Source of the DNA: Tagaea sp.
Lineage (GTDB): Bacteria > Pseudomonadota > Alphaproteobacteria > CACIAM-22H2
Assembly (NCBI GenBank): GCA_965279525.1
Contig: CBDIIB010000004.1
Coordinates: 960,001-1,024,000 of the forward strand
DNA length: 64,000 bases
Direction: 5' to 3'
Position numbers and translations under genes: made by a program. Of this stretch, positions 1-64,000 are shown in pieces. The notes under the pieces are model-generated. The model did not search any database and had not been told where the DNA came from. It worked only from the letters and a program-made list of their open reading frames with translations. The first letter of the stretch is position 1, and the number at the start of each line of letters is the position of its first letter.

Positions 1-2
1 TC

Positions 3-1460
3 GCACCGGATGTCGGCGGTGCGTTCGGCGGCAAGGCCTCGCTCTATCCGGAAGAGGCCGCGGTCGCACTTGCCGCACTTCGGCTGCACCGGCCGGTCGC
101 TTGGACCGCCACCCGATCGGACGAATTCCTTGCCGCAACGCATGGGCGCGGATCGACGACGCACGGCTCGCTTGCGCTCGCTGAAGACGGAACGATGCTC
201 GGGCTGAAAGCGAGCATCGCATCGCCACTCGGGCACTGGATGTCGTATTCGGCTGTCGTGCCGGCCCGCAACGCGGCGCGCATCCTGCCCGGACCGTATC
301 GCGTTCCGGCTGTCGCCCTGTCTGCAAACGGCAGATGCGATGCGCATGCACCTGTCGGCATCTATCGCGGCGCCGGCCGCCCGGAGGCCGCGATGCTGAT
401 GGAGCGGCTCGTCGAAACGGCCGCCCGTGACCTCGGCATGGACCCCGCCGAGTTGCGCCGCATCAATATGGTGCGCCCGGCAGATCTCCCTGCGGCGCTG
501 CCGGCCGGTGGCAAACTCGACTCGGGCGATTTTCCAGCACTGCTGGACGATGCGCTGCGCCTGGCCGGTTACGCGGATGCGCGCGCCCGGATCGATATGC
601 GCCGCGCGAAAAACGAGATCTGCGGCATCGGACTGGCGCTCTACGTCGAACCGTGCGGCCAGGGCTGGGAAAGCGCCACGCTCCGCCACGACGGCGGCGG
701 GCAGTTCACGCTCCTGACAGGTTCGACGGCGCAAGGGCAAGGGCGCGAGACGGCTTTCGCGCAGATCGCGGCCGAAGCGCTGGATGTACCTCTCGAGGCG
801 ATCACCGTGCGCCATGGCGACACGTCGGTGTCGCCGCCTGGCATCGGCGCGCTGGCAAGCCGCTCGACCGCGATCGGCGGAAGCGCCATCGTGCGCGCGG
901 CCGAAACCCTGATCGCTTCGCTGGGCGGGCGACCGGCAAGCGGCTGGTCGTCGGCACCTGCCGGCGAGGCCGCGATCGTCTATGAAGCCGCTGGCGAAGC
1001 CTGGAGCAGCGGCTGCTGCATCGCCTTCGTCGCGATAGACCGGGACACAGGCGCCCTGACAGTCGAGAATGTCGTCTGGGTCGACGATGCCGGGACCGTG
1101 ATCAATCCGATGCTCGTCGAGGGCCAGTTGCGTGGCGGCCTCGCCCAGGGTCTCGGCGAGGCGCTCATGGAACGGATCGTCTATGACGCCGACGGACAGC
1201 TCCTGACCGGTTCGCTGATGGACTATGCGGTTCCGCGCGCTCGCGATATTCCGCCGACCGTTCTGGCGAGCCGCTCGTCCCCTTCGCCGGCCAACCTGCT
1301 TGGCGCAAAGGGCGTGGGCGAGGCCGGCTGCATCGGCATTCCGGCGGCGATCGTCAACGCCGCCGTCGACGCGCTGGCACGATTTGGCATACGACATCTC
1401 GACATGCCGTTGAGCGCCGAGAAGCTTTGGCGTGTGATCGATTCTGGAGAAAAGCGATGA
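3..1460 (+). CDS. Xanthine dehydrogenase/CoxL-family molybdopterin-binding large subunit (5'-truncated by window edge)
   Basis: Frame is open from base 3 (APDVGGAFGGK, then YRGAGRPEA, QGQGRET, DAGTVINP, GAKGVGEAG); YRGAGR loop is form II/hydroxylase-like, not the AYxCSFR of true CODH. Confidence 0.9.
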   Translation, partial: APDVGGAFGGKASLYPEEAAVALAALRLHRPVAWTATRSDEFLAATHGRGSTTHGSLALAEDGTMLGLKASIASPLGHWMSYSAVVPARNAARILPGPYRVPAVALSANGRCDAHAPVGIYRGAGRPEAAMLMERLVETAARDLGMDPAELRRINMVRPADLPAALPAGGKLDSGDFPALLDDALRLAGYADARARIDMRRAKNEICGIGLALYVEPCGQGWESATLRHDGGGQFTLLTGSTAQGQGRETAFAQIAAEALDVPLEAITVRHGDTSVSPPGIGALASRSTAIGGSAIVRAAETLIASLGGRPASGWSSAPAGEAAIVYEAAGEAWSSGCCIAFVAIDRDTGALTVENVVWVDDAGTVINPMLVEGQLRGGLAQGLGEALMERIVYDADGQLLTGSLMDYAVPRARDIPPTVLASRSSPSPANLLGAKGVGEAGCIGIPAAIVNAAVDALARFGIRHLDMPLSAEKLWRVIDSGEKR

Positions 1461-2416
1461 TCTACAGCCGTGCGGATGCCAAGCGCCATGCGCGCGCCAA
1501 CCTCAAGGGTATCTGGGCTGCCGCCCTTACGCCGTTCAAGGCGGGCGATGGCGCGATCGACGAGGGCGGATTCCGGCGGAACATCGATCATTGGATCGGC
1601 GATCTCGGGATCGACGGCCTTTTCATCGCCGGAAAGCAGGGCGAGTTCTTTTCCATGTCGCTTGCCGAGCGCAAGCGGACCTTTGAGATCGCGGTGGACG
1701 CCGTCGGCGGCCGCGCCGGCACGATCATGTCGTGCTCGGACCAGAACATGGATGTCGTGATCGATCTGGCCCGTCACGCGCAGAAGGTCGGTGCCCAATA
1801 TATCGTCGTGCATGCGCCCGTCCTGCATTTCCTCAAGGAGCGCGACGAGACTCTGTTCGCCTACTACAGCCACATCGCCAGCCAGGTCGATATCGGCATC
1901 GCCCTGTGGAGCCATCCGGACTCGGGCTACCTGATGAGCCCGCAGCTCTGCGCCCGTCTTGCGGAGATCCCGAACGTGGTCGCCATCAAATACTCCGTTC
2001 CCCGACCGATGTACGCCGAGCTGACGCGGCTTGCAGGAGATCGGCTGATCGTGTCGACCGCGTCGGAAGAAGAATGGTTCGACAACGTCGTCGAACTCAA
2101 ATGGCAGGTTTATCTGTGTTCCAACCCGCCATTCCTTTTCCAGACGAAAGCGGACCGCCGCATGCGGGACTATACCGATCTTGCGTTTGCCGGACGGACC
2201 GGGGAGGCGCGCGCGATGCGCGACAGCCTGGAGCCGGTGCGCGAGGCGTTCCGCAAGACGCGCCCGGCCGAAAAGCCCCATGCGCATGCGAAGTACTGGC
2301 AGGATCTGCTGGGCCAGACCGGCGGCAGCGTCCGCCGCCCGATGCTGGACCTGACATCCGCCGAGAAGGACGCCATCACGCGCGCCATCGCCGATTGCGG
2401 CCTTGTTCGCGGCTGA
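1457..2416 (+). CDS. Dihydrodipicolinate synthase/N-acetylneuraminate lyase family protein (non-canonical aldolase/hydratase-aldolase)
   Basis: ALTPF, GKQGEF (cf. GTTGE), Schiff-base Lys in VVAIKYS; ATGA overlap with upstream stop. Confidence 0.85.
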   Translation: MIYSRADAKRHARANLKGIWAAALTPFKAGDGAIDEGGFRRNIDHWIGDLGIDGLFIAGKQGEFFSMSLAERKRTFEIAVDAVGGRAGTIMSCSDQNMDVVIDLARHAQKVGAQYIVVHAPVLHFLKERDETLFAYYSHIASQVDIGIALWSHPDSGYLMSPQLCARLAEIPNVVAIKYSVPRPMYAELTRLAGDRLIVSTASEEEWFDNVVELKWQVYLCSNPPFLFQTKADRRMRDYTDLAFAGRTGEARAMRDSLEPVREAFRKTRPAEKPHAHAKYWQDLLGQTGGSVRRPMLDLTSAEKDAITRAIADCGLVRG

Positions 2417-2434
2417 TACGGAGGGACATCACGC

Positions 2435-2995
2435 ATGCCGACGCCCATGGATCTGCCCTTCTCGAAGCCCTTCAATTTCTCGAGTTGGATCGAGGAGAAC
2501 CGCCATCTTCTCAAGCCGCCGGTCGGGAACAAGCAGCTGTTCACCGGTACGGACATGATCGCGATGGTCGTCGGCGGTCCCAATTCGCGCGTCGACTTCC
2601 ACGACGACCCGGCTGAGGAGTTCTTCCACCAGATCAAGGGCGACATGCTCCTCAAGATCGCCGACCGCGGAAAGATCTACGACTTGCCGATCCGGGAAGG
2701 CGAAGTCTTCATGCTGCCGGCCCATGTCCGCCATTCGCCGCAGCGCCCGGTTGCGGGATCGGTCGGACTCGTGGTCGAGGGGCGCCGCCGTCCGGGCGAT
2801 CGCGACGGATTCGAGTGGTTCTGTTTCGGCTGCGGAGCCCTGATCCACCGGGTCGAGATCGACCTCAAGGATATCGTCAAGGACTTGCCGCCGCTGTTCG
2901 AAGCCTTCTACGCCGACACGCATGCGCGAAGGTGCCAGGCCTGCGGCACGGTGCACCCCGGCAAGACGCCGCCGGCCGGTTGGGTAGCGGCGTGA
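2435..2995 (+). CDS. nbaC: 3-hydroxyanthranilate 3,4-dioxygenase
   Basis: LLKPPVGNK, VGGPNSRVDFHDDPAEEFF, HSPQRP, rubredoxin-like CFGC...CQAC. Confidence 0.93.
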   Translation: MPTPMDLPFSKPFNFSSWIEENRHLLKPPVGNKQLFTGTDMIAMVVGGPNSRVDFHDDPAEEFFHQIKGDMLLKIADRGKIYDLPIREGEVFMLPAHVRHSPQRPVAGSVGLVVEGRRRPGDRDGFEWFCFGCGALIHRVEIDLKDIVKDLPPLFEAFYADTHARRCQACGTVHPGKTPPAGWVAA

Positions 2996-3092
2996 TTCCG
3001 GATAGCGGGCATCGGCCGCGGAATTGCAAGCGGACCGATGCACGCCTACAGTCCTTCCAGATAGTTCCTCGTACCCCGGAGACTGACGCGAC

Positions 3093-4586
3093 ATGAACAG
3101 CCCGATGCGCGAACCGCAGGTCGCCGTCACCCGGTATGGGAAGCTCAAGGGCACGATCGAGAACGGGGTCGAGGCATATCGTGCCGTGCCCTACGCGATG
3201 CCGCCGACCGGCGAACGCCGCTTCCGCCCGCCGGAGCCGCCGGCCGCGTGGACGGGCGAGCGCGACGCGACCGTGCACGGGCCCGTCGCACCGCAGAACC
3301 GTTCGCGTCTCGCGATCCCGATGGGCGATTTCGTCCGGCCGCAGGGCGAAGACTGCCTGACACTGACGGTCTGGACTCCGGCCGCCGACGGGAAACGCCG
3401 TCCCGTGCTGGTCTGGCACCACGGCGGCGCTTTCGTCAGCGGTGCCGGCTCGCTCGACTGGTATTCGGGCGCAAGTCTCGCGAAGCACTGCGACGTCGTC
3501 GTCGTCGGCGTCAACTACCGGCTCGGCGTCCTCGGTTTCATGCACAAGCCGGGACTTTCGGAAACCAATCTGGGCCTGCGCGACCAGATCGCGGCACTCG
3601 AGTTCGTCCACGCCAACATCGCTTCGTTCGGCGGCGATCCCGACGCGATCTCGGTCGGCGGGCAGTCGGCCGGCGGCATGTCGGTGATGGCGCTGCTTGC
3701 GATTCCGGCCACCCGGAAATTGTTCAAGCGCGCGCTGATCCAGAGTTCGCCTTTCGGACGCGATCTGCGTTCGGTCGACGAAGCTGCGGCCACCGCCGCC
3801 AAGGTCGAGGAATTCCTCGGCATCAAGAGCGACGCACAGTGGCGCGATGCGGCCCCGGCCGACATCCTCGCCGCGCAGATGAAGACCATGATGCACCATG
3901 CCAAGTTCGCCGACGCGTCGTCGCCGTTCTGGCCCGTCGCCGACCGCGAGCTGTTCGGCGTCGACATGGCGGCATCGGCCCTCGCCGGGGCTGCCGACCG
4001 CGAAGTGATCGTCGGCTATACGCGCCACGAGTCGACGGCGTTCTTCGCCAAGAACGAACAGGTCCTCAAGGCCGACGATGCGGCCGTCGAGCGCCGGTTC
4101 CGCGACTATTTCGGCGCGGATGCAAGGGCTGCCATGGCCGAGTACGCGGCACGCACCGGCGAAACGAGCGCGGTCACGCTGCTCTCCGAGATGGTCGGTG
4201 ATGCGGCACTTGCCGCCAAGTCGATCGAGTTCTGCGACCGCCTGTCGACGATCGGCAAGCCCGCCTATGTCTACCGATTCGACTGGGCGGCACCGGGAAA
4301 TCCGTTCCGCGCGTGCCACTGCATCGAACTGCCCTTCATGTTCGATTCCCTGCCCCACTGGTCGGCTCCGATGCTTGAAGGCGGCGATCCGGCCGGCATG
4401 GCGGCATTGGCGGCACAGATGCGCGACAGCTGGGCCGCCTTCGTGAGGACAGGCAACCCCAACGTGGCCGGACTGCCGGAGTGGCCGCGCTACGATACGG
4501 CCACGCGCCGGACGATGCTGTTCGACGTTCCCTCCCGGGTCGCGGACGATCCGGCCGGGCGCAAGCGCTGGCGCTACTGGCCGTGA
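3093..4586 (+). CDS. Carboxylesterase type B (p-nitrobenzyl esterase-like)
   Basis: EDCLTLTVW, HGGAF oxyanion motif, GQSAG nucleophile, ACHCIELPF catalytic His. Confidence 0.9.
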   Translation: MNSPMREPQVAVTRYGKLKGTIENGVEAYRAVPYAMPPTGERRFRPPEPPAAWTGERDATVHGPVAPQNRSRLAIPMGDFVRPQGEDCLTLTVWTPAADGKRRPVLVWHHGGAFVSGAGSLDWYSGASLAKHCDVVVVGVNYRLGVLGFMHKPGLSETNLGLRDQIAALEFVHANIASFGGDPDAISVGGQSAGGMSVMALLAIPATRKLFKRALIQSSPFGRDLRSVDEAAATAAKVEEFLGIKSDAQWRDAAPADILAAQMKTMMHHAKFADASSPFWPVADRELFGVDMAASALAGAADREVIVGYTRHESTAFFAKNEQVLKADDAAVERRFRDYFGADARAAMAEYAARTGETSAVTLLSEMVGDAALAAKSIEFCDRLSTIGKPAYVYRFDWAAPGNPFRACHCIELPFMFDSLPHWSAPMLEGGDPAGMAALAAQMRDSWAAFVRTGNPNVAGLPEWPRYDTATRRTMLFDVPSRVADDPAGRKRWRYWP

Positions 4587-5365
4587 GCGCCGCCGCGATC
4601 TCGTTTGAAGATGTGCGCCTGACGCTCGGCGGCGACCGGATCTACGATTCGGTCGATTTTTCCGTTCGTCCGGGCGAATTCGTCTGCCTGCTCGGGCCCT
4701 CCGGATGCGGCAAGTCGACATCGCTCCGGATCATCGGGGACCTCATCGCGCCGGACTCCGGTACGGTCAAGGTTCTCGGCCGCCCGCCGAAGGAGTCGTG
4801 GTCGGATGTCGCGTTCGTCTTCCAGTCCCCGCGATTGGTTGCCTGGCGTACCGCCATTGCCAATGTCCTTCTGGGTGTTGAACTGCGCTTCGGCAAGGCC
4901 GAGGCGCGCACGCGGGCAGACAAGGCGCGCGCCCTTCTCGCGATGGTCGGACTTGCCGACAGTGCTGGAAAGTATCCGCTCATGCTGTCCGGCGGCGAGC
5001 GCCAGCGCGTCGCCATCGCGCGCGCACTCGCGGTGGATCCGACCATCGTGCTGATGGACGAGCCGTTTTCGGCACTCGATCCGAACACGCGCCGGCGGCT
5101 GCGCGGCGAGATCGAGCGCATCTGGCAGGAAACCGGAAAGACGGTGCTGTTCGTCACGCACGACATCGACGAGGCGCTGACCCTCGCCGACCGTATCGTG
5201 CTGCTTTCGAACAAGCCGACCCGGGTGCTCGAGATCGTCGACGTCCCGGCCGCGCGGCCGCGCGCGCTCAAGTCCGATCCGGCACTTGTCGCCTTGCACG
5301 AACGCCTGAATTCCCTGTTCCGCTCTCTCGAACCCGATGCTCCAACCGAGGACCCCCAGCCATGA
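4583..5365 (+). CDS. NitT/TauT-family ABC transporter ATP-binding protein
   Basis: GPSGCGKST Walker A, LSGGERQR signature, MDEPFSALD; GTG start overlapping upstream stop. Confidence 0.92.
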   Translation: MSAAAISFEDVRLTLGGDRIYDSVDFSVRPGEFVCLLGPSGCGKSTSLRIIGDLIAPDSGTVKVLGRPPKESWSDVAFVFQSPRLVAWRTAIANVLLGVELRFGKAEARTRADKARALLAMVGLADSAGKYPLMLSGGERQRVAIARALAVDPTIVLMDEPFSALDPNTRRRLRGEIERIWQETGKTVLFVTHDIDEALTLADRIVLLSNKPTRVLEIVDVPAARPRALKSDPALVALHERLNSLFRSLEPDAPTEDPQP

Positions 5366-6363
5366 CCGCGATCCGTCCGACCCGCCGTGCGATCCTCGCC
5401 GGCACAGCTGCTACCCTGCTCGCCGCACCGGCCGCCCTGCGCGCGCAGACAAAGCCCAAAGTGACCTATGCGTATCTGCTCGATCCGGCCTACGACGCGG
5501 TCACGTGGGCGATCAAGAACGGCAAGGTGCGCTCCGACACGATCGACGTCGAGGCGACCGGCATGAACATCCCCACGCTCCTGCAGGTCACGGCGACCCG
5601 CCAGTACGACGTGGTGATGACCGCCGTGATCGGCGTGCCTGCGGCGATCGCACGGGGGCTGGATCTGCGCATCCTGTCGGCGGCGCTCTACACGTCGCCG
5701 GCCGGCGAAGGTGGCGGCGTGTGGGTCAACAAGGGCAGCACGCTCCGTGATCCGCGTGAACTCAAGGGAAAGACGCTCGGCTCCTACGGCCTTCGTGCGA
5801 CCGGCTACATGTTCGTGCGCGAGGCATTGGCCAAGCGCTTCGGGCTCAACATGGCGCTCGAGGGCGGCGACGTCCGCCAGGTCGAGATCGCGGCCCCCAA
5901 CCTGCCTGCCGCACTTTCGACGAACCGCGTGGAAGCCGCCACGCTGATCCACTCGCAGGCCTATCGCGCGATCGAGACGGGCGAGTACGTGAACATCTGC
6001 GAGTCTGCCGCGATCAACAACGAGATCCACGGGCGCCTCGTCTCGGCCGTCAATGTCGGTTATGCTGACCGCCTCGGCGAGCGCGCGGCGCAATTCCGCG
6101 AGTTCAACCGCCTGCTGAAGGCGTCCGTCACCTACGCACTTGCCAACCGCGACGAGGTATTCGGCGATGTTGCCAAGCAGGCCAACATCGACCGGAAGTT
6201 CTTCGACTGGTGGTTCGACCGCACGACCGACGTACCGGCCATTTTCGCCGCAGAGCATGCCTCGGCCGTGACGAAGGCCTGGAACATCGGCCTCGGCTTC
6301 GGGATGATCCAGGCCGTTCCGGCAGTCGACACGCTGACATGGGACCAGACCTTGCGGGCCTGA
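5362..6363 (+). CDS. NitT/TauT-family ABC substrate-binding protein (Tat signal)
   Basis: TRRAILAG twin-arginine signal, ELKGKTLG motif, operon context. Confidence 0.85.
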   Translation: MTAIRPTRRAILAGTAATLLAAPAALRAQTKPKVTYAYLLDPAYDAVTWAIKNGKVRSDTIDVEATGMNIPTLLQVTATRQYDVVMTAVIGVPAAIARGLDLRILSAALYTSPAGEGGGVWVNKGSTLRDPRELKGKTLGSYGLRATGYMFVREALAKRFGLNMALEGGDVRQVEIAAPNLPAALSTNRVEAATLIHSQAYRAIETGEYVNICESAAINNEIHGRLVSAVNVGYADRLGERAAQFREFNRLLKASVTYALANRDEVFGDVAKQANIDRKFFDWWFDRTTDVPAIFAAEHASAVTKAWNIGLGFGMIQAVPAVDTLTWDQTLRA

Positions 6364-6367
6364 CGGC

Positions 6368-7144
6368 GTGCGCGCGAGATCCGACACGGTAAAGGCAGGC
6401 GTTGCGGCACTCTTCCTGGCAGTCCTGATGGGCGCCTGGATGATCATGGCCGCACGTCTGCCGCCTTACATGCTGCCGCCGCCGGAGCGCGTGCTTCAAG
6501 CGGCCGGCCGGTTCTTCACCTCTTCGCGCCAGCTCGGCCATCTGACGGCCACGCTGTTCAATGTCGGCACGTCGATCGTCGTGGCATTCGGACTTGGCGG
6601 CACGCTCGCCCTGCTGGCGCACTACCTGCGACCGTCGGCACCGACGATCCACGGGCGCCTCAGCCCCTTCCTGAACGCGTTTCCGGGAGTCGGCTGGACG
6701 CTGCTTGCGGTCATCTGGTTCGGCGTCTCGACGACATCGGTCGTCTTCTCGATCACCGTCGTCCTTCTGCCGTTCGCACTGGTGAACCTGCGCGAGGGTC
6801 TCGCCGCACTCGACCGGGAGATCGACGAGATGGCGCGCAGCTTTGGACGCGACGGGCGGCGCCTGTTTTTCGCGATCGTCCTGCCGGCGCTGGCACCGTT
6901 CGCCGCGGCCACCTTGCGGATCATGTTCGGCGTCGCGTGGAAGGTGACGCTGACGGCCGAACTTTTCGGCGGCAGCGAGGGGCTGGGTTACCTCATCAAC
7001 ATCGCGCGACAGGAATACGACACCGAGACTATTTTCACCGTCGTGCTGACGATCGTCGTCGCGGTCTATCTCGCCGACCGCTTCCTGTTCGCACCGATGG
7101 AGCGGGCCACCGCCCGCCAGTTCGGACTGGAACGGCGGCGATGA
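6368..7144 (+). CDS. NitT/TauT ABC permease
   Basis: Hydrophobic helices, LPPPERV, EAA-like DEMARSFG, AELFGGSEGLG. Confidence 0.88.
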   Translation: MRARSDTVKAGVAALFLAVLMGAWMIMAARLPPYMLPPPERVLQAAGRFFTSSRQLGHLTATLFNVGTSIVVAFGLGGTLALLAHYLRPSAPTIHGRLSPFLNAFPGVGWTLLAVIWFGVSTTSVVFSITVVLLPFALVNLREGLAALDREIDEMARSFGRDGRRLFFAIVLPALAPFAAATLRIMFGVAWKVTLTAELFGGSEGLGYLINIARQEYDTETIFTVVLTIVVAVYLADRFLFAPMERATARQFGLERRR

Positions 7145-7899
7145 GCTATCTCCGGCAGCCTTGGCCCGTCTGGGCCGCCAATGCCGCCGTCGCTGCGGCA
7201 CTTGGCGCATGGGCCTTTGGCGCCGGCAGCCTGCCCGAATTCGTGCTGCCCGGTCCCTTGGCGGTCGGCAAGCGGTTGGTCGCACTATTCACCGAACCGA
7301 CGTTCCTGTCGCACACGCTGGCATCGGTGACGCGGGTCCTGCTGTCCGTCGCACTTGCCCTGGCGATCGGCGGCGGGCTCGCGCTCCTCAATCGCGCCGT
7401 TCCGGCGGTCGACTGGGTGGTGCGCGGCATGGTGCTGCCGTTCTTCAGTTCGTTCCCGTCGATCGGCTGGGCGATCCTCGCCGCCATCTGGTTCCAGCCG
7501 GGCCATTTCGCGGTCGTCTTCGTGCAGGTCGCGATCCTGATCCCGTTCTGCCTGATCAACATCGCCGAGGGCCTTCGCCAGATCGACCGCGAAACGGTCG
7601 AAATGGCCGACAGTTTCACGCGCAATCGGTCGCGTATCGTCCTGTGGGTGATGGCGCCGCTGTTGCTGCCCTATGTCCTTGGCGCGTTGCGCATCGCCTA
7701 TGGCATCGCGTGGAAGATCGCACTGGTGGCGGAACTTCTGGGCGCGACGTCCGGGTTGGGATTCCTGATGCTCCAGTCGCAGGGCTCGGCCGACATGCCG
7801 ACCGTCATGGCAGCATGCGCCGCCGTTGTCCTGCTGTTCGTTGCCGGCGAAAAGCTGATCCTCGATCCGATCGCGCGGAAGTTTTCGGTTCGTGGATAA
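7141..7899 (+). CDS. NitT/TauT ABC permease (second)
   Basis: LPGPLAV, EMADSF, AELLGATSGLG; ATGA overlap. Confidence 0.88.
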   Translation: MSYLRQPWPVWAANAAVAAALGAWAFGAGSLPEFVLPGPLAVGKRLVALFTEPTFLSHTLASVTRVLLSVALALAIGGGLALLNRAVPAVDWVVRGMVLPFFSSFPSIGWAILAAIWFQPGHFAVVFVQVAILIPFCLINIAEGLRQIDRETVEMADSFTRNRSRIVLWVMAPLLLPYVLGALRIAYGIAWKIALVAELLGATSGLGFLMLQSQGSADMPTVMAACAAVVLLFVAGEKLILDPIARKFSVRG

Positions 7900-7935
7900 T
7901 CGTAAAAAACGATAATTATATTTAATACTATCGAT
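7899..7935. promoter_or_regulatory. Putative OxyR operator upstream of katG
   Basis: AT-rich patch with ATCG-N7-CGAT-N7-TTTA-N7-CGAT, same spacing as OxyR ATAG-N7-CTAT-N7-ATAG-N7-CTAT. Confidence 0.55.
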
Positions 7936-8001
7936 TTTCTAGAATTTGTTTTCTGGAATACCTTCGCGACAGGTCGATACGGCTTAAAGAAGTCGCATTG
8001 A

Positions 8002-10239
<2,238 letters not shown>

Positions 10240-10263
10240 TCGGAAAGCAGCTCGCTAGGACGC

Positions 10264-10300
10264 AGGGGACTTCGTGGCCACCCGCCATGAAGTCCCCTTT
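10264..10300 (+). terminator. Rho-independent terminator after katG
   Basis: AGGGGACTTCGTGGC-caccc-GCCATGAAGTCCCCT stem followed by short T run. Confidence 0.7.
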
Positions 10301-10305
10301 CGGCC

Positions 10306-10334
10306 TTGACTCTATATTTTATAAAAAATAATTT
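10306..10334 (+). promoter_or_regulatory. Sigma70-type promoter with overlapping AT palindrome (likely GntR operator)
   Basis: TTGACT-N17-TAATTT; palindrome TTTTATAAAA at 10317-10326 in the spacer. Confidence 0.6.
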
Positions 10335-10340
10335 AAGGCG

Positions 10341-11516
10341 ATGAAGATCGCTCAAATCGAAGTCGTTCCGCTCGAGGCCACCTTCGCCCGCCAGTTCGGG
10401 GGAATCGACAAGGTTCCGCCGCAACTCCTTCGTCCCGCAGCACATTTCCAGAAAATCGTGCGCGCCGGCCAGTATGCCACGCTTGCTTTCATCCGCGCCG
10501 AGGACGGGACGACCGGTGTGGGCGAGGCGTTCGGCCTGCCCCATCCGGCGCCGACGGCGCTGCTGATCGAGCGTGTCATAGCACCCGGGTTGATCGGCCT
10601 GCCGATCGGCGATCCGACCGAGATGCTTGCCGAATACACCGAGTATTTCGCCGCGATGGGCCATGGCCGCGGCATGCCGGCCGAAGCGATGAGCGCCATC
10701 GACATGGCGCTCTGGGACCTCAAGGCGAAGCTCGCCGGCAAGCCGCTGTGCGAACTGCTCGGCGGTTCGCCGGGGCCAGTACCCCTCTACGCCAGCCCCG
10801 TCCCCTTCCTGCCGACGCTCGAAGCCTCCGCGACGGCCGCCAAGGCGCTGGTGGCGCAAGGCTACAACGCGATCAAGCTGAAGGTCGGCCGCGGTGCCGG
10901 CATCGATCTCGACCATATCGGCGCCGTGCGCGCGGCCATCGGCCCCGCGATCGGACTGATGCTCGACGTGAATTGCGGATACGACGAACCCACGGCGATC
11001 GAGGTCGGCAGGCAGCTGTCGCGCCACGCGGTCACGTGGTTCGAGGAGCCGATCCCGCCCGGCGATCCGGCGGCACTGGCACGGGTACGCGCGAAATCCA
11101 CCGCACCGATCGCAGCCGGCGAAAACGAATTCGCCATGCACGATTTCCAGGCGCTGGCTGAAGCCGGTGCGGTCGACGTGCTGATGCCGAACATCGCGCG
11201 CGCCGGCGGCGTCAGCGGGCTGATGGCGCTGGGCCGCCTGTGCGCCAGGCACGGCATCAAGCTCGGCCCGCATGGCGTGGGCACCTGTGTCGCGGTCGCG
11301 GCGGCGCTGCATGTCTGCCGAGCGACCGAGGGTTTCGGCATCTACGAAGCCAACCGCCTGCTCAACCCGCTGCGTGACGACATGCCCCGGCAGAAGCTCG
11401 TCCTCGCCGACGGCGCCTTCCTGACGCCCGGCGGACCCGGCCATGGCGGCGATCCGCGGCCCGACGTGATGAACAGCTACCGCCTTGCGATTTCCGTCGC
11501 GTCGAGCGCTGCCTGA
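10341..11516 (+). CDS. Mandelate racemase/muconate lactonizing enzyme (enolase superfamily)
   Basis: SAIDMALWDLKAK, KLK, DVN, EEP, GEN metal ligands. Confidence 0.9.
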   Translation: MKIAQIEVVPLEATFARQFGGIDKVPPQLLRPAAHFQKIVRAGQYATLAFIRAEDGTTGVGEAFGLPHPAPTALLIERVIAPGLIGLPIGDPTEMLAEYTEYFAAMGHGRGMPAEAMSAIDMALWDLKAKLAGKPLCELLGGSPGPVPLYASPVPFLPTLEASATAAKALVAQGYNAIKLKVGRGAGIDLDHIGAVRAAIGPAIGLMLDVNCGYDEPTAIEVGRQLSRHAVTWFEEPIPPGDPAALARVRAKSTAPIAAGENEFAMHDFQALAEAGAVDVLMPNIARAGGVSGLMALGRLCARHGIKLGPHGVGTCVAVAAALHVCRATEGFGIYEANRLLNPLRDDMPRQKLVLADGAFLTPGGPGHGGDPRPDVMNSYRLAISVASSAA

Positions 11517-11518
11517 CG

Positions 11519-12259
11519 ATGGATGTCGCGGCAATCAAGACGACCGGGGAACTTGGCGAACTTGTCGGCCATCCCGGCGAAACGCTGACCGCGACGCTGA
11601 AACGCACGATCCTCGAAATGATCCTCTTTGGATATTTCGCCGACGAGACCCGCCTCTACCCCCACGAACTCGCCGAACGCTTCGGCGTGAGCCAGACGCC
11701 GGTGCGCGAAGCGCTCATGCAGCTCGCCAGCGAAGGGCTGGTCGAGGCGACGCCTCGGCGCGGCTATCGCATCCGCACGCCGACCGCCGAACAGGTCACC
11801 GACCTGTGGCAGGTCCGCAGCGGCCTGGAAATTACCGCGGCCGAGCGCGTGATCGCGCGGCTTGCCACCGGCGCGCTATCCGATGCCGACCTCGCGCCGC
11901 TCGAAGCGCTGCAACAGCGGCGCGACAGGCTCGGCAAGCGCATGACGACGAAGGAACACATCGAGACGAACTCGGCGTTCCACCGCACGATCGTCGAGCT
12001 CAGCGGCAACCGCCTGCTGAACTCGGTGTTCGGCTCGATCCAGCAGCAGCTGATCGCCGCCTGGGTCCAGCGCGGGATCGACTCCTGGCGCGAACGGCTG
12101 GCGGACGATGGCGTGGAACATCACGGCATCATCGACGCGTTCAAGGCGCGCGACGTCGAGAAATGCCGCGCGGTGATGGCCAAGCATGTCGGCCGCTCGC
12201 TGAACGGCGCGCTCGCCGATCTCGAATTCAAGCGCGCGGCCACGGCCGCGAAGATCTGA
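11519..12259 (+). CDS. GntR (FCD) family transcriptional regulator
   Basis: LAERFGVSQTPVREAL wHTH; FHRTIVELSGN and EHHGII FCD motifs. Confidence 0.92.
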   Translation: MDVAAIKTTGELGELVGHPGETLTATLKRTILEMILFGYFADETRLYPHELAERFGVSQTPVREALMQLASEGLVEATPRRGYRIRTPTAEQVTDLWQVRSGLEITAAERVIARLATGALSDADLAPLEALQQRRDRLGKRMTTKEHIETNSAFHRTIVELSGNRLLNSVFGSIQQQLIAAWVQRGIDSWRERLADDGVEHHGIIDAFKARDVEKCRAVMAKHVGRSLNGALADLEFKRAATAAKI

Positions 12260-12296
12260 ACCGAAGGACCGGAAAATCCGGCAGAGGGAGGAAGAC

Positions 12297-13601
12297 ATGA
12301 AATTCTCGAAGACGCTCAAGGGTGCCCTGTTCGGACTGGCGGCATTTGCTGCCGGCCTCGGCGCGACGGCGGCCGAAGCGCAGACGATCCGGATGTGGAC
12401 GTTTCTCAACCCGGCCGGCAACGCCCCGCGCGAAAAGGCTCTCGCCGAAATCATCTCCAAGTTCGAGAGCGCCAATCCCGGCGTCAAGATATCGGTCGAG
12501 CCGCAGGTCTGGGACCAGATGACGCCAAAGTTCCTCGCGGCCCATCGTGCCGGAAACGCGCCCGATATCGTCTGGGTCGTGACCGATCTGCTCGGCGACG
12601 CGCTCAAGACCGGATCGCTTGCAGATCTCGGCGAGCTGTTCGTCAACAAGTGGCCTGCGGCCGCACGCGACGAGCGCAAGGATGGCTACTGGTCGCGCTG
12701 CGCGCAGGGCAACAAGGTCCACTGCCTTTTCCACTCGCGCAACTACTACGGCGTGATCTACCGGACCGACTTCCTCAAGGAAGCCGGCGTGGATCCGGCG
12801 AAGCTGACGACCTGGCCCGCTTTCATCGAGGCGGCCAAGAAGCTGACGGTCAAGGACGCATCGGGCAACGTCGTGCGCTGGGGCTTCGGCCAGCAGTTCA
12901 GCGAGGACCGCGCGGACTCGCAGATGATGACGTCGCTGATGCTGTCGCGCCAGGGCGACCTGTTCGACGCGAAGGGCGTGGCGAAGTGGGCCAACGCGAC
13001 GGGTGCCGAAGCACTCAAGCTCCAGACCGATATGGTCACGGTGCATGGCGTGACGCCGCGCCAGGCGGTGACGTGGAGTGCCGAAGACCTCTACGAGCAG
13101 TTCGCCGCGGGGCGCATCGCGATGTTCACCGGAGCTGTCGTGCGCATCTCGACCATGCAGGCCAAGGTCGGAAACGACAACGTGGGCTTCATGATCTGGC
13201 CGGGAATCGACGGCAAGCCGCACTCGCCTGCCGTGATGGCCGGCTGGGCGGTCGGCGTATGGTCGGGCGGCAAGAACAAGGCAATGGCCGGAAAGTTCCT
13301 CGAGCACATGTCGACCGGCGAGTCCGACCGGCTCTGGGTCGAGGTGGGGGGCCAGCTCCCGGGTGCGCCTTCGACGCTCACGAGCATGAAGGACTTTACC
13401 GCCAAGCCCGCCAATGCCTACCTGACGACGTCGGCACTGGGCGTGGCCAAGTACGGCTGGATCCCCTCGGTCGAGTACGGCGTCGGCGGCTATCGCCAGG
13501 CGCTGAACAAGGCGGCCCAAGACGTCATCGTCGGGAACGTCGATCCGATGGCGGCCCTCGTGGCGGCCGAACGGCGCTTCAACCAGCAGAACAACCGATA
13601 G
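12297..13601 (+). CDS. Carbohydrate (CUT1) ABC transporter substrate-binding protein
   Basis: Signal peptide, FESANPGVKI, APDIV, FAAGRIAM. Confidence 0.88.
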   Translation: MKFSKTLKGALFGLAAFAAGLGATAAEAQTIRMWTFLNPAGNAPREKALAEIISKFESANPGVKISVEPQVWDQMTPKFLAAHRAGNAPDIVWVVTDLLGDALKTGSLADLGELFVNKWPAAARDERKDGYWSRCAQGNKVHCLFHSRNYYGVIYRTDFLKEAGVDPAKLTTWPAFIEAAKKLTVKDASGNVVRWGFGQQFSEDRADSQMMTSLMLSRQGDLFDAKGVAKWANATGAEALKLQTDMVTVHGVTPRQAVTWSAEDLYEQFAAGRIAMFTGAVVRISTMQAKVGNDNVGFMIWPGIDGKPHSPAVMAGWAVGVWSGGKNKAMAGKFLEHMSTGESDRLWVEVGGQLPGAPSTLTSMKDFTAKPANAYLTTSALGVAKYGWIPSVEYGVGGYRQALNKAAQDVIVGNVDPMAALVAAERRFNQQNNR

Positions 13602-13641
13602 AATCCGAAGGCGTGCGCGCGAACCGCATCCGATAGACCCC

Positions 13642-14499
13642 ATGCGGGACACGCGCACGCCCTTCGTCCTGTTCGCCCCGGCATTCGCGCTGCTGGGGTT
13701 CGTGCTGCTGTCGCCGGTCGTCTACGCGGGCTGGTTCAGCCTGCAGCGCATCGAGTACGGTGCGCCGACCGGCTTTGCCGGTCTCTACAATTTCCGCCGC
13801 CTGTTCGACAGCGACTCGCTCGGCGAGACGTTCGGCCGCACCGCACTGCATACCGGCCTGTCGGTCGCGTTCACGATCATCATCGCGTTGGCGCTCGCCG
13901 TGTGGATCGACAGGCTGCGGCCGCGGTTCGGCTTCATCGTGCAGACGATCGTCATCGTGCCGTGGATCATCTCGACGGTCGTCGCCACACTTCTGTTCCG
14001 CTGGGTGTTCGTCAACGACATCGGCATCGCCGCCTACCTCATCGGGACCATGACCGGTGGCGTCAGCGGCATGCTCGCCGAGCCCGGCGGCGCGATGGGT
14101 CTGCTCGTGGTCGTGTCGGTGTGGAAGCGCATCGGCTACGCGGTCATCGTCCTGCTTGCCGGTCTCAAGAGCATTCCCGACGAACTGGAAGAGGCTGCGC
14201 GCATCGATGGTGCAGGCGGCTGGCAGATCTTCCGGCGCATCACGCTGCCGCTGCTCAAGACGCCGCTGCTGCTGACCGCCGTCGTGCTGACGCTGTCCAA
14301 CATCAATACGGTCGAAACGCCGCTGATCCTGACCGGCGGCGGCCCGCGCGACGCGACCCGCGTGCTGGCGATCGACGTCTACGAGCGCGCCTTCGCGATC
14401 TTCGATCTGGGTTCGGCGACCGCCCTCGCCCTCGTCATGTTCGCGGGCAACATCCTGCTGGTCCTCGCTTACGTGAAGCTGTCGCGGTGGCGCGCATGA
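13642..14499 (+). CDS. CUT1 ABC permease
   Basis: LKSIPDELEEAARIDGA EAA loop, TGGGP. Confidence 0.92.
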   Translation: MRDTRTPFVLFAPAFALLGFVLLSPVVYAGWFSLQRIEYGAPTGFAGLYNFRRLFDSDSLGETFGRTALHTGLSVAFTIIIALALAVWIDRLRPRFGFIVQTIVIVPWIISTVVATLLFRWVFVNDIGIAAYLIGTMTGGVSGMLAEPGGAMGLLVVVSVWKRIGYAVIVLLAGLKSIPDELEEAARIDGAGGWQIFRRITLPLLKTPLLLTAVVLTLSNINTVETPLILTGGGPRDATRVLAIDVYERAFAIFDLGSATALALVMFAGNILLVLAYVKLSRWRA

Positions 14500-15350
14500 C
14501 CGCACCCGCTTCCCGGCGCCATGTCGGGCGCATCGCGCGCACGGCGATCACGGGCCTCCTCTGCCTGCTGGTGCTTGCCAACCTGCTGCCGCTGGTCTGG
14601 GGGATCCTGACGTCGTTCAAGCCGGACGCCGACCTGTTCCGCTTCCCGCCGACGTTCCTGGATTTCACGCCGACGCTGGAGCACTACGAGCGCGTCGTCG
14701 CCAGCGGCTTCCTCCATAGCATCGGAGCGAGCGTCTTCTACGCCGCCGTCTCGGTGAGTGCGACGCTCGCCCTCGCCCTGCCGGCCGCCTACGCCTTCGA
14801 CCGGTTCGAGTTCCCGTTCCGCCAGACGCTGTTCATGCTGGTCGTCGCCAGCATCCCGCTTTCGCTGGGCGCGGCGGCACTCCTCATTCCCAACTATGTC
14901 TATTTCGTCCAGATCGGCCTGACGAACACGTGGTTCGTGCTGCCGCTGATCTACACGGCTCACCAGCTACCGATGGCCATCTGGATCGTCAAGGGCGTGA
15001 TCGAGGGCATCCCGCGCGAACTCGACGAGGCGGCGATCGTCGACGGTGGCACGCATGTCGACATCCTGCGCTTCGTGATGCTGCCGCTGGCGCGCCCGGC
15101 GCTGGGGGCGGCCGGCGTGCTCGCCTTCGTCGGCTCGTGGAACGAGTTCGTCGCCGGCTCGGTCATGGTAGACGCCCCCGAACTCAAGCCCGTGCAGCCG
15201 ATGATCTACAGCTTCATCGGCTTTTTCGGCCGCGAGTGGGGACCGCTGACGGCGTCGGCCACCCTTGCCATCGTGCCGATCCTCATCGCCTTCGCGCTCC
15301 TCGGCCGGCACATCGTCTCGGGCCTGACGAAGGGCGCGGTCAAGGGATAG
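14496..15350 (+). CDS. CUT1 ABC permease (second)
   Basis: IPRELDEAAIVDG, SWNEF, C-terminal GLTKGAVKG. Confidence 0.92.
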   Translation: MTAPASRRHVGRIARTAITGLLCLLVLANLLPLVWGILTSFKPDADLFRFPPTFLDFTPTLEHYERVVASGFLHSIGASVFYAAVSVSATLALALPAAYAFDRFEFPFRQTLFMLVVASIPLSLGAAALLIPNYVYFVQIGLTNTWFVLPLIYTAHQLPMAIWIVKGVIEGIPRELDEAAIVDGGTHVDILRFVMLPLARPALGAAGVLAFVGSWNEFVAGSVMVDAPELKPVQPMIYSFIGFFGREWGPLTASATLAIVPILIAFALLGRHIVSGLTKGAVKG

Positions 15351-15354
15351 CGCG

Positions 15355-17058
15355 ATGGACGGAATCGAAGCGGCAGACTGGGACATCGTCGTCGTCGGCG
15401 GCGGCAGTGCGGGATGCGTGCTGGCGAACCGGCTGTCGCGGGATCCGGCACGCCGGGTCCTGCTTGTCGAAGCGGGCCGCGACGTGCCACCCGGCGAGGA
15501 AGGATCGGCGATCCGGGACATGTATCCGGGTCGTGCCGCGTTCGATCCGGCCAATCACTGGGAAGATGTCGCGGCACACTTCGTGCCCGTCGGCCACAAC
15601 GCGCCCGACCGTCCCGCACCGCGGCACTACGAGCAGGCCAAGCTGATCGGCGGCGGCTCGTCGATCAACGGGCAGGTCGCCAATCGCGGCACGCCCGAGG
15701 ACTACGACGAATGGGCCGGTCTGGGTGCTGCCGGCTGGGACTGGCAAAGCGTGCTGCCCTTTTTCCGAAAGCTCGAGCGCGATCTGGATTTTTCGGGCCC
15801 GCTGCACGGCGCCGACGGCCCGATCCCGATCCACCGGATTCCGCCGGAAAAATGGCCACTCTATTCGACCGCTGCGGCGAAGGCGCTTGGGGCCCTCGGC
15901 TACGCCGACATCCGCGACCAGAACGGCAGCTTCGGCGACGGCTATTTCGCGCAGTCGCTTTCCAACGACGGGACACACCGCGTTTCTGCCGCGATGGCCT
16001 ATCTGGACCGAGAGACGCGCAAGAGGCCCAATCTTGCGATCCTCGCCGAGACCCATGTCGCCGGCCTTGTCGTCGAGGGCAGGCGCATCTGCGGCATCGA
16101 GGCGATCCGCCACGGCCGGCGGTTCACGATCAAGGCACGCGAGACGATCCTGTCGGCAGGTGCCATCCACTCGCCGGCCATCCTGATGCGGGCGGGCATC
16201 GGGCCCGGCGATGCGTCGATGCGCCTGGGAATCCCGGTCGTCGCCGACCTGCCCGGGATCGGGCGGAACCTGCAGGAGCATCCGGGCATCTCGGTCTCGG
16301 CGTTCCTGAAGCCGGAGGCTCGTCTGCGCGCGACGCGCCGTCACATCCACGTCTCGCTCCGCTACAGCTCGAACCATCCCGATTGCCCGCGCTCGGACAT
16401 GTACTTGATGGTCGTCGCCAAGTCGGCCTGGCACCCGCTGGGCCCGCGGATCGGCTCGCTCGTGTCGTGGTTAAACAAGATCCACTCCCGGGGGACGGTG
16501 ACGCTCCGGTCCTCCGATCCGACCGTCGGCCCCCTCGCCCAGTTCAATTTCCTTGCCGATCCACGCGATGCCGCACGCCTCATCGATAGCGTGCGGTTCA
16601 TGGCACGGATCATGGGCCAGGCGCCGCTTGCCGGTTTGGTCGAGCATCCGTCGCCGTCGAGCTATTCCGGCTTCGCGCGAGCTCTGGGACGGCAGAACTT
16701 GCGCAATCTTCTGCTGACGGCGCCGACGGCAGTCGCACTCGACCACATACCTGCCTTCCGGAAATTCCTGTTTGACCGGTTCGTGTCCGGCGGCACGAAT
16801 CTCGCCGACCTGGTCCGCGACGCCGACGCGCTGGAAACCTATGTGCGCGCTCGCGCCTTCGGACAGTGGCACGCCTGCGGCACGTGCCGGATGGGGCCGG
16901 CGACTGATCGCGATTGCGTCATCGATCCGCACAGCGCACGCGTGCACGGAATTTCGGGCCTGCGGGTCGTCGATGCGTCGGTCATGCCGGCCGCACCGCG
17001 AGCGAACCTCAACATTCCGGTCCTGATGATCGCCGAGAAGTTCTCGGCGGCGATCTAG
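15355..17058 (+). CDS. GMC family FAD oxidoreductase
   Basis: GGGSAGCVLANRLS, GGGSSING, HACGTCRMG, GLRVVDASVMP...NLN. Confidence 0.93.
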   Translation: MDGIEAADWDIVVVGGGSAGCVLANRLSRDPARRVLLVEAGRDVPPGEEGSAIRDMYPGRAAFDPANHWEDVAAHFVPVGHNAPDRPAPRHYEQAKLIGGGSSINGQVANRGTPEDYDEWAGLGAAGWDWQSVLPFFRKLERDLDFSGPLHGADGPIPIHRIPPEKWPLYSTAAAKALGALGYADIRDQNGSFGDGYFAQSLSNDGTHRVSAAMAYLDRETRKRPNLAILAETHVAGLVVEGRRICGIEAIRHGRRFTIKARETILSAGAIHSPAILMRAGIGPGDASMRLGIPVVADLPGIGRNLQEHPGISVSAFLKPEARLRATRRHIHVSLRYSSNHPDCPRSDMYLMVVAKSAWHPLGPRIGSLVSWLNKIHSRGTVTLRSSDPTVGPLAQFNFLADPRDAARLIDSVRFMARIMGQAPLAGLVEHPSPSSYSGFARALGRQNLRNLLLTAPTAVALDHIPAFRKFLFDRFVSGGTNLADLVRDADALETYVRARAFGQWHACGTCRMGPATDRDCVIDPHSARVHGISGLRVVDASVMPAAPRANLNIPVLMIAEKFSAAI

Positions 17059-17060
17059 GA

Positions 17061-17522
17061 TCAGGTCGTGTCGAAGTGCGAAACGTTGACGATGATCTTC
17101 ACGTCCGGACCGCCGTTGGTGAACGGAAGCAGGATCCTGGCGTAGCCGCGATAGTCGCGATGCATCCAGAACAGGCTGCGCTCGACATAATGGGGCGAGC
17201 CAGTCCGCACGACGCCATCATACTCGGGTTGGATCGTGGCGTTGTGGACACCGTGAAACGCCGACATGTCGATGCCGGTCATCTCGCGCCCGTGAACCTC
17301 GACCATCTTCGTTCCAGCCAGGCGACAGCGATATCCCGCCGGCAGGACATCCCACATCACCACATGGGGCATGATGTCGGGAAGGTCGATCGGGTCGAAG
17401 TCAGCGCGATCCGGGACGCGCCGCCCGCCCTTCTTCGCTTGCCAGTACGCCAACGCGCGCAGGATGCGATCGCTTTTGATCCTGGATGCATCGAATGGCG
17501 GCGAGCTTGCGTCCTGGAGCAT
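17061..17522 (-). CDS. Stand-alone PAS (PAS_5-like) domain protein
   Basis: YW..KKGGRRVPDRADFDPIDL...CRLAGT...RILLPF pattern typical of alphaproteobacterial PAS_5; start uncertain. Confidence 0.7.
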   Translation of the reverse strand: MLQDASSPPFDASRIKSDRILRALAYWQAKKGGRRVPDRADFDPIDLPDIMPHVVMWDVLPAGYRCRLAGTKMVEVHGREMTGIDMSAFHGVHNATIQPEYDGVVRTGSPHYVERSLFWMHRDYRGYARILLPFTNGGPDVKIIVNVSHFDTT

Positions 17523-17683
17523 CCTTCTATCCCTACACCGAAAGCGGAACCCGGCGCGGCTCGGCGACGATATTCGGCTTTCGGTACGCTGATCCGGGAG
17601 GCCGATCAAGATAGCCTAGCACTTGATTTGGGGAGCTTGTCCCCCGCTGTCGCAAATCGTACGTCAATACCTCGACGGCGCGA

Positions 17684-18535
17684 TCACGGCTTTGCGTCAG
17701 CACTCTCATAAAGCGGACCGCGCTGGGCCCCGGCATACCGCAGCTTCGCCTGCCAGCCGAGCATATGCGAATGGAACGATACGGCGTCGGCGTCGAAGTC
17801 CGACACGGGAACCGGCTCGGGTTCAAAATGCCGATAGACATCTGTACCGCGAACCAGCGTGGCGCTGTCCTGCGCGCCTGACATCTGGCGCACCCGGGTC
17901 GGGATATAGCGGACAGTGAAGCCGATCCGCGGTTGCGTACCCATGTTCGCCTTCGATCCATGGATGATGCGCACGTGGTGCAGCGACATCTCACCCGGCT
18001 CCAGGACGACGTCGAGCGCATCGCGCTCGTCGACCTCGACGGCGACTTCCTGTCCCCGGCTCAGCATGTTGCCGTCGGCGAAGGTGTCGGCATGAGGAAG
18101 TTGGTCGCGCAGATGGCTGCCGGGGACCACGCGCATGCAGCCGTTCGCCGGGTTCGACGGCGTGAAAGCGATCCACGCGCTGACCACGTCGGGCGAGGAC
18201 AGGCCCCAGTAAGTCGAATCCTGGTGCCAGGAGACAAAGCCGCCATCGCCCGGTTTCTTGGCGAAGAACCCGGACTGCCATACCAGGATGTCCGGTCCGA
18301 TCAGCGCCTCGACGGAATCGAGGATCGCGGGTTCGCGCATCAGATCGTTCAGCCAGCGCATCAGCAGGTGCGGCTTCTCGTTGTGGCGCTTGAGCAGGCT
18401 ACCGCCGTCGCGCCGCTCGGCAGCCGCGAACCGCTCGGCATACGCAGCCATCGCCTCGGCGGGAAAGCAGCGCAACGGGAAGACGATGCCGTCGCGCTCG
18501 AACCGGGCGACCTGCTCCTGGGACAATGCGGCCAT
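17684..18535 (-). CDS. Phytanoyl-CoA dioxygenase (PhyH) family Fe(II)/2OG dioxygenase
   Basis: SWHQD, NGCMRVVPGSH, HGS, RIG. Confidence 0.9.
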   Translation of the reverse strand: MAALSQEQVARFERDGIVFPLRCFPAEAMAAYAERFAAAERRDGGSLLKRHNEKPHLLMRWLNDLMREPAILDSVEALIGPDILVWQSGFFAKKPGDGGFVSWHQDSTYWGLSSPDVVSAWIAFTPSNPANGCMRVVPGSHLRDQLPHADTFADGNMLSRGQEVAVEVDERDALDVVLEPGEMSLHHVRIIHGSKANMGTQPRIGFTVRYIPTRVRQMSGAQDSATLVRGTDVYRHFEPEPVPVSDFDADAVSFHSHMLGWQAKLRYAGAQRGPLYESADAKP

Positions 18536-18566
18536 TGACGTTCCTCCCGTGACCAGGTGCAGCGGT

Positions 18567-20066
18567 TCAGGTCGACGACATGTACTTCCGCGTGCCGATG
18601 AAACGCGGCCACATCAGCATCATCAGAAGCCCCGCCGCGACGATCAGCAGGCCGAGCGCGATCGGGCGCTCGACGAAGATGAGATAGTCGCCACCCGACT
18701 GGATCAGCGCCTTGCGAAGGTTCGTTTCCATCAGCTTGCCGAGAACGAAGCCGAGCAGCAGCGGGGCCGGCTCGAAGCCGAAGCGATAGAGGACCACGCC
18801 CACGATGCCGAAAAAGATCGTGAAATAGACGTCCAGCACGCTGTTGTTGACCGTGTAGACGCCGATCACCGTGAACACGAGGATGCCGACATAGATCGCG
18901 CGATAAGGGATGCGCAGCAGCGAGATCCATATCTTGATCAGCGGCAGATTGATGATCAGCAGCATCACATTGCCGACGAACATGCTGACCAGCAGGCCCC
19001 AGAAGACCTTCGCGTTGAGTGTCAGGAGATGCGGACCCGGCTGGATGCCATGGATGGTGAGGGCCCCCATCATCATCGCCATCAAGGCGTTGGCCGGGAT
19101 GCCGAGCGTCAGCATCGGGATGAAGTTCGTCTGTGCGGCGGCGTTGTTGGCGCTTTCCGGACCGGCAACGCCCTCGATGGCGCCCTTGCCGAAGCGCGAG
19201 GGGTCGCGCGCGATCTTCTTCTCGGTGATGTACGACGCGAACGAAGCCAGGCCCGCACCGCCGCCCGGCAGGATGCCGAGCAGCGAGCCGACCGCGGTGC
19301 CGCGGATCGAGGCCGGTATCGAACGCCTGATGTCGTCGCGCGTCGGCATCCAGCTTCCGATATGCGACGGCGTTCCCAGCCTGCCGTCCGTCCGGCACAG
19401 TTCGCGGACCACGTCGGCCACGCCGAACAGGCCGACCGCAACGGGAACGAAGTCGAGGCCGTCGGCCAATGTCGTGATGCCGAACGTGAACCGCCAGACT
19501 GCCGTGTCGATGTCGATGCCGATCAGGCCGAACATGATGCCCACCGCCACCATCGCGATGGCCTTGAGCGCCGATCCCTGGGCCAGCACGACGGCGCCGA
19601 TCAGTCCCAGCAGCATAAGGGCGAAATACTCCGGCGCACCGAAACTGGCGCCAATATAGGCGAGCGGAATCGCAAGCATCGCCGTCAGCGCGATGCCGAC
19701 CGTGCCGGCGAAGAACGATCCGAGTGCGGCAACGACGAGGGCCGGGCCGGCCCGCCCCTGCTTCGCCATCGGGTGGCCGTCCAGGCAGGTGACGATCGAA
19801 GACGTTTCACCGGGGATGTTCAGCAGGATCGCGGTCGTCGAGCCGCCATACTGGGCGCCATAGTAGATTCCGGCGATCATGATCAGTCCATCCGCCGGAC
19901 TTAACTGGAAGGTGAGCGGAATCAGCATCGCAATCGTCGAAACCGGACCAACGCCGGGAAGGACCCCGACCAGGGTCCCGAGCAGACAGCCCAGAAAGCA
20001 GTACATCAGTCCGTTCGCGGTCAACGCGACCGATGCGCCCAAGGCGAGGTTTGCGAAAGTATCCAA
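18567..20066 (-). CDS. tctA: Tripartite tricarboxylate transporter large permease TctA
   Basis: GTLVGVLPG, YYGAQYGGS, PESANNAAAQ, LTLGIP; TTG start just after tctB stop. Confidence 0.92.
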   Translation of the reverse strand: MDTFANLALGASVALTANGLMYCFLGCLLGTLVGVLPGVGPVSTIAMLIPLTFQLSPADGLIMIAGIYYGAQYGGSTTAILLNIPGETSSIVTCLDGHPMAKQGRAGPALVVAALGSFFAGTVGIALTAMLAIPLAYIGASFGAPEYFALMLLGLIGAVVLAQGSALKAIAMVAVGIMFGLIGIDIDTAVWRFTFGITTLADGLDFVPVAVGLFGVADVVRELCRTDGRLGTPSHIGSWMPTRDDIRRSIPASIRGTAVGSLLGILPGGGAGLASFASYITEKKIARDPSRFGKGAIEGVAGPESANNAAAQTNFIPMLTLGIPANALMAMMMGALTIHGIQPGPHLLTLNAKVFWGLLVSMFVGNVMLLIINLPLIKIWISLLRIPYRAIYVGILVFTVIGVYTVNNSVLDVYFTIFFGIVGVVLYRFGFEPAPLLLGFVLGKLMETNLRKALIQSGGDYLIFVERPIALGLLIVAAGLLMMLMWPRFIGTRKYMSST

Positions 20067-20068
20067 CG

Positions 20069-20542
20069 TCAGAACTTTCCAACGAGCGGTACGGAAATCT
20101 GCACCAAATTCCACATGGCCAGCGTCATTCCTTCCATGACGATGACGATCGCCACGATCTCCCAGAATCGCCGCTTGGGTATCGCAAGACAGCAGATCAC
20201 GATCAGCAGCCCGATCGCCGGCAGCAACCCGATCGTCGACAGCGTCAATCCGAACACGATGAAAGCAGCCGAAACCGCGATCAGCGGCCGGAGCTTGAGG
20301 CGCTCCTCGGAGGACTCCGCCTGCTCGACGCGCAGCAGGCCGTTGCCGGCAAGAGCAAGCCCCAGAATGGCGACGACGTAGCACAGTCCGCGGGGAAAAT
20401 AACCGGGCCCCATGCTGTCTGCGGTGCCAACGGGATAATTGCGCGCAACGTAGTAAATGAATGCCGCAAACAGGATCAGCGCAATCCCGCTGAGAAAATC
20501 CTCGTTGCGCAGATACCTGCTTGTTGAATGCGGCGCGTTCAT
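20069..20542 (-). CDS. tctB: Tripartite tricarboxylate transporter small permease TctB
   Basis: MGPGYFP motif, four TM segments, between tctC and tctA. Confidence 0.88.
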   Translation of the reverse strand: MNAPHSTSRYLRNEDFLSGIALILFAAFIYYVARNYPVGTADSMGPGYFPRGLCYVVAILGLALAGNGLLRVEQAESSEERLKLRPLIAVSAAFIVFGLTLSTIGLLPAIGLLIVICCLAIPKRRFWEIVAIVIVMEGMTLAMWNLVQISVPLVGKF

Positions 20543-20577
20543 ATCTGCAACCCGGATGCTCGTCGATCGGCTTCGGG

Positions 20578-20608
20578 AAAACGGGCCGCCCCCGAAGGGA
20601 GCGGCCCG
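20578..20608 (-). terminator. Intergenic stem-loop after tctC (terminator/mRNA stabiliser)
   Basis: CGGGCCGC...GCGGCCCG stem followed by TTTT on minus strand. Confidence 0.55.
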
Positions 20609-20630
20609 CGGTACCCGAAGCGTACCCGCT

Positions 20631-21608
20631 TTATTCGACCGTGAGGCCCGAATTCTTGAAATTCGTGCGCCAGCGATCGACCTCGGACGCATTCCACTTT
20701 TTTGCGTCTTCGATCGACGGAGAAACGTAGGGGATCATCTGGTTGGAGCGGAAGCGTTCCTTGACCTCGGGGAGTTCCTGAGCCCGGTTGATCGCCTGCA
20801 GGAGCTTGGCGAGCACGGCCGGCGGCGTGGCCGCAGGCGCGTACATCGCACCCCAGTAGTTGGCGTTGAGCTCCGGCATGCCCAGCTCGGTCATCGTCGG
20901 CGTGTCCGGGAAGTCGGACAGGCGCGAGTCCGTCGTGATGATGATCGGCCGGATCTGGCCGGCTGCCACCATCGGACGTGCCTGGATGATGTTGAGCGAG
21001 CAGAAATGCAGATCGCCGTTGATCAGATCGGGTGCCGTCTGCCCGGTCGGATACGGCACGTGCGTGAAGCGCACGCCCTGCTTCTGCTGGAAGATGGTCT
21101 GTTCGATGTGCAGTGCCGTGCCCGGACCGGTCGAGCAGTAGCGCACGCGCCCCGGATTGGCCTTGGCGTAATCGATCAGCTCCTTGAAGTTCTTCACATC
21201 GAAGTTCTTTGCCGTGACGACGTAGACCGCCGGCACGTCAGCGACGCGACCCACGACCGTGACGTCGCGGTCGTAGTTGATGCTGAAGCGCTTCGGCTGC
21301 GTGGCGACGACCGCGCCGTTGACCATGCCGCTGCCCATCATCAGCGTGTAACCGTCGGGCGTCGACTTCGCCATTTCCTCGATCGCGATGATTCCGAGGC
21401 CACCGGGCTTGTTCTCGACGATGACCGGTTGGCCGAGGATCTTCTGCATGCCTTCGCCGATGATGCGCGCGGTCGTGTCGGTGGCACCGCCGGCGGCGAA
21501 CGGCACGACGATTCGGATCGGTTTGGTCGGGAAATCCTGTGCGACGGCGCTCGCGCTACCAATCGCGGCGATCCCGATCGCGGCCAATGCGGCGTACAGA
21601 GTTCTCAT
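20631..21608 (-). CDS. tctC: Tripartite tricarboxylate transporter substrate-binding protein TctC (Bug)
   Basis: FPTKPIRIVVPFAAGGATD, VENKPGG, PDGYTL. Confidence 0.93.
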   Translation of the reverse strand: MRTLYAALAAIGIAAIGSASAVAQDFPTKPIRIVVPFAAGGATDTTARIIGEGMQKILGQPVIVENKPGGLGIIAIEEMAKSTPDGYTLMMGSGMVNGAVVATQPKRFSINYDRDVTVVGRVADVPAVYVVTAKNFDVKNFKELIDYAKANPGRVRYCSTGPGTALHIEQTIFQQKQGVRFTHVPYPTGQTAPDLINGDLHFCSLNIIQARPMVAAGQIRPIIITTDSRLSDFPDTPTMTELGMPELNANYWGAMYAPAATPPAVLAKLLQAINRAQELPEVKERFRSNQMIPYVSPSIEDAKKWNASEVDRWRTNFKNSGLTVE

Positions 21609-21662
21609 CGGTGCTTCCTCCCTAGGGTTTATTTTTCGAACTTGGGCTGCCGAGTTGCTCGG

Positions 21663-22562
21663 TCAGGTGGATTGGCGGCGCTCCGGCACCGCGGCGGGTG
21701 CCGGCGCAAAATAGCTTCGGTCCCCCGATTTCTGCATTTCGTAGATCGAACCCGTGCTTGCCGCAGGCGGCAACGGCATGCGAACCGGGACTGGCGCCAG
21801 ACGCGGCTCGATCGAGGACACGCCGGAGATCATCTGGGTGTCGAATGAGTCGAGCGTGCCTTCGATGCCCATCAAGGGCCATGCATCGGCCGCGCGATAC
21901 ATCAGCAGATAGAGACGCCGCTGCTTGCCCGATACGTTGGCTGCCGAGCCGTGCACGGTGCGCACGTGATGGATCGTGACGCTGCCGGCTTTTCCGGTCA
22001 GAGGTACGGCCTTCGACACGTCGATGCCGCAGGCCTTCGGGTCGATGGCGCCGCAGAAATGGCCGTCCTCGTGATGGTCGTGGATCGGACCCTTGTGCGA
22101 TCCCGGGATCATCAGCATCGGGCCGTTGGCGAGATCGCAGTCGTCGAGCATGACGCCGACGGCCGCCAGATCGTCGTTGGTATGCGGATAGAAGGCCCAG
22201 TCCTGATGCCACTGCACGGGCGCGCCGTATCCCGCAGACTTCATGTTGAGCTTGCTGGAGTCGAAGCGGATGTTCGGCCCCCAGAGATCTGTCAGCGCGC
22301 CGACGATGCCGGGATGCGTCATCGTCGCCGCGAAATCCGGATGGTGGCGATGCGGCGTCTTGATGCGGCGCACGCGCGGACTCTGCGGCGTGTGCGAATC
22401 TTCCAGATCGTAGATCTCGTCGTGGGACGACACATTGCGAGCGCCGTCGACGAAACCGTCCGCGCGATCGCGCAGGCGCTGGATCTCGGCCGGCGACAGC
22501 AGGCCGTGCAGGACGATGTAGCCGTCGCGGTCGTAAGCTTCCATTTGCGATCTATCGAGCAT
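21663..22562 (-). CDS. PhyH family Fe(II)/2OG dioxygenase
   Basis: YDRDGYIV, QWHQDWAFYPHTN, NGPMLMIPGSH, HGS. Confidence 0.9.
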   Translation of the reverse strand: MLDRSQMEAYDRDGYIVLHGLLSPAEIQRLRDRADGFVDGARNVSSHDEIYDLEDSHTPQSPRVRRIKTPHRHHPDFAATMTHPGIVGALTDLWGPNIRFDSSKLNMKSAGYGAPVQWHQDWAFYPHTNDDLAAVGVMLDDCDLANGPMLMIPGSHKGPIHDHHEDGHFCGAIDPKACGIDVSKAVPLTGKAGSVTIHHVRTVHGSAANVSGKQRRLYLLMYRAADAWPLMGIEGTLDSFDTQMISGVSSIEPRLAPVPVRMPLPPAASTGSIYEMQKSGDRSYFAPAPAAVPERRQST

Positions 22563-22690
22563 TCTACCTCGATCTGGGAGGCGCATCGGGTTCCGTGATC
22601 GCTCGTTTTTCCGATCATCCGGTTGCCGACGCGTCGTACCCTCGACACGTTCATCCCTGCGATTCTCTTAAGGGAATCGTGCTGTTGTGA

Positions 22691-22730
22691 CCAATCAGTA
22701 AATGCGATTGGCCGCAGAACGTTTCATGAT
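22691..22730. promoter_or_regulatory. Putative LysR binding sites (T-N11-A) in divergent promoter
   Basis: ATCA-N7-CGAT within CCAATC/GATTGG inverted repeat, second box AGAA-N7-TGAT 22 bp further. Confidence 0.5.
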
Positions 22731-22838
22731 GTCGGCCGTCGCGCGAACTGGCACCATCCGCGACGATGGACTAACATCCTTTTCTCACCGAACCGGTATC
22801 GCAAGCGCACACAAGTCCCGCGCCGCAGGCCCCCCCGA

Positions 22839-23843
22839 ATGTCCCAGAGCATCCGCGATATCCGCGTCTTCGTCGCCGCCTACGAGGAACGCTCCTTCAC
22901 CGCCGCTGCCGTGCGCGAAAACGCCACCCAGTCCGGCGTTTCCCAGCATGTCCGCAAGCTCGAGGAGCGTTTCGGCGTCCGCCTGTTCTCCCGTACCAGC
23001 GGCAGCGTCGTGCCGACGGCGGCGGGCGACGTCTATTACCGCAACTGCATCGAGGTCCTGCGCGCCTACAACGCCTCGAAGGAGGCCATGCGTCCGTTCA
23101 GCGGTGCGGCCGACGGCGAGGTCGTCGTCGGCCTGATGCCGACCATGACGCGTTGTGCGCTCGCGCCCGCGCTCGAACGGTTTATTGCACTGCACCCAAA
23201 CGTCTCGATCCAGGTTGTCGAAGCATATAGCGGCGTGCTGACCGAGCAGGTGCGTGCCGGAATTCTCGCCTTTGCCGTCGTTCCCGCATTCGCCGGCGGG
23301 GCAGGACTTCGCCAGCGCCTGTTCGCCCGCACCCGCGAGGTGCTGGTCTCGCGGGCAACCGGCACGCGCGTCCATCTTGCGCCGGTGCGCCTCGCCGACC
23401 TGCCGCCGATGAAACTGGTCTTGCCGAAGCCGCAGAACTCTCGCCGCAAGACGGTCGAGACCTACATCACCTCGAACGGCGCGCCGGTCGAGCGGATGCT
23501 CGAACTCGACGCCATGATGGGCACGCTCGATTTTGTCGCGACGACGGATTGGGTCACGGTGTTACCCGGCCTGATGATGGCCTCGGACGTCGATCCGCGC
23601 CGCTTCACGGTCAACCCACTGGACGAGCCGCCGCTCTGGCTGGATCTCGTGCAGATCGAATCCGCGCACCATGCGATGACGCCGATGGCGCAGGCATTCT
23701 CGGAAGTACTCGCGGAGGAGACGAAGCGGCTGAACCAGCCGTGGAGCGAACAGCAGGTCGCCGACGACGAGGCGCGCGCCGCCGCCGCCGTCCTGCCGGC
23801 GAACGTCAAGTCTTATGGCCAACGCCGTCGATCACGCCCTTGA
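22839..23843 (+). CDS. LysR family transcriptional regulator
   Basis: SFTAAAVRENATQSGVSQHVRKLEERFGVRLFSR HTH plus substrate-binding domain. Confidence 0.93.
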   Translation: MSQSIRDIRVFVAAYEERSFTAAAVRENATQSGVSQHVRKLEERFGVRLFSRTSGSVVPTAAGDVYYRNCIEVLRAYNASKEAMRPFSGAADGEVVVGLMPTMTRCALAPALERFIALHPNVSIQVVEAYSGVLTEQVRAGILAFAVVPAFAGGAGLRQRLFARTREVLVSRATGTRVHLAPVRLADLPPMKLVLPKPQNSRRKTVETYITSNGAPVERMLELDAMMGTLDFVATTDWVTVLPGLMMASDVDPRRFTVNPLDEPPLWLDLVQIESAHHAMTPMAQAFSEVLAEETKRLNQPWSEQQVADDEARAAAAVLPANVKSYGQRRRSRP

Positions 23844-24141
23844 CGCTGACCGCCTCGACGTCGTCCAGCATCTTCGTGCCGTGCGGCACGTTCGGCAGGA
23901 AATGGGCGGCCTGCCCGGGCCCGATGACGGTTTCCGACCCCTCGGTAAAGACCTTCATCCGGCCCTTGAGCACGTAGACGATCTGCTCGTGCGGATGCGC
24001 GTGCACTTCGGCACCCTGCCCCGCCTTGAAGCTGAGAATGCCGAATTCGACCTGGCTGCCGGTGATCAGGCGGCCGAGGGCGGTCGAATGCTTCGGAGTC
24101 ACCAGTTCCTGGGGCACATCCTGCAACGTGTAGAAGGGCAT
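23806..24141 (-). CDS. Cupin domain protein
   Basis: HAHPHEQ...PNVPHG metal-binding cupin motif. Confidence 0.85.
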   Translation of the reverse strand: MPFYTLQDVPQELVTPKHSTALGRLITGSQVEFGILSFKAGQGAEVHAHPHEQIVYVLKGRMKVFTEGSETVIGPGQAAHFLPNVPHGTKMLDDVEAVSVKGVIDGVGHKT

Positions 24142-24334
24142 CGTCTGTCTCCCTGCGGCATCGCGCCGTTTGCAGCGCTGGTCGTGAATTCTATACCGCG
24201 GGACGGCACTCCACGCCATGCGCAGTCCCATTATCCTTGATAATTCGGCGTAGTAGATCGTTTGATTGGGGCGACAATTCGCTTCTTGCCATAAACTCGA
24301 CGGCATCGGATGGCCATCGCCTGCGGAGGACGAG

Positions 24335-25087
24335 TTGAATTCACTCGAAGGGAAAGTCGCGATCATCACAGGCGGCACGCAGGGCCTCGGCGGCGCGTAC
24401 ACGTCCATGTTCGTGAAGTTCGGCGCCAAGGTCGTCGTCGCCGACATGCGCGATGAAGAAGGTCCCGCCAAGGTCGACGCGATCAACCGGCAGGCCGGCG
24501 ACAGGCGTGCCATCTACCGCCATCTCGACGTCACGAAATCCGCCGAGTGGCAGCACGTCGTCGAAGCTGCCGAGAGCGAGTTCGGGAAGCTGACGACCCT
24601 CGTCAACAACGCCGGCGTTCCGGGCCGCGACGGGATCGAGAGCACGACCGAAGAAAGCTGGGCGGGCACGATCGGCGTCGACCTCAAGGGAACCTGGCTC
24701 GGCATGAAATACTGCATCCCGGCGATGCGCCGGGCCGGGGGTGGATCGATCGTCAACACCTCGTCGACGTCGGGGCTCGTGGGAACGGGACGCGGCGCGC
24801 CCTATTGCAGTGCCAAGGGTGGAATCCACGCGTTGACGAAGACCGCGGCGGCGCAATACGGCGGCGAGAAGATCCGCGTGAACTCGATCCACCCGGGGCT
24901 CGTCGACACGCCGCGCAACAAGAACATCTCCGATGAATGGCGCCGGGAGATGCTGCGCGGAACGCCGCTGGGCCGCATGGCGCAGCCCGAGGAAATCGCC
25001 AACGCCGTCGCTTTCCTCGCCTCCGACGCCGCTTCCTTCATGACCGGGTCGGCCCTGATCGTCGACGGCGGAATGACCGCCATCTAG
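24335..25087 (+). CDS. SDR family oxidoreductase
   Basis: TGGTQGLG, NNAG, YCSAK; TTG start after GGAGG. Confidence 0.9.
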   Translation: MNSLEGKVAIITGGTQGLGGAYTSMFVKFGAKVVVADMRDEEGPAKVDAINRQAGDRRAIYRHLDVTKSAEWQHVVEAAESEFGKLTTLVNNAGVPGRDGIESTTEESWAGTIGVDLKGTWLGMKYCIPAMRRAGGGSIVNTSSTSGLVGTGRGAPYCSAKGGIHALTKTAAAQYGGEKIRVNSIHPGLVDTPRNKNISDEWRREMLRGTPLGRMAQPEEIANAVAFLASDAASFMTGSALIVDGGMTAI

Positions 25088-25092
25088 CCGCG

Positions 25093-25917
25093 TCAGCGCG
25101 TCGTGAGACCGCCGTCGACCAGCACGTTCGAGCCGGTCATGAAGGCGGCCATGTCCGTCGTGCAGAAAAACACCACGCGCGCGACCTCGTCGGCCTCCGC
25201 TGCCCGTCCCATCGGGAACGTCGCGCGCAGTGCCTTCTCCATCGCCGCAACCGTATTTCCGTCGGTTTCCTTGGAGCGCGCAGCCGCCCGCATTTCCGCC
25301 ACGCCCGGCGTTTCCGCCATCGACGGCGTGACGCACAGGACGCGGATGCCGTGCTGCACGAGTTCCATCGAAGACGAACGCGTAAGACCCAGCACGCCGG
25401 CCTTGGCCGCGCTGTAGGCGCCCAGGCTCACGCGTCCGCGCACGCCGGCGACCGAGGCGATGTTGACGATGACGCGGCCGGGCCGGCCCGGTACGGCGAT
25501 CATGCGCCGGGCCGCGGCACGGCTGCCGAAGAACACGCCGCGAAGGTTGACGTCGTACATCGCCGTCCAGTCCTCGTCGGTCGTCTCGACCAGCGGCTCG
25601 CCGCGGAAAACGCCGGCATTGTTGATCCAGATGTCGAGCGCGCCCAGATCGCGCACCGCCTTGTCGGCCAGCGCTTCGACCGAGCCGACTTCGCGCACGT
25701 CGAGTTCGGCGCCGATCACCTTGGCGCCATACTGCTTGGCGAGTCTGGCGGCGGACTCCTTCGCTCCTTCGACGTTGCGATCGCCGATCAGCACCGACGC
25801 CCCCGCCTCGGCTAGCCGGGCGGCCGTGCAGTAGCCGATCCCGCGCGCCGCACCGGTGACAACCGCGGTGCGGCCTTTCAGCGAAACCAGATCCGAAAGC
25901 GTGGGCAATGTCGTCAT
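25093..25917 (-). CDS. SDR family oxidoreductase
   Basis: TGAARGIG, NNAG, YSAAK. Confidence 0.9.
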   Translation of the reverse strand: MTTLPTLSDLVSLKGRTAVVTGAARGIGYCTAARLAEAGASVLIGDRNVEGAKESAARLAKQYGAKVIGAELDVREVGSVEALADKAVRDLGALDIWINNAGVFRGEPLVETTDEDWTAMYDVNLRGVFFGSRAAARRMIAVPGRPGRVIVNIASVAGVRGRVSLGAYSAAKAGVLGLTRSSSMELVQHGIRVLCVTPSMAETPGVAEMRAAARSKETDGNTVAAMEKALRATFPMGRAAEADEVARVVFFCTTDMAAFMTGSNVLVDGGLTTR

Positions 25918-25927
25918 GGGAGTTCCC

Positions 25928-26743
25928 TTACTTCTTTGCGAATAGCTTCTCCATCGACGCGTAGGCGCGCTTCGCGACCACCTTCGCGTCGAAGGTACGA
26001 TACGTGGCGTTGAAGACCTCGATCGCGAAATGGCCGCGATAGCCGGTCGCCAGGATCCGGTCGACATACTCGCGGACGGGCTGCACGCCTTCGCCGGGGA
26101 ACAGGCGGTAGTTGCGCAGCTGCTCGCGGATCGGCAGACGCGACTGGGCGAAATCGTTGATCTCGGCCAGGAAGATCTTGTCGCCCGGGATGTCGGAAAT
26201 GCCGTCCAGCGGATGGCCGGGCAGGAAGATGTGCGCGGTATCCAGCACCATGCCGACATGGCTGTGGTCGACTTCCTTGATCAGCTTCCAGCCGAGACGG
26301 TAATCGTTGATCCATTCGCTGAAGCACATCGGCTCGTAGCCGATGCGGACTCCCTCGGACTTGGCGAGATCGCCGAGTGCGCGGATCGAGGCGACGGCCC
26401 CCTTCCAGTCGTTCTTGTCGACCGGCGACATCGTCGAACCGAGGACGAGCATGTCGCCGCCGACGAGCTTGATCTGGCCGATCTGCTGGCGCGCGATGTC
26501 GAGCTTGCGGCGCTGGACGTCGGCGGGCATGCCCTCGTAGTCGCGCAGCAGCTGGTAGGCGGAGAGCTTCATTCCGCTGTTGCGGAACGACATGATCGAT
26601 CCGTCCGGATCGTCGAACAGCGGGAACAGGTCGCTGTGCCACAACGTGGCGGCGGGGAAGCCCGCCTCCTTCATCGCGGCGACCCGATCGGGAAACGTGC
26701 CCACGAGCGTGCCCGAATTTATGGACCAGAGATGATCGGTCAT
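25928..26743 (-). CDS. Sugar phosphate isomerase/epimerase TIM-barrel (AP endonuclease 2 fold; resembles dehydroshikimate dehydratase N-domain)
   Basis: RIGYEP, LDTAH, RLFPGEG, IEVF metal motifs. Confidence 0.8.
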   Translation of the reverse strand: MTDHLWSINSGTLVGTFPDRVAAMKEAGFPAATLWHSDLFPLFDDPDGSIMSFRNSGMKLSAYQLLRDYEGMPADVQRRKLDIARQQIGQIKLVGGDMLVLGSTMSPVDKNDWKGAVASIRALGDLAKSEGVRIGYEPMCFSEWINDYRLGWKLIKEVDHSHVGMVLDTAHIFLPGHPLDGISDIPGDKIFLAEINDFAQSRLPIREQLRNYRLFPGEGVQPVREYVDRILATGYRGHFAIEVFNATYRTFDAKVVAKRAYASMEKLFAKK

Positions 26744-26769
26744 TGCGTCTCCTTGTCGAACGTTCCCGG

Positions 26770-27486
26770 TCAGGCGGCGGTGAATCCGCCGTCGACCACA
26801 AGCCCGGTGCCCGTGACGAAAGTCGCGAGGTCCGAGGCGAGAAATACATAGGCGTTGGCGATCTCGTCCGCACGGCCCAGACGCTTCATCGGCGTCATGT
26901 CGAGGAATGTCTTGCGCGTGCCCTCGTCGAGCCCGGCGAGGAGCGAGGGATCGACGGGCCCGGGCAGCACGGCGTTGATGCGGATGTTCTCGCCGGCATA
27001 CTCGATCGCGGCGGTGCGGGTGAGCATCAGCACGCCAGCCATGGCGCCGTGATACGCCGCCGAATGGCCCGTCCCCACGATCGCTGCCGTCGACGACGTG
27101 TTGACCACCGCCCCGCCACCCGCGGCACGGATCGCCGGGATGCAGGCCTTCATGCCGAGCCATGCCCCGCGCAGGTCTGCGTCGATCGTGCTGTCCCATT
27201 CGGCTTCGCTGGTCTGCTCGATGCCCGGCCGCCCGGCATCCGGCACGGTGTTGACAAGCGTCGTCAGGCCGCCGAACGCCGAGCGTGCGAGTGCGACCGC
27301 GCCATCCCAGTCGGCCGGATCGCGGGGATCCAGCCTCGCGATGCGCAGACGGTCCGATTCCGGATCGCCGAACGCGCCGCCGGCGACAACGCTGGCGCCG
27401 TGCTCGAGGAAGCGCCGGACGATCGCGGCCCCGAGTGCCGCATCGGCACCGGCGACGATCGCCGTCTTTCCCTTCAGGATTTCCAT
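26770..27486 (-). CDS. SDR-fold protein with degenerate cofactor-binding and catalytic motifs
   Basis: Close paralog of 24335 and 30159 SDRs but AGADAALG, NTVP and YHGAM replace TGxxxGxG, NNAG and YxxxK. Confidence 0.8.
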   Translation of the reverse strand: MEILKGKTAIVAGADAALGAAIVRRFLEHGASVVAGGAFGDPESDRLRIARLDPRDPADWDGAVALARSAFGGLTTLVNTVPDAGRPGIEQTSEAEWDSTIDADLRGAWLGMKACIPAIRAAGGGAVVNTSSTAAIVGTGHSAAYHGAMAGVLMLTRTAAIEYAGENIRINAVLPGPVDPSLLAGLDEGTRKTFLDMTPMKRLGRADEIANAYVFLASDLATFVTGTGLVVDGGFTAA

Positions 27487-27563
27487 CGTCGCGTTTCCGT
27501 CGGTTTCGTTTCTGATTGGCCCCCGTCGGGGGACGTCAACATGGAGTGTCGGGGTCGATGCGG

Positions 27564-28376
27564 TCAATTCCGCCGTGCCGGCAGGCCGGCAAGGAACTCT
27601 GCCACAACGACATCGAAGGCCGCCGCGTTTTCCACGTTCGCGATATGGCTCGCATCGGGCAGAAGCGCGAAGCGTGAGTCCGGTACGGCGGACGCCATGT
27701 CCCGCATGGCGTCAGGTGGTGCGGCAAGGTCGTCGGCGCCCGCGACGAACAGGCTGGGTACCGCGATGCGGCCGAGATGGCGCCTGTAATCGAGCGCCAT
27801 CAATGCGGCGGCGCAGCCGCGATAGCCGTCGACGGGCATGGTGCGGATCGCCTCGGCGAAACGCGCCACGACCGCCGGCTGCGACGCGCGGAAACCGGCG
27901 CCGAACCAGCGCTCGATCGTGCCCGGCACGATCGCCGCCATGCCACCCGCCTCGATGGCCGCCAGGCGATCCTGCCAGCCTTTCACGTAGAGCGGCGGAG
28001 CGTCCGCACGCGCATCGCAGCAGATCAGCGCCTCGATGCGCTGCGGGTGGTCCAGCGCCACGCCGAGCCCGGTCATGCCACCCAGCGAAAGTCCCATGAA
28101 GACGGCCTTGCCGACCTCGTGGGCATCCATCACGGCAATCGCGTCGGCGACCAGATCGTCGAAGCCATAGGGCGCCGGCGGCACGCCGCTCGCCCCGTGG
28201 CCGCGCGTGTCGTAGCGCAGCACGTTGTGCGTCCGGACAAGTGCCGGAATCTGCGGATCCCACATGCGGTGGTCGGCCGCCAGACTGTTCGACAGCACGA
28301 TCCAGCCGGCTCCGGGACTTGCGGCACGGTCGACCCGCGCGAACAGCGCAAAGCCGCCTCTCGCCACTTCGGTCAT
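27564..28376 (-). CDS. 3-oxoadipate enol-lactonase-like alpha/beta hydrolase
   Basis: SNSLAADHRMWDPQ, YDTRGHG, GLSLGG, HIANVE. Confidence 0.8.
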   Translation of the reverse strand: MTEVARGGFALFARVDRAASPGAGWIVLSNSLAADHRMWDPQIPALVRTHNVLRYDTRGHGASGVPPAPYGFDDLVADAIAVMDAHEVGKAVFMGLSLGGMTGLGVALDHPQRIEALICCDARADAPPLYVKGWQDRLAAIEAGGMAAIVPGTIERWFGAGFRASQPAVVARFAEAIRTMPVDGYRGCAAALMALDYRRHLGRIAVPSLFVAGADDLAAPPDAMRDMASAVPDSRFALLPDASHIANVENAAAFDVVVAEFLAGLPARRN

Positions 28377-29473
28377 GCGACGCGGGTCTTGCGTTCGGCA
28401 GCGTTGACCTTCGGCAGCACCTTCTCGGCAAGCAGAATCATCGACTGCCTGCCCAGATCCCGGCTGACCCAATCCTTGCCGGCATAAAGCAGCGTGCCGA
28501 AGTCCCCGACTTCCTCGCGGAACGCCAGCAGCTCCTCGGCCACCTTCGACGGCGAACCGTGGATGATCAGCTTCTCGCACACCATGTCGGTCGTCACCGC
28601 ATCGTCGGGCATATCGCGGCTCGACTTGAAGAGTTCGGCGCGGCCGTTCTTCTTCAGCTTGGTGACGAGCTGGTTGTAATAGTGGCGATACGGGCTGTTC
28701 GGCCCGGTCGCGTACTCGCGCGCCGTCCTGTCGTCTTCGGCGACGAACACGCTCTTGGCCACGCGCCAGTTCGCGGGATCGGCGCGGCGCCCGGCGCGCG
28801 TGCAGCCCTCGACATAGCTCGGCCAATGGGTCTTGACCCAGTTCGGCATCAGGAAGTTCGCGGAGATCGGCTCCCAGCCGCGCGCGGCGGCTTCGGTCAC
28901 GCCCTTGGAAAAGGGCGCCACGGCCGTCACGACGATTTCGGGATGCGGCCGCTGCAGCGGCCGGGGAACGTAGCCCTGCCCGATTTCTTCCATCAGCGTG
29001 CGGGCGGTCGATACGTTCCAGTACTTTCCATTGAGGTCGTACGGTGCCGCCTGCGACCAGAGTGCCAGGACATGATTGATGCACTCGAGGAACATCTCGT
29101 TGCGGTTGTTGGCGAGATTCCCGAAGGCTTCGGCATCCGAAAGGAGCCCCCCCGGGCTGATTCCGAAGATGAAACGGCCGTCGAGCAGATGGTCCAGCAT
29201 CGCGATCTGCGAGGCGACCGCCACGGGATGGCTGTTGGGCAGGTTCACGGTGCCCGTTCCAAGCCTGATGTTCTTCGTCGCGGAAGCGAGGCTTGCGAGG
29301 AACATCGTGCACGACGTGATGTTTTCGGACAGGTCGGTCGCGTGCTCGCCTGCATAGGCTTCGGCGAAGCCCAGCTCGTCGGCAAGCAGGAAAGCCTCGC
29401 GGTCCTCCCGGAGACACTGCCGCCAATCCTTGTCGATCGGATGGATCGGCATCGTGAAGAAACCGAGCTTCAT
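28373..29473 (-). CDS. Luciferase-like (LLM) flavin-dependent monooxygenase
   Basis: ADELGF..AY.GEH, ATKNIRLGTG, LDHLLDGRF. Confidence 0.9.
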   Translation of the reverse strand: MKLGFFTMPIHPIDKDWRQCLREDREAFLLADELGFAEAYAGEHATDLSENITSCTMFLASLASATKNIRLGTGTVNLPNSHPVAVASQIAMLDHLLDGRFIFGISPGGLLSDAEAFGNLANNRNEMFLECINHVLALWSQAAPYDLNGKYWNVSTARTLMEEIGQGYVPRPLQRPHPEIVVTAVAPFSKGVTEAAARGWEPISANFLMPNWVKTHWPSYVEGCTRAGRRADPANWRVAKSVFVAEDDRTAREYATGPNSPYRHYYNQLVTKLKKNGRAELFKSSRDMPDDAVTTDMVCEKLIIHGSPSKVAEELLAFREEVGDFGTLLYAGKDWVSRDLGRQSMILLAEKVLPKVNAAERKTRVA

Positions 29474-29530
29474 TCGGGCGCCCCGCAGTTATATGGCGCT
29501 ATCAATGGCAGCGTTCGGCACGCGGTTGAA

Positions 29531-29567
29531 ATCATCTGTTCTGAACGCGCACATCACGATTTTTACT
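29531..29567. promoter_or_regulatory. Putative LysR binding sites in LLM/cupin divergent promoter
   Basis: ATCA-N7-TGAA at 29531 and second ATCA at 29553 (22-bp spacing), similar to 22694/22716. Confidence 0.4.
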
Positions 29568-29676
29568 GGACGTGAAGTCCCTTCGGCTTTGGAAGCGCGA
29601 CAAGCTGGGTGTATGGTCGCGTCAATGTCCGCCCGATTTCGAGTGTCGGCGCGCGAACGAACAAGCGAGGGAGAGA

Positions 29677-30153
29677 ATGCCGAACAAACCGAGCGCCGGC
29701 GGATCCAGTCAGATGACCCGCCGCCCGCCGCGCGGCGTCAAGGCCGGCAAGGGCAAGTATCTCTTCAAGATGGTCGGGCTCAACAGCGTCGAAGCCGGGC
29801 CCGACTACTCGACCGCACACGGCTCGGTCGTGGAGGGCGAGCGCTTCATGATGGGCCTGCTGCGCATGCCGAAGGGTACCGGTGCTGCAGCGCACAATCA
29901 TCCCAATGAACAATGGGTCTATATCATCGAAGGCACGCTGGCGTTCGAAGTCGACGGGAAGAAGGGTGTCGCCACACCCGGCTCGCTGCTCTATTTCCCG
30001 CCCAATGCGGTGCACGCGACGCAGGCTTCCGCCGATCGCGACGTCGTGTTCCTGACCGGGAAGGACCTCAGCCACGGCCTGTGGGGCAACCGGATCGGCA
30101 AGAAGCCGGCGGCACCCGCCGCGAAGACCAAGAAGCGCGTCCGCGCACGCTGA
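29677..30153 (+). CDS. Cupin domain protein with Lys-rich C-tail
   Basis: HNHPNEQ...PPNAVHAT; RBS GAGGGAGA upstream. Confidence 0.85.
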   Translation: MPNKPSAGGSSQMTRRPPRGVKAGKGKYLFKMVGLNSVEAGPDYSTAHGSVVEGERFMMGLLRMPKGTGAAAHNHPNEQWVYIIEGTLAFEVDGKKGVATPGSLLYFPPNAVHATQASADRDVVFLTGKDLSHGLWGNRIGKKPAAPAAKTKKRVRAR

Positions 30154-30158
30154 CATCC

Positions 30159-30908
30159 ATGCGCTTGAAGGACAAAGTCGCGATCGTCACCGGTGCAGCA
30201 CACGGCATCGGCGCCGCAGTCGTACGCGCCTTCGCGCGCGAAGGGGCCAGGGTCATCGTCGGCGACATTCTCGACGACGAGGGCAGGAAGCTTGCCGACG
30301 ACGTCAACAGGGCGGCCGGCGCCGTCGTCGCCGTCTACATGAATTTCGACGTGACCAAGGCGGCACATTGGGACGATGCGGTCGCACTTGCGGAATCCAC
30401 GTTCGGCAAGCTCGACCTGCTGGTCAACAACGCCGGCGTCCCCGGCCGCCCGGGCGTGGAGGACACGACCGAGGAGAGCTGGAACCGCACGATGGACGTC
30501 GACCTAAAGGGAACCTGGCTCGGCATGAAGGCCTGCATGCCGGCATTCCGGCGGGCGGGCGGCGGTGCGGTCGTCAACACGTGCTCCAACTATGCGCTCG
30601 TCGCGTCGGGCCGTGCCGCGGTCTATCACAGCGCGAAAGGCGGCGTGCTGAGCCTGACGCGCGCCGCGGCGGTCGAGTATGCGCGCCAGAAGATCCGGGT
30701 GAACGCAGTGCTTCCGGGCGTGGTCGCGACACCGCGCAACGCATCCCTGCCGGCCGACTGGGCCAAGACGCTGATCGACCAGACGCCGCTGGGCCGCATC
30801 GCCCAACCCGACGAGATAGCACCGGCCTACGTGTTTCTCGCTTCCGACGAAGCCTCGTTCGTCACCGGCGCTTCGCTGGTCGTCGACGGCGGCTACACAT
30901 CCATCTGA
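30159..30908 (+). CDS. SDR family oxidoreductase
   Basis: TGAAHGIG, NNAG, YHSAK. Confidence 0.9.
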   Translation: MRLKDKVAIVTGAAHGIGAAVVRAFAREGARVIVGDILDDEGRKLADDVNRAAGAVVAVYMNFDVTKAAHWDDAVALAESTFGKLDLLVNNAGVPGRPGVEDTTEESWNRTMDVDLKGTWLGMKACMPAFRRAGGGAVVNTCSNYALVASGRAAVYHSAKGGVLSLTRAAAVEYARQKIRVNAVLPGVVATPRNASLPADWAKTLIDQTPLGRIAQPDEIAPAYVFLASDEASFVTGASLVVDGGYTSI

Positions 30909-30920
30909 ACGGCGGAGCAT

Positions 30921-32660
30921 ATGGAAAAGACCGAAGTTCGCGACGGCATGCACGTCACGTGGGATACGCCGATCACGATGGATGACGGCCTCGTCGTGCG
31001 GGCCGACATCTTCCGGCCTCTCGCCCCGGGCCGCTATCCGGCAATCCTGACCTACGGGCCCTACGCCAAGGGCCTCGCTTTCCAGGACGGCTACCCCAGT
31101 GCCTGGAAGCTGCTTTCGGACCAGCATCCCGAAGCGCTCGCGGGGTCGAGCAACCTCTACCAGAGCTGGGAACTCGTCGATCCCGAGAAGTGGGTTCCGG
31201 ATGGCTATGTCTGCGTGCGCGTCGACTCGCGCGGTGCGGGCCGCTCGCAGGGCTTTCTCGATCCGTGGTGCCCGCGCGAGACGCGCGATTTCTACGAATG
31301 CATCGAATGGTGCGCGCGTCAGGACTGGTCGAACGGCAAGGTCGGGCTCAACGGCATCTCCTACTACGCGATCAACGCCTGGCAGGTCGCCTCGCTGCAG
31401 CCGCCGCACCTCACCGCCATGTGCGTGTGGGAAGGTGCTGCGGATTTCTACCGCGACATGACCTATCACGGCGGCATCCTGTCGACCTTCTTCGCCAACT
31501 GGTTCGACATGCAGGTGAAGACGGTGCAGCACGGCGTGGGCGAGCGCGGCAAGCGCAGCCGCGCCACCGGCGAGCTTGCCTGCGGGCCTGAAGTTCTGTC
31601 GGACGCCGAACTGGAGGCCAACCGCTCCGACTTCGGCGCCGACATCTTCGCCCATCCGTTCGACGACCAGTATCACCGCGACCGCTCGCCCGATTGGGAC
31701 AAGGTCGTCACGCCGTTCCTGTCGGCGGCAAGCTGGGCGGGCCAGGGCCTGCACCCGCGCGGAAACTTCGAAGGATTCATGCGCGCCAAGGCGCCGCAGA
31801 AGTGGCTCGAGATCCACGGGCTCGAGCACTGGACGCATTTCTACACGCCCTACGGCGAGGCGTTGCAGAAGAAGTTCTTCGGCCATTTCCTGAAAGGCGA
31901 GCGCAATGGCTGGGAAAGTCAGCCGCGCGTTCTGATGCAGGTCCGCCATCCCGGCGAGCGTTTCGTCGAGCGCCACGAGAGCGAATGGCCGCTGGCGCGC
32001 ACGAAATGGACGCGCTTCCATCTCGATCCCGCCGGCATGGTCCTGACCGAAAAGGCGCCGGCCGGGCCGGCGAATATTCCGTACGAGACGATGGGCAAGG
32101 GTCTGACGTTCCTCACCCCGCCGCTGACCGAGGAAGTCGAGATCGCCGGCCCGTCCGCCGCCAAGATCTTCGTATCGTCGCCGACGAACGACGCGGATAT
32201 CTTCATGATGGTCCGCGTGTTCGATCCGGCGGGCAAGGAAGTGGTCTTCTCCGGTACGGTCGATCCGCACACGCCGGTCGCCCAGGGCTGGCTGCGCGCC
32301 TCGCGCCGCAAACTAGACCCGAAGCTTTCGCTGCCCTACCGCCCCTACCACGTCCACGACGAGGACCAGAAGCTTGTGCCCGGGCAGGTCTACGAGCTCG
32401 ACATCGAGATCTGGCCGACCGGCATCGTCGTGCCGCCGGGTTACCGCATCGGCGTGAGCGTTCTCGGCAGGGACTACGAGTGGGACGGTCCCGGCGTGCG
32501 CCTTTCGAACTTCAAGAACGAACTGCGCGGCTGCGGCCCGTTCCTGCACAACGATCCGCGCAACCGGCCGTCCGACGTGTTCGACACGACGCTCACCCTG
32601 CATACCGGGCCGGGCATGGCGTCGAGCGTGCTGCTCCCCATCATTCCGAAGAAGGCCTAA
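30921..32660 (+). CDS. CocE/NonD family serine hydrolase
   Basis: LVVRADIFRP, DSRGAGRSQG, GISYYA nucleophile, C-terminal jelly-roll GWLRAS. Confidence 0.92.
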   Translation: MEKTEVRDGMHVTWDTPITMDDGLVVRADIFRPLAPGRYPAILTYGPYAKGLAFQDGYPSAWKLLSDQHPEALAGSSNLYQSWELVDPEKWVPDGYVCVRVDSRGAGRSQGFLDPWCPRETRDFYECIEWCARQDWSNGKVGLNGISYYAINAWQVASLQPPHLTAMCVWEGAADFYRDMTYHGGILSTFFANWFDMQVKTVQHGVGERGKRSRATGELACGPEVLSDAELEANRSDFGADIFAHPFDDQYHRDRSPDWDKVVTPFLSAASWAGQGLHPRGNFEGFMRAKAPQKWLEIHGLEHWTHFYTPYGEALQKKFFGHFLKGERNGWESQPRVLMQVRHPGERFVERHESEWPLARTKWTRFHLDPAGMVLTEKAPAGPANIPYETMGKGLTFLTPPLTEEVEIAGPSAAKIFVSSPTNDADIFMMVRVFDPAGKEVVFSGTVDPHTPVAQGWLRASRRKLDPKLSLPYRPYHVHDEDQKLVPGQVYELDIEIWPTGIVVPPGYRIGVSVLGRDYEWDGPGVRLSNFKNELRGCGPFLHNDPRNRPSDVFDTTLTLHTGPGMASSVLLPIIPKKA

Positions 32661-32666
32661 ACGACC

Positions 32667-33665
32667 ATGACGTCCGTCGCGTTGATCGGTCTCGGCTGGT
32701 GGGGCAAGACGATGGCCCGCCTGCTGGCATCCAGCTCCCGCCTCAAGCTCGTGCGCGCCGTCGACATCGACCCCGCCGGTGCCGAACTCGCGCGTCAGAT
32801 GGGAATCCGCTTCTCCACCAGCTACGCGGACGCGCTCGCCGATCCCGAGGTGCAGGCGGTGATCCTGTGCACGCCGCACGCGCAGCACCGCGAGCAGATC
32901 CTCGCCGCCGTCGCGGCGCGCAAGCACGTGTTCTGCGAGAAGCCGCTGGCCCTGAACCGCACCGATGCGGTCGAATGCGTGGAGGCATGCCGGGCCGCGA
33001 AGCTCGTGCTCGGCATCGGGCACGAGCGCCGCTTCGAGCCGCCGATCCTCGAACTGCGCCGGCTGCTCGCCGAAGGCACGCTCGGCACGCCACTGCAGAT
33101 CGAGGCGAATTTCAGCCAGGACAAGTTCCTGAACCTGCCTGCGGACAACTGGCGCCTGTCCGCCAAGGATGCGCCGGCAGGACCGATGACCGCGACGGGC
33201 ATCCATCTGCTCGACCTGGCTGTGAGCCTGCTCGGGCCGGCACGCCGCGTCGTGGCGCATGTCGGCCAGCTCGGCAGCCAGTTGCGCAACGGCGACACGC
33301 TGGCCGTGCTCGTCGGCTTCGCGAGCGGTGCCAATGCGCTGATCAGCGCCATGCTGGCCACGCCGTTCGTCGGCCGCTTCGCGCTTTACGGCAACAAGGG
33401 CTGGGCGGAGATCGTCGACAAGGCACATCCCGAGGCGTCGGAAGGCTGGGTGATGACGACCTGCCTGCGCGGCGGAAAGCGCGAGGTGCGCGAGTTCACC
33501 GCCGCCCCTGCCGTGCTCACCAATCTGGAAGCGTTCGCCGACGCGGTCGCCGGCAAGGCGCCCTATCCGGTCACCGACGCGGAGCTTGTCGGCACGATCG
33601 CGGCACTGGAAGCCGTATTCGACTCGGCACGCCAGGGCGGCACGGTCGAAACGGTTCCCGGCTGA
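32667..33665 (+). CDS. Gfo/Idh/MocA family oxidoreductase
   Basis: GLGWWG, HVFCEKP, GHERRF. Confidence 0.9.
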   Translation: MTSVALIGLGWWGKTMARLLASSSRLKLVRAVDIDPAGAELARQMGIRFSTSYADALADPEVQAVILCTPHAQHREQILAAVAARKHVFCEKPLALNRTDAVECVEACRAAKLVLGIGHERRFEPPILELRRLLAEGTLGTPLQIEANFSQDKFLNLPADNWRLSAKDAPAGPMTATGIHLLDLAVSLLGPARRVVAHVGQLGSQLRNGDTLAVLVGFASGANALISAMLATPFVGRFALYGNKGWAEIVDKAHPEASEGWVMTTCLRGGKREVREFTAAPAVLTNLEAFADAVAGKAPYPVTDAELVGTIAALEAVFDSARQGGTVETVPG

Positions 33666-33669
33666 TCCG

Positions 33670-34209
33670 ATGAGCGAGCGACGCCAATCCGTATCGGCCG
33701 AGGCCTTCCGGGCGGGCATGTCGCGTCTTGGCGCTGCGGTCAACATCGTCACGACCGACGGCCCGGCGGGAAAGCACGGCATCACGGCATCGGCAGTCTG
33801 CAGCGTGACCGATTCGCCGCCGACCGTGCTGGTCTGCGTCAATCGCAGCTCGAGCGCCCACGACGTCATCGTCGGCAACGGCGCCTTTTGCGTGAACGTG
33901 CTGGGCCAGGGGCACGAACAGCTGGCGATGCGCTTCGGCAAGCCCGGCATCGAACCCGTCGAGCGTTTCGCGGGCGAACACTGGACGACACTGGTGACCG
34001 GCTCGCCGCTGCTGAAGGACGCCACTGCCGGGTTCGATTGCCGCGTGATCGACCGCCATGCGGTGGGCACGCACAGCGTGATCGTCGCCGAGGTGGTCGG
34101 CATCGCGAAGGCCGACCTCGGCCAGAGCCTGATCTATTTCGACCGCTCCTTCCATGCGCTCAGCCCGCGCCCGCAGGAACACGTCGGGATGCACCGGGAG
34201 CGAACCTGA
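33670..34209 (+). CDS. Flavin reductase (HpaC/RutF-like)
   Basis: FRAGMSRLGAAVNIVTT, SVTDSPPTVLVCVN, GTHSV. Confidence 0.92.
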   Translation: MSERRQSVSAEAFRAGMSRLGAAVNIVTTDGPAGKHGITASAVCSVTDSPPTVLVCVNRSSSAHDVIVGNGAFCVNVLGQGHEQLAMRFGKPGIEPVERFAGEHWTTLVTGSPLLKDATAGFDCRVIDRHAVGTHSVIVAEVVGIAKADLGQSLIYFDRSFHALSPRPQEHVGMHRERT

Positions 34210-34262
34210 TCTTCCCTTTCGCGCCCCGACCGGAAATCCGGTTTCAAAGGAGAAATCGTGCG

Positions 34263-35006
34263 ATGCCGAAGTCACTCTCGCCGCAGGCGGTCGCGGAATA
34301 TCATGCGACGGGCTTCCGGTTTCCGGTTCCCGCACTGGCCGAAGACGAAGCGCGTTCCTATCGCCAGCGCCTGGAGGCATTCATCGACGAGAACGGCGGC
34401 AGCAAGGGTGCACGAAAGCTTCTGTTCGAGAAGGCGCATCTGAGGTGCCCACCGCTCGCCGAACTCGTCCGCCACCCGAAGATACTCGATGCCGTCGAGG
34501 ACGTGCTTGGCCCGGACATCCTCTGCTGGGCATCCACGATCTTCCTGAAGGAGCCGCAAGACAACGCATATGTCTCCTGGCATCAGGATGCGATGTACTG
34601 GGGTCTCGATCCTGCCGATGTCGTGACGGCGTGGGTCGCCTTGACCGACAGCCAGCCGGAGAACGGCGCGATGCAGGTTCTCCCGGAAAGCCATCTCGGC
34701 GCGCTGTTCCGCCACAACGAGACATTTGCGCCAGACAACATGCTTACGCGCGGACAGGAAATCGCCGTCGAGGTCGATCCCGCGAAAGTCGTCACGCTCG
34801 CCCTTCGCGCCGGGGAGATGTCGCTGCATCACGTGAAACTGGCGCACGGCTCGGCTGCGAACAGGTCCGGGAACCGGCGGATCGGCTACGCGATCCGCTA
34901 CGTTGCACCGCATGTCCGGCAAAGCAACAGCGGGCGCGACAGGGCGACGCTTCTTCGCGGCGTCGACAGGTTCGGGAACTTCCGGCCGGAATCCGCGCCG
35001 GACTGA
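34263..35006 (+). CDS. PhyH family Fe(II)/2OG dioxygenase (C-terminus shorter than paralog)
   Basis: SWHQD, NGAMQVLPESH, HGS, RIGYAIRY; strong similarity to 17684-18535. Confidence 0.88.
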   Translation: MPKSLSPQAVAEYHATGFRFPVPALAEDEARSYRQRLEAFIDENGGSKGARKLLFEKAHLRCPPLAELVRHPKILDAVEDVLGPDILCWASTIFLKEPQDNAYVSWHQDAMYWGLDPADVVTAWVALTDSQPENGAMQVLPESHLGALFRHNETFAPDNMLTRGQEIAVEVDPAKVVTLALRAGEMSLHHVKLAHGSAANRSGNRRIGYAIRYVAPHVRQSNSGRDRATLLRGVDRFGNFRPESAPD

Positions 35007-35140
35007 CCCCAGGCGGCGATGCCTACGTGCGCGAGCCGTCGGCTTCTGCCGTTGCACGAAAAGGGGTACCGACAGCCGCAACGATGAACGGATGCGCGAT
35101 GGCGCCGATCCGGAGACCGGCGCCATCGTGCGACCGCGAA

Positions 35141-35509
35141 CTACATCCAGTAGCTCGGCGACTTGTAGTAGCTGTCCACCTTCCGGCCGTAGTCCGGAGT
35201 CCACTTGAAGTCCTCGCTGCTGTCGTAGTTCGGCGCGTCTTCGAGGACCTTCTTGTCGAGATTGACGACGTAGCCGCCCTTCTTGGCATCGTACTTCAGG
35301 GTCGCCCACGGCAGGGGATGGTGCTTCTCGCCCATGCCGAGGAAGCCGCCAAACGACATGATCGCGTAGATGGCCCGGCCGCTGGCCTTGTCGATCAGGA
35401 TGTCGTCGACGCTCCCGAGCTTCTCGCCCGCAAGATTGTAGACATTGGTGCCTTCGACCTTGTCGGCGGCTATGAGGGAATCGGTGGTCATCGAATTGGG
35501 TTCCATCAT
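35141..35509 (-). CDS. PRC-barrel domain protein
   Basis: LIAADKVEGTNVYN, IDKASG..YAIMSFGGFLGMGE.HHPLPW. Confidence 0.9.
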   Translation of the reverse strand: MMEPNSMTTDSLIAADKVEGTNVYNLAGEKLGSVDDILIDKASGRAIYAIMSFGGFLGMGEKHHPLPWATLKYDAKKGGYVVNLDKKVLEDAPNYDSSEDFKWTPDYGRKVDSYYKSPSYWM

Positions 35510-36052
35510 CGGTAAACTCCTCGAGAGAAAATATCGCGCCGAACATATCGGCGTCGATCCGGTTGGGCGGAAGCCCGGACGGGCAACCTGCCGAAACCGC
35601 GCGACGTTACGCACCGCTGGCTGGAACGAGACAGCGCCGGAATCTACCCAAACGACCGGCCGGAATCCGGCAACATCGAACTGCTGCATTCGTGATCCGA
35701 TCCGAAATCGCGAACCGTGCCTATGAACTAAAGGTGCGCGACTGACTGCGGATTTCCTTGGGACATGCCGGCCATGCGGAAGCGATATCGATGAACAACT
35801 GGCAGGCACTTGCCGTCCGGCTCGCGCCAGTCGACGACACAGCGGGGAACGATTTGTCCTGCCGAGGTCTTTGGGGAGATTGGGGGGTAACTCGCTGGCT
35901 AAATCAGCCACCACTGTCCCCTCAACCCCCGATTCCCGAAAACCACGGCAAAGCCGCCTGGCGGACTGCCAGGACCTAGAAATACGTATTTAAATCAGTG
36001 AATTGCTTGCCCCCACAGGGGCCGCCCGAAGGCCGGTTTGTGTGGGGTAGCA

Positions 36053-36127
36053 TGGTAGCGGCGGAGGGATTTGAACCCCCGACCAAGGGATTATGATTCC
36101 CCTGCTCTACCACTGAGCTACGCCGCC
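36053..36127 (-). tRNA. tRNA-Met (CAT), probably elongator
   Basis: GGCGGCGTAGCTCAGTGGTAGAGCAGGGGAATCATAATCCCTTGGTCGGGGGTTCAAATCCCTCCGCCGCTACCA; cloverleaf, encoded CCA; Ile2 not formally excluded. Confidence 0.93.
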
Positions 36128-36164
36128 GAAGTGGTGGTCCGTGTAAGGGGCCGGGACGCCCAAG

Positions 36165-37292
36165 TCAAGCCGTCTGCGCGGCCGGCGGGCGGACGATCCA
36201 GCCGCCGCCGAGCACGCGGCCGGAATCGTAGAGAACGCAGGCCTGGCCGGCGGCGATCCCGTATTCCGGCTCGTCGAGATGGACCGACGCCGAACCGTCC
36301 GGGTGGCGCTCGAATCGCGCGGCCTTGGGGCCGGTCGTCGAGCGGATGCGCGCCGCCGCGATGTCGCCCGACGGGGCTGCCCCCAGCCAGTTCGTGTCCT
36401 TGAGCTGCAATTCGCGCCCCGCGAGCGCTTCGCGTGGGCCGACGACGACGCGCGCGGTTTCCGGTTCGACGCGCAGCACGTAGAGCGGCTCGGCATCGGT
36501 CGCGCGCGCGCCGATATTGAGGCCGCGCCGCTGGCCGACCGTGAAACCGATCGTGCCCTCGTGCCGGCCCAGCACGTTGCCGGCCGCATCGACGATGTCG
36601 CCGGGCACGGCCGCCTCCGGCTTCAGCCGCTCGACCAGATCGCGGTATTTGCCGTCGGGCACGAAGCAGATGTCCTGGCTGTCGGGCTTCGTCGCGACCG
36701 GCAGGTCGAAGCGGGCTGCATGCCTGCGCACGTCGCTCTTCGGCATGCCGCCGAGCGGGAAACGCAGATAGTCGAGCTGGACCTGCGTGGTGGCGAACAG
36801 GAAATAGCTCTGGTCGCGCGACGGATCGACCGCGGCATGCAGCTGCGCGCCGCCCGGTGCCGCGATGCGGCGCGCGTAGTGGCCGGTCGCAAGGGCCGCC
36901 GCCCCCAGGTCGTGCGCGACTGCCAGAAGGTCGCGGAACTTGACCGTGCGGTTGCACTGGACGCACGGGATCGGCGTCTCGCCGCGCGCATAGCTGTCGA
37001 CGAAATCGGCGATCACCGCGTCCTTGAAGCGGCTCTCGTAGTCGAGCACGTAATGCGGGATGCCGATCCGGTCGGCGACGTTGCGCGCGTCGTGGATGTC
37101 CTGGCCCGCACAGCAGGCCCCCTTCTTCTTCGCCGCCGCCCCGTGGTCGTAGAGCTGCAGCGTGACGCCGACCACGTCGTAGCCGGCTTCCTTGAGCAGG
37201 GCCGCCGTCACCGAGGAATCCACGCCGCCAGACATCGCGACGACGACGCGGGAACCCGCCGGCAGGTCCATTTCGAGGTCGGCCGCACTCAT
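36165..37292 (-). CDS. mnmA: tRNA-specific 2-thiouridylase MnmA
   Basis: [12 protein letters not shown]-loop, [29 protein letters not shown]. Confidence 0.96.
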
Positions 37293-37963
37293 GCGTCGAG
37301 CCCCATCTGCCAGAAGGCGGCTTCCAGGCGGCAAGCCTTGTCGAAGGTCTTCGCGAGATCGTCGAAGCGGCCCTCGTTGGCGCGCACCTTCCACAGCCGG
37401 TCGGCCTCGTCGGCGATGCCGCGCGCCACCATCGCGAAATCTTCGCCGCCGTAGGTCTCGATCCACGCGCGATAGGGATTGGCCGAATTGTCGGCAGCGG
37501 CAAGGCGCCGGCCGATCTCGGCATAGCCCATCGCGCACGGGGCAAGCGCCACCACGAGATCGAGCAGATCGCCCTGCATCCCCTTCTCGAGCACGTAGCG
37601 CGTGTAGGCCATCGTCGCGTCGGCCTCGGGCGTGGCTTCGATGTCGGCCTCGCTGAGGCCCCAGCCGCGGCAGAACTCGATATGCAGGCCGGTTTCCCGG
37701 TCAAGGATCGCCTTCACGCTCGCGTTGGATTTACGCATCTCGGCAAGGGTCGACGATTTGTAGACTGCCAGTGCCCACGCGCGCGCGTAGTGCATCAAGA
37801 AGAGATAGTCCTGCTTGAGATAGTGCTTGAACGAGGCGACCGGCAGCGTGCCGTCGCCGAGCCGGCGCACGAACGCGTGGTCGACATAGGCACTCCAGGA
37901 GGGCCGGCAGGCCGCGACCAGCCGGTCGGCGAGCCCGCCCTTGACCCAGAGTGCCGTCGTCAT
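37289..37963 (-). CDS. tenA: Thiaminase II / aminopyrimidine aminohydrolase TenA
   Basis: [26 protein letters not shown] (catalytic Cys), WIETY, LEAAFW. Confidence 0.9.
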
Positions 37964-38163
37964 TCCCGCTCCCCGAGCCAGGCCATCTGGATCGCCTCGA
38001 GGATCTTCTCGTTGGACTTGGCGGGATCGTCGGCAAAGCCGGGCAGCGCCTGGACCCACTTCCACAGGTCGGTGAAGCGCAGGTTCACGACGTCGGCCTC
38101 GGGATGGGCTTCCTCGAGTTCGATCGCGATGTCGTTGACGTCGGTCCAGCGCAGCTTCTTCAT
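37960..38163 (-). CDS. iscX: Fe-S cluster assembly protein IscX
   Basis: LRWTDVNDIAIEL...RFTDLWKWV...SNEKILEAIQMAW. Confidence 0.95.
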   Translation of the reverse strand: MKKLRWTDVNDIAIELEEAHPEADVVNLRFTDLWKWVQALPGFADDPAKSNEKILEAIQMAWLGERE

Positions 38164-38173
38164 CGCCCGGGTC

Positions 38174-38512
38174 CTAGGTCTTGTCGACCATCATGTTGCG
38201 CGTCGCCGTCGGCAGCGAGACCTTGAGGCCGTCGAGCTCGTCGGTGATCGTGATCTGGCAGCCGAGACGCGAGGTGTGCGTCAGGCCGAAGGCGAGATCG
38301 AGCATGTCCTCCTCGTCCTCGGTCGCCTCGGGCAGGCGCTCGTAATCGTCCTTGTCGACGACGACGTGGCAGGTCGAACAGGCGAGCGAACCTTCGCACG
38401 CCCCTTCCAGCGGCACGTCGTTGCGGTGCGCGATTTCCAGCACCGACAGCCCGACCGGCGCATCGACTTCCTTCTTGGTGCCGTCGGGCATCACGAATGT
38501 CATTTTCGGCAT
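38174..38512 (-). CDS. fdx: ISC 2Fe-2S ferredoxin (adrenodoxin-like)
   Basis: [27 protein letters not shown]. Confidence 0.95.
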
Positions 38513-38545
38513 CTTGTTCTCTCTTCTTGTCTCGTCTCGCGTTGT

Positions 38546-40408
38546 CTAGCCGCCGATTTCGGCCACGTTGCGGCCCGCAAGCGCCCTGCGGATGCCGCGG
38601 TCCATGCGCCGTTCGGCGAAAACCTTCGTCCTGTGCTCGAGTTCCTCCGCCGCCCCCTGGATGGCGTCGCGTCCGCTACCTGACATCGCGCGCTCCACCG
38701 TTTCCACGCAGGCGTCGATCGCGGCGCGCTCGGCCGCGTCGAGCAGGTCGGCATCGACCGCGAGAGCCGCCTGCAGCGCGTTGATCGCCCGGCGGGCCTC
38801 GACGCGCGCTTCGGTCAGCAGGCGGCGATCCATGTCGCCTTCGGCGTTGTCGATGGACGCGCGCAGCATGTCGGCCATCTCGTCCTCGGTCAGGCCGTAG
38901 GACGGCTTCACCTCGACGCGCGCCTCGCGCCCCGTCGTGCTTTCGCGCGCCGAGACGGCGAGCAGGCCGTCGGCATCGACCGAGAAGCTGACGCGGATGC
39001 GCGCGGCACCCGCCACCATCGGCGGGATGCCGTCGAGTTCGAAGCGCGCGAGGCTGCGGCACTGGTCGACCATCTCGCGCTCGCCCTGCACGACATGGAT
39101 CGCCATGGCGTCCTGGCCGTCCTGGTAGGTCGTGAATTCCTGCGCGCGCGCCACCGGGATGGGGGTGTTGCGCTCGACGATCTTCTCGACGATGCCGCCC
39201 ATCGTCTCGATGCCCAGCGAAAGCGGCAGCACGTCGAGCAGCAGCGTGTCGGAACCCACGGTCAGCGCTTCGGCCTGCAGCGCGGCCCCCACCGCGACGA
39301 CCTCGTCCGGGTCGATGTCGGCAAGCGGCGGCCGGCCGAAGAACGAAGCGACCTTCGCGCGCACCAGCGGCACGCGCGTCGAACCGCCGACCAGCACGAT
39401 CCCGTCGAGCGCGCCAGCCGCGATACCGGCATCCTCGAGCACCGAGGCGCAGATCTCCAGCGTGCGCGCGACGCGCGGCGCGATCAGCGTCTCGAACGTC
39501 GCGCGGTCGATCGCGTGGTCGCTGTCGCCGGAATCGAGCATCAGCGTGCCGTCCCAGTCGTCCTTGTCGGTCAGGCATTCCTTGGCGAGGCGTGCCGTGG
39601 CCAGCGCCTGCTTGACCTCGTCGCGCGATACGGCCCCGCCGCGCTCGGCAAGGAACCGCTCGGCGACCGCATGGTCGAAATCGTCGCCGCCCAACGCGGC
39701 ATCGCCGCCGGTGGCCAGTACCTGGAACACGCCCTTCTCGAGGCGCAGCAGCGAGAAATCGAACGTGCCGCCGCCAAGGTCGTAAACCGCGAACAGACCT
39801 TCGGACTTGCTGTCCAGGCCGTAGGCGAGGGCCGCCGCCGTCGGCTCGGAGACGAGGCGGAGTACGTCGAGCCCGGCAAGGCGCGCGGCATCGCGCGTGG
39901 CGGTGCGCGCCGCGTCGTCGAAATAGGCGGGCACGGTCACGACCGCGCGGTCGACATTGCGCCCCAACGCGAGCTCCGCGCGCTCCTTGACCGCGCGCAG
40001 GATGTCGGCGCTGATCTCGACCGGTGTGAGCAGGCGATTGCCGATCTTCAGGCGCGCCATGCCGCCTTCGGCGGCGGGCCCGAGCTCGTAGGGAAGCTGG
40101 CCGCCGAGCTTTGCAAGATCGGCCACGCCCCGGCCCATCAGCCGCTTGATCGAGGAGACGACGATGTCGGGCCGGTCGAGCAGCTGGCGGCGCGCGATCT
40201 CGCCCACCAGCGCTTCGCCGCCATCGAGATAGGCCACGACCGACGGGACGAGGCCCGAGCCGCGCGCATCGCGCACGACTTCGACCTTCTGGTCGTGCGA
40301 GATGGCGACGACCGAATTGGTGGTGCCGAGATCGATGCCGACCGCCAGGCCCTTCTCGCCTTCGTGCGGCAGCGGCGTTTCGCCCGGCTCGTGGATCTGG
40401 AGCAGCAT
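38546..40408 (-). CDS. hscA: Fe-S assembly chaperone HscA
   Basis: LLQIHEPG N-terminus, GIDLGTTNS, TVPAYF, DLGGGTFD; isc context. Confidence 0.95.
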   Translation of the reverse strand: MLLQIHEPGETPLPHEGEKGLAVGIDLGTTNSVVAISHDQKVEVVRDARGSGLVPSVVAYLDGGEALVGEIARRQLLDRPDIVVSSIKRLMGRGVADLAKLGGQLPYELGPAAEGGMARLKIGNRLLTPVEISADILRAVKERAELALGRNVDRAVVTVPAYFDDAARTATRDAARLAGLDVLRLVSEPTAAALAYGLDSKSEGLFAVYDLGGGTFDFSLLRLEKGVFQVLATGGDAALGGDDFDHAVAERFLAERGGAVSRDEVKQALATARLAKECLTDKDDWDGTLMLDSGDSDHAIDRATFETLIAPRVARTLEICASVLEDAGIAAGALDGIVLVGGSTRVPLVRAKVASFFGRPPLADIDPDEVVAVGAALQAEALTVGSDTLLLDVLPLSLGIETMGGIVEKIVERNTPIPVARAQEFTTYQDGQDAMAIHVVQGEREMVDQCRSLARFELDGIPPMVAGAARIRVSFSVDADGLLAVSARESTTGREARVEVKPSYGLTEDEMADMLRASIDNAEGDMDRRLLTEARVEARRAINALQAALAVDADLLDAAERAAIDACVETVERAMSGSGRDAIQGAAEELEHRTKVFAERRMDRGIRRALAGRNVAEIGG

Positions 40409-41070
40409 CAGGCCGTCCCCGCCATCGCGAGCCGCGCACGGCGCGAGCGGGCTTCCTCGCCGAGCTTGACGAGATATTTGAGCCGCAGCGTTCCGATGCG
40501 CGCGGCCGCAAGATCACCGCGCGCGAAGGCGGCCGCCACCGTCTCGATGCACGCGGCGGCGTCGGCGCGCGCCTTCGCGGCGATCGCCTCGACGGCGACC
40601 GCGTCGACCGCTTCGAACAGCGCCTCGCGCCGTTCCATCTGTTCGTCGAGCAGACCTGCATCGTGGATCGTGTGGGCGCCCTCGCCCTCGATCGGATGCC
40701 CGTGCAGCTTCAGCAAATATGTGGCGCGCGCCAACGGGTCCTTCAGCGTCTCGTAGGCTTCGTTGAAGGCGACGGCCTGGCTCTGGGAAATCTGCCGCGC
40801 CTTGGGGACCGCCCCGGCGAACCGGTCGGGATGGAGCTGGCGCTGGAAACCGAAATAGAGCTGTTCGAGGACCGGCACCTTGAGGTCGAACGCCGCCGGC
40901 AGGCCGAGACGCGCGAAATGGTCGATCGGTGACGGCGGCTGGACCGCCTTGCACGTGGCGCAGAACAGCGAAGCGGGATCGACCGGCCCGCGGCACGACC
41001 AGCACGCCGCCAGCGCTGCCGCAGGAGCGGCAGCCGGATCAGGACCGGAGGGGCGTGGCGTCTGGTGCAT
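40408..41070 (-). CDS. hscB: Fe-S assembly co-chaperone HscB with N-terminal tetracysteine motif
   Basis: CWSC-x9-FCATC, HPDRF J-domain, NEAYETLKDPLARATYLL; start uncertain. Confidence 0.92.
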   Translation of the reverse strand: MHQTPRPSGPDPAAAPAAALAACWSCRGPVDPASLFCATCKAVQPPSPIDHFARLGLPAAFDLKVPVLEQLYFGFQRQLHPDRFAGAVPKARQISQSQAVAFNEAYETLKDPLARATYLLKLHGHPIEGEGAHTIHDAGLLDEQMERREALFEAVDAVAVEAIAAKARADAAACIETVAAAFARGDLAAARIGTLRLKYLVKLGEEARSRRARLAMAGTA

Positions 41071-41154
41071 GGACGGACGGAACTTCAAGCGGGACGAGGT
41101 CGGCCTTCTAGCGCGGGCCGACCGTCGGGGAAAGCGCCAAAACGGCTGGCCTGG

Positions 41155-41568
41155 CTAGATGTGGAAGCTTTCGCCGCAGCCGCAGCGGCCCTTCTCGTTG
41201 GGATTGCGGAAAACGAAGCCGGACTGCAGCTTTTCCTCGACGAAATCCATCTCGGTGCCGAAGACGAACATCGAGGCCTTCGGATCGATGAAGATCGCGA
41301 TCCCGGGCGTGGGCTCGACCACTTCGTCGCCCGGCCCCTTCGCGTCGGCATATTCGAGCGTGTAGGTCATGCCCGAGCAGCCGCGCGTGCGCACGCCCAC
41401 GCGCACGCCCGCCGACGGCTTGCCGCGCTTGTCGAGCAGCGCCTTGACGCGTTCGACCGCCGCCGGCGTGACGGTGATCGGCGGCGGGCGCACGCGCGGC
41501 GCGCGCTTGACCACGGGGACGGCGGCGGGGGAGACCGCGGCAGTTGGCGATGCGGCTGTGTCGGTCAC
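41155..41568 (-). CDS. iscA: Iron-sulfur cluster A-type carrier IscA
   Basis: RGCSGMTY, FRNPNEKGRCGCGESF. Confidence 0.93.
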   Translation of the reverse strand: MTDTAASPTAAVSPAAVPVVKRAPRVRPPPITVTPAAVERVKALLDKRGKPSAGVRVGVRTRGCSGMTYTLEYADAKGPGDEVVEPTPGIAIFIDPKASMFVFGTEMDFVEEKLQSGFVFRNPNEKGRCGCGESFHI

Positions 41569-41581
41569 GTCCGTCTCTCCT

Positions 41582-41962
41582 TCAGACCCGCTTCTTGCGG
41601 TAGTCGTCGATCGCCGCCTTGATCGCGTCCTCGGCGAGGACCGAGCAATGGATCTTCACCGGCGGCAGCGCCAGATGCTTGGCGATGTCGGTGTTCTTGA
41701 TCGTCGCGGCCTCGTCCACCGTCTTGCCCTTGACCCATTCGGTCACGAGCGAAGACGACGCGATCGCCGAGCCGCAGCCGAAGGTCTTGAACTTCGCGTC
41801 CTCGATGATGCCCTCGGCATTGACCTTGATCTGCAGCTTCATCACGTCGCCGCAGGCAGGTGCGCCCACGAGACCCGTGCCGACGCCGGGATCGTTCTTG
41901 TCGAGCGCGCCCACGTTGCGGGGGTTCTCGAAGTGATCGACCAGTTTTTCGCTGTAGGCCAT
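41582..41962 (-). CDS. iscU: Fe-S scaffold IscU
   Basis: GAPACGDVM, FGCGSAIASSS, LPPVKIHCS. Confidence 0.97.
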   Translation of the reverse strand: MAYSEKLVDHFENPRNVGALDKNDPGVGTGLVGAPACGDVMKLQIKVNAEGIIEDAKFKTFGCGSAIASSSLVTEWVKGKTVDEAATIKNTDIAKHLALPPVKIHCSVLAEDAIKAAIDDYRKKRV

Positions 41963-41996
41963 GTGTCCGTACTCCTGTTTTCCAATCGGCGAAGCG

Positions 41997-43256
41997 TCAG
42001 TGCGCCGCCCACTGGATGGATTTGATGTCGATGCCTTCCTGCGCCATCTCCCACAGCGGGCTCATCGAGCGCAGCTTGGAGACGGCCTGGATGATGCGTT
42101 CGGCCGCGTAGTCGACTTCCGCCTCGGTCGTGAAGCGCCCGAAGCCGATGCGCAGCGACGTGTGCGCGAGCTCTTCTTCCACGCCAAGCGCGCGCAGCAC
42201 GTAGCTGGGCTCGAGCGAGGCCGACGTGCACGCCGAACCCGACGAGACGCACAGGTCCTTGATGCCCATCATCAGCCCCTCGCCTTCCACATACGCGAAT
42301 GAGAGGTTGAGATTGCCGGCAAGCCGGTTCGCGAGATCGCCGTTGAGGAACACCTCCGGCAGCTTCTCGTGGATGGTCTTGAGGAACCGCTCGCGCAGCT
42401 TCATCAGGCGCGCGTTCTCCGTCGCCATCTCGGCCTTCGCGATCTCGGCCGCACGGCCCAGTCCCACGCACAGCGGCGTGGGCAGCGTGCCCGAGCGCAT
42501 GCCGCGCTCCTGCCCGCCGCCATGGATCATCGCCTGCAGGCGCACACGCGGCTTGCGGCGCACGAACAGCGCGCCGATGCCCTTGGGCCCGTAGATCTTG
42601 TGGCCGGAGATCGACATCAGGTCGATCTTCATCGCCTCGACATCGAGCGGGATCTTGCCGAAGGCCTGCGCGCAGTCGGTGTGGAAGAACGCACCCTTGG
42701 CGCGGCACAGAGCACCGATCTCGGCCAGCGGCTGGATGACGCCAATCTCGTTGTTGGCCGCCATGATCGAGACGAGCACGGTCTTCTCGGTGATCGCCTT
42801 GTCGAGTTCGGCCAGATCCACGAGCCCGTCCTGCTTCACGGGAAGGTACGTGACCTTGAAGCCTTCCTGTTCGAGATGGCGGCAGGTATCGAGCACGCAT
42901 TTGTGCTCCGTCACGAGCGTGACGATGTGGTCGCGCTGGTCCTTGTAGAAGTGCGCGACGCCCGCGATGGCGAGATTGTTGGATTCCGTCGCCCCCGACG
43001 TGAACACGATCTCGCGCTCGTCGCCACCGATCAGGTCGGCGATCTGGGCGCGCGCCTTTTCCACGCCTTCTTCGGCTTCCCAGCCGTATTCGTGGTTGCG
43101 GCTGTGCGGGTTGCCGAACTTCTCGGTGAAGTAGGGCATCATCGCCTCGAGCACGCGCGGGTCCATCGGCGTCGTCGCCTGGTAATCGAGATAGACGGGC
43201 CGGCGCGGCGCGTTCGCGCGGTCGTTGGCGGGGGACTTGGTGGTGACGGTGCTCAT
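41997..43256 (-). CDS. iscS: Cysteine desulfurase IscS
   Basis: [42 protein letters not shown]. Confidence 0.97.
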
Positions 43257-43285
43257 CTCTTGCTCCGAAGTGTCGTTCGTCCGGT

Positions 43286-44392
43286 TCAGGCGGCCGCCGG
43301 GACTTTCGCCCCGGCCGGTGCCAGCCGTCGCGCAAGCGCCAGCCAGGCGCGCGCGAAGGCATCGATTTCATCCCTGGTCGTCGCGGCGCCGAGCGAGACG
43401 CGGATCGCCTCGCCTGCACCGTTGCCGGCCCCCATCGCGGCGAGCGTGCGGCTCGCCTTGACCTTGCCCGACGAGCAGGCCGCCCCCGCCGAAACGGCGA
43501 AGCCGGCAAGGTCGAGCGCCATCACCTGCGTTTCGGCCGCCACACCCGGCAGGCCGATGCAGCTCGTGTTGGGCAGACGCGGCGCTTGCGAGCCATGGAT
43601 CACAGCATCGAGATAGGCCGCGCGGACGGCGTTTTCCAGCGCATCGCGCAGATCCGGTGCCGGAAGTTCGAGTGCCCGTGCCGCGGCCGCAAAGCCGGCT
43701 ATGCCGGCGACGTTCTGGGTGCCGGCGCGAAGGCCCATCTCCTGCCCCCCGCCCGCCAGCACCGGATTGACCTGCACCGTCTCGCGCACGACCAGCGCAC
43801 CCACGCCCTGCGGGCCGCCGATCTTGTGCGCCGAAAGGGCGAGCGTGTCCGCCCCCAGCGCTTCGAAATCGACCGCGACCTTGCCGAACGCCTGCACGCC
43901 GTCGCAGTGCAGGCGCACGCCGGCCGCGCGCGTCAGGCGCGCGATCTCGGCCACGGGCTGGATCGCCCCGGTCTCGTTGTTGGCGAGCATGACCGCGACA
44001 AGCGCGGGCCGCTCGGCCAGCAGCATGCGCTCGAGTGCCGCCAGATCGACCACGCCGCTCGCATCGACCGGGGCGACGCGCGCACCCGAAAGGGGCGCCC
44101 ACACGCAGTCATGCTCGATCGCCGAAACGATGCAGTCGCCGGCCGCGAAGCCGTTGAGCGCCAGCGCGTTTGCTTCGGTCCCGCCGCCGGTGAAAACGAT
44201 GCGTGCGCCGCCCGCAACCGTAGCGGCGCCAAGGGCCGCACGCGCATCCTCGACCAGCTTGCGCGACGCCCGGCCCGCGGCATGCACCGACGAGGGATTT
44301 CCCGCCACCGCGAAGGCATGCGACATCGCCGCACGGGCAGGCTCGCCCAAAGGTGCGCTCGCGTTCCAGTCGAGATAGACGGGGGCGTTCAT
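43286..44392 (-). CDS. Second group I cysteine desulfurase (IscS/NifS-like)
   Basis: [28 protein letters not shown]. Confidence 0.9.
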
Positions 44393-44401
44393 CCTGTTTT
44401 C

Positions 44402-44884
44402 CTACTCGGCCGCGACCATCGGGCTTGCCGATGCTTCCGCTGCCTCGTGCCCGATCACGCCCGACGTGCCCAGCACGCGGCGCGCGCACACGTCGGCGAG
44501 CGTCACGCTGGAAAGATAGAGATGGATCTGGTTGCCCAGTTCCTCCCACAGATCGTGGGTCAGGCACCGGCTCTTGTTGATGCGGCAGCCGGTGGGCGAA
44601 CCCGGCGCGCAGCGCGTGGCGCGGATCGGCTCGTCGACCGCGACGATGATGTCGGACACGCGCGTCTGGTCGACCGCGTGGGCCAGCAGGTAGCCCCCGC
44701 CCGGCCCGCGCACCGATCGCACGAGCCCGCCGCGGCGCAGCTTGGCGAAGAGCTGCTCGAGATAGGAGAGCGAGATCTCCTGCCGTTCGGCGATGTCGGC
44801 GAGTGCCACGGGGCTGCCCTTGCTGGTGTTGGCGAGATCGACCATCGCCATCACCGCGTAGCGTCCCTTGGTGCTGAGCTTCAT
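44402..44884 (-). CDS. iscR: Rrf2 family Fe-S regulator IscR
   Basis: MKLSTKGRYAV, SLSYLEQLF, RGPGGGY, three Cys plus His (TRC...GC...RCLTH). Confidence 0.92.
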   Translation of the reverse strand: MKLSTKGRYAVMAMVDLANTSKGSPVALADIAERQEISLSYLEQLFAKLRRGGLVRSVRGPGGGYLLAHAVDQTRVSDIIVAVDEPIRATRCAPGSPTGCRINKSRCLTHDLWEELGNQIHLYLSSVTLADVCARRVLGTSGVIGHEAAEASASPMVAAE

Positions 44885-44900
44885 GACGCGTTCCTTCCGG

Positions 44901-45620
44901 TCAATTTGCGTGGCGCCGCGCGCCGACCGTCTGCAGGTCGGCCACGCGGGCATCGAGTTCGTCGCGCTGGGCGGCGACGCGCCCTTCGAGTTCGGCGATG
45001 CGCGCGCGCATCACGCCCATGTCGGATTCCATCCGGTCGATCGCGCGCGCGACCGGGTCGGTCACGTCGCCGGTGGCGCCGTAGGCGCAGAAATCGTCGT
45101 TCTTCGGCCGGCCGACGATCCGTGCCGGGATCCCCACGACGGTGGCGCCCGCGGGCACGGCTTCCAGCACGACGGCGTTCGAGCCCACGCGGGCCCCCTT
45201 GCCGACGGTGAAGGGGCCGAGGATCTTGGCACCCGCGCCCACAATCACGCCGTCGCCCAGCGTGGGGTGGCGCTTGCCGTGGTCGAGGGTCGTGCCGCCC
45301 AGCGTGACACCCTGATAGAGCGTCACGTCGTCGCCGATTTCGGCGGTCTCGCCGATGACCACGCCCATGCCGTGGTCGATGAAGAAGCGGTGGCCGATCG
45401 TGGCGCCCGGGTGGATCTCGATCCCGGTCAAGAAGCGGGCGAACACCGATATGAGGCGGCCGAGCAGCTTGAGGCCCCGGCGCCAGGCCGCGTTCGCGAT
45501 CCGGTGCAGCATTACCGCGTGGAAGCCCGGATAGCAGAGGGCGACCTCCAGCAGCGAGCGCGCAGCCGGGTCTCGCGCCAGAACGGCGTCGAGGTCGGAG
45601 CGAATTGCCTTGAAAGTCAT
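44901..45620 (-). CDS. cysE: Serine O-acetyltransferase
   Basis: [33 protein letters not shown]. Confidence 0.96.
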
Positions 45621-45699
45621 CTATTTAACCGCCTAATCTCCGGCCGATTGGGGCAAGGCCCGCGCAGGCCGCAAGGAAAACCCTAGCTGAGCGCTAAGG

Positions 45700-45732
45700 A
45701 ACTTAGGTTACCCGAGTGCGGGGATCAAGTAT
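45700..45732 (-). promoter_or_regulatory. Sigma70 promoter of cysE-isc operon overlapped by IscR type-1 site
   Basis: Minus strand TTGATC-N17-TAAGTT; 25-bp ATACTTGATCCCCGCACTCGGGTAA resembles IscR type-1 consensus ATASYYGACTRWWWYAGTCRRSTAT. Confidence 0.65.
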
Positions 45733-45764
45733 CTTTTTCCTGAATTTAAGCCAACACATTGGGA

Positions 45765-45789
45765 TTATCCGACTGTTATAATTGGACTA
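45765..45789. promoter_or_regulatory. Second putative IscR type-1 site
   Basis: TTATCCGACTGTTATAATTGGACTA matches most positions of the type-1 consensus. Confidence 0.55.
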
Positions 45790-45810
45790 TCGGATGGGTC
45801 CGGAGGATGC

Positions 45811-46662
45811 ATGCCTGACGTCGTGATAAATGGGGCCGAAGGTCGCCTGGAAGGCCGCTACATGCCGGGCCCCAGCGAGCGGGCGCCGATCGCACTGCTG
45901 CTCCACCCGCACCCGCAGCATGGCGGGACGATGCACAACAAGGTCGTCTACACGCTCAACCAGGCCTTCACGAAGGTCGGCTTCGCCACGCTGCGCTTCA
46001 ACTTCCGCGGCGTCGGCCGCAGCCAGGGCAGCTACGGGCGCGGCGAGGGCGAACTTCAGGATGCGGCGTCGGCACTCGACTGGCTCCAGCAGACCAACCC
46101 CAATTCCGCGAGCTGCTGGATCGCCGGCTTCTCGTTCGGCGCCTGGATCGGTATGCAGCTCCTGATGCGCAGGCCGGAGATCGACCGGTTCGTGTCGATC
46201 GCCCCGCCGGCCAACGTTTTCGACTTCACGTTCCTTGCCCCCTGCCCGTCCTCCGGCCTGATCGTCCAGGGCGACAAGGACGAGGTCGTGCCCGAAGAGT
46301 CCGTGCACAAGCTTTCCGAGAAGCTCGCCAAGCAGCGCGACATCAAGGTCGACTACCGCGTGATGAAGGGCGCCAACCACTTCTTCGCCGACAGGCTCGA
46401 CAAGCTGGAAACGATGGTCGGCGAATATGCCGGCGTGCCCGTTCCGATGGCGCCCCCGCCGCCGCCGCCGCCGCCCCAGCCCGTGATGGTCGACAAGAAG
46501 CAGCCCTCGCCGCTGCCGCCCACGCAGGTCTCGGCGCGCACGGCCGCGCGCAAGTCGCCCAAGCAGGCGGTCCCGGCGAAGGCCGTGGCGGCACCACCCA
46601 AGCCCGTCGCCAAGCCCGTGCGCAAGCAGGCGCCGACCGCGCAGAAATCCACCAAGCGCTAG
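45811..46662 (+). CDS. Alpha/beta hydrolase (COG2945-like) with Pro/Lys-rich C-terminal tail
   Basis: [32 protein letters not shown]. Confidence 0.88.
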
Positions 46663-46717
46663 GCTTTCGCCGCGTGCGCGTTTGAGAGCGGCCGACGGCC
46701 GTGCTATGTCGCTGCCC

Positions 46718-47968
46718 ATGACAAGCGTGAAATCCGAATTCCTGCGCGAGGCCAAGGCCCGCGGCTTCATCCACCAGATCACCGACGAGGCGGCGCTCGA
46801 CGCCAAGCTCGCCTCGGGCACGCCGCAGCTTGCTTATATCGGCTTCGACGCGACGGCAGACTCGCTGCACGCGGGCAGTCTCGTGCAGATCATGCTGCTG
46901 CGCCTGTTCCAGCGCACGGGCCACCGCCCGGTCGTGCTGATGGGCGGCGGCACCACGAAGATCGGCGATCCGTCGGGCAAGGACGAAGTGCGCAAGCTCC
47001 TGTCCGACGACGACATCGCCGGCAATATCCGCGGCATCCGGCGCATCTTCGACAAGTACCTGACGTTCGGCGACGGCAAGGCCGTGTCGGTCGACAATGC
47101 CGAATGGCTCGACGGGCTGAAATACATCCCGCTGCTGCGCGAGGTCGGCCGCCATTTCTCGGTCAACCGGATGCTGACGATGGACTCGGTCAAGCTGCGC
47201 CTCGAGCGCGACCAGCCGCTGTCGTTCCTCGAATTCAACTACATGGTCCTGCAGAGCTACGATTTCGTCGAGCTCGCCAAGCGCCACGGCTGCATCGCCC
47301 AGATGGGCGGCTCGGACCAGTGGGGCAACATCGTGATGGGCGTGGATCTGGGCCGCCGGCTCGCCAACGCCGAGCTGTTCGGCGTGACCACGCCGCTGCT
47401 GGCCACCTCGTCGGGCGCCAAGATGGGCAAGACGGCCGCCGGTGCGGTGTGGCTCAACGCCGAGCGTCTCAGCCCGTACGACTATTTCCAGTACTGGCGG
47501 AACACCGAGGACGCGGACGTGGGCCGCTTCCTCAAGCTGTTCACAGACCTGCCGCTCGACGAGATCGCGAAGCTCGAGAAGCTCGCGGGCTCCGAGATCA
47601 ACGAGGCGAAGAAGATCCTCGCCTTCGAGACGACGAAGCTGTGCCACGGCGAGGCGGCGGCTACGCTCGCCGCCGACACCGCGCGCCAGACCTTCGAGCA
47701 GGGTATCTCGGGCGAAGGCCTGCCGACCTTCGAGGTTCCGGGCAGCGAGCTTGCGGGAGGCATCGCCGTGCTCGATCTGCTGGTGCGCGCCAACCTCGCC
47801 GCCTCGAAGGGCGAGGCGCGCCGTCTCGTCCAGGGCAAGGGTGCCAGGCTCAACGACATGGTCGTGGAGAGCGACACGCTGAGCGTCAACGCCGGCCATC
47901 TCGCCGCCGACGGCACGCTCAAGCTGACCGCGGGCAAGAAGCGCCACGCGCTGGTGCGCGCGGTCTAG
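46718..47968 (+). CDS. tyrS: Tyrosine--tRNA ligase
   Basis: [31 protein letters not shown]-terminal S4 domain. Confidence 0.97.
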
Positions 47969-50900
47969 CTAGCGGTTGGGATCGACGGGCAGGCCCGGTT
48001 CGACGGCAGTCGGATCGCCGCCCGGCAGCGTGGCGCTGCCGCCGCCGAAAACGCCGAACAGCCGGCGCAGGAACCCGGGTGCGAGCGTCGACAGCGGATT
48101 GACGCCGATCTGCGGATCGCCAAGAGCACCACTCGCCCGGTACGTGGCCGCGAAGACGCCCCCGCCCCGCTCGCCGACCAGAAGCTGGCCGAGCAGCGGG
48201 ATGTTGCCGAGGATGGAATTGACCGCATAGGCGGGCACCAGCGTGCCGTCGATGTCGATCGTGTCTTCTTCCAGATCCAGCACGCCGCGCGCCGTGACGC
48301 CGAGGGCGGCACCGTACATGCGCCCCTCGCGGATCTCGACCTTCGGGTCGGCCCACGCGAAATCGGCATCGAAGCGCTGGAAGCCGATGCCCTCGCCGCG
48401 CAGGCTGTCGAGGATGCCGGTCAGCAGCGCCACCGACAGCAGGCGCGCGAAGCCGGGCGCGTTGACCACGCGGAATGACTCGATCGACATCTTGCCGACG
48501 ACGGCCTTGTCGGTGCGCGCCTGGTCGACCGTGCCGGCGATCTTGAATGTCCCGCCGATCACGTTGGGCGTGATCTCGAGCAGGTTGAGGAATGCGCCCG
48601 CGTCCTCGGCGACGGCTTCGAGGCGGCCCGATCCGCCTTCCTCGACGTCGAGATCGACATCGAGCCGGCCGCCGGCCGGCGTGCCGGCCGTCGGTGCCGT
48701 CGTCGCGTCGAGCTGCACGCGTTCCCACCGCTTCGGGCCGCGGCGCGCCTCGGCCTTCACGCCCGTCAGCTCGCGGTCCTCGCTCATCCTGAAGCGTTCG
48801 ATGTCGAGGCGCACGCTCAGGTTCGGGCGTGCCGGATCGGGCTTGGACTTGTCGGCAAGGAACGGCGACACGTCGAGGAAGGCGCCGCGCGCGTCGAGCA
48901 GCTGGCGGGGCCTGGCGCCCGCGGCCGGCACTTCGCGCCGCGCGCGGAACTCGGCAAGGTCGACGCGCCCGGGCAGCACCACGCGCTGGAGGCTCACGTC
49001 GCGCCAGAGCTTGCCGGCATCGTCGAACTCGATGCGGCCGCGCAGCGACATGCCATCGCCGGAGAATTCGAGAACGTCGAGCGTGCGCAGGACCTCGTTG
49101 CGCAACGCCAGCTGCAGGCGCGCGCGCGCCGCCCGGCCCGCCGGGCGGGACCAGTCGATCTCGGGTGCGGCCAGCGCCACGTCGCCCAGGTCGAGGTCGA
49201 TCGTGATGTCGCGCCGTCCGTCGCGGAAGGACCGCGTCGAAAGGTCGATGCCGGCCGGCCCGACCGCGTAGGGCGCGAAATCGAAACCGAGCGCCGCCTG
49301 CGACGCCGGCCCGGCCCTGCCGCGCGCACTTGCCCGCTCGACCGGCTCGACGCCGTCGGCGAACTCGCGCCGGTAGACGATGTCGGCATCCGATCCGGTC
49401 AGGCGCACCTGCCCGCGCACGTCGAGGCCGCGCTCGTCCACGCGCACGTCGACCGTTCCGCCCTCGATCGGCTGGCCGAGCACCGCGCGCGCCTGCGTGA
49501 AGCCGGCGACCTTGCCTTCGGCCACGACCGAGACCTGGTCGAAGCGCAGCCTGTTGAGCAGCGGAAAGCGCAGGGCGAGCCGGATGTCGGCGGCTCCGCC
49601 GAAGCTGGCGGGCGATTCGCCGATGCGCCCGAGGAAGCCCAGCGGCGGCATGTCGACGAGCGTCAGCGCGTCGACGACCGGTCCCTGCACCCGCAGATCG
49701 ATGGCGGCGTGCTGGTCCTCGAGGTCGAGGCCCGTCAGCACGATGGTGCCTTCGTCGACCTTGAGTTCGCCGATCGAGCCGCTGCGGGCCTTGATCTCCA
49801 GCTTCTTGGCGTCGAGCGTCGCCGTTCCGGCCACGCCGCGCACGGACGGCAGGCCGTCGATGTAGCGCACCGTCAGCCCTTCGACCGCGAAATCGAGACG
49901 GGCGCGGTCGAGGACGATCTTCTGCCAGTGCGCGTCGCCGACACGGAGCGCCACGTCCCCGCGCGCGGAAGTCACGCGTCCGTCGCTGAGATTGGCCTCG
50001 ATCCAGGCGCGCGTGTTGCGCGATGCGGACACCGGCCACAGGCGCTTCACGTCGGCCGTCGTGAAGCCCGAAAGATCGGCCGCGGCGGCCAGCCGCGGCT
50101 GGCCCAGAACGTCGTCGACGGCGCCGGTCAGCTTGACCGAGGGCCCGCCGAAATCGATCCGGGCTTCGTCCACGTCGATGCGCGACAGGCTGTCGGACAG
50201 GCGCGCGCGCAGCGCCACCGCGCGGATGTCGACGGGCCGCGCGAAGATTTCGGGATTGGCGATGCGCGCGTTGGCGGCGTCGAGCGTCATGTGCGTGCCC
50301 TCGACGCGGCCGTCGGCCGTCACGCGCGTCCAGAGCTGGACGTCGGCGACCGCCTCGATCCCGCGCAGTGCCGAAAGGCGTGGATCGAGCCCGGCAAGGC
50401 CGCCGATCGAGATGCCGCGCAGGCGCGCGTCGATGTCGACGGCCTCGTTCTGCGGCACGTAGAGCGCGTCGATCTCCGCGCGCACGCGCTGGTCGCCCAG
50501 CCGGATCGGCAGGACGGATTCGAGCGCCACGCCGCGATCGTCGCGCCGGAAGCGCACGCTCGCGCGCTCGGCGGCGATCCTCAAGCCCGTGACGGCGTCG
50601 TCGATCGTCACGGTCATGTCGACGAAGGCGGCCGCCGTCAGCAGGCCGAGCGGGCGCGCGATGTCCGGCGGGCCGCTCAGCTCGTTGACGACGAAGGCGG
50701 CCACGCCGGCGGAGTTCCCGGAATCGTCGCCCTCCTCCAGGCTCTCGACGATGCGGATGCTGCCGGCGGCATCGCGCGTCAGCGACACGCGCAGGCCGTC
50801 GACGCGCAGTTCCTCGGGCTGGATCTCGCCGGCCAGCAGGCGGCGCGCGACCAGCGACATCCAGGCCTGCGGGATGCGTGCGACCTCGCGCCCGTCGGAA

Positions 50901-51151
50901 GCGAAAATATGGGTATCGGTGATGCGCAGCTGGATCGAACGGCTGCGGTCCGACCAGTCGATCCAGGTCTCGCCGACGTCGATCTTCAGCCCGGCTGGAT
51001 CGGCGCCGAGTGCCGCTTCAAGGATCGGCGTGACGAACGGCACGAGAATCGGGCCCGCCGTGAGGCGCCACAGCAACAGGCCGGCGCCGATCAGCAGCAG
51101 TGCCGCGAACGAGCCCAGGATCTCGAAGAAAAGCCGGATCGGGTGGCTCAT
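47969..51151 (-). CDS. AsmA-like/YhdP (DUF3971) envelope bridge protein
   Basis: N-terminal TM anchor, long beta-rich body, C-terminal GTLVPAY...IPLLG...VNPLS.LAPGFLR AsmA_2 motif. Confidence 0.85.
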   Translation of the reverse strand: MSHPIRLFFEILGSFAALLLIGAGLLLWRLTAGPILVPFVTPILEAALGADPAGLKIDVGETWIDWSDRSRSIQLRITDTHIFASDGREVARIPQAWMSLVARRLLAGEIQPEELRVDGLRVSLTRDAAGSIRIVESLEEGDDSGNSAGVAAFVVNELSGPPDIARPLGLLTAAAFVDMTVTIDDAVTGLRIAAERASVRFRRDDRGVALESVLPIRLGDQRVRAEIDALYVPQNEAVDIDARLRGISIGGLAGLDPRLSALRGIEAVADVQLWTRVTADGRVEGTHMTLDAANARIANPEIFARPVDIRAVALRARLSDSLSRIDVDEARIDFGGPSVKLTGAVDDVLGQPRLAAAADLSGFTTADVKRLWPVSASRNTRAWIEANLSDGRVTSARGDVALRVGDAHWQKIVLDRARLDFAVEGLTVRYIDGLPSVRGVAGTATLDAKKLEIKARSGSIGELKVDEGTIVLTGLDLEDQHAAIDLRVQGPVVDALTLVDMPPLGFLGRIGESPASFGGAADIRLALRFPLLNRLRFDQVSVVAEGKVAGFTQARAVLGQPIEGGTVDVRVDERGLDVRGQVRLTGSDADIVYRREFADGVEPVERASARGRAGPASQAALGFDFAPYAVGPAGIDLSTRSFRDGRRDITIDLDLGDVALAAPEIDWSRPAGRAARARLQLALRNEVLRTLDVLEFSGDGMSLRGRIEFDDAGKLWRDVSLQRVVLPGRVDLAEFRARREVPAAGARPRQLLDARGAFLDVSPFLADKSKPDPARPNLSVRLDIERFRMSEDRELTGVKAEARRGPKRWERVQLDATTAPTAGTPAGGRLDVDLDVEEGGSGRLEAVAEDAGAFLNLLEITPNVIGGTFKIAGTVDQARTDKAVVGKMSIESFRVVNAPGFARLLSVALLTGILDSLRGEGIGFQRFDADFAWADPKVEIREGRMYGAALGVTARGVLDLEEDTIDIDGTLVPAYAVNSILGNIPLLGQLLVGERGGGVFAATYRASGALGDPQIGVNPLSTLAPGFLRRLFGVFGGGSATLPGGDPTAVEPGLPVDPNR

Positions 51152-51229
51152 CGCGCGGCTTGACCCTTCGACTTGTGCAGGGCCAACCTGTCGGACGCGT
51201 GGACGGAACGGAACGGACGGAATCGCAGC

Positions 51230-54166
51230 ATGACGGCATTGTACCCCGGATTTTCACGCGCGGCTTGGCCCAGGGCGCACGATCCGGCAGCGGTGGCGCG
51301 CGAGCGGGAACGCTGGCTGGAGGCGGCCGGCGACATAACGGACAAGCCCCTTGCCCTATTCGCCCGGAAACTCGCCGCCGGCAAGCCCGGACAGGCCGCA
51401 CTTGCGGCGATTTTCGGCAATTCGCCGCATCTGACGGCACTCGTCCTCGGCGATCCGGAAAACGCGGCACGGCTCCTGTCCGCCGGGCCCGACAAGGCGT
51501 TCGCCGCCGCGATCGGCGAGGCGCGCAAGGCGCTGGGCAAGCCGGTCGAGACCGCCGACATCATGGCCGGCCTGCGCACGATGAAGAAGCGGGCGGCCCT
51601 GGCCATCGCACTTGCCGACATCGCCGGCCTGTGGGACGTGGCCAAGGTGACCGCGGCGATCTCGCAGACGGCCGAGACGGCGCTGGATCTCGCCTGCCGG
51701 CACCTGCTGCGCGAGGCGGCACGGCGCGACGGCCTCGTGCTCGCCGACAAGGCCGCGCCTGAGAAGGGCTCCGGCCTCGTCGTGCTCGGCATGGGCAAGC
51801 TTGGCGCGAACGAGCTCAACTACTCCTCCGACGTCGACATCATCGTGCTCTACGACACCGAGCGCGTGCACGGCATCGATCCCGACGAGATGCAGGCGGT
51901 CTTCGTCAAGCTGGTGCGCAATCTTGTCAAGATCATGGAGCAGCGCACGCCGGACGGCTACGTGTTCCGCACCGACCTGCGCCTGCGCCCGGATCCCGCG
52001 GCAACGCCCATGGCGCTTTCCACGCTCGCGGCCGAGACCTATTACGAAAGCATCGGGCAGAACTGGGAGCGTGCCGCGATGATCAAGGCGCGCGCCGTGG
52101 CCGGCGACCGCGAGGCGGGCGAGCGTTTCATCGCCATCCTGCGCCCGTTCGTCTGGCGCCGGCATCTCGACTTCGCGGCCATCGCCGACATCCACGCGAT
52201 CAAGCGCCAGATCCAGGCCCATCGCGGCGGCGAGGAGATCGCGTTGCACGGCCACAACGTGAAGATCGGCCGCGGCGGCATCCGCGAGATCGAGTTCTAC
52301 GCGCAGACCCAGCAGCTGATCTGGGGCGGGCGGGATCCGGCACTGCGCGCACCCGCCACGATCGCGGCGCTGAAGGCGCTTGCCGCCGCGGGCCGCGCGA
52401 AGGCCGAGGCGGTCGCCGATCTCGAACCCGCCTACGCGTTCCTGCGCACGCTCGAACACCGCCTGCAGATGATCGGCGACGAGCAGACCCAGACGCTGCC
52501 CGAAGACGCGGAAGAATGGGAGCGGCTAGCCGCCTTCATGGGCTTTGCCGACGGCAAGGCATTCGGCACGGAGCTTCGCGCGGTGTTCGAAACGGTCGCG
52601 GACCATTACGCCCGCCTGTTCGAGGAAGCGCCGGCCAAGCCCGGGGCCAGCGGCCTCGTGTTCGTCGGGCTGGAGGACGATCCGGGCACGCTTGCCGCCC
52701 TCGCCCGTCTCGGCTTCAAGGAAGGATCGACCATCGCGGCGGCGGTGCGCGGCTGGCATGCCGGGCGCTATCGCTGCACGCGCTCGCCGCGCGCACGCGA
52801 ACTGCTGGGGGAACTTGCACCGCGAATCGTCGAGGCGTTCGCGCGCACGTCCCAACCCGATGCCGGCTTCGTGCGCTTCGACCGATTCCTCGAAGCGCTG
52901 CCGGCGGGCGTGCAGCTCTTCTCGCTGTTCCAGGCGAACCCCGACCTCGTCGATCTCGCCGCCGAGATCATGGGCACGGCGCCGCATCTGGCGGAGGCGA
53001 TCGCTACGCGCGTCCACCTGCTCGATGCCGTGCTGACACCCGGCTTCTTCGCGCCGCCGCCGGGCAAGGTGGCGCTGATCGCCGATCTCGCGCGCGCCAA
53101 CGAACAGGCGCGCGACTTCCAGGACCGGCTCGACATCGCGCGCCGCTGGCGCCACGAGCACGGCTTCCAGATCGCGGTCCAGCTGCTGCGCCAGGCGCTC
53201 GACACGCCGGCCGCCGGGGCCGCCCTGTCGGACATCGCGGACTGCACGCTCGCGAGCCTGCTCGATTCCTGCCAGGACGAGTTCGCGCGCACGCATGGCC
53301 GCCTGCCGGGCGCCGAGCTTGCGGTCGTCGCACTGGGCAAGCTCGGCGGACGCGAGCTGACCGTCACGTCGGATCTCGACATCGTGCTCGTCTATTCGGT
53401 GCCGGCGAAGCTCGAACAGTCCGACGGCCCCAAGCCGCTGTCGCCCTCGCACTACTACGCGCGCATGGCCAGCCGCTTCGTGACGGCGCTGAGTGCGGCC
53501 ACCGCCGAGGGCTCGCTTTACGAGATGGACCTGCGCCTGCGCCCGCAGGGTGCGAAGGGCCCGCTCGCATCCGAGATCGCCGGCTTCGCGGCCTACGCGA
53601 CCGGCGAAGCCTGGACGTGGGAGCACATGGCGCTGACGCGCGCGCGCGTGGTGTGCGGCGGGGCGAAGGTCTCGGCCGCCGCGATGGCGGCGATCGGCCA
53701 GGCGCTGGCGAAGAAGCGGGAGCCTGCGAAGCTTGCCGCCGAGATCGCCGACATGCGCCTGCGCATGGCCGGCGAGCGCAAGGCCGGCTCGGTCTGGCAG
53801 ATCAAGGACTGGCGCGGCGGGCTGGTCGACGTGGAGTTCCTCGTCCAGCACGCGATCCTGCGCCACCCGGCACAGGCCGCCGCCAACACCGCCGAAGCGA
53901 TCGCGAAGCTTGGCGCCGCCAAGGCCTTCACGAAGGACGAGGCGGCCACGCTGTCGGCCGCGCACGCGCTCTATTCGGCCGTCCAGGCGCTGCTGCGCCT
54001 CACGGTCGACGACACGTTCGACGCGGCGGCAGCCCCCGAAGCGCTCCGGGCCCTGCTCGTGCGCGCGACAGGCACTGTTGACTTTTCCGACCTGGAGGCC
54101 AAGTTGGAGACATCCGCCGCCGCGGTCCGCGCGTTGCTCGAAAAGCGCCTGCCCGGCGCGCTCTGA
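51230..54166 (+). CDS. glnE: Glutamine synthetase adenylyltransferase
   Basis: Two NT domains: MGKLGANELNYSSDVD and LGKLGGRELTVTSDLD, DLRLRP twice, GGIREIEF. Confidence 0.96.
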   Translation: MTALYPGFSRAAWPRAHDPAAVARERERWLEAAGDITDKPLALFARKLAAGKPGQAALAAIFGNSPHLTALVLGDPENAARLLSAGPDKAFAAAIGEARKALGKPVETADIMAGLRTMKKRAALAIALADIAGLWDVAKVTAAISQTAETALDLACRHLLREAARRDGLVLADKAAPEKGSGLVVLGMGKLGANELNYSSDVDIIVLYDTERVHGIDPDEMQAVFVKLVRNLVKIMEQRTPDGYVFRTDLRLRPDPAATPMALSTLAAETYYESIGQNWERAAMIKARAVAGDREAGERFIAILRPFVWRRHLDFAAIADIHAIKRQIQAHRGGEEIALHGHNVKIGRGGIREIEFYAQTQQLIWGGRDPALRAPATIAALKALAAAGRAKAEAVADLEPAYAFLRTLEHRLQMIGDEQTQTLPEDAEEWERLAAFMGFADGKAFGTELRAVFETVADHYARLFEEAPAKPGASGLVFVGLEDDPGTLAALARLGFKEGSTIAAAVRGWHAGRYRCTRSPRARELLGELAPRIVEAFARTSQPDAGFVRFDRFLEALPAGVQLFSLFQANPDLVDLAAEIMGTAPHLAEAIATRVHLLDAVLTPGFFAPPPGKVALIADLARANEQARDFQDRLDIARRWRHEHGFQIAVQLLRQALDTPAAGAALSDIADCTLASLLDSCQDEFARTHGRLPGAELAVVALGKLGGRELTVTSDLDIVLVYSVPAKLEQSDGPKPLSPSHYYARMASRFVTALSAATAEGSLYEMDLRLRPQGAKGPLASEIAGFAAYATGEAWTWEHMALTRARVVCGGAKVSAAAMAAIGQALAKKREPAKLAAEIADMRLRMAGERKAGSVWQIKDWRGGLVDVEFLVQHAILRHPAQAAANTAEAIAKLGAAKAFTKDEAATLSAAHALYSAVQALLRLTVDDTFDAAAAPEALRALLVRATGTVDFSDLEAKLETSAAAVRALLEKRLPGAL

Positions 54167-54185
54167 AACAGGGAGTTATCCGACG

Positions 54186-54752
54186 ATGGCCGCCAAGACG
54201 AAGTCCGCCCCGAAGAAAGTTGCCCCGAAAAAAGTTGCCCCGAAGAAAGTCGCCGCGAAGAAGCCTGCCGCGCCCGCCGCCGCCATGCGTGGCCCGAAGA
54301 TCGGCACCAAGGCGCCCGATTTCAGCATGGCCACGGCTGGCGGCGGTGCCGTGCAGCTCTCGAAGCTCAAGGGCAAGACCGTGATCGTCTATTTCTATCC
54401 CAAGGACGACACGCCGGGCTGCACGAAGGAGGCCTGCGGCTTCAACGAGATGCTCGCCCAGTTCCGCAAGGTGGATGCCGAGATCGTCGGCATCTCGCGC
54501 GACCCGATGAAGAGCCACGACAAGTTCGCGGTCAAATACGGCCTCAAGTTCCATCTCGCGTCCGACGAGGACGGCAAGGCGTCCACCGCCTACGACACGT
54601 GGATCGAGAAGAGCATGTACGGGCGCAAATACATGGGCCTCGAACGCTCGACCTACCTCGTCGACAAGACCGGGATCATCCGCGCGGTCTGGCGCCCGGT
54701 CTCGGTCACCGGCCATGTCGAGGAAGTGTTGGCGGCCGCAAAGGCGCTGTAA
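54186..54752 (+). CDS. bcp: Peroxiredoxin Bcp with Lys-rich N-terminal repeat extension
   Basis: YFYPKDDTPGCTKEAC, KSMYGRKYMG.ERST. Confidence 0.93.
   Translation: MAAKTKSAPKKVAPKKVAPKKVAAKKPAAPAAAMRGPKIGTKAPDFSMATAGGGAVQLSKLKGKTVIVYFYPKDDTPGCTKEACGFNEMLAQFRKVDAEIVGISRDPMKSHDKFAVKYGLKFHLASDEDGKASTAYDTWIEKSMYGRKYMGLERSTYLVDKTGIIRAVWRPVSVTGHVEEVLAAAKAL
54207..54263 (+). repeat. 15-bp in-frame tandem repeat (APKKV)x3 plus partial
   Basis: GCCCCGAAGAAAGTT GCCCCGAAAAAAGTT GCCCCGAAGAAAGTC GCCGCGAAGAAG. Confidence 0.9.
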
Positions 54753-54887
54753 GCGCCCGGCGGGGCACGCAATACAGGCTTGCGAAATTTCGGCGCAGAT
54801 GTCCTACAATCGTTGGTAAGTTACCGACGAACGACGTAGGCCCCCCGCCATGCAACCTCCCGTGCCATCCCGCCCGGACCGCCGCCG

Positions 54888-55649
54888 ATGAACGGCGTCC
54901 TCGCCCTTGTCGGCATCGACAGCGACCTGCTGCTCGAGCTTTCGAACGCGACGCAGAAATCCGGCTTGCGGATCCTGTCGGTGCGCGACCTGCCGGGTCT
55001 CGTCGGCGGGTTCCGCCCCGACCAGATCGCCATCGTCGCGGTCGATCTCGACAAGCTCTCGAATTCCGACCGTATCCTGATCGACCGGCTCGCCGACGAT
55101 CCGGCAGGCCCCGGCATCGTGGCGATCGGCATGCCCGCTCCCGACCGCAACAGGATCCCGGCCGCGGCGCGCCGCTACGGCGTGCACGCCTTCGTGCCCA
55201 AGCCCGTCGACCCGACCGGCTTCGCAAGCGCCGTGGGTTCGCTGCGCGAGCTTGGCTATGGCACGCAAGACCGGCCCCGGCGCGTGCTGCTGATCGACGA
55301 CAGCCGGACGATCCGCGCGATGGTCGGTGGCTTCCTCAAGCGCGGCGGCTACCACACCGTCGTGCGCGACGTGTGGGAAGACGCGATCGACGATCCCGAG
55401 ACACTGGGTGTGGATCTCGTCGTGACCGACATCTTCATGCCCGGCATGGGCGGCGTGGAGGGGATCAAGCACGTGCGCGAACACTGGCGCCAGGTGCCCG
55501 TGCTCGCGATGTCGGCCGGCCTCGAGGACCAGATGTCGCCGGGCACCACGCTGCGCGCCGCCGAAATCGTGGGCGCCGACGTGTCGATCGCCAAGCCGAT
55601 CGTCGAGGGCCTGTTCATGTCCGCCGTGCGCGAGCTGCTCGCGGATTGA
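54888..55649 (+). CDS. Response regulator with degenerate N-terminal and intact C-terminal receiver domains
   Basis: LIDDS, TDIFMPGMGG, MSA, AKP; first half has receiver-like VDL and VPKPVD. Confidence 0.8.
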   Translation: MNGVLALVGIDSDLLLELSNATQKSGLRILSVRDLPGLVGGFRPDQIAIVAVDLDKLSNSDRILIDRLADDPAGPGIVAIGMPAPDRNRIPAAARRYGVHAFVPKPVDPTGFASAVGSLRELGYGTQDRPRRVLLIDDSRTIRAMVGGFLKRGGYHTVVRDVWEDAIDDPETLGVDLVVTDIFMPGMGGVEGIKHVREHWRQVPVLAMSAGLEDQMSPGTTLRAAEIVGADVSIAKPIVEGLFMSAVRELLAD

Positions 55650-55728
55650 TCGGGGCGCAAGAACCGGGTGGGTTCGCGCCCGCCGCCACGCCATGTTCGC
55701 CTCATCGTCCATCCACGAGGAGTCGAAC

Positions 55729-56196
55729 ATGGATTTCCGCATCCGGGGACTTTCGCCCGAACCTTTCGCACCGCTCTACGGCCTAGCCGACGCCGAACTG
55801 GCCGCGCGCGGAATCGTGCGCCATGTCGCGGATTCCTGCCCCGGCTTTCCCGACCGCGTGGAACTGCGCGATGCCGAGCCCGGCGAAAGCCTGCTGCTGC
55901 TGAATTACGAGCACCAGCCGGCCAACTCGCCCTACCGCTCGTCGCACGCGATCTTCGTGCGCGAGGGGGCCACGCGGGCGTTCGACCGGGTCAACGAGAT
56001 CCCGCCCGTCATGCGCCCGCGCCTGCTGTCGCTGCGCGCCTTCGACAAGCACGGCATGATCGTCGACGCCGACCTTGCCGACGGCAAGACGGTCGAACCG
56101 GTCATCGAGCGGCTGCTCGCCGACGGCCGCGTCGAATATCTCCACGCCCACTACGCCAAGTTCGGCTGCTTCTCGGCGCGCATCGAGCGGGCATGA
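55729..56196 (+). CDS. DUF1203 domain protein
   Basis: GFPDRVELRDAEPGE.LLLLNYEHQP..SPY....AIFV, YLHAHYAKFGCF. Confidence 0.85.
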   Translation: MDFRIRGLSPEPFAPLYGLADAELAARGIVRHVADSCPGFPDRVELRDAEPGESLLLLNYEHQPANSPYRSSHAIFVREGATRAFDRVNEIPPVMRPRLLSLRAFDKHGMIVDADLADGKTVEPVIERLLADGRVEYLHAHYAKFGCFSARIERA

Positions 56197-56221
56197 CGGG
56201 AAAATATGTGGGTTTCTATTC

Positions 56222-56279
56222 TTGACAACCGGAACGAGTTCTTGTAATTCAGCACACGGTTGCGGCGTGCTGTTTGACA
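56222..56279 (+). promoter_or_regulatory. Sigma70-like promoter followed by hairpin and boxA-like motif, no downstream + strand gene
   Basis: TTGACA-N17-TAATTC, CAGCAC/GTGCTG hairpin, TGCTGTTTGACA (cf. boxA TGCTCTTTAACA). Confidence 0.5.
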
Positions 56280-56542
56280 GTGTGAATATGGATGCCCGGC
56301 AACGTCCCTGAAGGTACGAAGCGGGCGCTTGGCCTGATGAGTATCGCCGCAAAAATCGCGAGACAGATGCGTGTTACGTCGCATGTCTCCTGGCTTTTGG
56401 GCGATTTCAAATGGTTGGACAGGAGACGGTAACATCCCGTCTCCTCCCGTCACGCAAAGTCTGCTGCCGCAAAGTTTGGTTGACGGGATTTTATTTCCGT
56501 CGCCCGTCAACCGGCTATCGTGCGTTTCCAAGACGTTAGGCA

Positions 56543-56597
56543 GTTGACGGTCAACGCCCGTCAACACGCCGTCAACGCCCGTCAACACGCCGTCAAC
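56543..56597. repeat. Phased GTCAAC repeat array abutting prfB stop
   Basis: GTCAAC at 56550, 56560, 56571, 56581, 56592 (10/11/10/11 spacing; 21-bp unit x2) plus inverted GTTGAC at 56543. Confidence 0.9.
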
Positions 56598-57725
56598 TAG
56601 GCCAGATCCTCGACCTTGCTCGTCCCGCCTTTGAGACGCGAGGCGAGCGAGGCTTCGAGGAAGCGGTCGATGTCGCCGTCGAGCACGCCCTTGGTGTCCG
56701 ACGTTTCGGCACCCGTGCGCAGATCCTTGATCATCTGGTAGGGCTGCAGCACGTAGGAGCGGATCTGGTGTCCCCAGCCGATCTCGCTCTTGGCTTCGTG
56801 CGTGGCAAGGGCCGCGGCCTCGCGCTTGCGCAGTTCGGCCTCGTACATGCGCGCGCGCAGCATCTTCCAAGCGCGGTCGCGGTTCTTGTGCTGCGAGCGT
56901 TCGGTCTGGCACGCGACGACCGTGTTGGTCGGCACGTGCGTCAGGCGCACGGCGGACTCGGTCTTGTTGACGTGCTGGCCGCCCGCCCCCGACGCGCGAT
57001 AGACGTCGACGCGCACGTCCTCTTCCTTGATGTCGATCTGGATGTCGTCCTCGATGTCGGGATAGACCCAGGCCGACGCGAAGCTCGTCTGCCGGCGCGC
57101 GTTGGAATCGAACGGCGAGATGCGCACGAGCCGGTGCACGCCCGTCTCGGTCTTGAGCCAGCCATAGGCGTTCTCGCCGGCAATGCGGATCGTCGCCGAC
57201 TTGATGCCCGCCTCGTCGCCGGGGCTCTCTTCCTGGTACTCGGTCTTGAAGCCGCGCTTCTCCGCCCAGCGCATGTACATGCGCGCGAGCATCTCGGCCC
57301 AATCCTGCGCCTCGGTGCCGCCGGCACCGGCGTTGATCTGCAGGAACGCGTCGTTGGCGTCGGCCTCGCCCGAGAGCAGCGCTTCGAGCCCGCGCTTCTC
57401 GGCTTCGGCCTTCAGGTCCACCAGCTGCTTCTCGGCATCGGCGAGCACGGCTGCGTCGTTCTCGGCCTCAGCCAGTTCGATCATGCCGATCGAATCGTCG
57501 AGCTTGGCGGTCATGTCCTTGACCGCGGCGATGGCGGTCTCGAGCTGCTTGCGTTCGCGCAGCAGGGCCTGCGCCTTCTTCGCGTCATTCCACAGCGACG
57601 GGTCTTCGGAAAGCGTGTTGAGCTCTTCCAGCCGCCTCAGAGCGCGGTCCCAGTCAAAGAAACCTCCTCAGCAGCACCAGCGACTGCTTGATTTCTTCGG
57701 CAACGGCGGCGATTTCGGCGCGCAT
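56597..57725 (-). CDS. prfB: Peptide chain release factor 2 (programmed +1 frameshift)
   Basis: MRAEI...LRRFL CTT TGA C then DWD...; SPF tripeptide, GAGGQHVN. Confidence 0.97.
57653..57668 (-). promoter_or_regulatory. RF2 +1 frameshift cassette
   Basis: AGGAGG-TTT-CTT-TGA-C on minus strand. Confidence 0.95.
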
Positions 57726-57835
57726 GTCTGTCCACTCCGGTTTTCGTGAAGGTGGCTATACGAAGGACCGGCGCGCTTGGCAAGGGGGGCGGCTCTGTGG
57801 TTCCCTTGGATCAACAAATCCTGAGGAAATGCCCC

Positions 57836-59197
57836 ATGAATCTCGCCACCAAGCTCGCCGCGCGCGCGGCCGAGGGCCGCCCCGTCACCGTCGGCCTGAT
57901 CGGGGCCGGCAAGTTCGGCACGATGTTCCTGGCCCAGGCGCGCAAGACCGTGGGGCTGCATGTCGTGGGCATCGCCGATCTCTCCATCCCCCGGGCGCGT
58001 GCGGCATTGGCAAGCTGCGGCTGGGAAGCCGAGCGCGTTTCGGCAAAGTCCCTTGGCGATGCCGTCGACACGAAACGCACCTACGTGACCGACGATGCCG
58101 ATAGCCTCATCGCGCACCCGGGCATCGAGGTGATCGTGGAAGCCACCGGCGATCCGCGTGCGGGCATCCGCTTCTGTCTGCGCAGCATCGATGCCGGCAA
58201 GCACATCGTGATGGTGAACGTCGAGGCCGACGTGGTGGCGGGGCCGCTGCTTGCCGCGCGCGCCCGCGAGAAGGGCGTCGTCTATTCGCTCGCCTACGGC
58301 GACCAGCCGGCCCTGATCTGCGAGCAGGTCGACTGGGCGCGCGCCTGCGGCTTCGAGGTGGTGTCGGCCGGCAAGGGGACGCGCTACCATCCCGACTTCC
58401 ACCGCTCCACGCCGGAAACAGTATGGACCAATTTCGGGATCGCCCCCGAAATGGCCGTCAAGGGCGGCATGAACCCGAAGATGTTCAACAGCTTCATCGA
58501 CGGCTCGAAATCCGGCATCGAGATGACGGCCGTTTCGAACGCGACGGGCCTGCTGGCGCAGAGCGACGGTCTCGCCTTCCCGCCCTGCCCGGCTCCCGAG
58601 CTCGCCAGGGTGTGCAAGCCGCGCGACAAGGGCGGCGTGCTGGAGCGCAGAGGCACGGTCGAGGTCGTGTCGTCGCTGAACCGCGACATGACGCCGGTGC
58701 CCAACCACCTGCAATGGGGCACCTACGTGGTCGTCGCGGCCGACCACGAATATGTGCGCCGCTGTGCGGCCGAATACTGCATGCTGCCCGACGAGACCTG
58801 CGAGCACATGGCGCTCTACCGGCCGATCCACATGATCGGGCTCGAGATCGGCATTTCGGTTGCCAGTGCTGCCCTTCGCGGCGAGGCGACGGGTGCGCCG
58901 ATCGCGTTCCATTCCGACGTGGCTGCCACGGCCAAGCGCGCGCTCAAGAAGGGCGAGGTTCTCGACGGCGAAGGCGGCTATTGCGTGTGGGGCAAGCAGG
59001 TGCCGGCCGATGCTTCGCTCGCCAAGGGCTATCTGCCGCTGGGGCTCGCCAGCCACGTCACGCTGAAGCACGACATCGCCGAAGGCGGCCTCGTGCGCTG
59101 GGAAGATGTCGACTACGACGCGTCCGACGCCGCCGTGCGCGTGCGCCGCGAAATGGAAGCGGCCTTCGCGCGGCCCAACAGCCGGGCCGCCGACTAG
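57836..59197 (+). CDS. NAD(P)-dependent oxidoreductase, homoserine dehydrogenase-like with C-terminal SAF domain
   Basis: GAGKFG, NVEAD, GDQP, DGSKS.IEM, YRPIH, LDGEGGY. Confidence 0.85.
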   Translation: MNLATKLAARAAEGRPVTVGLIGAGKFGTMFLAQARKTVGLHVVGIADLSIPRARAALASCGWEAERVSAKSLGDAVDTKRTYVTDDADSLIAHPGIEVIVEATGDPRAGIRFCLRSIDAGKHIVMVNVEADVVAGPLLAARAREKGVVYSLAYGDQPALICEQVDWARACGFEVVSAGKGTRYHPDFHRSTPETVWTNFGIAPEMAVKGGMNPKMFNSFIDGSKSGIEMTAVSNATGLLAQSDGLAFPPCPAPELARVCKPRDKGGVLERRGTVEVVSSLNRDMTPVPNHLQWGTYVVVAADHEYVRRCAAEYCMLPDETCEHMALYRPIHMIGLEIGISVASAALRGEATGAPIAFHSDVAATAKRALKKGEVLDGEGGYCVWGKQVPADASLAKGYLPLGLASHVTLKHDIAEGGLVRWEDVDYDASDAAVRVRREMEAAFARPNSRAAD

Positions 59198-60231
59198 GCG
59201 GCGGGCGCGGTCTTCAGGTCGAACAGCACGACCGTGCCGTCCTCGCCGCCGGCGGCCACGCGCCAGCCGTCGGACGAGAACGCGACCGCACGCAGCGGCG
59301 TGCCGTTGTCCTCGTCGGACTCGCGAAGGACCAGCTCGCGCTTGCCTTCGAGATCGCCGAGCCGCACGCCGCCCTTGTCGAAGCCGCCGACGAGGAACGG
59401 CGCCGACGGATGGCCGGCGATGCCGGTCATCAACGCGCCATCGCCGAAGCCGAACTCCAGCGGTGGCTGGCCTTCGGGCCCCTTGCCCGAGAAGTCCCAC
59501 GCGACGAAACAGTCGGCGGCATCGGACAGCAGCCAGCGCGAATCCGGCGTCCAGACGAGCTGGCGGATCTTCGTGCGATAGCCCGCCATCTGCATGTCCT
59601 GCCCGCTGGAGAGGCGCCAGACATGGATCGCGTTGTCCTGCGTGGTCGTTGCAAGGAAGCGGCCGTTGGGCGAATAGCGCACATGGATGTGGCTGCCCTT
59701 CCACACCAGCGTGCGCGCCTTGTCCTTGGGCTTGGCGACCTGCCACACCGACACGCCGCCATAGTGCGCGGCCGTCAGCCGGCTGCCGTCGGGGCTGAAA
59801 TCGAGAGCGGCCACGGCACTGGGATGGGGTGCCAGTGTTGCCGGTTCGGCCGCACCCTTGACCCACAGCTTGGCTTCCTTGCCCACGCCGCACGCGAACG
59901 AACCCGTCGCGTGCACGGCAAGCACGTCGATCCAGCGCCCCTGGAACTTCGCGATCTCGGTGACGGTTCCATCGCGCGCGGTGCGCACGAGCCTGCCGTC
60001 GTCGCCGCCCGACAGGAACGACACGCCGTCGGGATGCGGAGCGAACGACAGGATGGCGCCGCCGTGCGCCTTGGCGACGATCGCCGAAGCTTCGCCCGCG
60101 ACGGGCATCAGATGCACGTCGCCGGCACCCGTGGCGACGGCCATCGTCTCGCCGTCGTTCGTGAAGGCGATGCCGCCGACATAGGCGCCGAGTGCCCAGT
60201 CGCGCACGCGCGGCTGCTTGACGTCCGACAT
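59194..60231 (-). CDS. WD40 repeat protein
   Basis: Repeated FSPDG/SGGDDG/H-x-W blades; downstream of CobW. Confidence 0.85.
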   Translation of the reverse strand: MSDVKQPRVRDWALGAYVGGIAFTNDGETMAVATGAGDVHLMPVAGEASAIVAKAHGGAILSFAPHPDGVSFLSGGDDGRLVRTARDGTVTEIAKFQGRWIDVLAVHATGSFACGVGKEAKLWVKGAAEPATLAPHPSAVAALDFSPDGSRLTAAHYGGVSVWQVAKPKDKARTLVWKGSHIHVRYSPNGRFLATTTQDNAIHVWRLSSGQDMQMAGYRTKIRQLVWTPDSRWLLSDAADCFVAWDFSGKGPEGQPPLEFGFGDGALMTGIAGHPSAPFLVGGFDKGGVRLGDLEGKRELVLRESDEDNGTPLRAVAFSSDGWRVAAGGEDGTVVLFDLKTAPAA

Positions 60232-60233
60232 GC

Positions 60234-61319
60234 TCACTCGGCGCAGCCTTCGAAGCCCGCCTTGAGCTTGGCCGGATCGAGATGGCGGCCGATGAAGACG
60301 AGCTTGGACACGCGCCTGTCGCTCTCGCCCCACTTCTGGCCCCACGTCGAGTCCGCGATCATGTGCACGGCCTGGAACACGTAGCGCTGGACCGCACCCT
60401 TGACCGAGAGGATGCCCTTCGAGCGCAGGATGTTCTGGCCCTGCAGGCGCAGCGTCTCGGTGATCCAGGTCTGGAACTTGTCGGGGTCGATGTCGCCCGC
60501 GACCGTCACCGACACCGAGGAGATGTCGTCGGCGTGCTTGGGGTTGGGCGCGTCATGGTGGTGATGGTCATGATCGTGATGATGGTGGTCGTGGCTGTGG
60601 TCGTGCGTGGGATCGGTGCAGGTCGCGTGATCGTGGTCGTGGTCATGATCGTGATGATGGTGGTCGTGCCCATGCGCGCCTTCGAGGAAACTCGGATCGA
60701 GCGTCAGGATGCGCTTCAGGTCGAACGCCCCCTTGTCGAGCACCTTGGTGATGTCGATCTCGCTCTTCGCCGTGCGGTGGATGGTGGCATAGGGATTGAT
60801 CTGGCGGATGCGCGCCTCGACCCTGGCAAGCTCGGCCGGCGTCACCAGATCGGTCTTGTTGAGCAGGATCACGTCGGCGAAGGCGACCTGGTCTTCCGCC
60901 TCGCGGCTGTCTTCCAGGCGCAGCGGGAAGTGCTTGGCATCCACCAGCGTGACGACCGCGTCGAGCCGCGTCTTGGCCTTGACTTCGTCGTCGGTGAAGA
61001 AGGTCTGTGCGACCGGTGCGGGATCGGCGAGGCCCGTCGTCTCGACGATGATGCCGTCGAGCTTGCCCGCCCGCTTCATCAGCCCGCCGATCGTGCGGAT
61101 CAGGTCGCCGCGCACGGTGCAGCAGATGCACCCGTTGTTCATCTCGAAGATCTCTTCGTCGGTGCCCACGACGAGCTCGTTGTCGATCCCCACCTCGCCG
61201 AACTCGTTGATGATCACGGCGTACTTGCGGCCGTGGTTCTCGCTGAGGATGCGGTTGAGCAACGTGGTCTTGCCGGCACCGAGATAGCCGGTGAGGACGG
61301 TAACGGGGATCTGCGACAT
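60234..61319 (-). CDS. CobW/COG0523 (G3E) metallochaperone GTPase with His-rich insert
   Basis: GYLGAGKTT, NEFGE, GCICCT, ETTGLADP, NKTD, poly-His/Asp tract. Confidence 0.93.
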   Translation of the reverse strand: MSQIPVTVLTGYLGAGKTTLLNRILSENHGRKYAVIINEFGEVGIDNELVVGTDEEIFEMNNGCICCTVRGDLIRTIGGLMKRAGKLDGIIVETTGLADPAPVAQTFFTDDEVKAKTRLDAVVTLVDAKHFPLRLEDSREAEDQVAFADVILLNKTDLVTPAELARVEARIRQINPYATIHRTAKSEIDITKVLDKGAFDLKRILTLDPSFLEGAHGHDHHHHDHDHDHDHATCTDPTHDHSHDHHHHDHDHHHHDAPNPKHADDISSVSVTVAGDIDPDKFQTWITETLRLQGQNILRSKGILSVKGAVQRYVFQAVHMIADSTWGQKWGESDRRVSKLVFIGRHLDPAKLKAGFEGCAE

Positions 61320-61423
61320 GAACGGCTCCAGGACGTGGTGTGCCCTTCATTTAGCGAAGCCGGCCCCCCGTTGCCACCCCTTCCCGCTGGACGGCGCCGC
61401 TCAGCCCCACTACCAGAAGGGTC

Positions 61424-61825
61424 ATGGAACCCGTCCTGCCCCGCCCTGCCGCCATCGCCGTCGTGCGCCACGAGGACCGCTTCCTGCTCGTGCGCCGCGC
61501 CAATCCGCCCGACCCCGGCCGCTGGGGCTTCCCGGGCGGAAAAGTCGAGCCGGGCGAGACGGTTGCGGGTGCCGCGGTGCGCGAGCTATTCGAGGAAACG
61601 GGCGTGCGCGCCGAGGCGATCCGGGCCTTCGACTGCGTCGACGTGATCCGCCCCGGCTTCCATTTCGTGCTTGTGGCGGTGGCCTGCCGCTATGTGTCGG
61701 GGACAGCCGTCGCCGGCGACGATGCCCACGAGGCGGCGTGGTTCACGCTGGCCGAAATCGCGGCCGGAAAGGCCCCTTTTCTCGACCAGGTCGAGCGGAT
61801 TGCGCGCGCGTCCCTTCAGGCGTAG
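61424..61825 (+). CDS. NUDIX hydrolase
   Basis: GGKVEPGET...[10 protein letters not shown] Nudix box. Confidence 0.92.
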
Positions 61826-61834
61826 AATAATCCA

Positions 61835-62158
61835 ATGGAAATCGGCCTCTACACGCAGACTTTCGGTGTCGGGCGCAATCCGTATCTGCAGGCGCAGATC
61901 GCGACATCGCAGGCGACGCAGAACGCCCAGACCCAGACGGCACTGGCAAGTGCCGTCGCGGCCCAGCGTGCGGCACCCGTCCAGGCAACGCAGACCCTTC
62001 AGGCGCCGCAGGCCACGAGCCGCACGGAAGCCTCGCGCGACGCGCGCGCCAATACCGATACCGCCGCCGCCAACGACACGACCGCCAACGCGCTCGAGGC
62101 CGAGACCGGCCGTCAGGCCGTCCAGCCGCGCGGCAGCAGGGTCGACGTCTTCGTCTGA
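61835..62158 (+). CDS. Hypothetical Q/A/T-rich protein with C-terminal RGSxxD motif
   Basis: Fills the gap between NUDIX and MCP; low-complexity body ending PRGSRVDVFV. Confidence 0.6.
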   Translation: MEIGLYTQTFGVGRNPYLQAQIATSQATQNAQTQTALASAVAAQRAAPVQATQTLQAPQATSRTEASRDARANTDTAAANDTTANALEAETGRQAVQPRGSRVDVFV

Positions 62159-62167
62159 CCGCTGCAG

Positions 62168-63886
62168 CTAGCTCGCGCGCATCCGCGAGACGAACTCTTC
62201 CACTTCCGACTTGAGCCGGTCCGACTGCGCGGAGACCGACTGCGCCGCTTCGCCCAGCGGGCCGACGGCCATGCCGGTCTTTTCGGCGGCATCGGTGACA
62301 TGCCGGATCGTCTCGGCCATCGACCGCGTGCCGCGCGCCGCACTCTGCACGTTCGTGGCGATCTCGGCGGTCGCACCGCCCTGCTGCTCGACGGCACCGG
62401 CGATCTCGGTTGCGGTCCCGTGGATCGAACGGATCGCCTGCCCGATCGACTGGATGTCGCCCACCGCACGCCGGGTCGCGGCCTGGATCTCGCCGACCTG
62501 GCGGGAGATGTCCTCGGTCGCGCGGGCCGTCTGCGTGGCGAGGTTCTTCACCTCCGACGCGACGACGGCAAAGCCCTTGCCCGCATCGCCCGCGCGCGCG
62601 GCCTCGATCGTCGCGTTGAGCGCCAGCAGGTTGGTCTGCCCGGCGATGTCGTTGATGAGCTTGACGACGTCGCCGATCTTGCCGGCCGACGCCGCCAGGG
62701 CCGACACGGTCTCGTTGGTCGAGTCCGCCTGTGCCACCGCGGCACTTGCCGCCGCGGCACTGTCGCTCACGCGCTGTGCGATCGCGCGCGTGGCCTCGGC
62801 GAGCTGGTCTGTGGCGGTGGCGACCGACTGGACGTTGCTCGTCGTCTCGCCCGCCGCGACGGCGACTTCGCCGGCGCGCGTGCGCGTGTCGTCGGCCGTC
62901 TCGCGCAGCGCGCCCACGGCACCCGACAGGTGCCGGCCGGCCTGCGACAGTTCCTCGGCCACGCCGCGGACGGTCCGGTCGAGTTCCTCGGCCATCTGCG
63001 TGCGCAGCGCGCGGCGTTCCTCGGCGCTTCGCTGGTCCGCCGCCGCACGCTCGGCGGCGATACGCGCGTTCTCGGCGATGCGGTCGCGGAAAACCGCGAG
63101 CGCGCCCGCCATCCGTCCGATCTCGTCGTGCCGGCCGCTGCCCGGCACCTCGCACGCCGTGTCGCCCGCGGCGATCCGGTCCATGGCGGCACCCATCGCG
63201 CCAAGCGGACGCAGCGAGCGGCGGACGGTGAGCCACACGAGTACCGCCGCCACGAGCAGCACGCCGCCACCCGTCATCGCGGCGTTGGTCAGGATCTGGC
63301 GCGTCGCGGCGAGGAACTCGGCCTCCGGAATGCCGATGAACAGGATCCCGATCGTCTTGCCGGACGGGTCCTTGATCGGATCATAGGCCGTGAAATAGGG
63401 CTGGTTCAGGATCGTGTTCGGCCCGCGATAGGCGCGGTTCTCGCGCATCACCGCATCGAACGCGAGGCCGGGTGCCAGCTTCGTTCCCACCGCGCGCGTG
63501 CCGTCGGGGCGCTGGATGTTCGTCGCGACGCGCAGGTCGCCCATGAAGATCGTCGCCACGCCGCCGACGGCCGCCTTGACCTTGTCGACGGTCTCGTTGT
63601 CGCCGTTGAGCACCTTTTCGCCGGCAAGCAGCGTTTCGCCCGAGAGGCGATACTCGGTGCCGCGCATGCGCAGCATCTCCCAGGCGACGCGCATGTTCGC
63701 GTCGAGCCGGGCCATGCCCTGGCGATGCAGCTCGGCATCGGCATCGCGCACGGTCACGTAGAGCGAGGCGCCGAGTGCGAGCGAGGCGAAGGCGATCGCG
63801 GCGATCGTCAGCCTGCCGCCGATCGAGATGCGCGAATAGAGTGCGGCGGGCAGCCGCAGCAGCGCACGCAGGGGGTTCTTGGCCAT
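62168..63886 (-). CDS. Methyl-accepting chemotaxis protein (Cache, HAMP, MCP signal)
   Basis: Two TMs, Cache [44 protein letters not shown]. Confidence 0.95.
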
Positions 63887-64000
63887 CGGGGAATTTCTCC
63901 GGGGGGAAAGCCTGTTTCCGGATTCATACCCGGATGAGCTTAACCAACCGTAACCGACATCGAAAATTCGGCTAAAATCCGCGCCAGTCAGCCGCCGAGC

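Follow-up and report, generated by a model that had tools for sequence, protein, structure and literature searches.

The left end of the window (the whole stretch of DNA analyzed, 64,000 nucleotides) is occupied by a single operon that extends, in window coordinates, from about -1700 (~1.7 kb left of the window) to 7899 and consists of a divergent LysR gene followed by genes for a Mo-hydroxylase large subunit, a DHDPS-like protein, a 3-hydroxyanthranilate (3-HAA) 3,4-dioxygenase (HAO), a type-B carboxylesterase, and an NMT1-type ABC importer. From 1 to 7899 all genes are on the + strand and are spaced by -4 to 97 nt (gaps or overlaps), which bears out the tightly packed operon that an earlier note had described from the sequence. 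The Mo-hydroxylase large subunit (xanthine dehydrogenase/CoxL family, 716 aa; 1..1460, +) begins 690 nt beyond the left edge of the window (L002:17310). It is followed by a non-canonical enzyme of the DHDPS/NAL superfamily (1427..2416, +; Pfam DHDPS, 112 bits), whose start is likely the ATG at 1457, giving a protein of 319 aa and a 4-nt overlap with the stop of the Mo gene, and by HAO (HAO/NbaC; 2435..2995, +), which passes two NCBIfam equivalog models. Next come the type-B carboxylesterase, which is p-nitrobenzyl-esterase-like (3093..4586, +; Pfam COesterase, 324 bits), an ABC ATPase of the NitT/TauT type (4481..5365, +; Pfam ABC_tran, with NCBIfam ntrCD/taurine-type matches under cut-off), an NMT1/SsuA-like periplasmic binding protein (5362..6363, +; Pfam NMT1, 34.9 bits), and two ABC permeases matching Pfam BPD_transp_1 (6368..7144, +, and 6937..7899, +). 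The match of the second permease, the final gene of the operon, covers ORF residues 144-302, and its true start is probably near 7140-7190. The start codon of the ABC ATPase is uncertain, and its ORF and the esterase gene overlap. KatG, at 8029, is the next gene after the second permease, and the synteny shared with the relative G019 reaches no further than this permease. To the left of the window, 18 kb of sequence contain the divergent LysR gene, an IlvD/Edd dehydratase, sugar-type ABC and TRAP transporters, and a second DHDPS/PhyH/AspDH-like cluster. Consistent with what the earlier note had stated about missing partners, kynU, kmo, and nbaAB are absent from these 18 kb, and the operon is not linked to kynU/kmo, nbaAB, or ACMSD, the genes that usually accompany HAO.

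The HAO scores 260.6 (cut-off 220) and 240.2 (cut-off 145.95) against the NCBIfam equivalogs, passing the NbaC model, and is ~60% identical (233.7 bits) to the structurally characterized enzyme 1YFU. The alignment with 1YFU keeps the positions R47, H51, E57, H95, R99, and E110 as well as four Cys, which we take to be the metal and substrate-contact positions. As judged from these matches, it is a bona fide 3-HAA 3,4-dioxygenase, predicted to open the ring to 2-amino-3-carboxymuconate semialdehyde (ACMS). A homolog that cleaves another o-aminophenol carboxylate, such as a substituted 3-HAA, which the module would then degrade, might be imagined, because a substrate range is unreadable from sequence and the hydrolases and importers differ between versions of the module; we regard it as improbable, given that the equivalog cut-offs are passed and every aligned substrate-contact position is kept. 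Even less credible is that HAO serves NAD biosynthesis, making quinolinate from tryptophan or 3-HAA beside incidental neighbors. A lone kynureninase is encoded elsewhere in the genome, and in this 97%-complete assembly NadA was not found and NadB matched only under cut-off, as might be expected of such a route; however, NadC, which is required for quinolinate use, was not found either, nor was TDO, and the context is an inducible arrangement of LysR plus importer. That neither NadA nor NadC was found indicates that HAO does not feed NAD synthesis in this genome. The module also occurs in Mesorhizobium and Bosea, presumably nadABC-carrying genera, which would likewise count against a role in NAD synthesis.

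We collected 80 alphaproteobacterial loci with the DHDPS-like protein as bait and flanks of 10 kb. In 72 of the 80, the gene immediately after the DHDPS-like gene is HAO; another 4 have HAO at a different place in the locus, and the last 4 have the DHDPS-like gene without HAO. In an even draw of 400 Alphaproteobacteria, HAO was present in 31 genomes and the DHDPS-like gene in 20, with both in 19 (Fisher p ~2e-23, kin not being independent); the two genes are at most 5 kb apart in 13 of these 19. In one genome, G097, they are separated by 505 kb. Seventeen loci contain the pair without the other usual partners, and this persistence is easier to reconcile with an enzyme that acts on the product of HAO than with one that trims a precursor, the side-chain role that the earlier note had given to the DHDPS-like enzyme. 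The note's uncharacterized catabolic operon around HAO is upheld, and the linkage of the aldolase-family gene to HAO is strongly conserved. Amidohydro_2, the ACMSD family, is absent among the Pfam-annotated conserved neighbors of the 80 loci (~20 de novo families present in at least 6 loci, indices 28-29 left out, and some smaller ones). A tblastn search with eight of the nine Amidohydro_2 paralogs of this genome matched 0 of the 80 loci, a weak test as the queries are distant paralogs, and NCBIfam, in which the presence of an ACMSD model is uncertain, named no Amidohydro_2 protein of the genome as a decarboxylase.

The earlier note had treated all of 1-35006 as one pathway in which the genes to the right of the operon feed 3-HAA to HAO. 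The genes it listed are present at or near the places given, as confirmed by Pfam, NCBIfam, and additional ORFs: LLM (28373-29473, -) and flavin reductase (33586-34209), two cupins (23806-24513, -, and 29572-30153), a CocE/NonD hydrolase (30921-32660), an Abhydrolase_1 protein described as PcaD-like (27564-28427, -), three PhyH-type Fe/2OG dioxygenases (17684-18535, -; 21663-22586, -; 33888-35006, +), and four SDRs and TctC/TctA right of the operon. Their membership in the HAO pathway is not supported. Within the 10-kb flanks of the 80 loci, cupins, CocE, GFO, flavin reductase, PhyH, and xylose-isomerase-like genes occur 0 times and LLM once (COesterase and NMT1 also score 0), and KatG, a sugar-acid-type operon, and a PAS gene intervene between the HAO operon, at whose last permease the synteny with G019 ends, and the right-hand block. 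In the genome G009, contig C12 is syntenic with the window from 17.7 to 34.2 kb, in the order PhyH-TctA-TctC-PhyH-LysR-SDRs-LLM-cupin-CocE-GFO-flavin reductase, whereas the HAO module is on a different contig, C15. CocE is also rare in the genus (2 of 20 genomes; the DHDPS-like gene is in 10 of the 20) and is missing from 9 of 11 relatives that have the DHDPS-like gene. What speaks for a 35-kb pathway is proximity, in this genome only, and a metagenomic ORF, P0124, in which HAO and LLM are fused, but its LLM part is only 25% identical to the LLM of the window, and we consider such a pathway very improbable. The LLM, cupins, CocE, PcaD-like hydrolase, SDRs, and PhyH genes form a separate syntenic island, and the remaining genes from 8 to 35 kb are separate operons.

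Within the module, the accessory genes vary. The esterase matches PDB 8WDM, 2OGT, and 1C7I at 306-335 bits and has an ortholog of 83% identity in G019; a BD-FAE/HSL-type hydrolase is found instead in the same-genus genomes G018, G001, G009, G015, and G010, and the BD-FAE family occurs in 38 of the 80 loci. The NMT1-like binding protein, for which no solved relative was found at E<=0.001, is 91% identical to its ortholog in G019 and is found in none of the 80 more distant loci. Like the esterase, the importer is exchanged within the genus for a non-homologous equivalent, the two kinds being NMT1-type and Liv-type systems. For the Liv-type binding protein, the closest solved structures are 4EVQ, 4EY3, 4EVS, and 4F06, which we take to be binders of benzoate derivatives. 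In 46 of the 80 loci the divergent LysR is conserved with at least 40% identity, and the intergenic region beside it is AT-rich and operator-like.

The Mo subunit contains the Pfam domains Ald_Xan_dh_C, MoCoBD_1, and MoCoBD_2, and among NCBIfam models it matches glyceraldehyde dehydrogenase alpha best (518 bits, under the cut-off of 790). The solved structures closest to it are CoxL (8UEM), quinoline 2-oxidoreductase (1T3Q, 345 bits), and 4ZOH, and 6-hydroxypseudooxynicotine dehydrogenase (7DQX) scores 315 bits, so that its homology to quinoline 2-oxidoreductase equals that to aldehyde-oxidizing members. It shares domain architecture and best matches with the CoxL/Qor clade (CO dehydrogenase, quinoline 2-oxidoreductase, archaeal glyceraldehyde oxidoreductase), but it falls under every equivalog cut-off and is shorter, neither an FeS nor an FAD subunit is encoded next to it, and an NAD-dependent aldehyde dehydrogenase (Aldedh) can take its position in other versions of the module. 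The whole genome has 10 Mo large subunits and 6 Fer2_2 subunits. A Mo ortholog is present, in the same slot as here, in 15 of the 80 loci and Aldedh in 41, with both in 0 and neither in 24, and in most of its loci Aldedh occupies the exact slot between LysR and the DHDPS-like gene. Within the genus, this slot holds Mo in G019 and G010 and Aldedh in G018, G001, G009, and G015. That the two never occur together and share a slot points to aldehyde-level oxidation after ring cleavage. The earlier note had proposed the Mo-hydroxylase as the entry enzyme for a fused N-heterocycle; in a narrowed form, an N-heteroaromatic acid would be imported and hydroxylated by the Mo enzyme, its opening and trimming to 3-HAA would fall to the esterase and the DHDPS-like enzyme, and HAO would cleave the 3-HAA. 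The scores against 1T3Q and 7DQX, the recurrence of a hydrolase (BD-FAE, or COesterase here), and 11-12 Mesorhizobium-type loci with an FAD aromatic hydroxylase and an alpha/beta hydrolase upstream are in its favor, the last suggesting that 3-HAA is made in situ in some versions of the module. However, most loci lack Mo, the Aldedh that replaces it cannot hydroxylate a heterocycle, the pair persists without any candidate ring-opening enzyme, and the Liv-type binding proteins resemble benzoate-derivative binders, making this route unlikely.

The DHDPS-like protein matches more than 120 database clusters with identities of at least 73%. It scores 79.5 bits against the dapA equivalog (cut-off 206) and reaches no NCBIfam subfamily cut-off; KdgD is among its matches (NCBIfam 77.7 bits; PDB 4UR7). 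No close solved structure was found, the best PDB match being 80 bits, and NahE-type structures, which are hydratase-aldolases of the DHDPS/NAL superfamily like PhdJ, are absent from its best 60 of 67 PDB matches at E<=1e-10. In an alignment with DapA of the same genome, the Schiff-base Lys is retained, but GTTGE is changed to GKQGE and the positions of Tyr133 and Arg138 (presumed E. coli residue numbers) are Trp and Ser, in agreement with the non-canonical character noted earlier. Tyr133 is essential in DapA and NAL, and with Trp in its place, Schiff-base catalysis by the DHDPS-like enzyme is not assured. The family is uncharacterized, and we infer its substrate from gene linkage only. An AspDH-like gene is present in 44 of the 80 loci, and a paralog of 29-36% identity lies ~15 kb left of the operon. 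In an alternative reading, the DHDPS-like enzyme acts before HAO and frees 3-HAA from a precursor with a 2-oxo-acid side chain. A retro-Claisen or retro-aldol split of a 2,4-dioxo acid derived from 3-hydroxykynurenine would be one example, with the AspDH-like protein as an amino-acid dehydrogenase. Class I aldolase chemistry would suit cleavage beside a 2-oxo acid, Liv-type importers are of the amino-acid/aromatic-acid family, and the kynureninase is alone with no TDO found. Nevertheless, this operon and 36 of the 80 loci have no AspDH while the pair is constant, ACMS would be left without a dedicated consumer as no ACMSD was found, and the keto acid derived from 3-hydroxykynurenine cyclizes spontaneously to xanthurenate. 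We therefore doubt that the enzyme precedes HAO.

On balance, we lean toward the module being a route of ACMSD-independent 3-HAA catabolism in which the DHDPS-like enzyme acts on the ring-fission product. The LysR-controlled operon would import and degrade 3-HAA, or its ester or amide, and HAO would open the ring to ACMS. The DHDPS-like enzyme would replace ACMSD and act on ACMS or its oxidized form via a lysine imine, most likely by deamination with hydration and retro-aldol cleavage or decarboxylation. Oxidation at the aldehyde level, which an NAD aldehyde dehydrogenase would perform in most other versions of the module, may fall here to the Mo enzyme, and the esterase and ABC importer may supply the substrate; alternatively, the esterase could open a lactone or lactam intermediate.

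Known systems share parts of this scheme. DHDPS/NAL members that process imine or keto acids ahead of an aldehyde dehydrogenase include pyrroline-4-hydroxy-2-carboxylate deaminase and 5-dehydro-4-deoxyglucarate dehydratase KdgD. The DHDPS-like protein resembles them in its TIM-barrel family, conserved Schiff-base lysine, and frequent Aldedh neighbor (41/80 loci), but differs in its replaced Thr/Tyr catalytic residues (GKQGE, Trp, Ser). In protocatechuate 4,5-cleavage (LigAB, LigC, LigI, LigJ, LigK), extradiol cleavage is followed by semialdehyde oxidation, a hydrolase step, hydration, and aldol cleavage to a 2-oxo acid; this logical series of roles would fit the module, although all enzyme families differ and the module substrate has an amino group. 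The nba/kynurenine 3-HAA clusters, as in Pseudomonas fluorescens KU-7, encode HAO, ACMSD, AMSDH, 2-aminomuconate deaminase, and later steps. Another such catabolic cluster, that of Burkholderia cenocepacia, is cited in passages of bioRxiv 10.64898/2026.06.05.730449. The module shares with the nba clusters HAO (an NbaC equivalog) and an aldehyde-oxidation step. Unlike them, its operon here lacks ACMSD (Amidohydro_2) and a RidA-type deaminase, as do the Pfam-annotated conserved neighbors, its constant partner is a DHDPS-superfamily enzyme, and in the window a Mo enzyme stands in place of the NAD aldehyde dehydrogenase. Passages of the same preprint identify metazoan ASPDH as a 2-aminomuconate reductase (bioRxiv 10.64898/2026.06.05.730449), and the genetic coupling of an AspDH homolog to HAO in 44 bacterial loci is reminiscent of it. 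However, AspDH is not part of the operon in the window, and the AspDH of the bacterial module has its histidine at the prokaryotic AspDH position rather than the shifted position that those passages give for the human enzyme. The passages on bacteria, gene clusters, and aldolases in that source contain no bacterial HAO-AspDH cluster, and our literature search found no description of the DHDPS-like/HAO module. The recurring pair suggests an undescribed way of degrading tryptophan-derived 3-hydroxyanthranilate.

We called the ORFs of the window by codon-position G+C and scanned them with Pfam and NCBIfam, and every gene named in the earlier note proved to be present in this part of the source genome (positions 960001–1024000 of contig C4; the genome is 4.35 Mb, 97% complete, ~66% G+C). 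The genes from position 1 to 7899 all lie on the + strand with spacings of −4 to 97 nt: the large subunit of a Mo-hydroxylase (the Mo enzyme), which is truncated by the window edge and starts 690 nt further left, a DapA-family protein (1427/1457–2416; hereafter the DHDPS-like enzyme), 3-hydroxyanthranilate 3,4-dioxygenase (HAO, 2435–2995), a type-B carboxylesterase (COesterase, 3093–4586), and then an ABC ATPase, an NMT1-like binding protein (5362–6363) and two permeases, which extend up to 7899. Upstream of the Mo gene, at a distance of 85 nt and across an AT-rich region, lies a divergent LysR gene, and the whole HAO operon spans about 9.6 kb. The kynU, kmo and nbaAB genes, which the earlier note had listed as absent from the window, are found neither in the operon nor in the 18 kb left of the window, and the sole kynureninase of the genome is on another contig (C5), unlinked to HAO. 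Also to the left, 12–18 kb from the window, we noticed a second cluster on the − strand (194–6393 of the extracted left flank L002; 942194–948393 of contig C4) in which a DHDPS-family paralog and a PhyH dioxygenase are joined by an AspDH-like gene (29–36% identity to the AspDH found in the HAO modules described below), parts of an amino-acid-type ABC system, an epimerase and a GntR regulator; it represents another uncharacterised DHDPS/AspDH pairing.

The HAO protein exceeds both NCBIfam equivalog cut-offs (NF009763, 260.6 bits vs 220; TIGR03037, 240.2 vs 145.95) and aligns with the solved Cupriavidus enzyme 1YFU at 233.7 bits. The alignment conserves His51, Glu57 and His95, which we take to be the Fe ligands, Arg47, Arg99 and Glu110, presumably the substrate contacts, and the Cys4 site. 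The cut-offs and residues together identify the protein as 3-hydroxyanthranilate 3,4-dioxygenase, with the corresponding activity predicted.

The DHDPS-like enzyme matches PF00701 with 112 bits (cut-off 22.1), and in 9/9 family members the Schiff-base lysine aligns with that of DapA, the genome's own true DapA (C4:749971–750822) serving as the reference; the lysine is the K of the VAIKYS motif. All nine members carry GKQGE in place of GTTGE of DapA, and Trp and Ser where DapA has Tyr133 and Arg138, respectively; we assume the catalytic residues of DapA to be Thr44, Tyr107, Tyr133 and Arg138 in the E. coli numbering. We rejected an assignment as DapA on the basis of these replacements and the score of 79.5 bits vs the equivalog cut-off of 206.15. 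In NCBIfam the protein stays below the cut-off of every subfamily model, and among solved structures its best relative scores 80 bits; no NahE/PhdJ-type hydratase-aldolase chain is among the 60 matches listed of the 67 at E ≤ 1e-10. Judged by sequence, it falls within the superfamily but outside DapA and every named subfamily. It belongs to a large and tightly conserved group (>120 database clusters at ≥73% identity), which is mostly labelled ‘dihydrodipicolinate synthase’. The source genome encodes twelve DHDPS-family paralogs, only one of which, that at C4:749971–750822, scores like a true DapA.

A one-genome-per-species scan with the DHDPS-like protein returned 560 relatives, and the best 80 loci, all alphaproteobacterial, were kept with 10-kb flanks and compared by tblastn with the window proteins and by de novo clustering of the neighbours (all-against-all BLAST on 1597 ORFs of coding-like composition). 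HAO lies directly downstream of the DHDPS-like gene on the same strand, with a gap of ≤250 nt, in 72 of the 80 loci; it is 956 nt downstream in one, elsewhere in the locus in three and missing from four. An AspDH-like gene is present in 44/80 loci and a divergent LysR gene (≥40% identity) in 46/80. Among the 46 intergenic regions, the exact ATAA-N7-TTAT box found upstream of the window operon is kept in only one, and what recurs is an AT-rich, LTTR-like region of general character. Of 400 other Alphaproteobacteria sampled evenly, 31 carry HAO and 20 carry the DHDPS-like gene, with 19 carrying both; among these 19, the two genes are within 5 kb in 13, on different contigs of fragmented assemblies in 5 and 505 kb apart in one. 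The DHDPS-like gene occurred in 8/400 genomes of a phylum-level sample, all from the class of the source genome. The adjacency in 72/80 loci thus bears out the earlier view that HAO and a non-canonical DapA-family enzyme form the core of an uncharacterised catabolic unit, and shows that this unit is widely conserved. A full-text literature search, with subscription journals outside its coverage, found no description of such a module, the candidate papers merely listing an HAO gene, and we regard it as uncharacterised and as a putative instance of 3-hydroxyanthranilate (3-HAA) catabolism, whose chemistry we infer.

Six database clusters join the DHDPS and HAO domains in one protein, but at least two (P0129 and P0135) of the four that we examined contain garbled, frameshift-like stretches; we rejected these clusters as true fusions and counted them as adjacency evidence only. 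The DHDPS-like family is not strictly tied to HAO, because two Paenochrobactrum loci (L057 and L058) contain no HAO within the 20-kb locus; there the neighbours of the DHDPS-like gene encode a BD-FAE hydrolase, Liv-type binding proteins and an MBL-fold lactonase-like protein. In three loci that retain only the DHDPS-like/HAO pair (L031, at 6467–8332, L015 and L081), a 620-aa FAD_binding_2/Succ_DH_flav_C flavoprotein of the fumarate-reductase/L-aspartate-oxidase family, which reaches no cut-off, is encoded just upstream of the pair, and TctC binding proteins and an M24 hydrolase are encoded downstream.

The earlier note had read positions 1 to 35006 as a single pathway, and this extent was not borne out. 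To the right of the operon are KatG (8029–10239), a block of enolase-superfamily, GntR, sugar-type ABC and GMC-oxidoreductase genes (10341–17058), a PAS_5 gene, and a catabolic island on both strands from 17684 to 34209/about 35006. The island encodes PhyH, TctA/(TctB)/TctC, a second PhyH, LysR, a cupin, SDRs and a xylose-isomerase-like TIM protein, followed by Abhydrolase_1, an LLM monooxygenase, a cupin, an SDR, a CocE/NonD hydrolase, a GFO/IDH/MocA oxidoreductase, a flavin reductase and another PhyH, with four SDRs in the island as a whole. The nearest relative, G019, has the same operon gene for gene (75–91% identity), and the likeness ends after the last permease. In another related genome, G009, the 17.7–34.2 kb block is syntenic on contig C12 (52–91% identity) and the HAO module is on contig C15. 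Of 20 same-genus genomes, 10 contain the DHDPS-like gene and 2 contain the CocE ortholog. From this synteny and these counts we conclude that the 35 kb comprise several independent units, with HAO only in the first, the operon of ~9.6 kb. KatG, a catalase-peroxidase directly after the operon (equivalog score 1224 bits), is not syntenic with the operon in G019, and CocE and LLM also occur together in G022. We also found a metagenomic protein of 588 aa (P0124; 6 members, 3 contigs) that joins a HAO 70% identical to that of the window to a luciferase-like monooxygenase, and that may mark another HAO context; it lends no support to the LLM link of the earlier note because its LLM part is just 25% identical to the LLM of the window.

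The strongest indirect clue to function is the modular replacement of the operon's other parts. The Mo large subunit is found in 15 of the 80 loci whereas an SSADH-like NAD aldehyde dehydrogenase (Aldedh) is found in 41, both occurring together in 0 and neither in 24. Within the genus, the two share one slot, with LysR on one side and the DHDPS-like gene on the other: it is occupied by the Mo gene in the window genome, G019 and G010, and by the Aldedh gene in G018, G001, G009 and G015. This exchange implies that the Mo enzyme does a job within the reach of an NAD aldehyde dehydrogenase, and is indirect evidence for an aldehyde-level oxidation. The subunit has the hammerhead and two MoCo-binding domains of the xanthine-dehydrogenase family (PF01315, PF02738 and PF20256); its nearest NCBIfam model is glyceraldehyde dehydrogenase alpha, and its nearest solved structures are CoxL, quinoline 2-oxidoreductase and a Sulfolobus oxidoreductase. 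Homology alone cannot assign it, as its best matches span both N-heterocycle hydroxylases (Qor-like) and aldehyde oxidoreductases. No [2Fe-2S] or FAD subunit gene lies beside the Mo gene, which is flanked directly by LysR upstream and the DHDPS-like gene downstream. The genome has 10 Mo-hydroxylase large subunits vs 6 Fer2_2 subunits, none of the latter near the operon's Mo gene; several large subunits, that of the operon included, are ‘orphans’ and must share or lack electron-transfer partners.

The hydrolase and the importer are exchanged in a similar way. COesterase and the NMT1-type importer are found in the window genome and G019, and a Liv-type importer with a BD-FAE hydrolase in the other five same-genus genomes. 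Across the 80 loci, the Liv-type importer is present in 56 and the BD-FAE/HSL-type hydrolase family in 38, always co-directional at a median of +6.4 kb, and the window's COesterase and NMT1 binding protein are each present in 0. These swaps suggest that the module requires a serine hydrolase and an importer, whichever family supplies them. The BD-FAE hydrolase matches kynurenine formamidase weakly (4E11, E 1e-12), behind generic lipases, and we set this match aside as uninformative. Other hydrolases in the neighbourhood are MBL-fold lactonase-like proteins in the variant loci L057 and L063, M24 hydrolases in five pair-only loci, and an alpha/beta hydrolase accompanied by an FAD aromatic hydroxylase in 11–12 Mesorhizobium-type loci. 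The nearest solved relatives of the Liv-type binding protein are presumably benzoate-derivative binders, which would fit the import of 3-HAA or a close analogue; no solved relative, and hence no ligand hint, was found for the NMT1-type protein of the window. The swaps within the genus, in which the Mo enzyme gives way to an NAD dehydrogenase and one type of esterase or importer to another, amount to a natural experiment by which each role could be assigned. The earlier note had proposed that the Mo and DapA-like enzymes convert a fused N-heterocycle to 3-HAA, and the comparative evidence instead places both after ring cleavage; of its interpretation, the uncharacterised and conserved HAO/DapA-family module stands, the 35-kb extent does not, and the roles ahead of ring cleavage are unlikely.

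HAO would produce 2-amino-3-carboxymuconate semialdehyde (ACMS), on which ACMSD, of the Amidohydro_2 family, usually acts next. Neither ACMSD nor a RidA-type deaminase is among the conserved neighbour families annotated by Pfam, Pfam finds no Amidohydro_2 in the operon itself, and tblastn with 8 of the 9 Amidohydro_2 paralogs of the genome as queries, a weak test, matched 0/80 loci; by NCBIfam, 7 of these 8 are lactonase-like and one is without a match, none at cut-off. TDO was not found in the genome. We also considered whether HAO could serve quinolinate-dependent NAD synthesis. NadA (PF02445) and NadC (TIGR00078) have no match in the 97%-complete assembly and NadB is found below cut-off only, and we rejected this role for the source genome on the missing NadC, unless these genes are encoded in the unassembled 3%. 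The organism may depend on nicotinate/nicotinamide salvage, or a nadABC operon may fall in an assembly gap.

ACMS is an enamine, and as its imine tautomer it is an iminoaspartate with a substituent at C3. An enzyme that works through a lysine imine could exchange into C2 of ACMS with release of ammonia, and two routes might follow: (a) hydration at C4 and C3–C4 cleavage, giving oxaloacetate or iminoaspartate and a C3 aldehyde, or (b) loss of the C3 carboxylate with the iminium as an electron sink, giving 2-hydroxymuconate semialdehyde. Both would leave an aldehyde for Aldedh or the Mo enzyme, and route (a) would supply a natural substrate for the AspDH-like protein too. The AspDH copy of the module passes the NCBIfam aspartate-dehydrogenase subfamily cut-off (230.6 vs 177) and has its catalytic histidine at the prokaryotic position. 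In a 2026 preprint, human ASPDH, with a shifted histidine, is assigned as 2-aminomuconate reductase (bioRxiv 10.64898/2026.06.05.730449), and the bacterial HAO–AspDH link parallels that recent assignment to the same pathway. For the hydrolase, two roles are conceivable: release of 3-HAA bound as an ester or amide, and opening of an intermediate that is a lactone or lactam.

We tentatively propose, as a possibility that we ourselves consider rather unlikely, an undescribed ACMSD-independent 3-HAA route in Alphaproteobacteria. The DHDPS-like enzyme would hydrate ACMS or its acid (2-amino-3-carboxymuconate) and cleave it between C3 and C4, yielding iminoaspartate or oxaloacetate and a C3 aldehyde (malondialdehyde or malonate semialdehyde). 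L-Aspartate would arise from the C4 product through the linked AspDH, and Aldedh or the Mo enzyme would oxidise the aldehyde. Alternatively, the Mo enzyme might rescue quinolinate, the dead-end cyclisation product, as 6-hydroxyquinolinate, and the esterase or a lactamase-type hydrolase would reopen the ring. If true, the ACMSD-independent route would be the formal reverse of quinolinate-synthase logic and a reaction type new to the DapA superfamily. 3-HAA is a branch point of tryptophan catabolism, 2-nitrobenzoate catabolism and NAD synthesis, and, to our knowledge, all described routes beyond its ring-fission product proceed by ACMSD or by spontaneous cyclisation to quinolinate. The uncharacterised DHDPS-like partner in 19/31 of the HAO-carrying alphaproteobacterial genomes sampled suggests that an alternative fate of ACMS is widespread, and would give a function to a large conserved group of ‘dihydrodipicolinate synthase family proteins’ that is now mis-annotated as DapA.

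Follow-up and report, generated by a model that had tools for sequence, protein, structure and literature searches.

Nus-dependent boxA signals are known at rRNA operons, in lambdoid phages, at suhB and at some CRISPR arrays, amounting to a handful of sites per genome. At the rRNA leader and spacer, boxA is bound by NusB/NusE together with NusA, NusG and SuhB. The non-rRNA sites at suhB and CRISPR arrays are reportedly associated with work by Stringer et al. from 2020. Two papers describe such non-rRNA boxA sites (suhB, CRISPR arrays) as protecting or regulating specific transcripts (PMC5725501, PMC13753749). One of them adds that Rho can interfere with the synthesis of non-coding RNA (PMC13753749), and the other gives the gamma-proteobacterial (E. 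coli-type) boxA consensus as GYTCTTTAANA (PMC5725501). Among the matches listed in our literature searches, we found no paper linking boxA antitermination with miniature inverted-repeat elements, and the matches listed for the genus name included no paper on repeats.

Several families of short intergenic repeats provide a further point of comparison. BOX elements of Streptococcus pneumoniae and ERIC sequences are modular, ordered mosaic repeats that vary in the number of their internal modules and are presumably transcribed and folded; in BOX elements, "boxA" is a module name only and not a Nus signal. The REP/BIME elements of E. coli include an IHF-binding RIB/RIP type. REPs are defined as 20-40-bp palindromes with an unpaired GTAG or CGTC tag and a high copy number, and CGTC REPs are assigned mainly to Alphaproteobacteria, without a dedicated transposase (PMC3733652). 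The Correia repeat (CREE) of Neisseria is described as a short intergenic repeat with inverted-repeat ends and an internal IHF-type site that can supply a promoter and forms RNA hairpins (PMC2649163).

Here, we analyzed a 64,000-nucleotide window of a Tagaea sp. genome (G000), in which a 400-bp gap (56197-56596) separates a DUF1203 gene from the convergent prfB (Table 1). Judged by its sequence, this gap represents a full copy of a composite intergenic repeat confined to the genus, made up of a putative A/T-flanked sigma70-type promoter, a boxA, a spacer and two quasi-palindromic modules of a family that we term BC. The unit fills the gap from end to end: the DUF1203 stop codon abuts its left end, and the last word of BC module 2 ends at the first base of the prfB stop codon (56597-56599). 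Public metagenome contigs cover the gap independently, with one record matching 55966-56675 with 0 differences, and the gap is therefore not an assembly artefact. The public runs that contain the window are metagenome DNA contigs only; public RNA runs matched 0.05-0.15 of the window's words, probably in conserved genes.

A preliminary description of the locus had reported an orphan promoter, a boxB-boxA pair and a series of hairpins in a less GC-rich gap with no plus-strand gene following. Every motif it listed (promoter, hairpins and a boxA-like site, TGCTGTTTGACA at 56268-56279) was found in its place, including the hairpins GAGACAGATGCG/CGCATGTCTC and GCCCG/CGGGC. The low GC content was borne out (0.55-0.56 in the BC modules versus 0.659 for the contig), and the gene that follows, prfB, indeed lies on the minus strand. 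The hairpin region is non-coding, as had been proposed, and belongs to no Rfam family: searches with covariance models in e-value mode returned only chance miRNA matches for the window region, far below gathering score, and likewise for 37 unit loci across the genome, with an rrn control locus detected. We found no tRNA or tmRNA inside the gap and no terminator-like site on either of its strands. The gap folds more stably than shuffled sequences on both the plus strand (z = -4.6) and the minus strand (z = -5.9), and for each strand 0 of 100 shuffles matched its stability; since both strands fold well, the gap is palindromic DNA, and folding alone gives no strand.

Table 1. Features of the DUF1203-prfB gap and its flanking genes (positions in the window).
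Feature	Position	Strand	Remarks
Upstream gene, DUF1203 protein, 167 aa	55693..56196	+	ORF; Pfam PF06718, E = 1.2e-34
A-type promoter-boxA module	56197..56290	+	12 full copies in genome; family similarity starts at ~56209
-35 TTGACA	56222-56227	+	17-nt spacer to -10
-10 TAATTC	56245-56250	+	lacks the final T present in 11/12 A-type copies
CAGCAC...GTGCTG hairpin ("boxB" of the preliminary description)	56250..56272; arms 56250-56255 / 56267-56272	+	present; not counted as a functional part
boxA GCTGTTTGACA	56269-56279	+	same as rrn leader/spacer boxA
boxA extension GTGAATA	56282-56288	+	same extension in rRNA leader
Lineage-specific spacer with GCCCGG/CGGGC hairpin	56291..56343	+	54-nt stretch; no other copy in genome
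BC module 1 (GTCTCC word)	56344..56455	+	R1 covariance-model score 93.7 bits
BC module 1 long left hairpin	56346-56403	+	predicted fold
BC module 1 linker TTTCAAATGGTTGG	56405-56418	+	
BC module 1 right hairpin AGGAGACGG (TAACATC) CCGTCTCCT	56421-56445; arms 56421-56429 / 56437-56445	+	hairpin covariation
BC module 2 (GTCAAC word)	56464..56597	+	R1 score 95.5 bits
BC module 2 end motif GCCGCAAAGTTT	56466-56477	+	
BC module 2 left hairpin GGTTGACGGG/CCCGTCAACC	56478-56487 / 56503-56512	+	inverted repeat
BC module 2 linker TCCAAGACGTTAG	56527-56539	+	
BC module 2 right hairpin GTTGACGG (TCAACGC) CCGTCAAC	56543-56565	+	further CCGTCAAC words on to 56597
prfB (release factor 2, C-terminal reading frame), convergent on unit	56597..57514	-	Pfam PCRF + RF-1

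The boxA of the unit is that of the organism's own rRNA genes. The family consensus cGTGCTCTTTGACAAGTGAATATG matches both the boxA of the 16S leader (GCTCTTTGAAAAGTGAATA at C5:1864185, 226 nt upstream of the sole assembled 16S gene at C5:1864411) and that of the 16S-23S spacer (GCTGTTTGACATGGTGAAGA), which upholds the earlier boxA call. Dispersed copies carry this rrn-type core plus a GTGAA(T)A extension. In the window, boxA and extension read GCTGTTTGACA(G)TGTGAATA, with a 1-nt insertion between boxA and GTGAATA, and boxA lies ~12 nt past the inferred start. A profile of the boxA core found ~30 sites in the genome at E <= 2, of which 3 are rrn sites and 27 are not, and all of them fall outside ORFs (GC3-filtered ORF calls).

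Iterated nhmmer searches defined the upstream part of the window's unit as a member of a ~81-nt family, which we call A, with 12 full copies in the genome. Its layout is ATTTTCTTGACAA, 17 nt, a cA...T -10 box, ~20 variable nt and cGTGCTCTTTGACAAGTGAATATG, and the window's share of it is 56209-56290. The -35 box is an exact TTGACA in 9 of the 12 copies. In the -10 box, every copy except that of the window (11 of 12) combines A at position 2 with T at position 6. A sigma70 promoter scan did not call the window's promoter because its TAATTC lacks the final T. Together with the insertion ahead of the boxA extension, this -10 box indicates that the window copy may be weakened.

Promoter-like sequence is common at these sites, in line with the earlier promoter call. 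Within 80 nt upstream of boxA, a match to TTGACA-N16-18-TATAAT at 8 or more of 12 positions occurs at 21 of the 27 non-rrn sites, versus 3.6% of 2000 control windows; at 9 or more of 12 positions, the figures are 12 of 27 and 0.4%. The same boxA is preceded by no fewer than three promoter sequences that are unrelated to one another: type A, a type we call P2 (TTGTAT-N17-TAKAGT) and one further, AT-rich type. Immediately 5' of boxA, P2 units carry a hairpin in ~18 of 22 sequences examined, 2 or 3 of the 22 being unrelated loci caught by the regular expression. This hairpin shows compensatory variants (CGGCCG/CGGCCG, TGGCCG/CGGCCA, GGATCG/CGGTCC and CGGTCGT/ACGACCG); the difference in folding energy between its two strands is not significant (p = 0.22). 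In the A-type module, no conserved hairpin adjoins boxA among the 12 copies compared. The CAGCAC/GTGCTG hairpin that had been called boxB overlaps the -10/start region and boxA and is unconserved in the other 11 A-type copies, and the boxB assignment is not supported. Two other candidates were set aside: a small conserved ORF after boxA, for which the ATG in GTGAATATG leads into unrelated short frames across copies, and a sigma54 promoter at the right end motif, where the spacing is unsuitable by eye.

Downstream of the boxA extension, the window copy has a stretch of its own. A search of the genome with the spacer gave 1 match, itself, and the spacer is missing from the orthologous units of four relatives (G017, G011, G019 and G013), making it specific to G000. 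It may be a decayed copy of the CCATGCCGGCAGGTCGAGGCCGG module that follows boxA in other copies.

The rest of the unit belongs to the BC family. When the genome was searched by BLAST with the gap as query, 45 matches were obtained, which fall into modules, and two provisional modules, "B" and "C", proved by iterated nhmmer to be one family of ~110 nt. A covariance model built from 18 copies (R1) gave 40 matches in the genome at E <= 0.01, representing 37 distinct places. The gap is thus one copy of a dispersed family, with 27 non-rrn boxA sites and 37 BC places in the genome, and the description of the element as an orphan has to be given up; its earlier reading as a possible relic of a mobile element came close. 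BC and boxA are coupled. Of the 27 non-rrn boxA sites, 21 have a BC match at E <= 0.01 at a downstream distance of -15 to +113 nt, with boxA and BC sharing a strand in 21 of 21 cases; two more have BC in a second search, and most of the remainder show a GTAACC-type BC by eye. Conversely, 25 of the 37 BC places have a boxA no more than 400 nt upstream, and 12 have none. A REP-type repeat had been named in advance as evidence against a Nus-protected RNA. The gap is a repeat, but such an RNA stays unrefuted, because the repeat unit couples promoter, boxA and hairpins in one orientation.

Each BC copy consists, in order, of an end motif (GCCGCAAAGTTT), a variable left hairpin, a linker (TCAA-N4-(T/A)T(G/A)), a right hairpin and extra words. 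A stem of 8-9 bp capped by the conserved loop GGT(C)AACnn makes up the right hairpin, which is followed by 1-4 more direct copies of its stem word. The stem word, CGTnnnC, is CGTCAAC, CGTCTCC, CGTAACC or CGTCGCC, and both arms change together between copies. In the right hairpin, 90.7% of cells are paired and 4 of 9 pairs are changed on both sides, values reached by 0 of 500 shuffles; the BC copies are paralogues of few subfamilies, so that independent covariation events are few. Aligned pairs from 79 distinct copies (81 loci) comprise 575 Watson-Crick, 36 G-U and 3 A-C pairs, with 24 of the 36 G-U pairs at a single loop-closing position and partly inherited within subfamilies, and 12 versus 3 when this position is left out. 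This excess of G-U over A-C favours pairing of the hairpin on the boxA-sense strand.

Other parts of BC are less regular. We did not find a consistent structure for the left hairpin across copies: RNAalifold recovered the right hairpin only, per-copy folds vary, and the orientation of the first left-arm word differs among copies, some having it inverted and some direct. Candidate terminal inverted repeats, GCCGCAAAGTTT...AAACTTTGCGGC, occur in a subset of BC copies only. A relaxed linker, TCAANNNNWTR, is present in 52 of the 79 distinct copies, and 10 of the 79 have the strict IHF consensus (WATCAANNNNTTR). In the window, CCGTCAAC/GTTGACGG occurs seven times within 56478-56597, a repetition that the preliminary description had missed; a 21-nt unit is duplicated at 56550-56591, and the GTCAAC words are phased at 10, 11, 10 and 11 nt. 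Given this 10-11-nt phasing and the IHF-like linker, a DNA-binding role fits as well.

We examined how widely the family is distributed and what surrounds it. Outside G000, R1 detects BC in 14 of 20 members of the genus (1-42 copies per genome); among 29 genomes representing 14 further genera sampled from the family and order, it detects BC in 0. A boxA pattern gave 19, 24 and 26 matches in G019, G011 and G007, respectively, with 0 for the reversed pattern; it gave 0 in three BC-less genomes of the genus and one of another genus, where the rrn boxA also fails the pattern and a diverged variant could escape. In a scan of the collection, a promoter-gap-boxA pattern was multi-copy only in one Rhodospirillales-like genus or close labels, with single matches elsewhere. 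CGTC-type REPs adjoin some units in relatives (G017).

The 74 ORFs flanking the 37 BC clusters are unrelated housekeeping and metabolic genes with no shared downstream family, and none of them is a transposase or integrase. A search for a RAYT (Y1 transposase, PF01797) gave 0 in G000, which is 97% complete, with the control search positive in 6 of 14 known genomes. Similarly, a search for an autonomous parent with the same ends gave 24 matches to the end motif versus 19 for the reversed control, none of which flanks a gene. The unit is convergent on its downstream gene at 22 of the 25 loci with a Pfam-supported downstream ORF (binomial p = 1.6e-4; the 12 clusters whose downstream ORF lacks Pfam support are left out) and at 27 of 37 overall; seven co-directional ORFs without Pfam support show no mutual similarity, and most look wrong-frame. 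The distance to the convergent stop codon is often 0-30 nt. The genes faced in this way number at least 22 and are unrelated; hemB, hemN, fliG, dcd and the genes for a PBP and malate synthase are among them. From the orientation bias, the unit can be taken to have functional polarity. Such polarity would fit an active promoter, with read-in to downstream genes selected against or convergent transcription put to use.

Orthologous loci show how the unit has changed within the genus. An orthologue of prfB is present in 19 of 20 genomes of the genus, and its synteny with DUF1203 extends to 8 related genomes. In 8 of the 9 genomes in which the two genes are neighbours, a promoter-boxA-BC unit faces the prfB stop codon; it is A-type in five (G000, G019, G017, G011, G013) and P2-type in three (G007, G014, G010). 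The ninth, G012, is the closest relative (prfB 99.7% identical in protein) and has at prfB only the last ~50 nt of BC and a different repeat, without promoter, boxA or most of BC. The copy at prfB is thus dispensable in the short term and not essential. Eleven more distant members of the genus have other neighbours and no unit downstream of prfB. Across the five A-type orthologues, the -35 box, boxA with GTGAATA, the BC end motif, the linker and the right hairpin are invariant; the stretch from the -10 box to boxA varies, and three species have BC module 1 in full and two only in part.

Other loci give a similar picture. At hemN, boxA identity to five relatives is 0.85-0.96, versus 0.70-0.79 at third codon positions and 0.48-0.68 in the upstream 120 nt, and one BC module is missing in G012, G019, G017 and G011. 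The unit at hemB is also syntenic, and of the 18 non-rrn boxA sites in G019, 15 correspond to a boxA at the syntenic position in G000. Gene conversion between copies could account for part of the conservation among orthologues. At a kdsA-like locus, G019 and G013 have the entire unit of ~330 bp, bounded exactly by two stop-codon regions, and G000, G012 and G011 have none of it; in G019, though not in G013, the unit is flanked by a 9-nt direct repeat, there is no clear target-site duplication, and the ends of the composite are CGGCGTT/AATGCCG only. This presence and absence indicates that the composite behaves as one insertable or deletable block, with most copies old.

Overall, we favor, with confidence only a little better than even, the reading of the unit as a transcribed, Nus-protected mosaic repeat of the MITE/BIME/Correia kind that carries boxA. 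In this model, RNA polymerase would start at the unit's own promoter, and the nascent boxA would recruit NusB/NusE along with the other components of the Nus complex, in the manner of rrn operons. An untranslated hairpin RNA would then be made without Rho-dependent termination, and transcription would proceed in the direction of the convergent gene's 3' end and might enter it; in the present copy, that gene is prfB. Over the history of the genus, the unit was gained or lost as a single block, with most copies now old and syntenic. The composite structure suggests that a repeat family has spread an rRNA-type boxA to ~27 places in the genome, and the promoter-boxA-BC combination looks selected, since the architecture is found ~27 times in a genome under three or more types of promoter. 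We consider it unlikely that the element instead acts at the level of DNA in the manner of REP/BIME/RIP sequences, with BC as protein-binding or structural DNA at gene 3' ends (supercoiling, roadblock or nucleoid) and with promoter and boxA incidental. The IHF-like linker (relaxed in 52 and strict in 10 of 79 copies), the phased GTCAAC words, the equal folding of both strands, the inconsistent left hairpin and its first word of either orientation would all agree with a DNA-level role, as would the BC places with no boxA close upstream. So would the position of the units at gene 3' ends, a position also reported for REPs (PMC3733652). A DNA-level role leaves unexplained, however, why three promoter types and an rrn-identical boxA face BC on the same strand in 21 of 21 cases, why boxA is the best-conserved part in orthologues, and why G-U pairs exceed A-C pairs. 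Moreover, the words differ (CGTCAAC, CGTCTCC, CGTAACC and CGTCGCC), such that one binding protein cannot read them all.

The window copy could also be a selfish or decaying mobile repeat without present function, MITE-like and tolerated where its promoter does little harm, an interpretation that we regard as possible but doubtful. Its confinement to one genus at 1-42 copies per genome, the presence or absence of the whole unit at the kdsA-like locus, the gain or loss of one BC module at hemN (G000 versus G012 and G019), the loss at prfB in G012, and the degraded -10 box and lineage-specific spacer of the window copy are all consistent with it, and purifying selection against read-in to downstream genes would itself produce the orientation bias. 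It fits poorly with the lack of a transposase, integrase or RAYT beside any of the 37 loci and of a RAYT in the genome, with the failure of our searches to find an autonomous element with the same ends or a clear target-site duplication, with the synteny of 15 of 18 sites between two species, and with the footprint-like conservation in orthologues. More specific, and very unlikely in our estimation, is a dedicated cis-antisense regulator of prfB, whose Nus-protected transcript would cross prfB and control release factor 2 levels. The unit does run up to the prfB stop codon, neither strand of the gap carries a terminator-like site, and the unit is kept in 8 of 9 syntenic species across a change of promoter type (A-type in five, P2-type in three); its boxA would shield an antisense RNA from Rho. 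The same architecture, however, faces at least 22 unrelated genes with nothing specific to prfB, promoter and boxA are lacking here in G012, and 11 more distant members of the genus have no unit downstream of prfB. The furthest extension of the favored reading, which we put forward as speculative and improbable, is that ~25 self-promoted, Rho-resistant non-coding units per genome direct transcription into the 3' ends of housekeeping genes, among them prfB, hemB, hemN, dcd and fliG, forming a genome-wide Nus-dependent convergent/antisense layer that would be the largest non-rRNA Nus regulon yet seen.

If the favored reading is correct, antitermination signals could be spread by repeats, and the units would offer a natural system for the role of Rho-resistant non-coding and antisense transcription at gene 3' ends. 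It would also account for one class of "empty" gaps between genes in Rhodospirillales-like genomes from freshwater and wastewater. Natural controls are at hand: close relatives differ at prfB by loss of the unit, and at a second locus they either have or lack an entire unit.

Compared with known antitermination sites, the unit shares with the rrn leader and spacer the boxA sequence and its 3' extension, and its boxA lies shortly past a promoter-like sequence and ahead of a putative untranslated structured RNA. P2 units resemble the rrn and lambda nut layout in having a hairpin just 5' of boxA, whereas the window's A-type copy has no conserved one. The core differs from the gamma-proteobacterial boxA consensus (PMC5725501) at one position (G for A at position 8). 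Unlike the boxA sites of rrn operons, suhB and CRISPR arrays, that of the unit belongs to a dispersed repeat with ~27 copies, placed before ~110-nt palindromic modules and mostly facing a convergent gene.

Among repeats, BOX and ERIC are similar in being modular mosaics with a variable number of modules, and have no sequence relation to the unit. REP/BIME elements are similar as palindromic mosaic repeats downstream of genes, between convergent or unidirectional genes. By the definition given above, however, BC is longer (~110 nt versus 20-40 nt) and rarer (~37 places versus hundreds). Its CGT lies inside the stem rather than in an unpaired tag, it has no CCA tail, no RAYT gene was found with it, and it is coupled to a promoter and boxA. 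With the Correia repeat, the unit may share inverted-repeat ends, an IHF-type site, a promoter and RNA-level hairpins. The two are unrelated in sequence, and we saw no TA target duplication in the unit, whose family is limited to one alphaproteobacterial genus. In the unit, moreover, the promoter is a separate upstream module, the stems are built of variable words, and a boxA is present.

The array of BC module 2, in which the variable stem sequence (the word) recurs as direct copies, is lengthened in the window by an exact tandem duplication. Across the orthologous loci compared, this array holds 3-5 direct words, and the variation suggests slippage.

Several units carry a further small hairpin module, CCATGCCGGCAGGTCGAGGCCGG, 3' of boxA. 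This module might act in processing or resemble a boxC, and the spacer of the window unit may be a decayed copy of it. A second type of repeat, GGGAGAGGGTTAGGGTGAGGG / CCCTCTCCC, is unrelated to the unit and often lies directly upstream of promoter modules. At the prfB locus of one relative (G012), a repeat of this type replaces most of the unit.

The gap between the DUF1203 gene and prfB contains a typical CGTC-tagged REP in another relative, and in the window the sequence GGGCATGACGG looks like half of such a REP. In two further relatives (L182 in G011 and L186 in G010), approximately 0.8-0.9 kb of additional, partly AT-rich DNA separates the DUF1203 gene from the unit. On the other side of the unit, the prfB frame was called as 305 aa within a 356-aa open frame, with the N-terminal part presumably requiring the usual programmed +1 frameshift.

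Positions of features in the window, in its genome (G000) and in relatives
Feature	Genome	Position or locus	Placement
Tandem duplication, 21 nt, GTCAACGCCCGTCAACACGCC x2	window	56550-56591	BC module 2
GGGCATGACGG	window	56188-56198	DUF1203 stop codon
Spacer	window	56291-56343
prfB called frame	window	56597-57514	open frame extends upstream to ~57690
GGGAGAGGGTTAGGGTGAGGG / CCCTCTCCC-type repeat	G019	L180	upstream of unit
GGGAGAGGGTTAGGGTGAGGG / CCCTCTCCC-type repeat	G012	L179	upstream of unit
GGGAGAGGGTTAGGGTGAGGG / CCCTCTCCC-type repeat	G000	e.g. C5:1053604, C5:168676	upstream of unit
CCATGCCGGCAGGTCGAGGCCGG module	G000	C5:75142, C5:1142331, C2:231251, C3:492895	after boxA
CCATGCCGGCAGGTCGAGGCCGG module	G019	L256	after boxA
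CGTC-AT-GCCCGGGC...GCCCGGGC-AT-CCA	G017	L181	DUF1203-prfB gap, upstream of A module

Outside the genus, Streptococcus oralis yielded one match to the promoter-gap-boxA pattern per genome (L028, L044, L067, L068, L076, L091 and L092), and these matches may represent an rRNA leader or another boxA-bearing leader.
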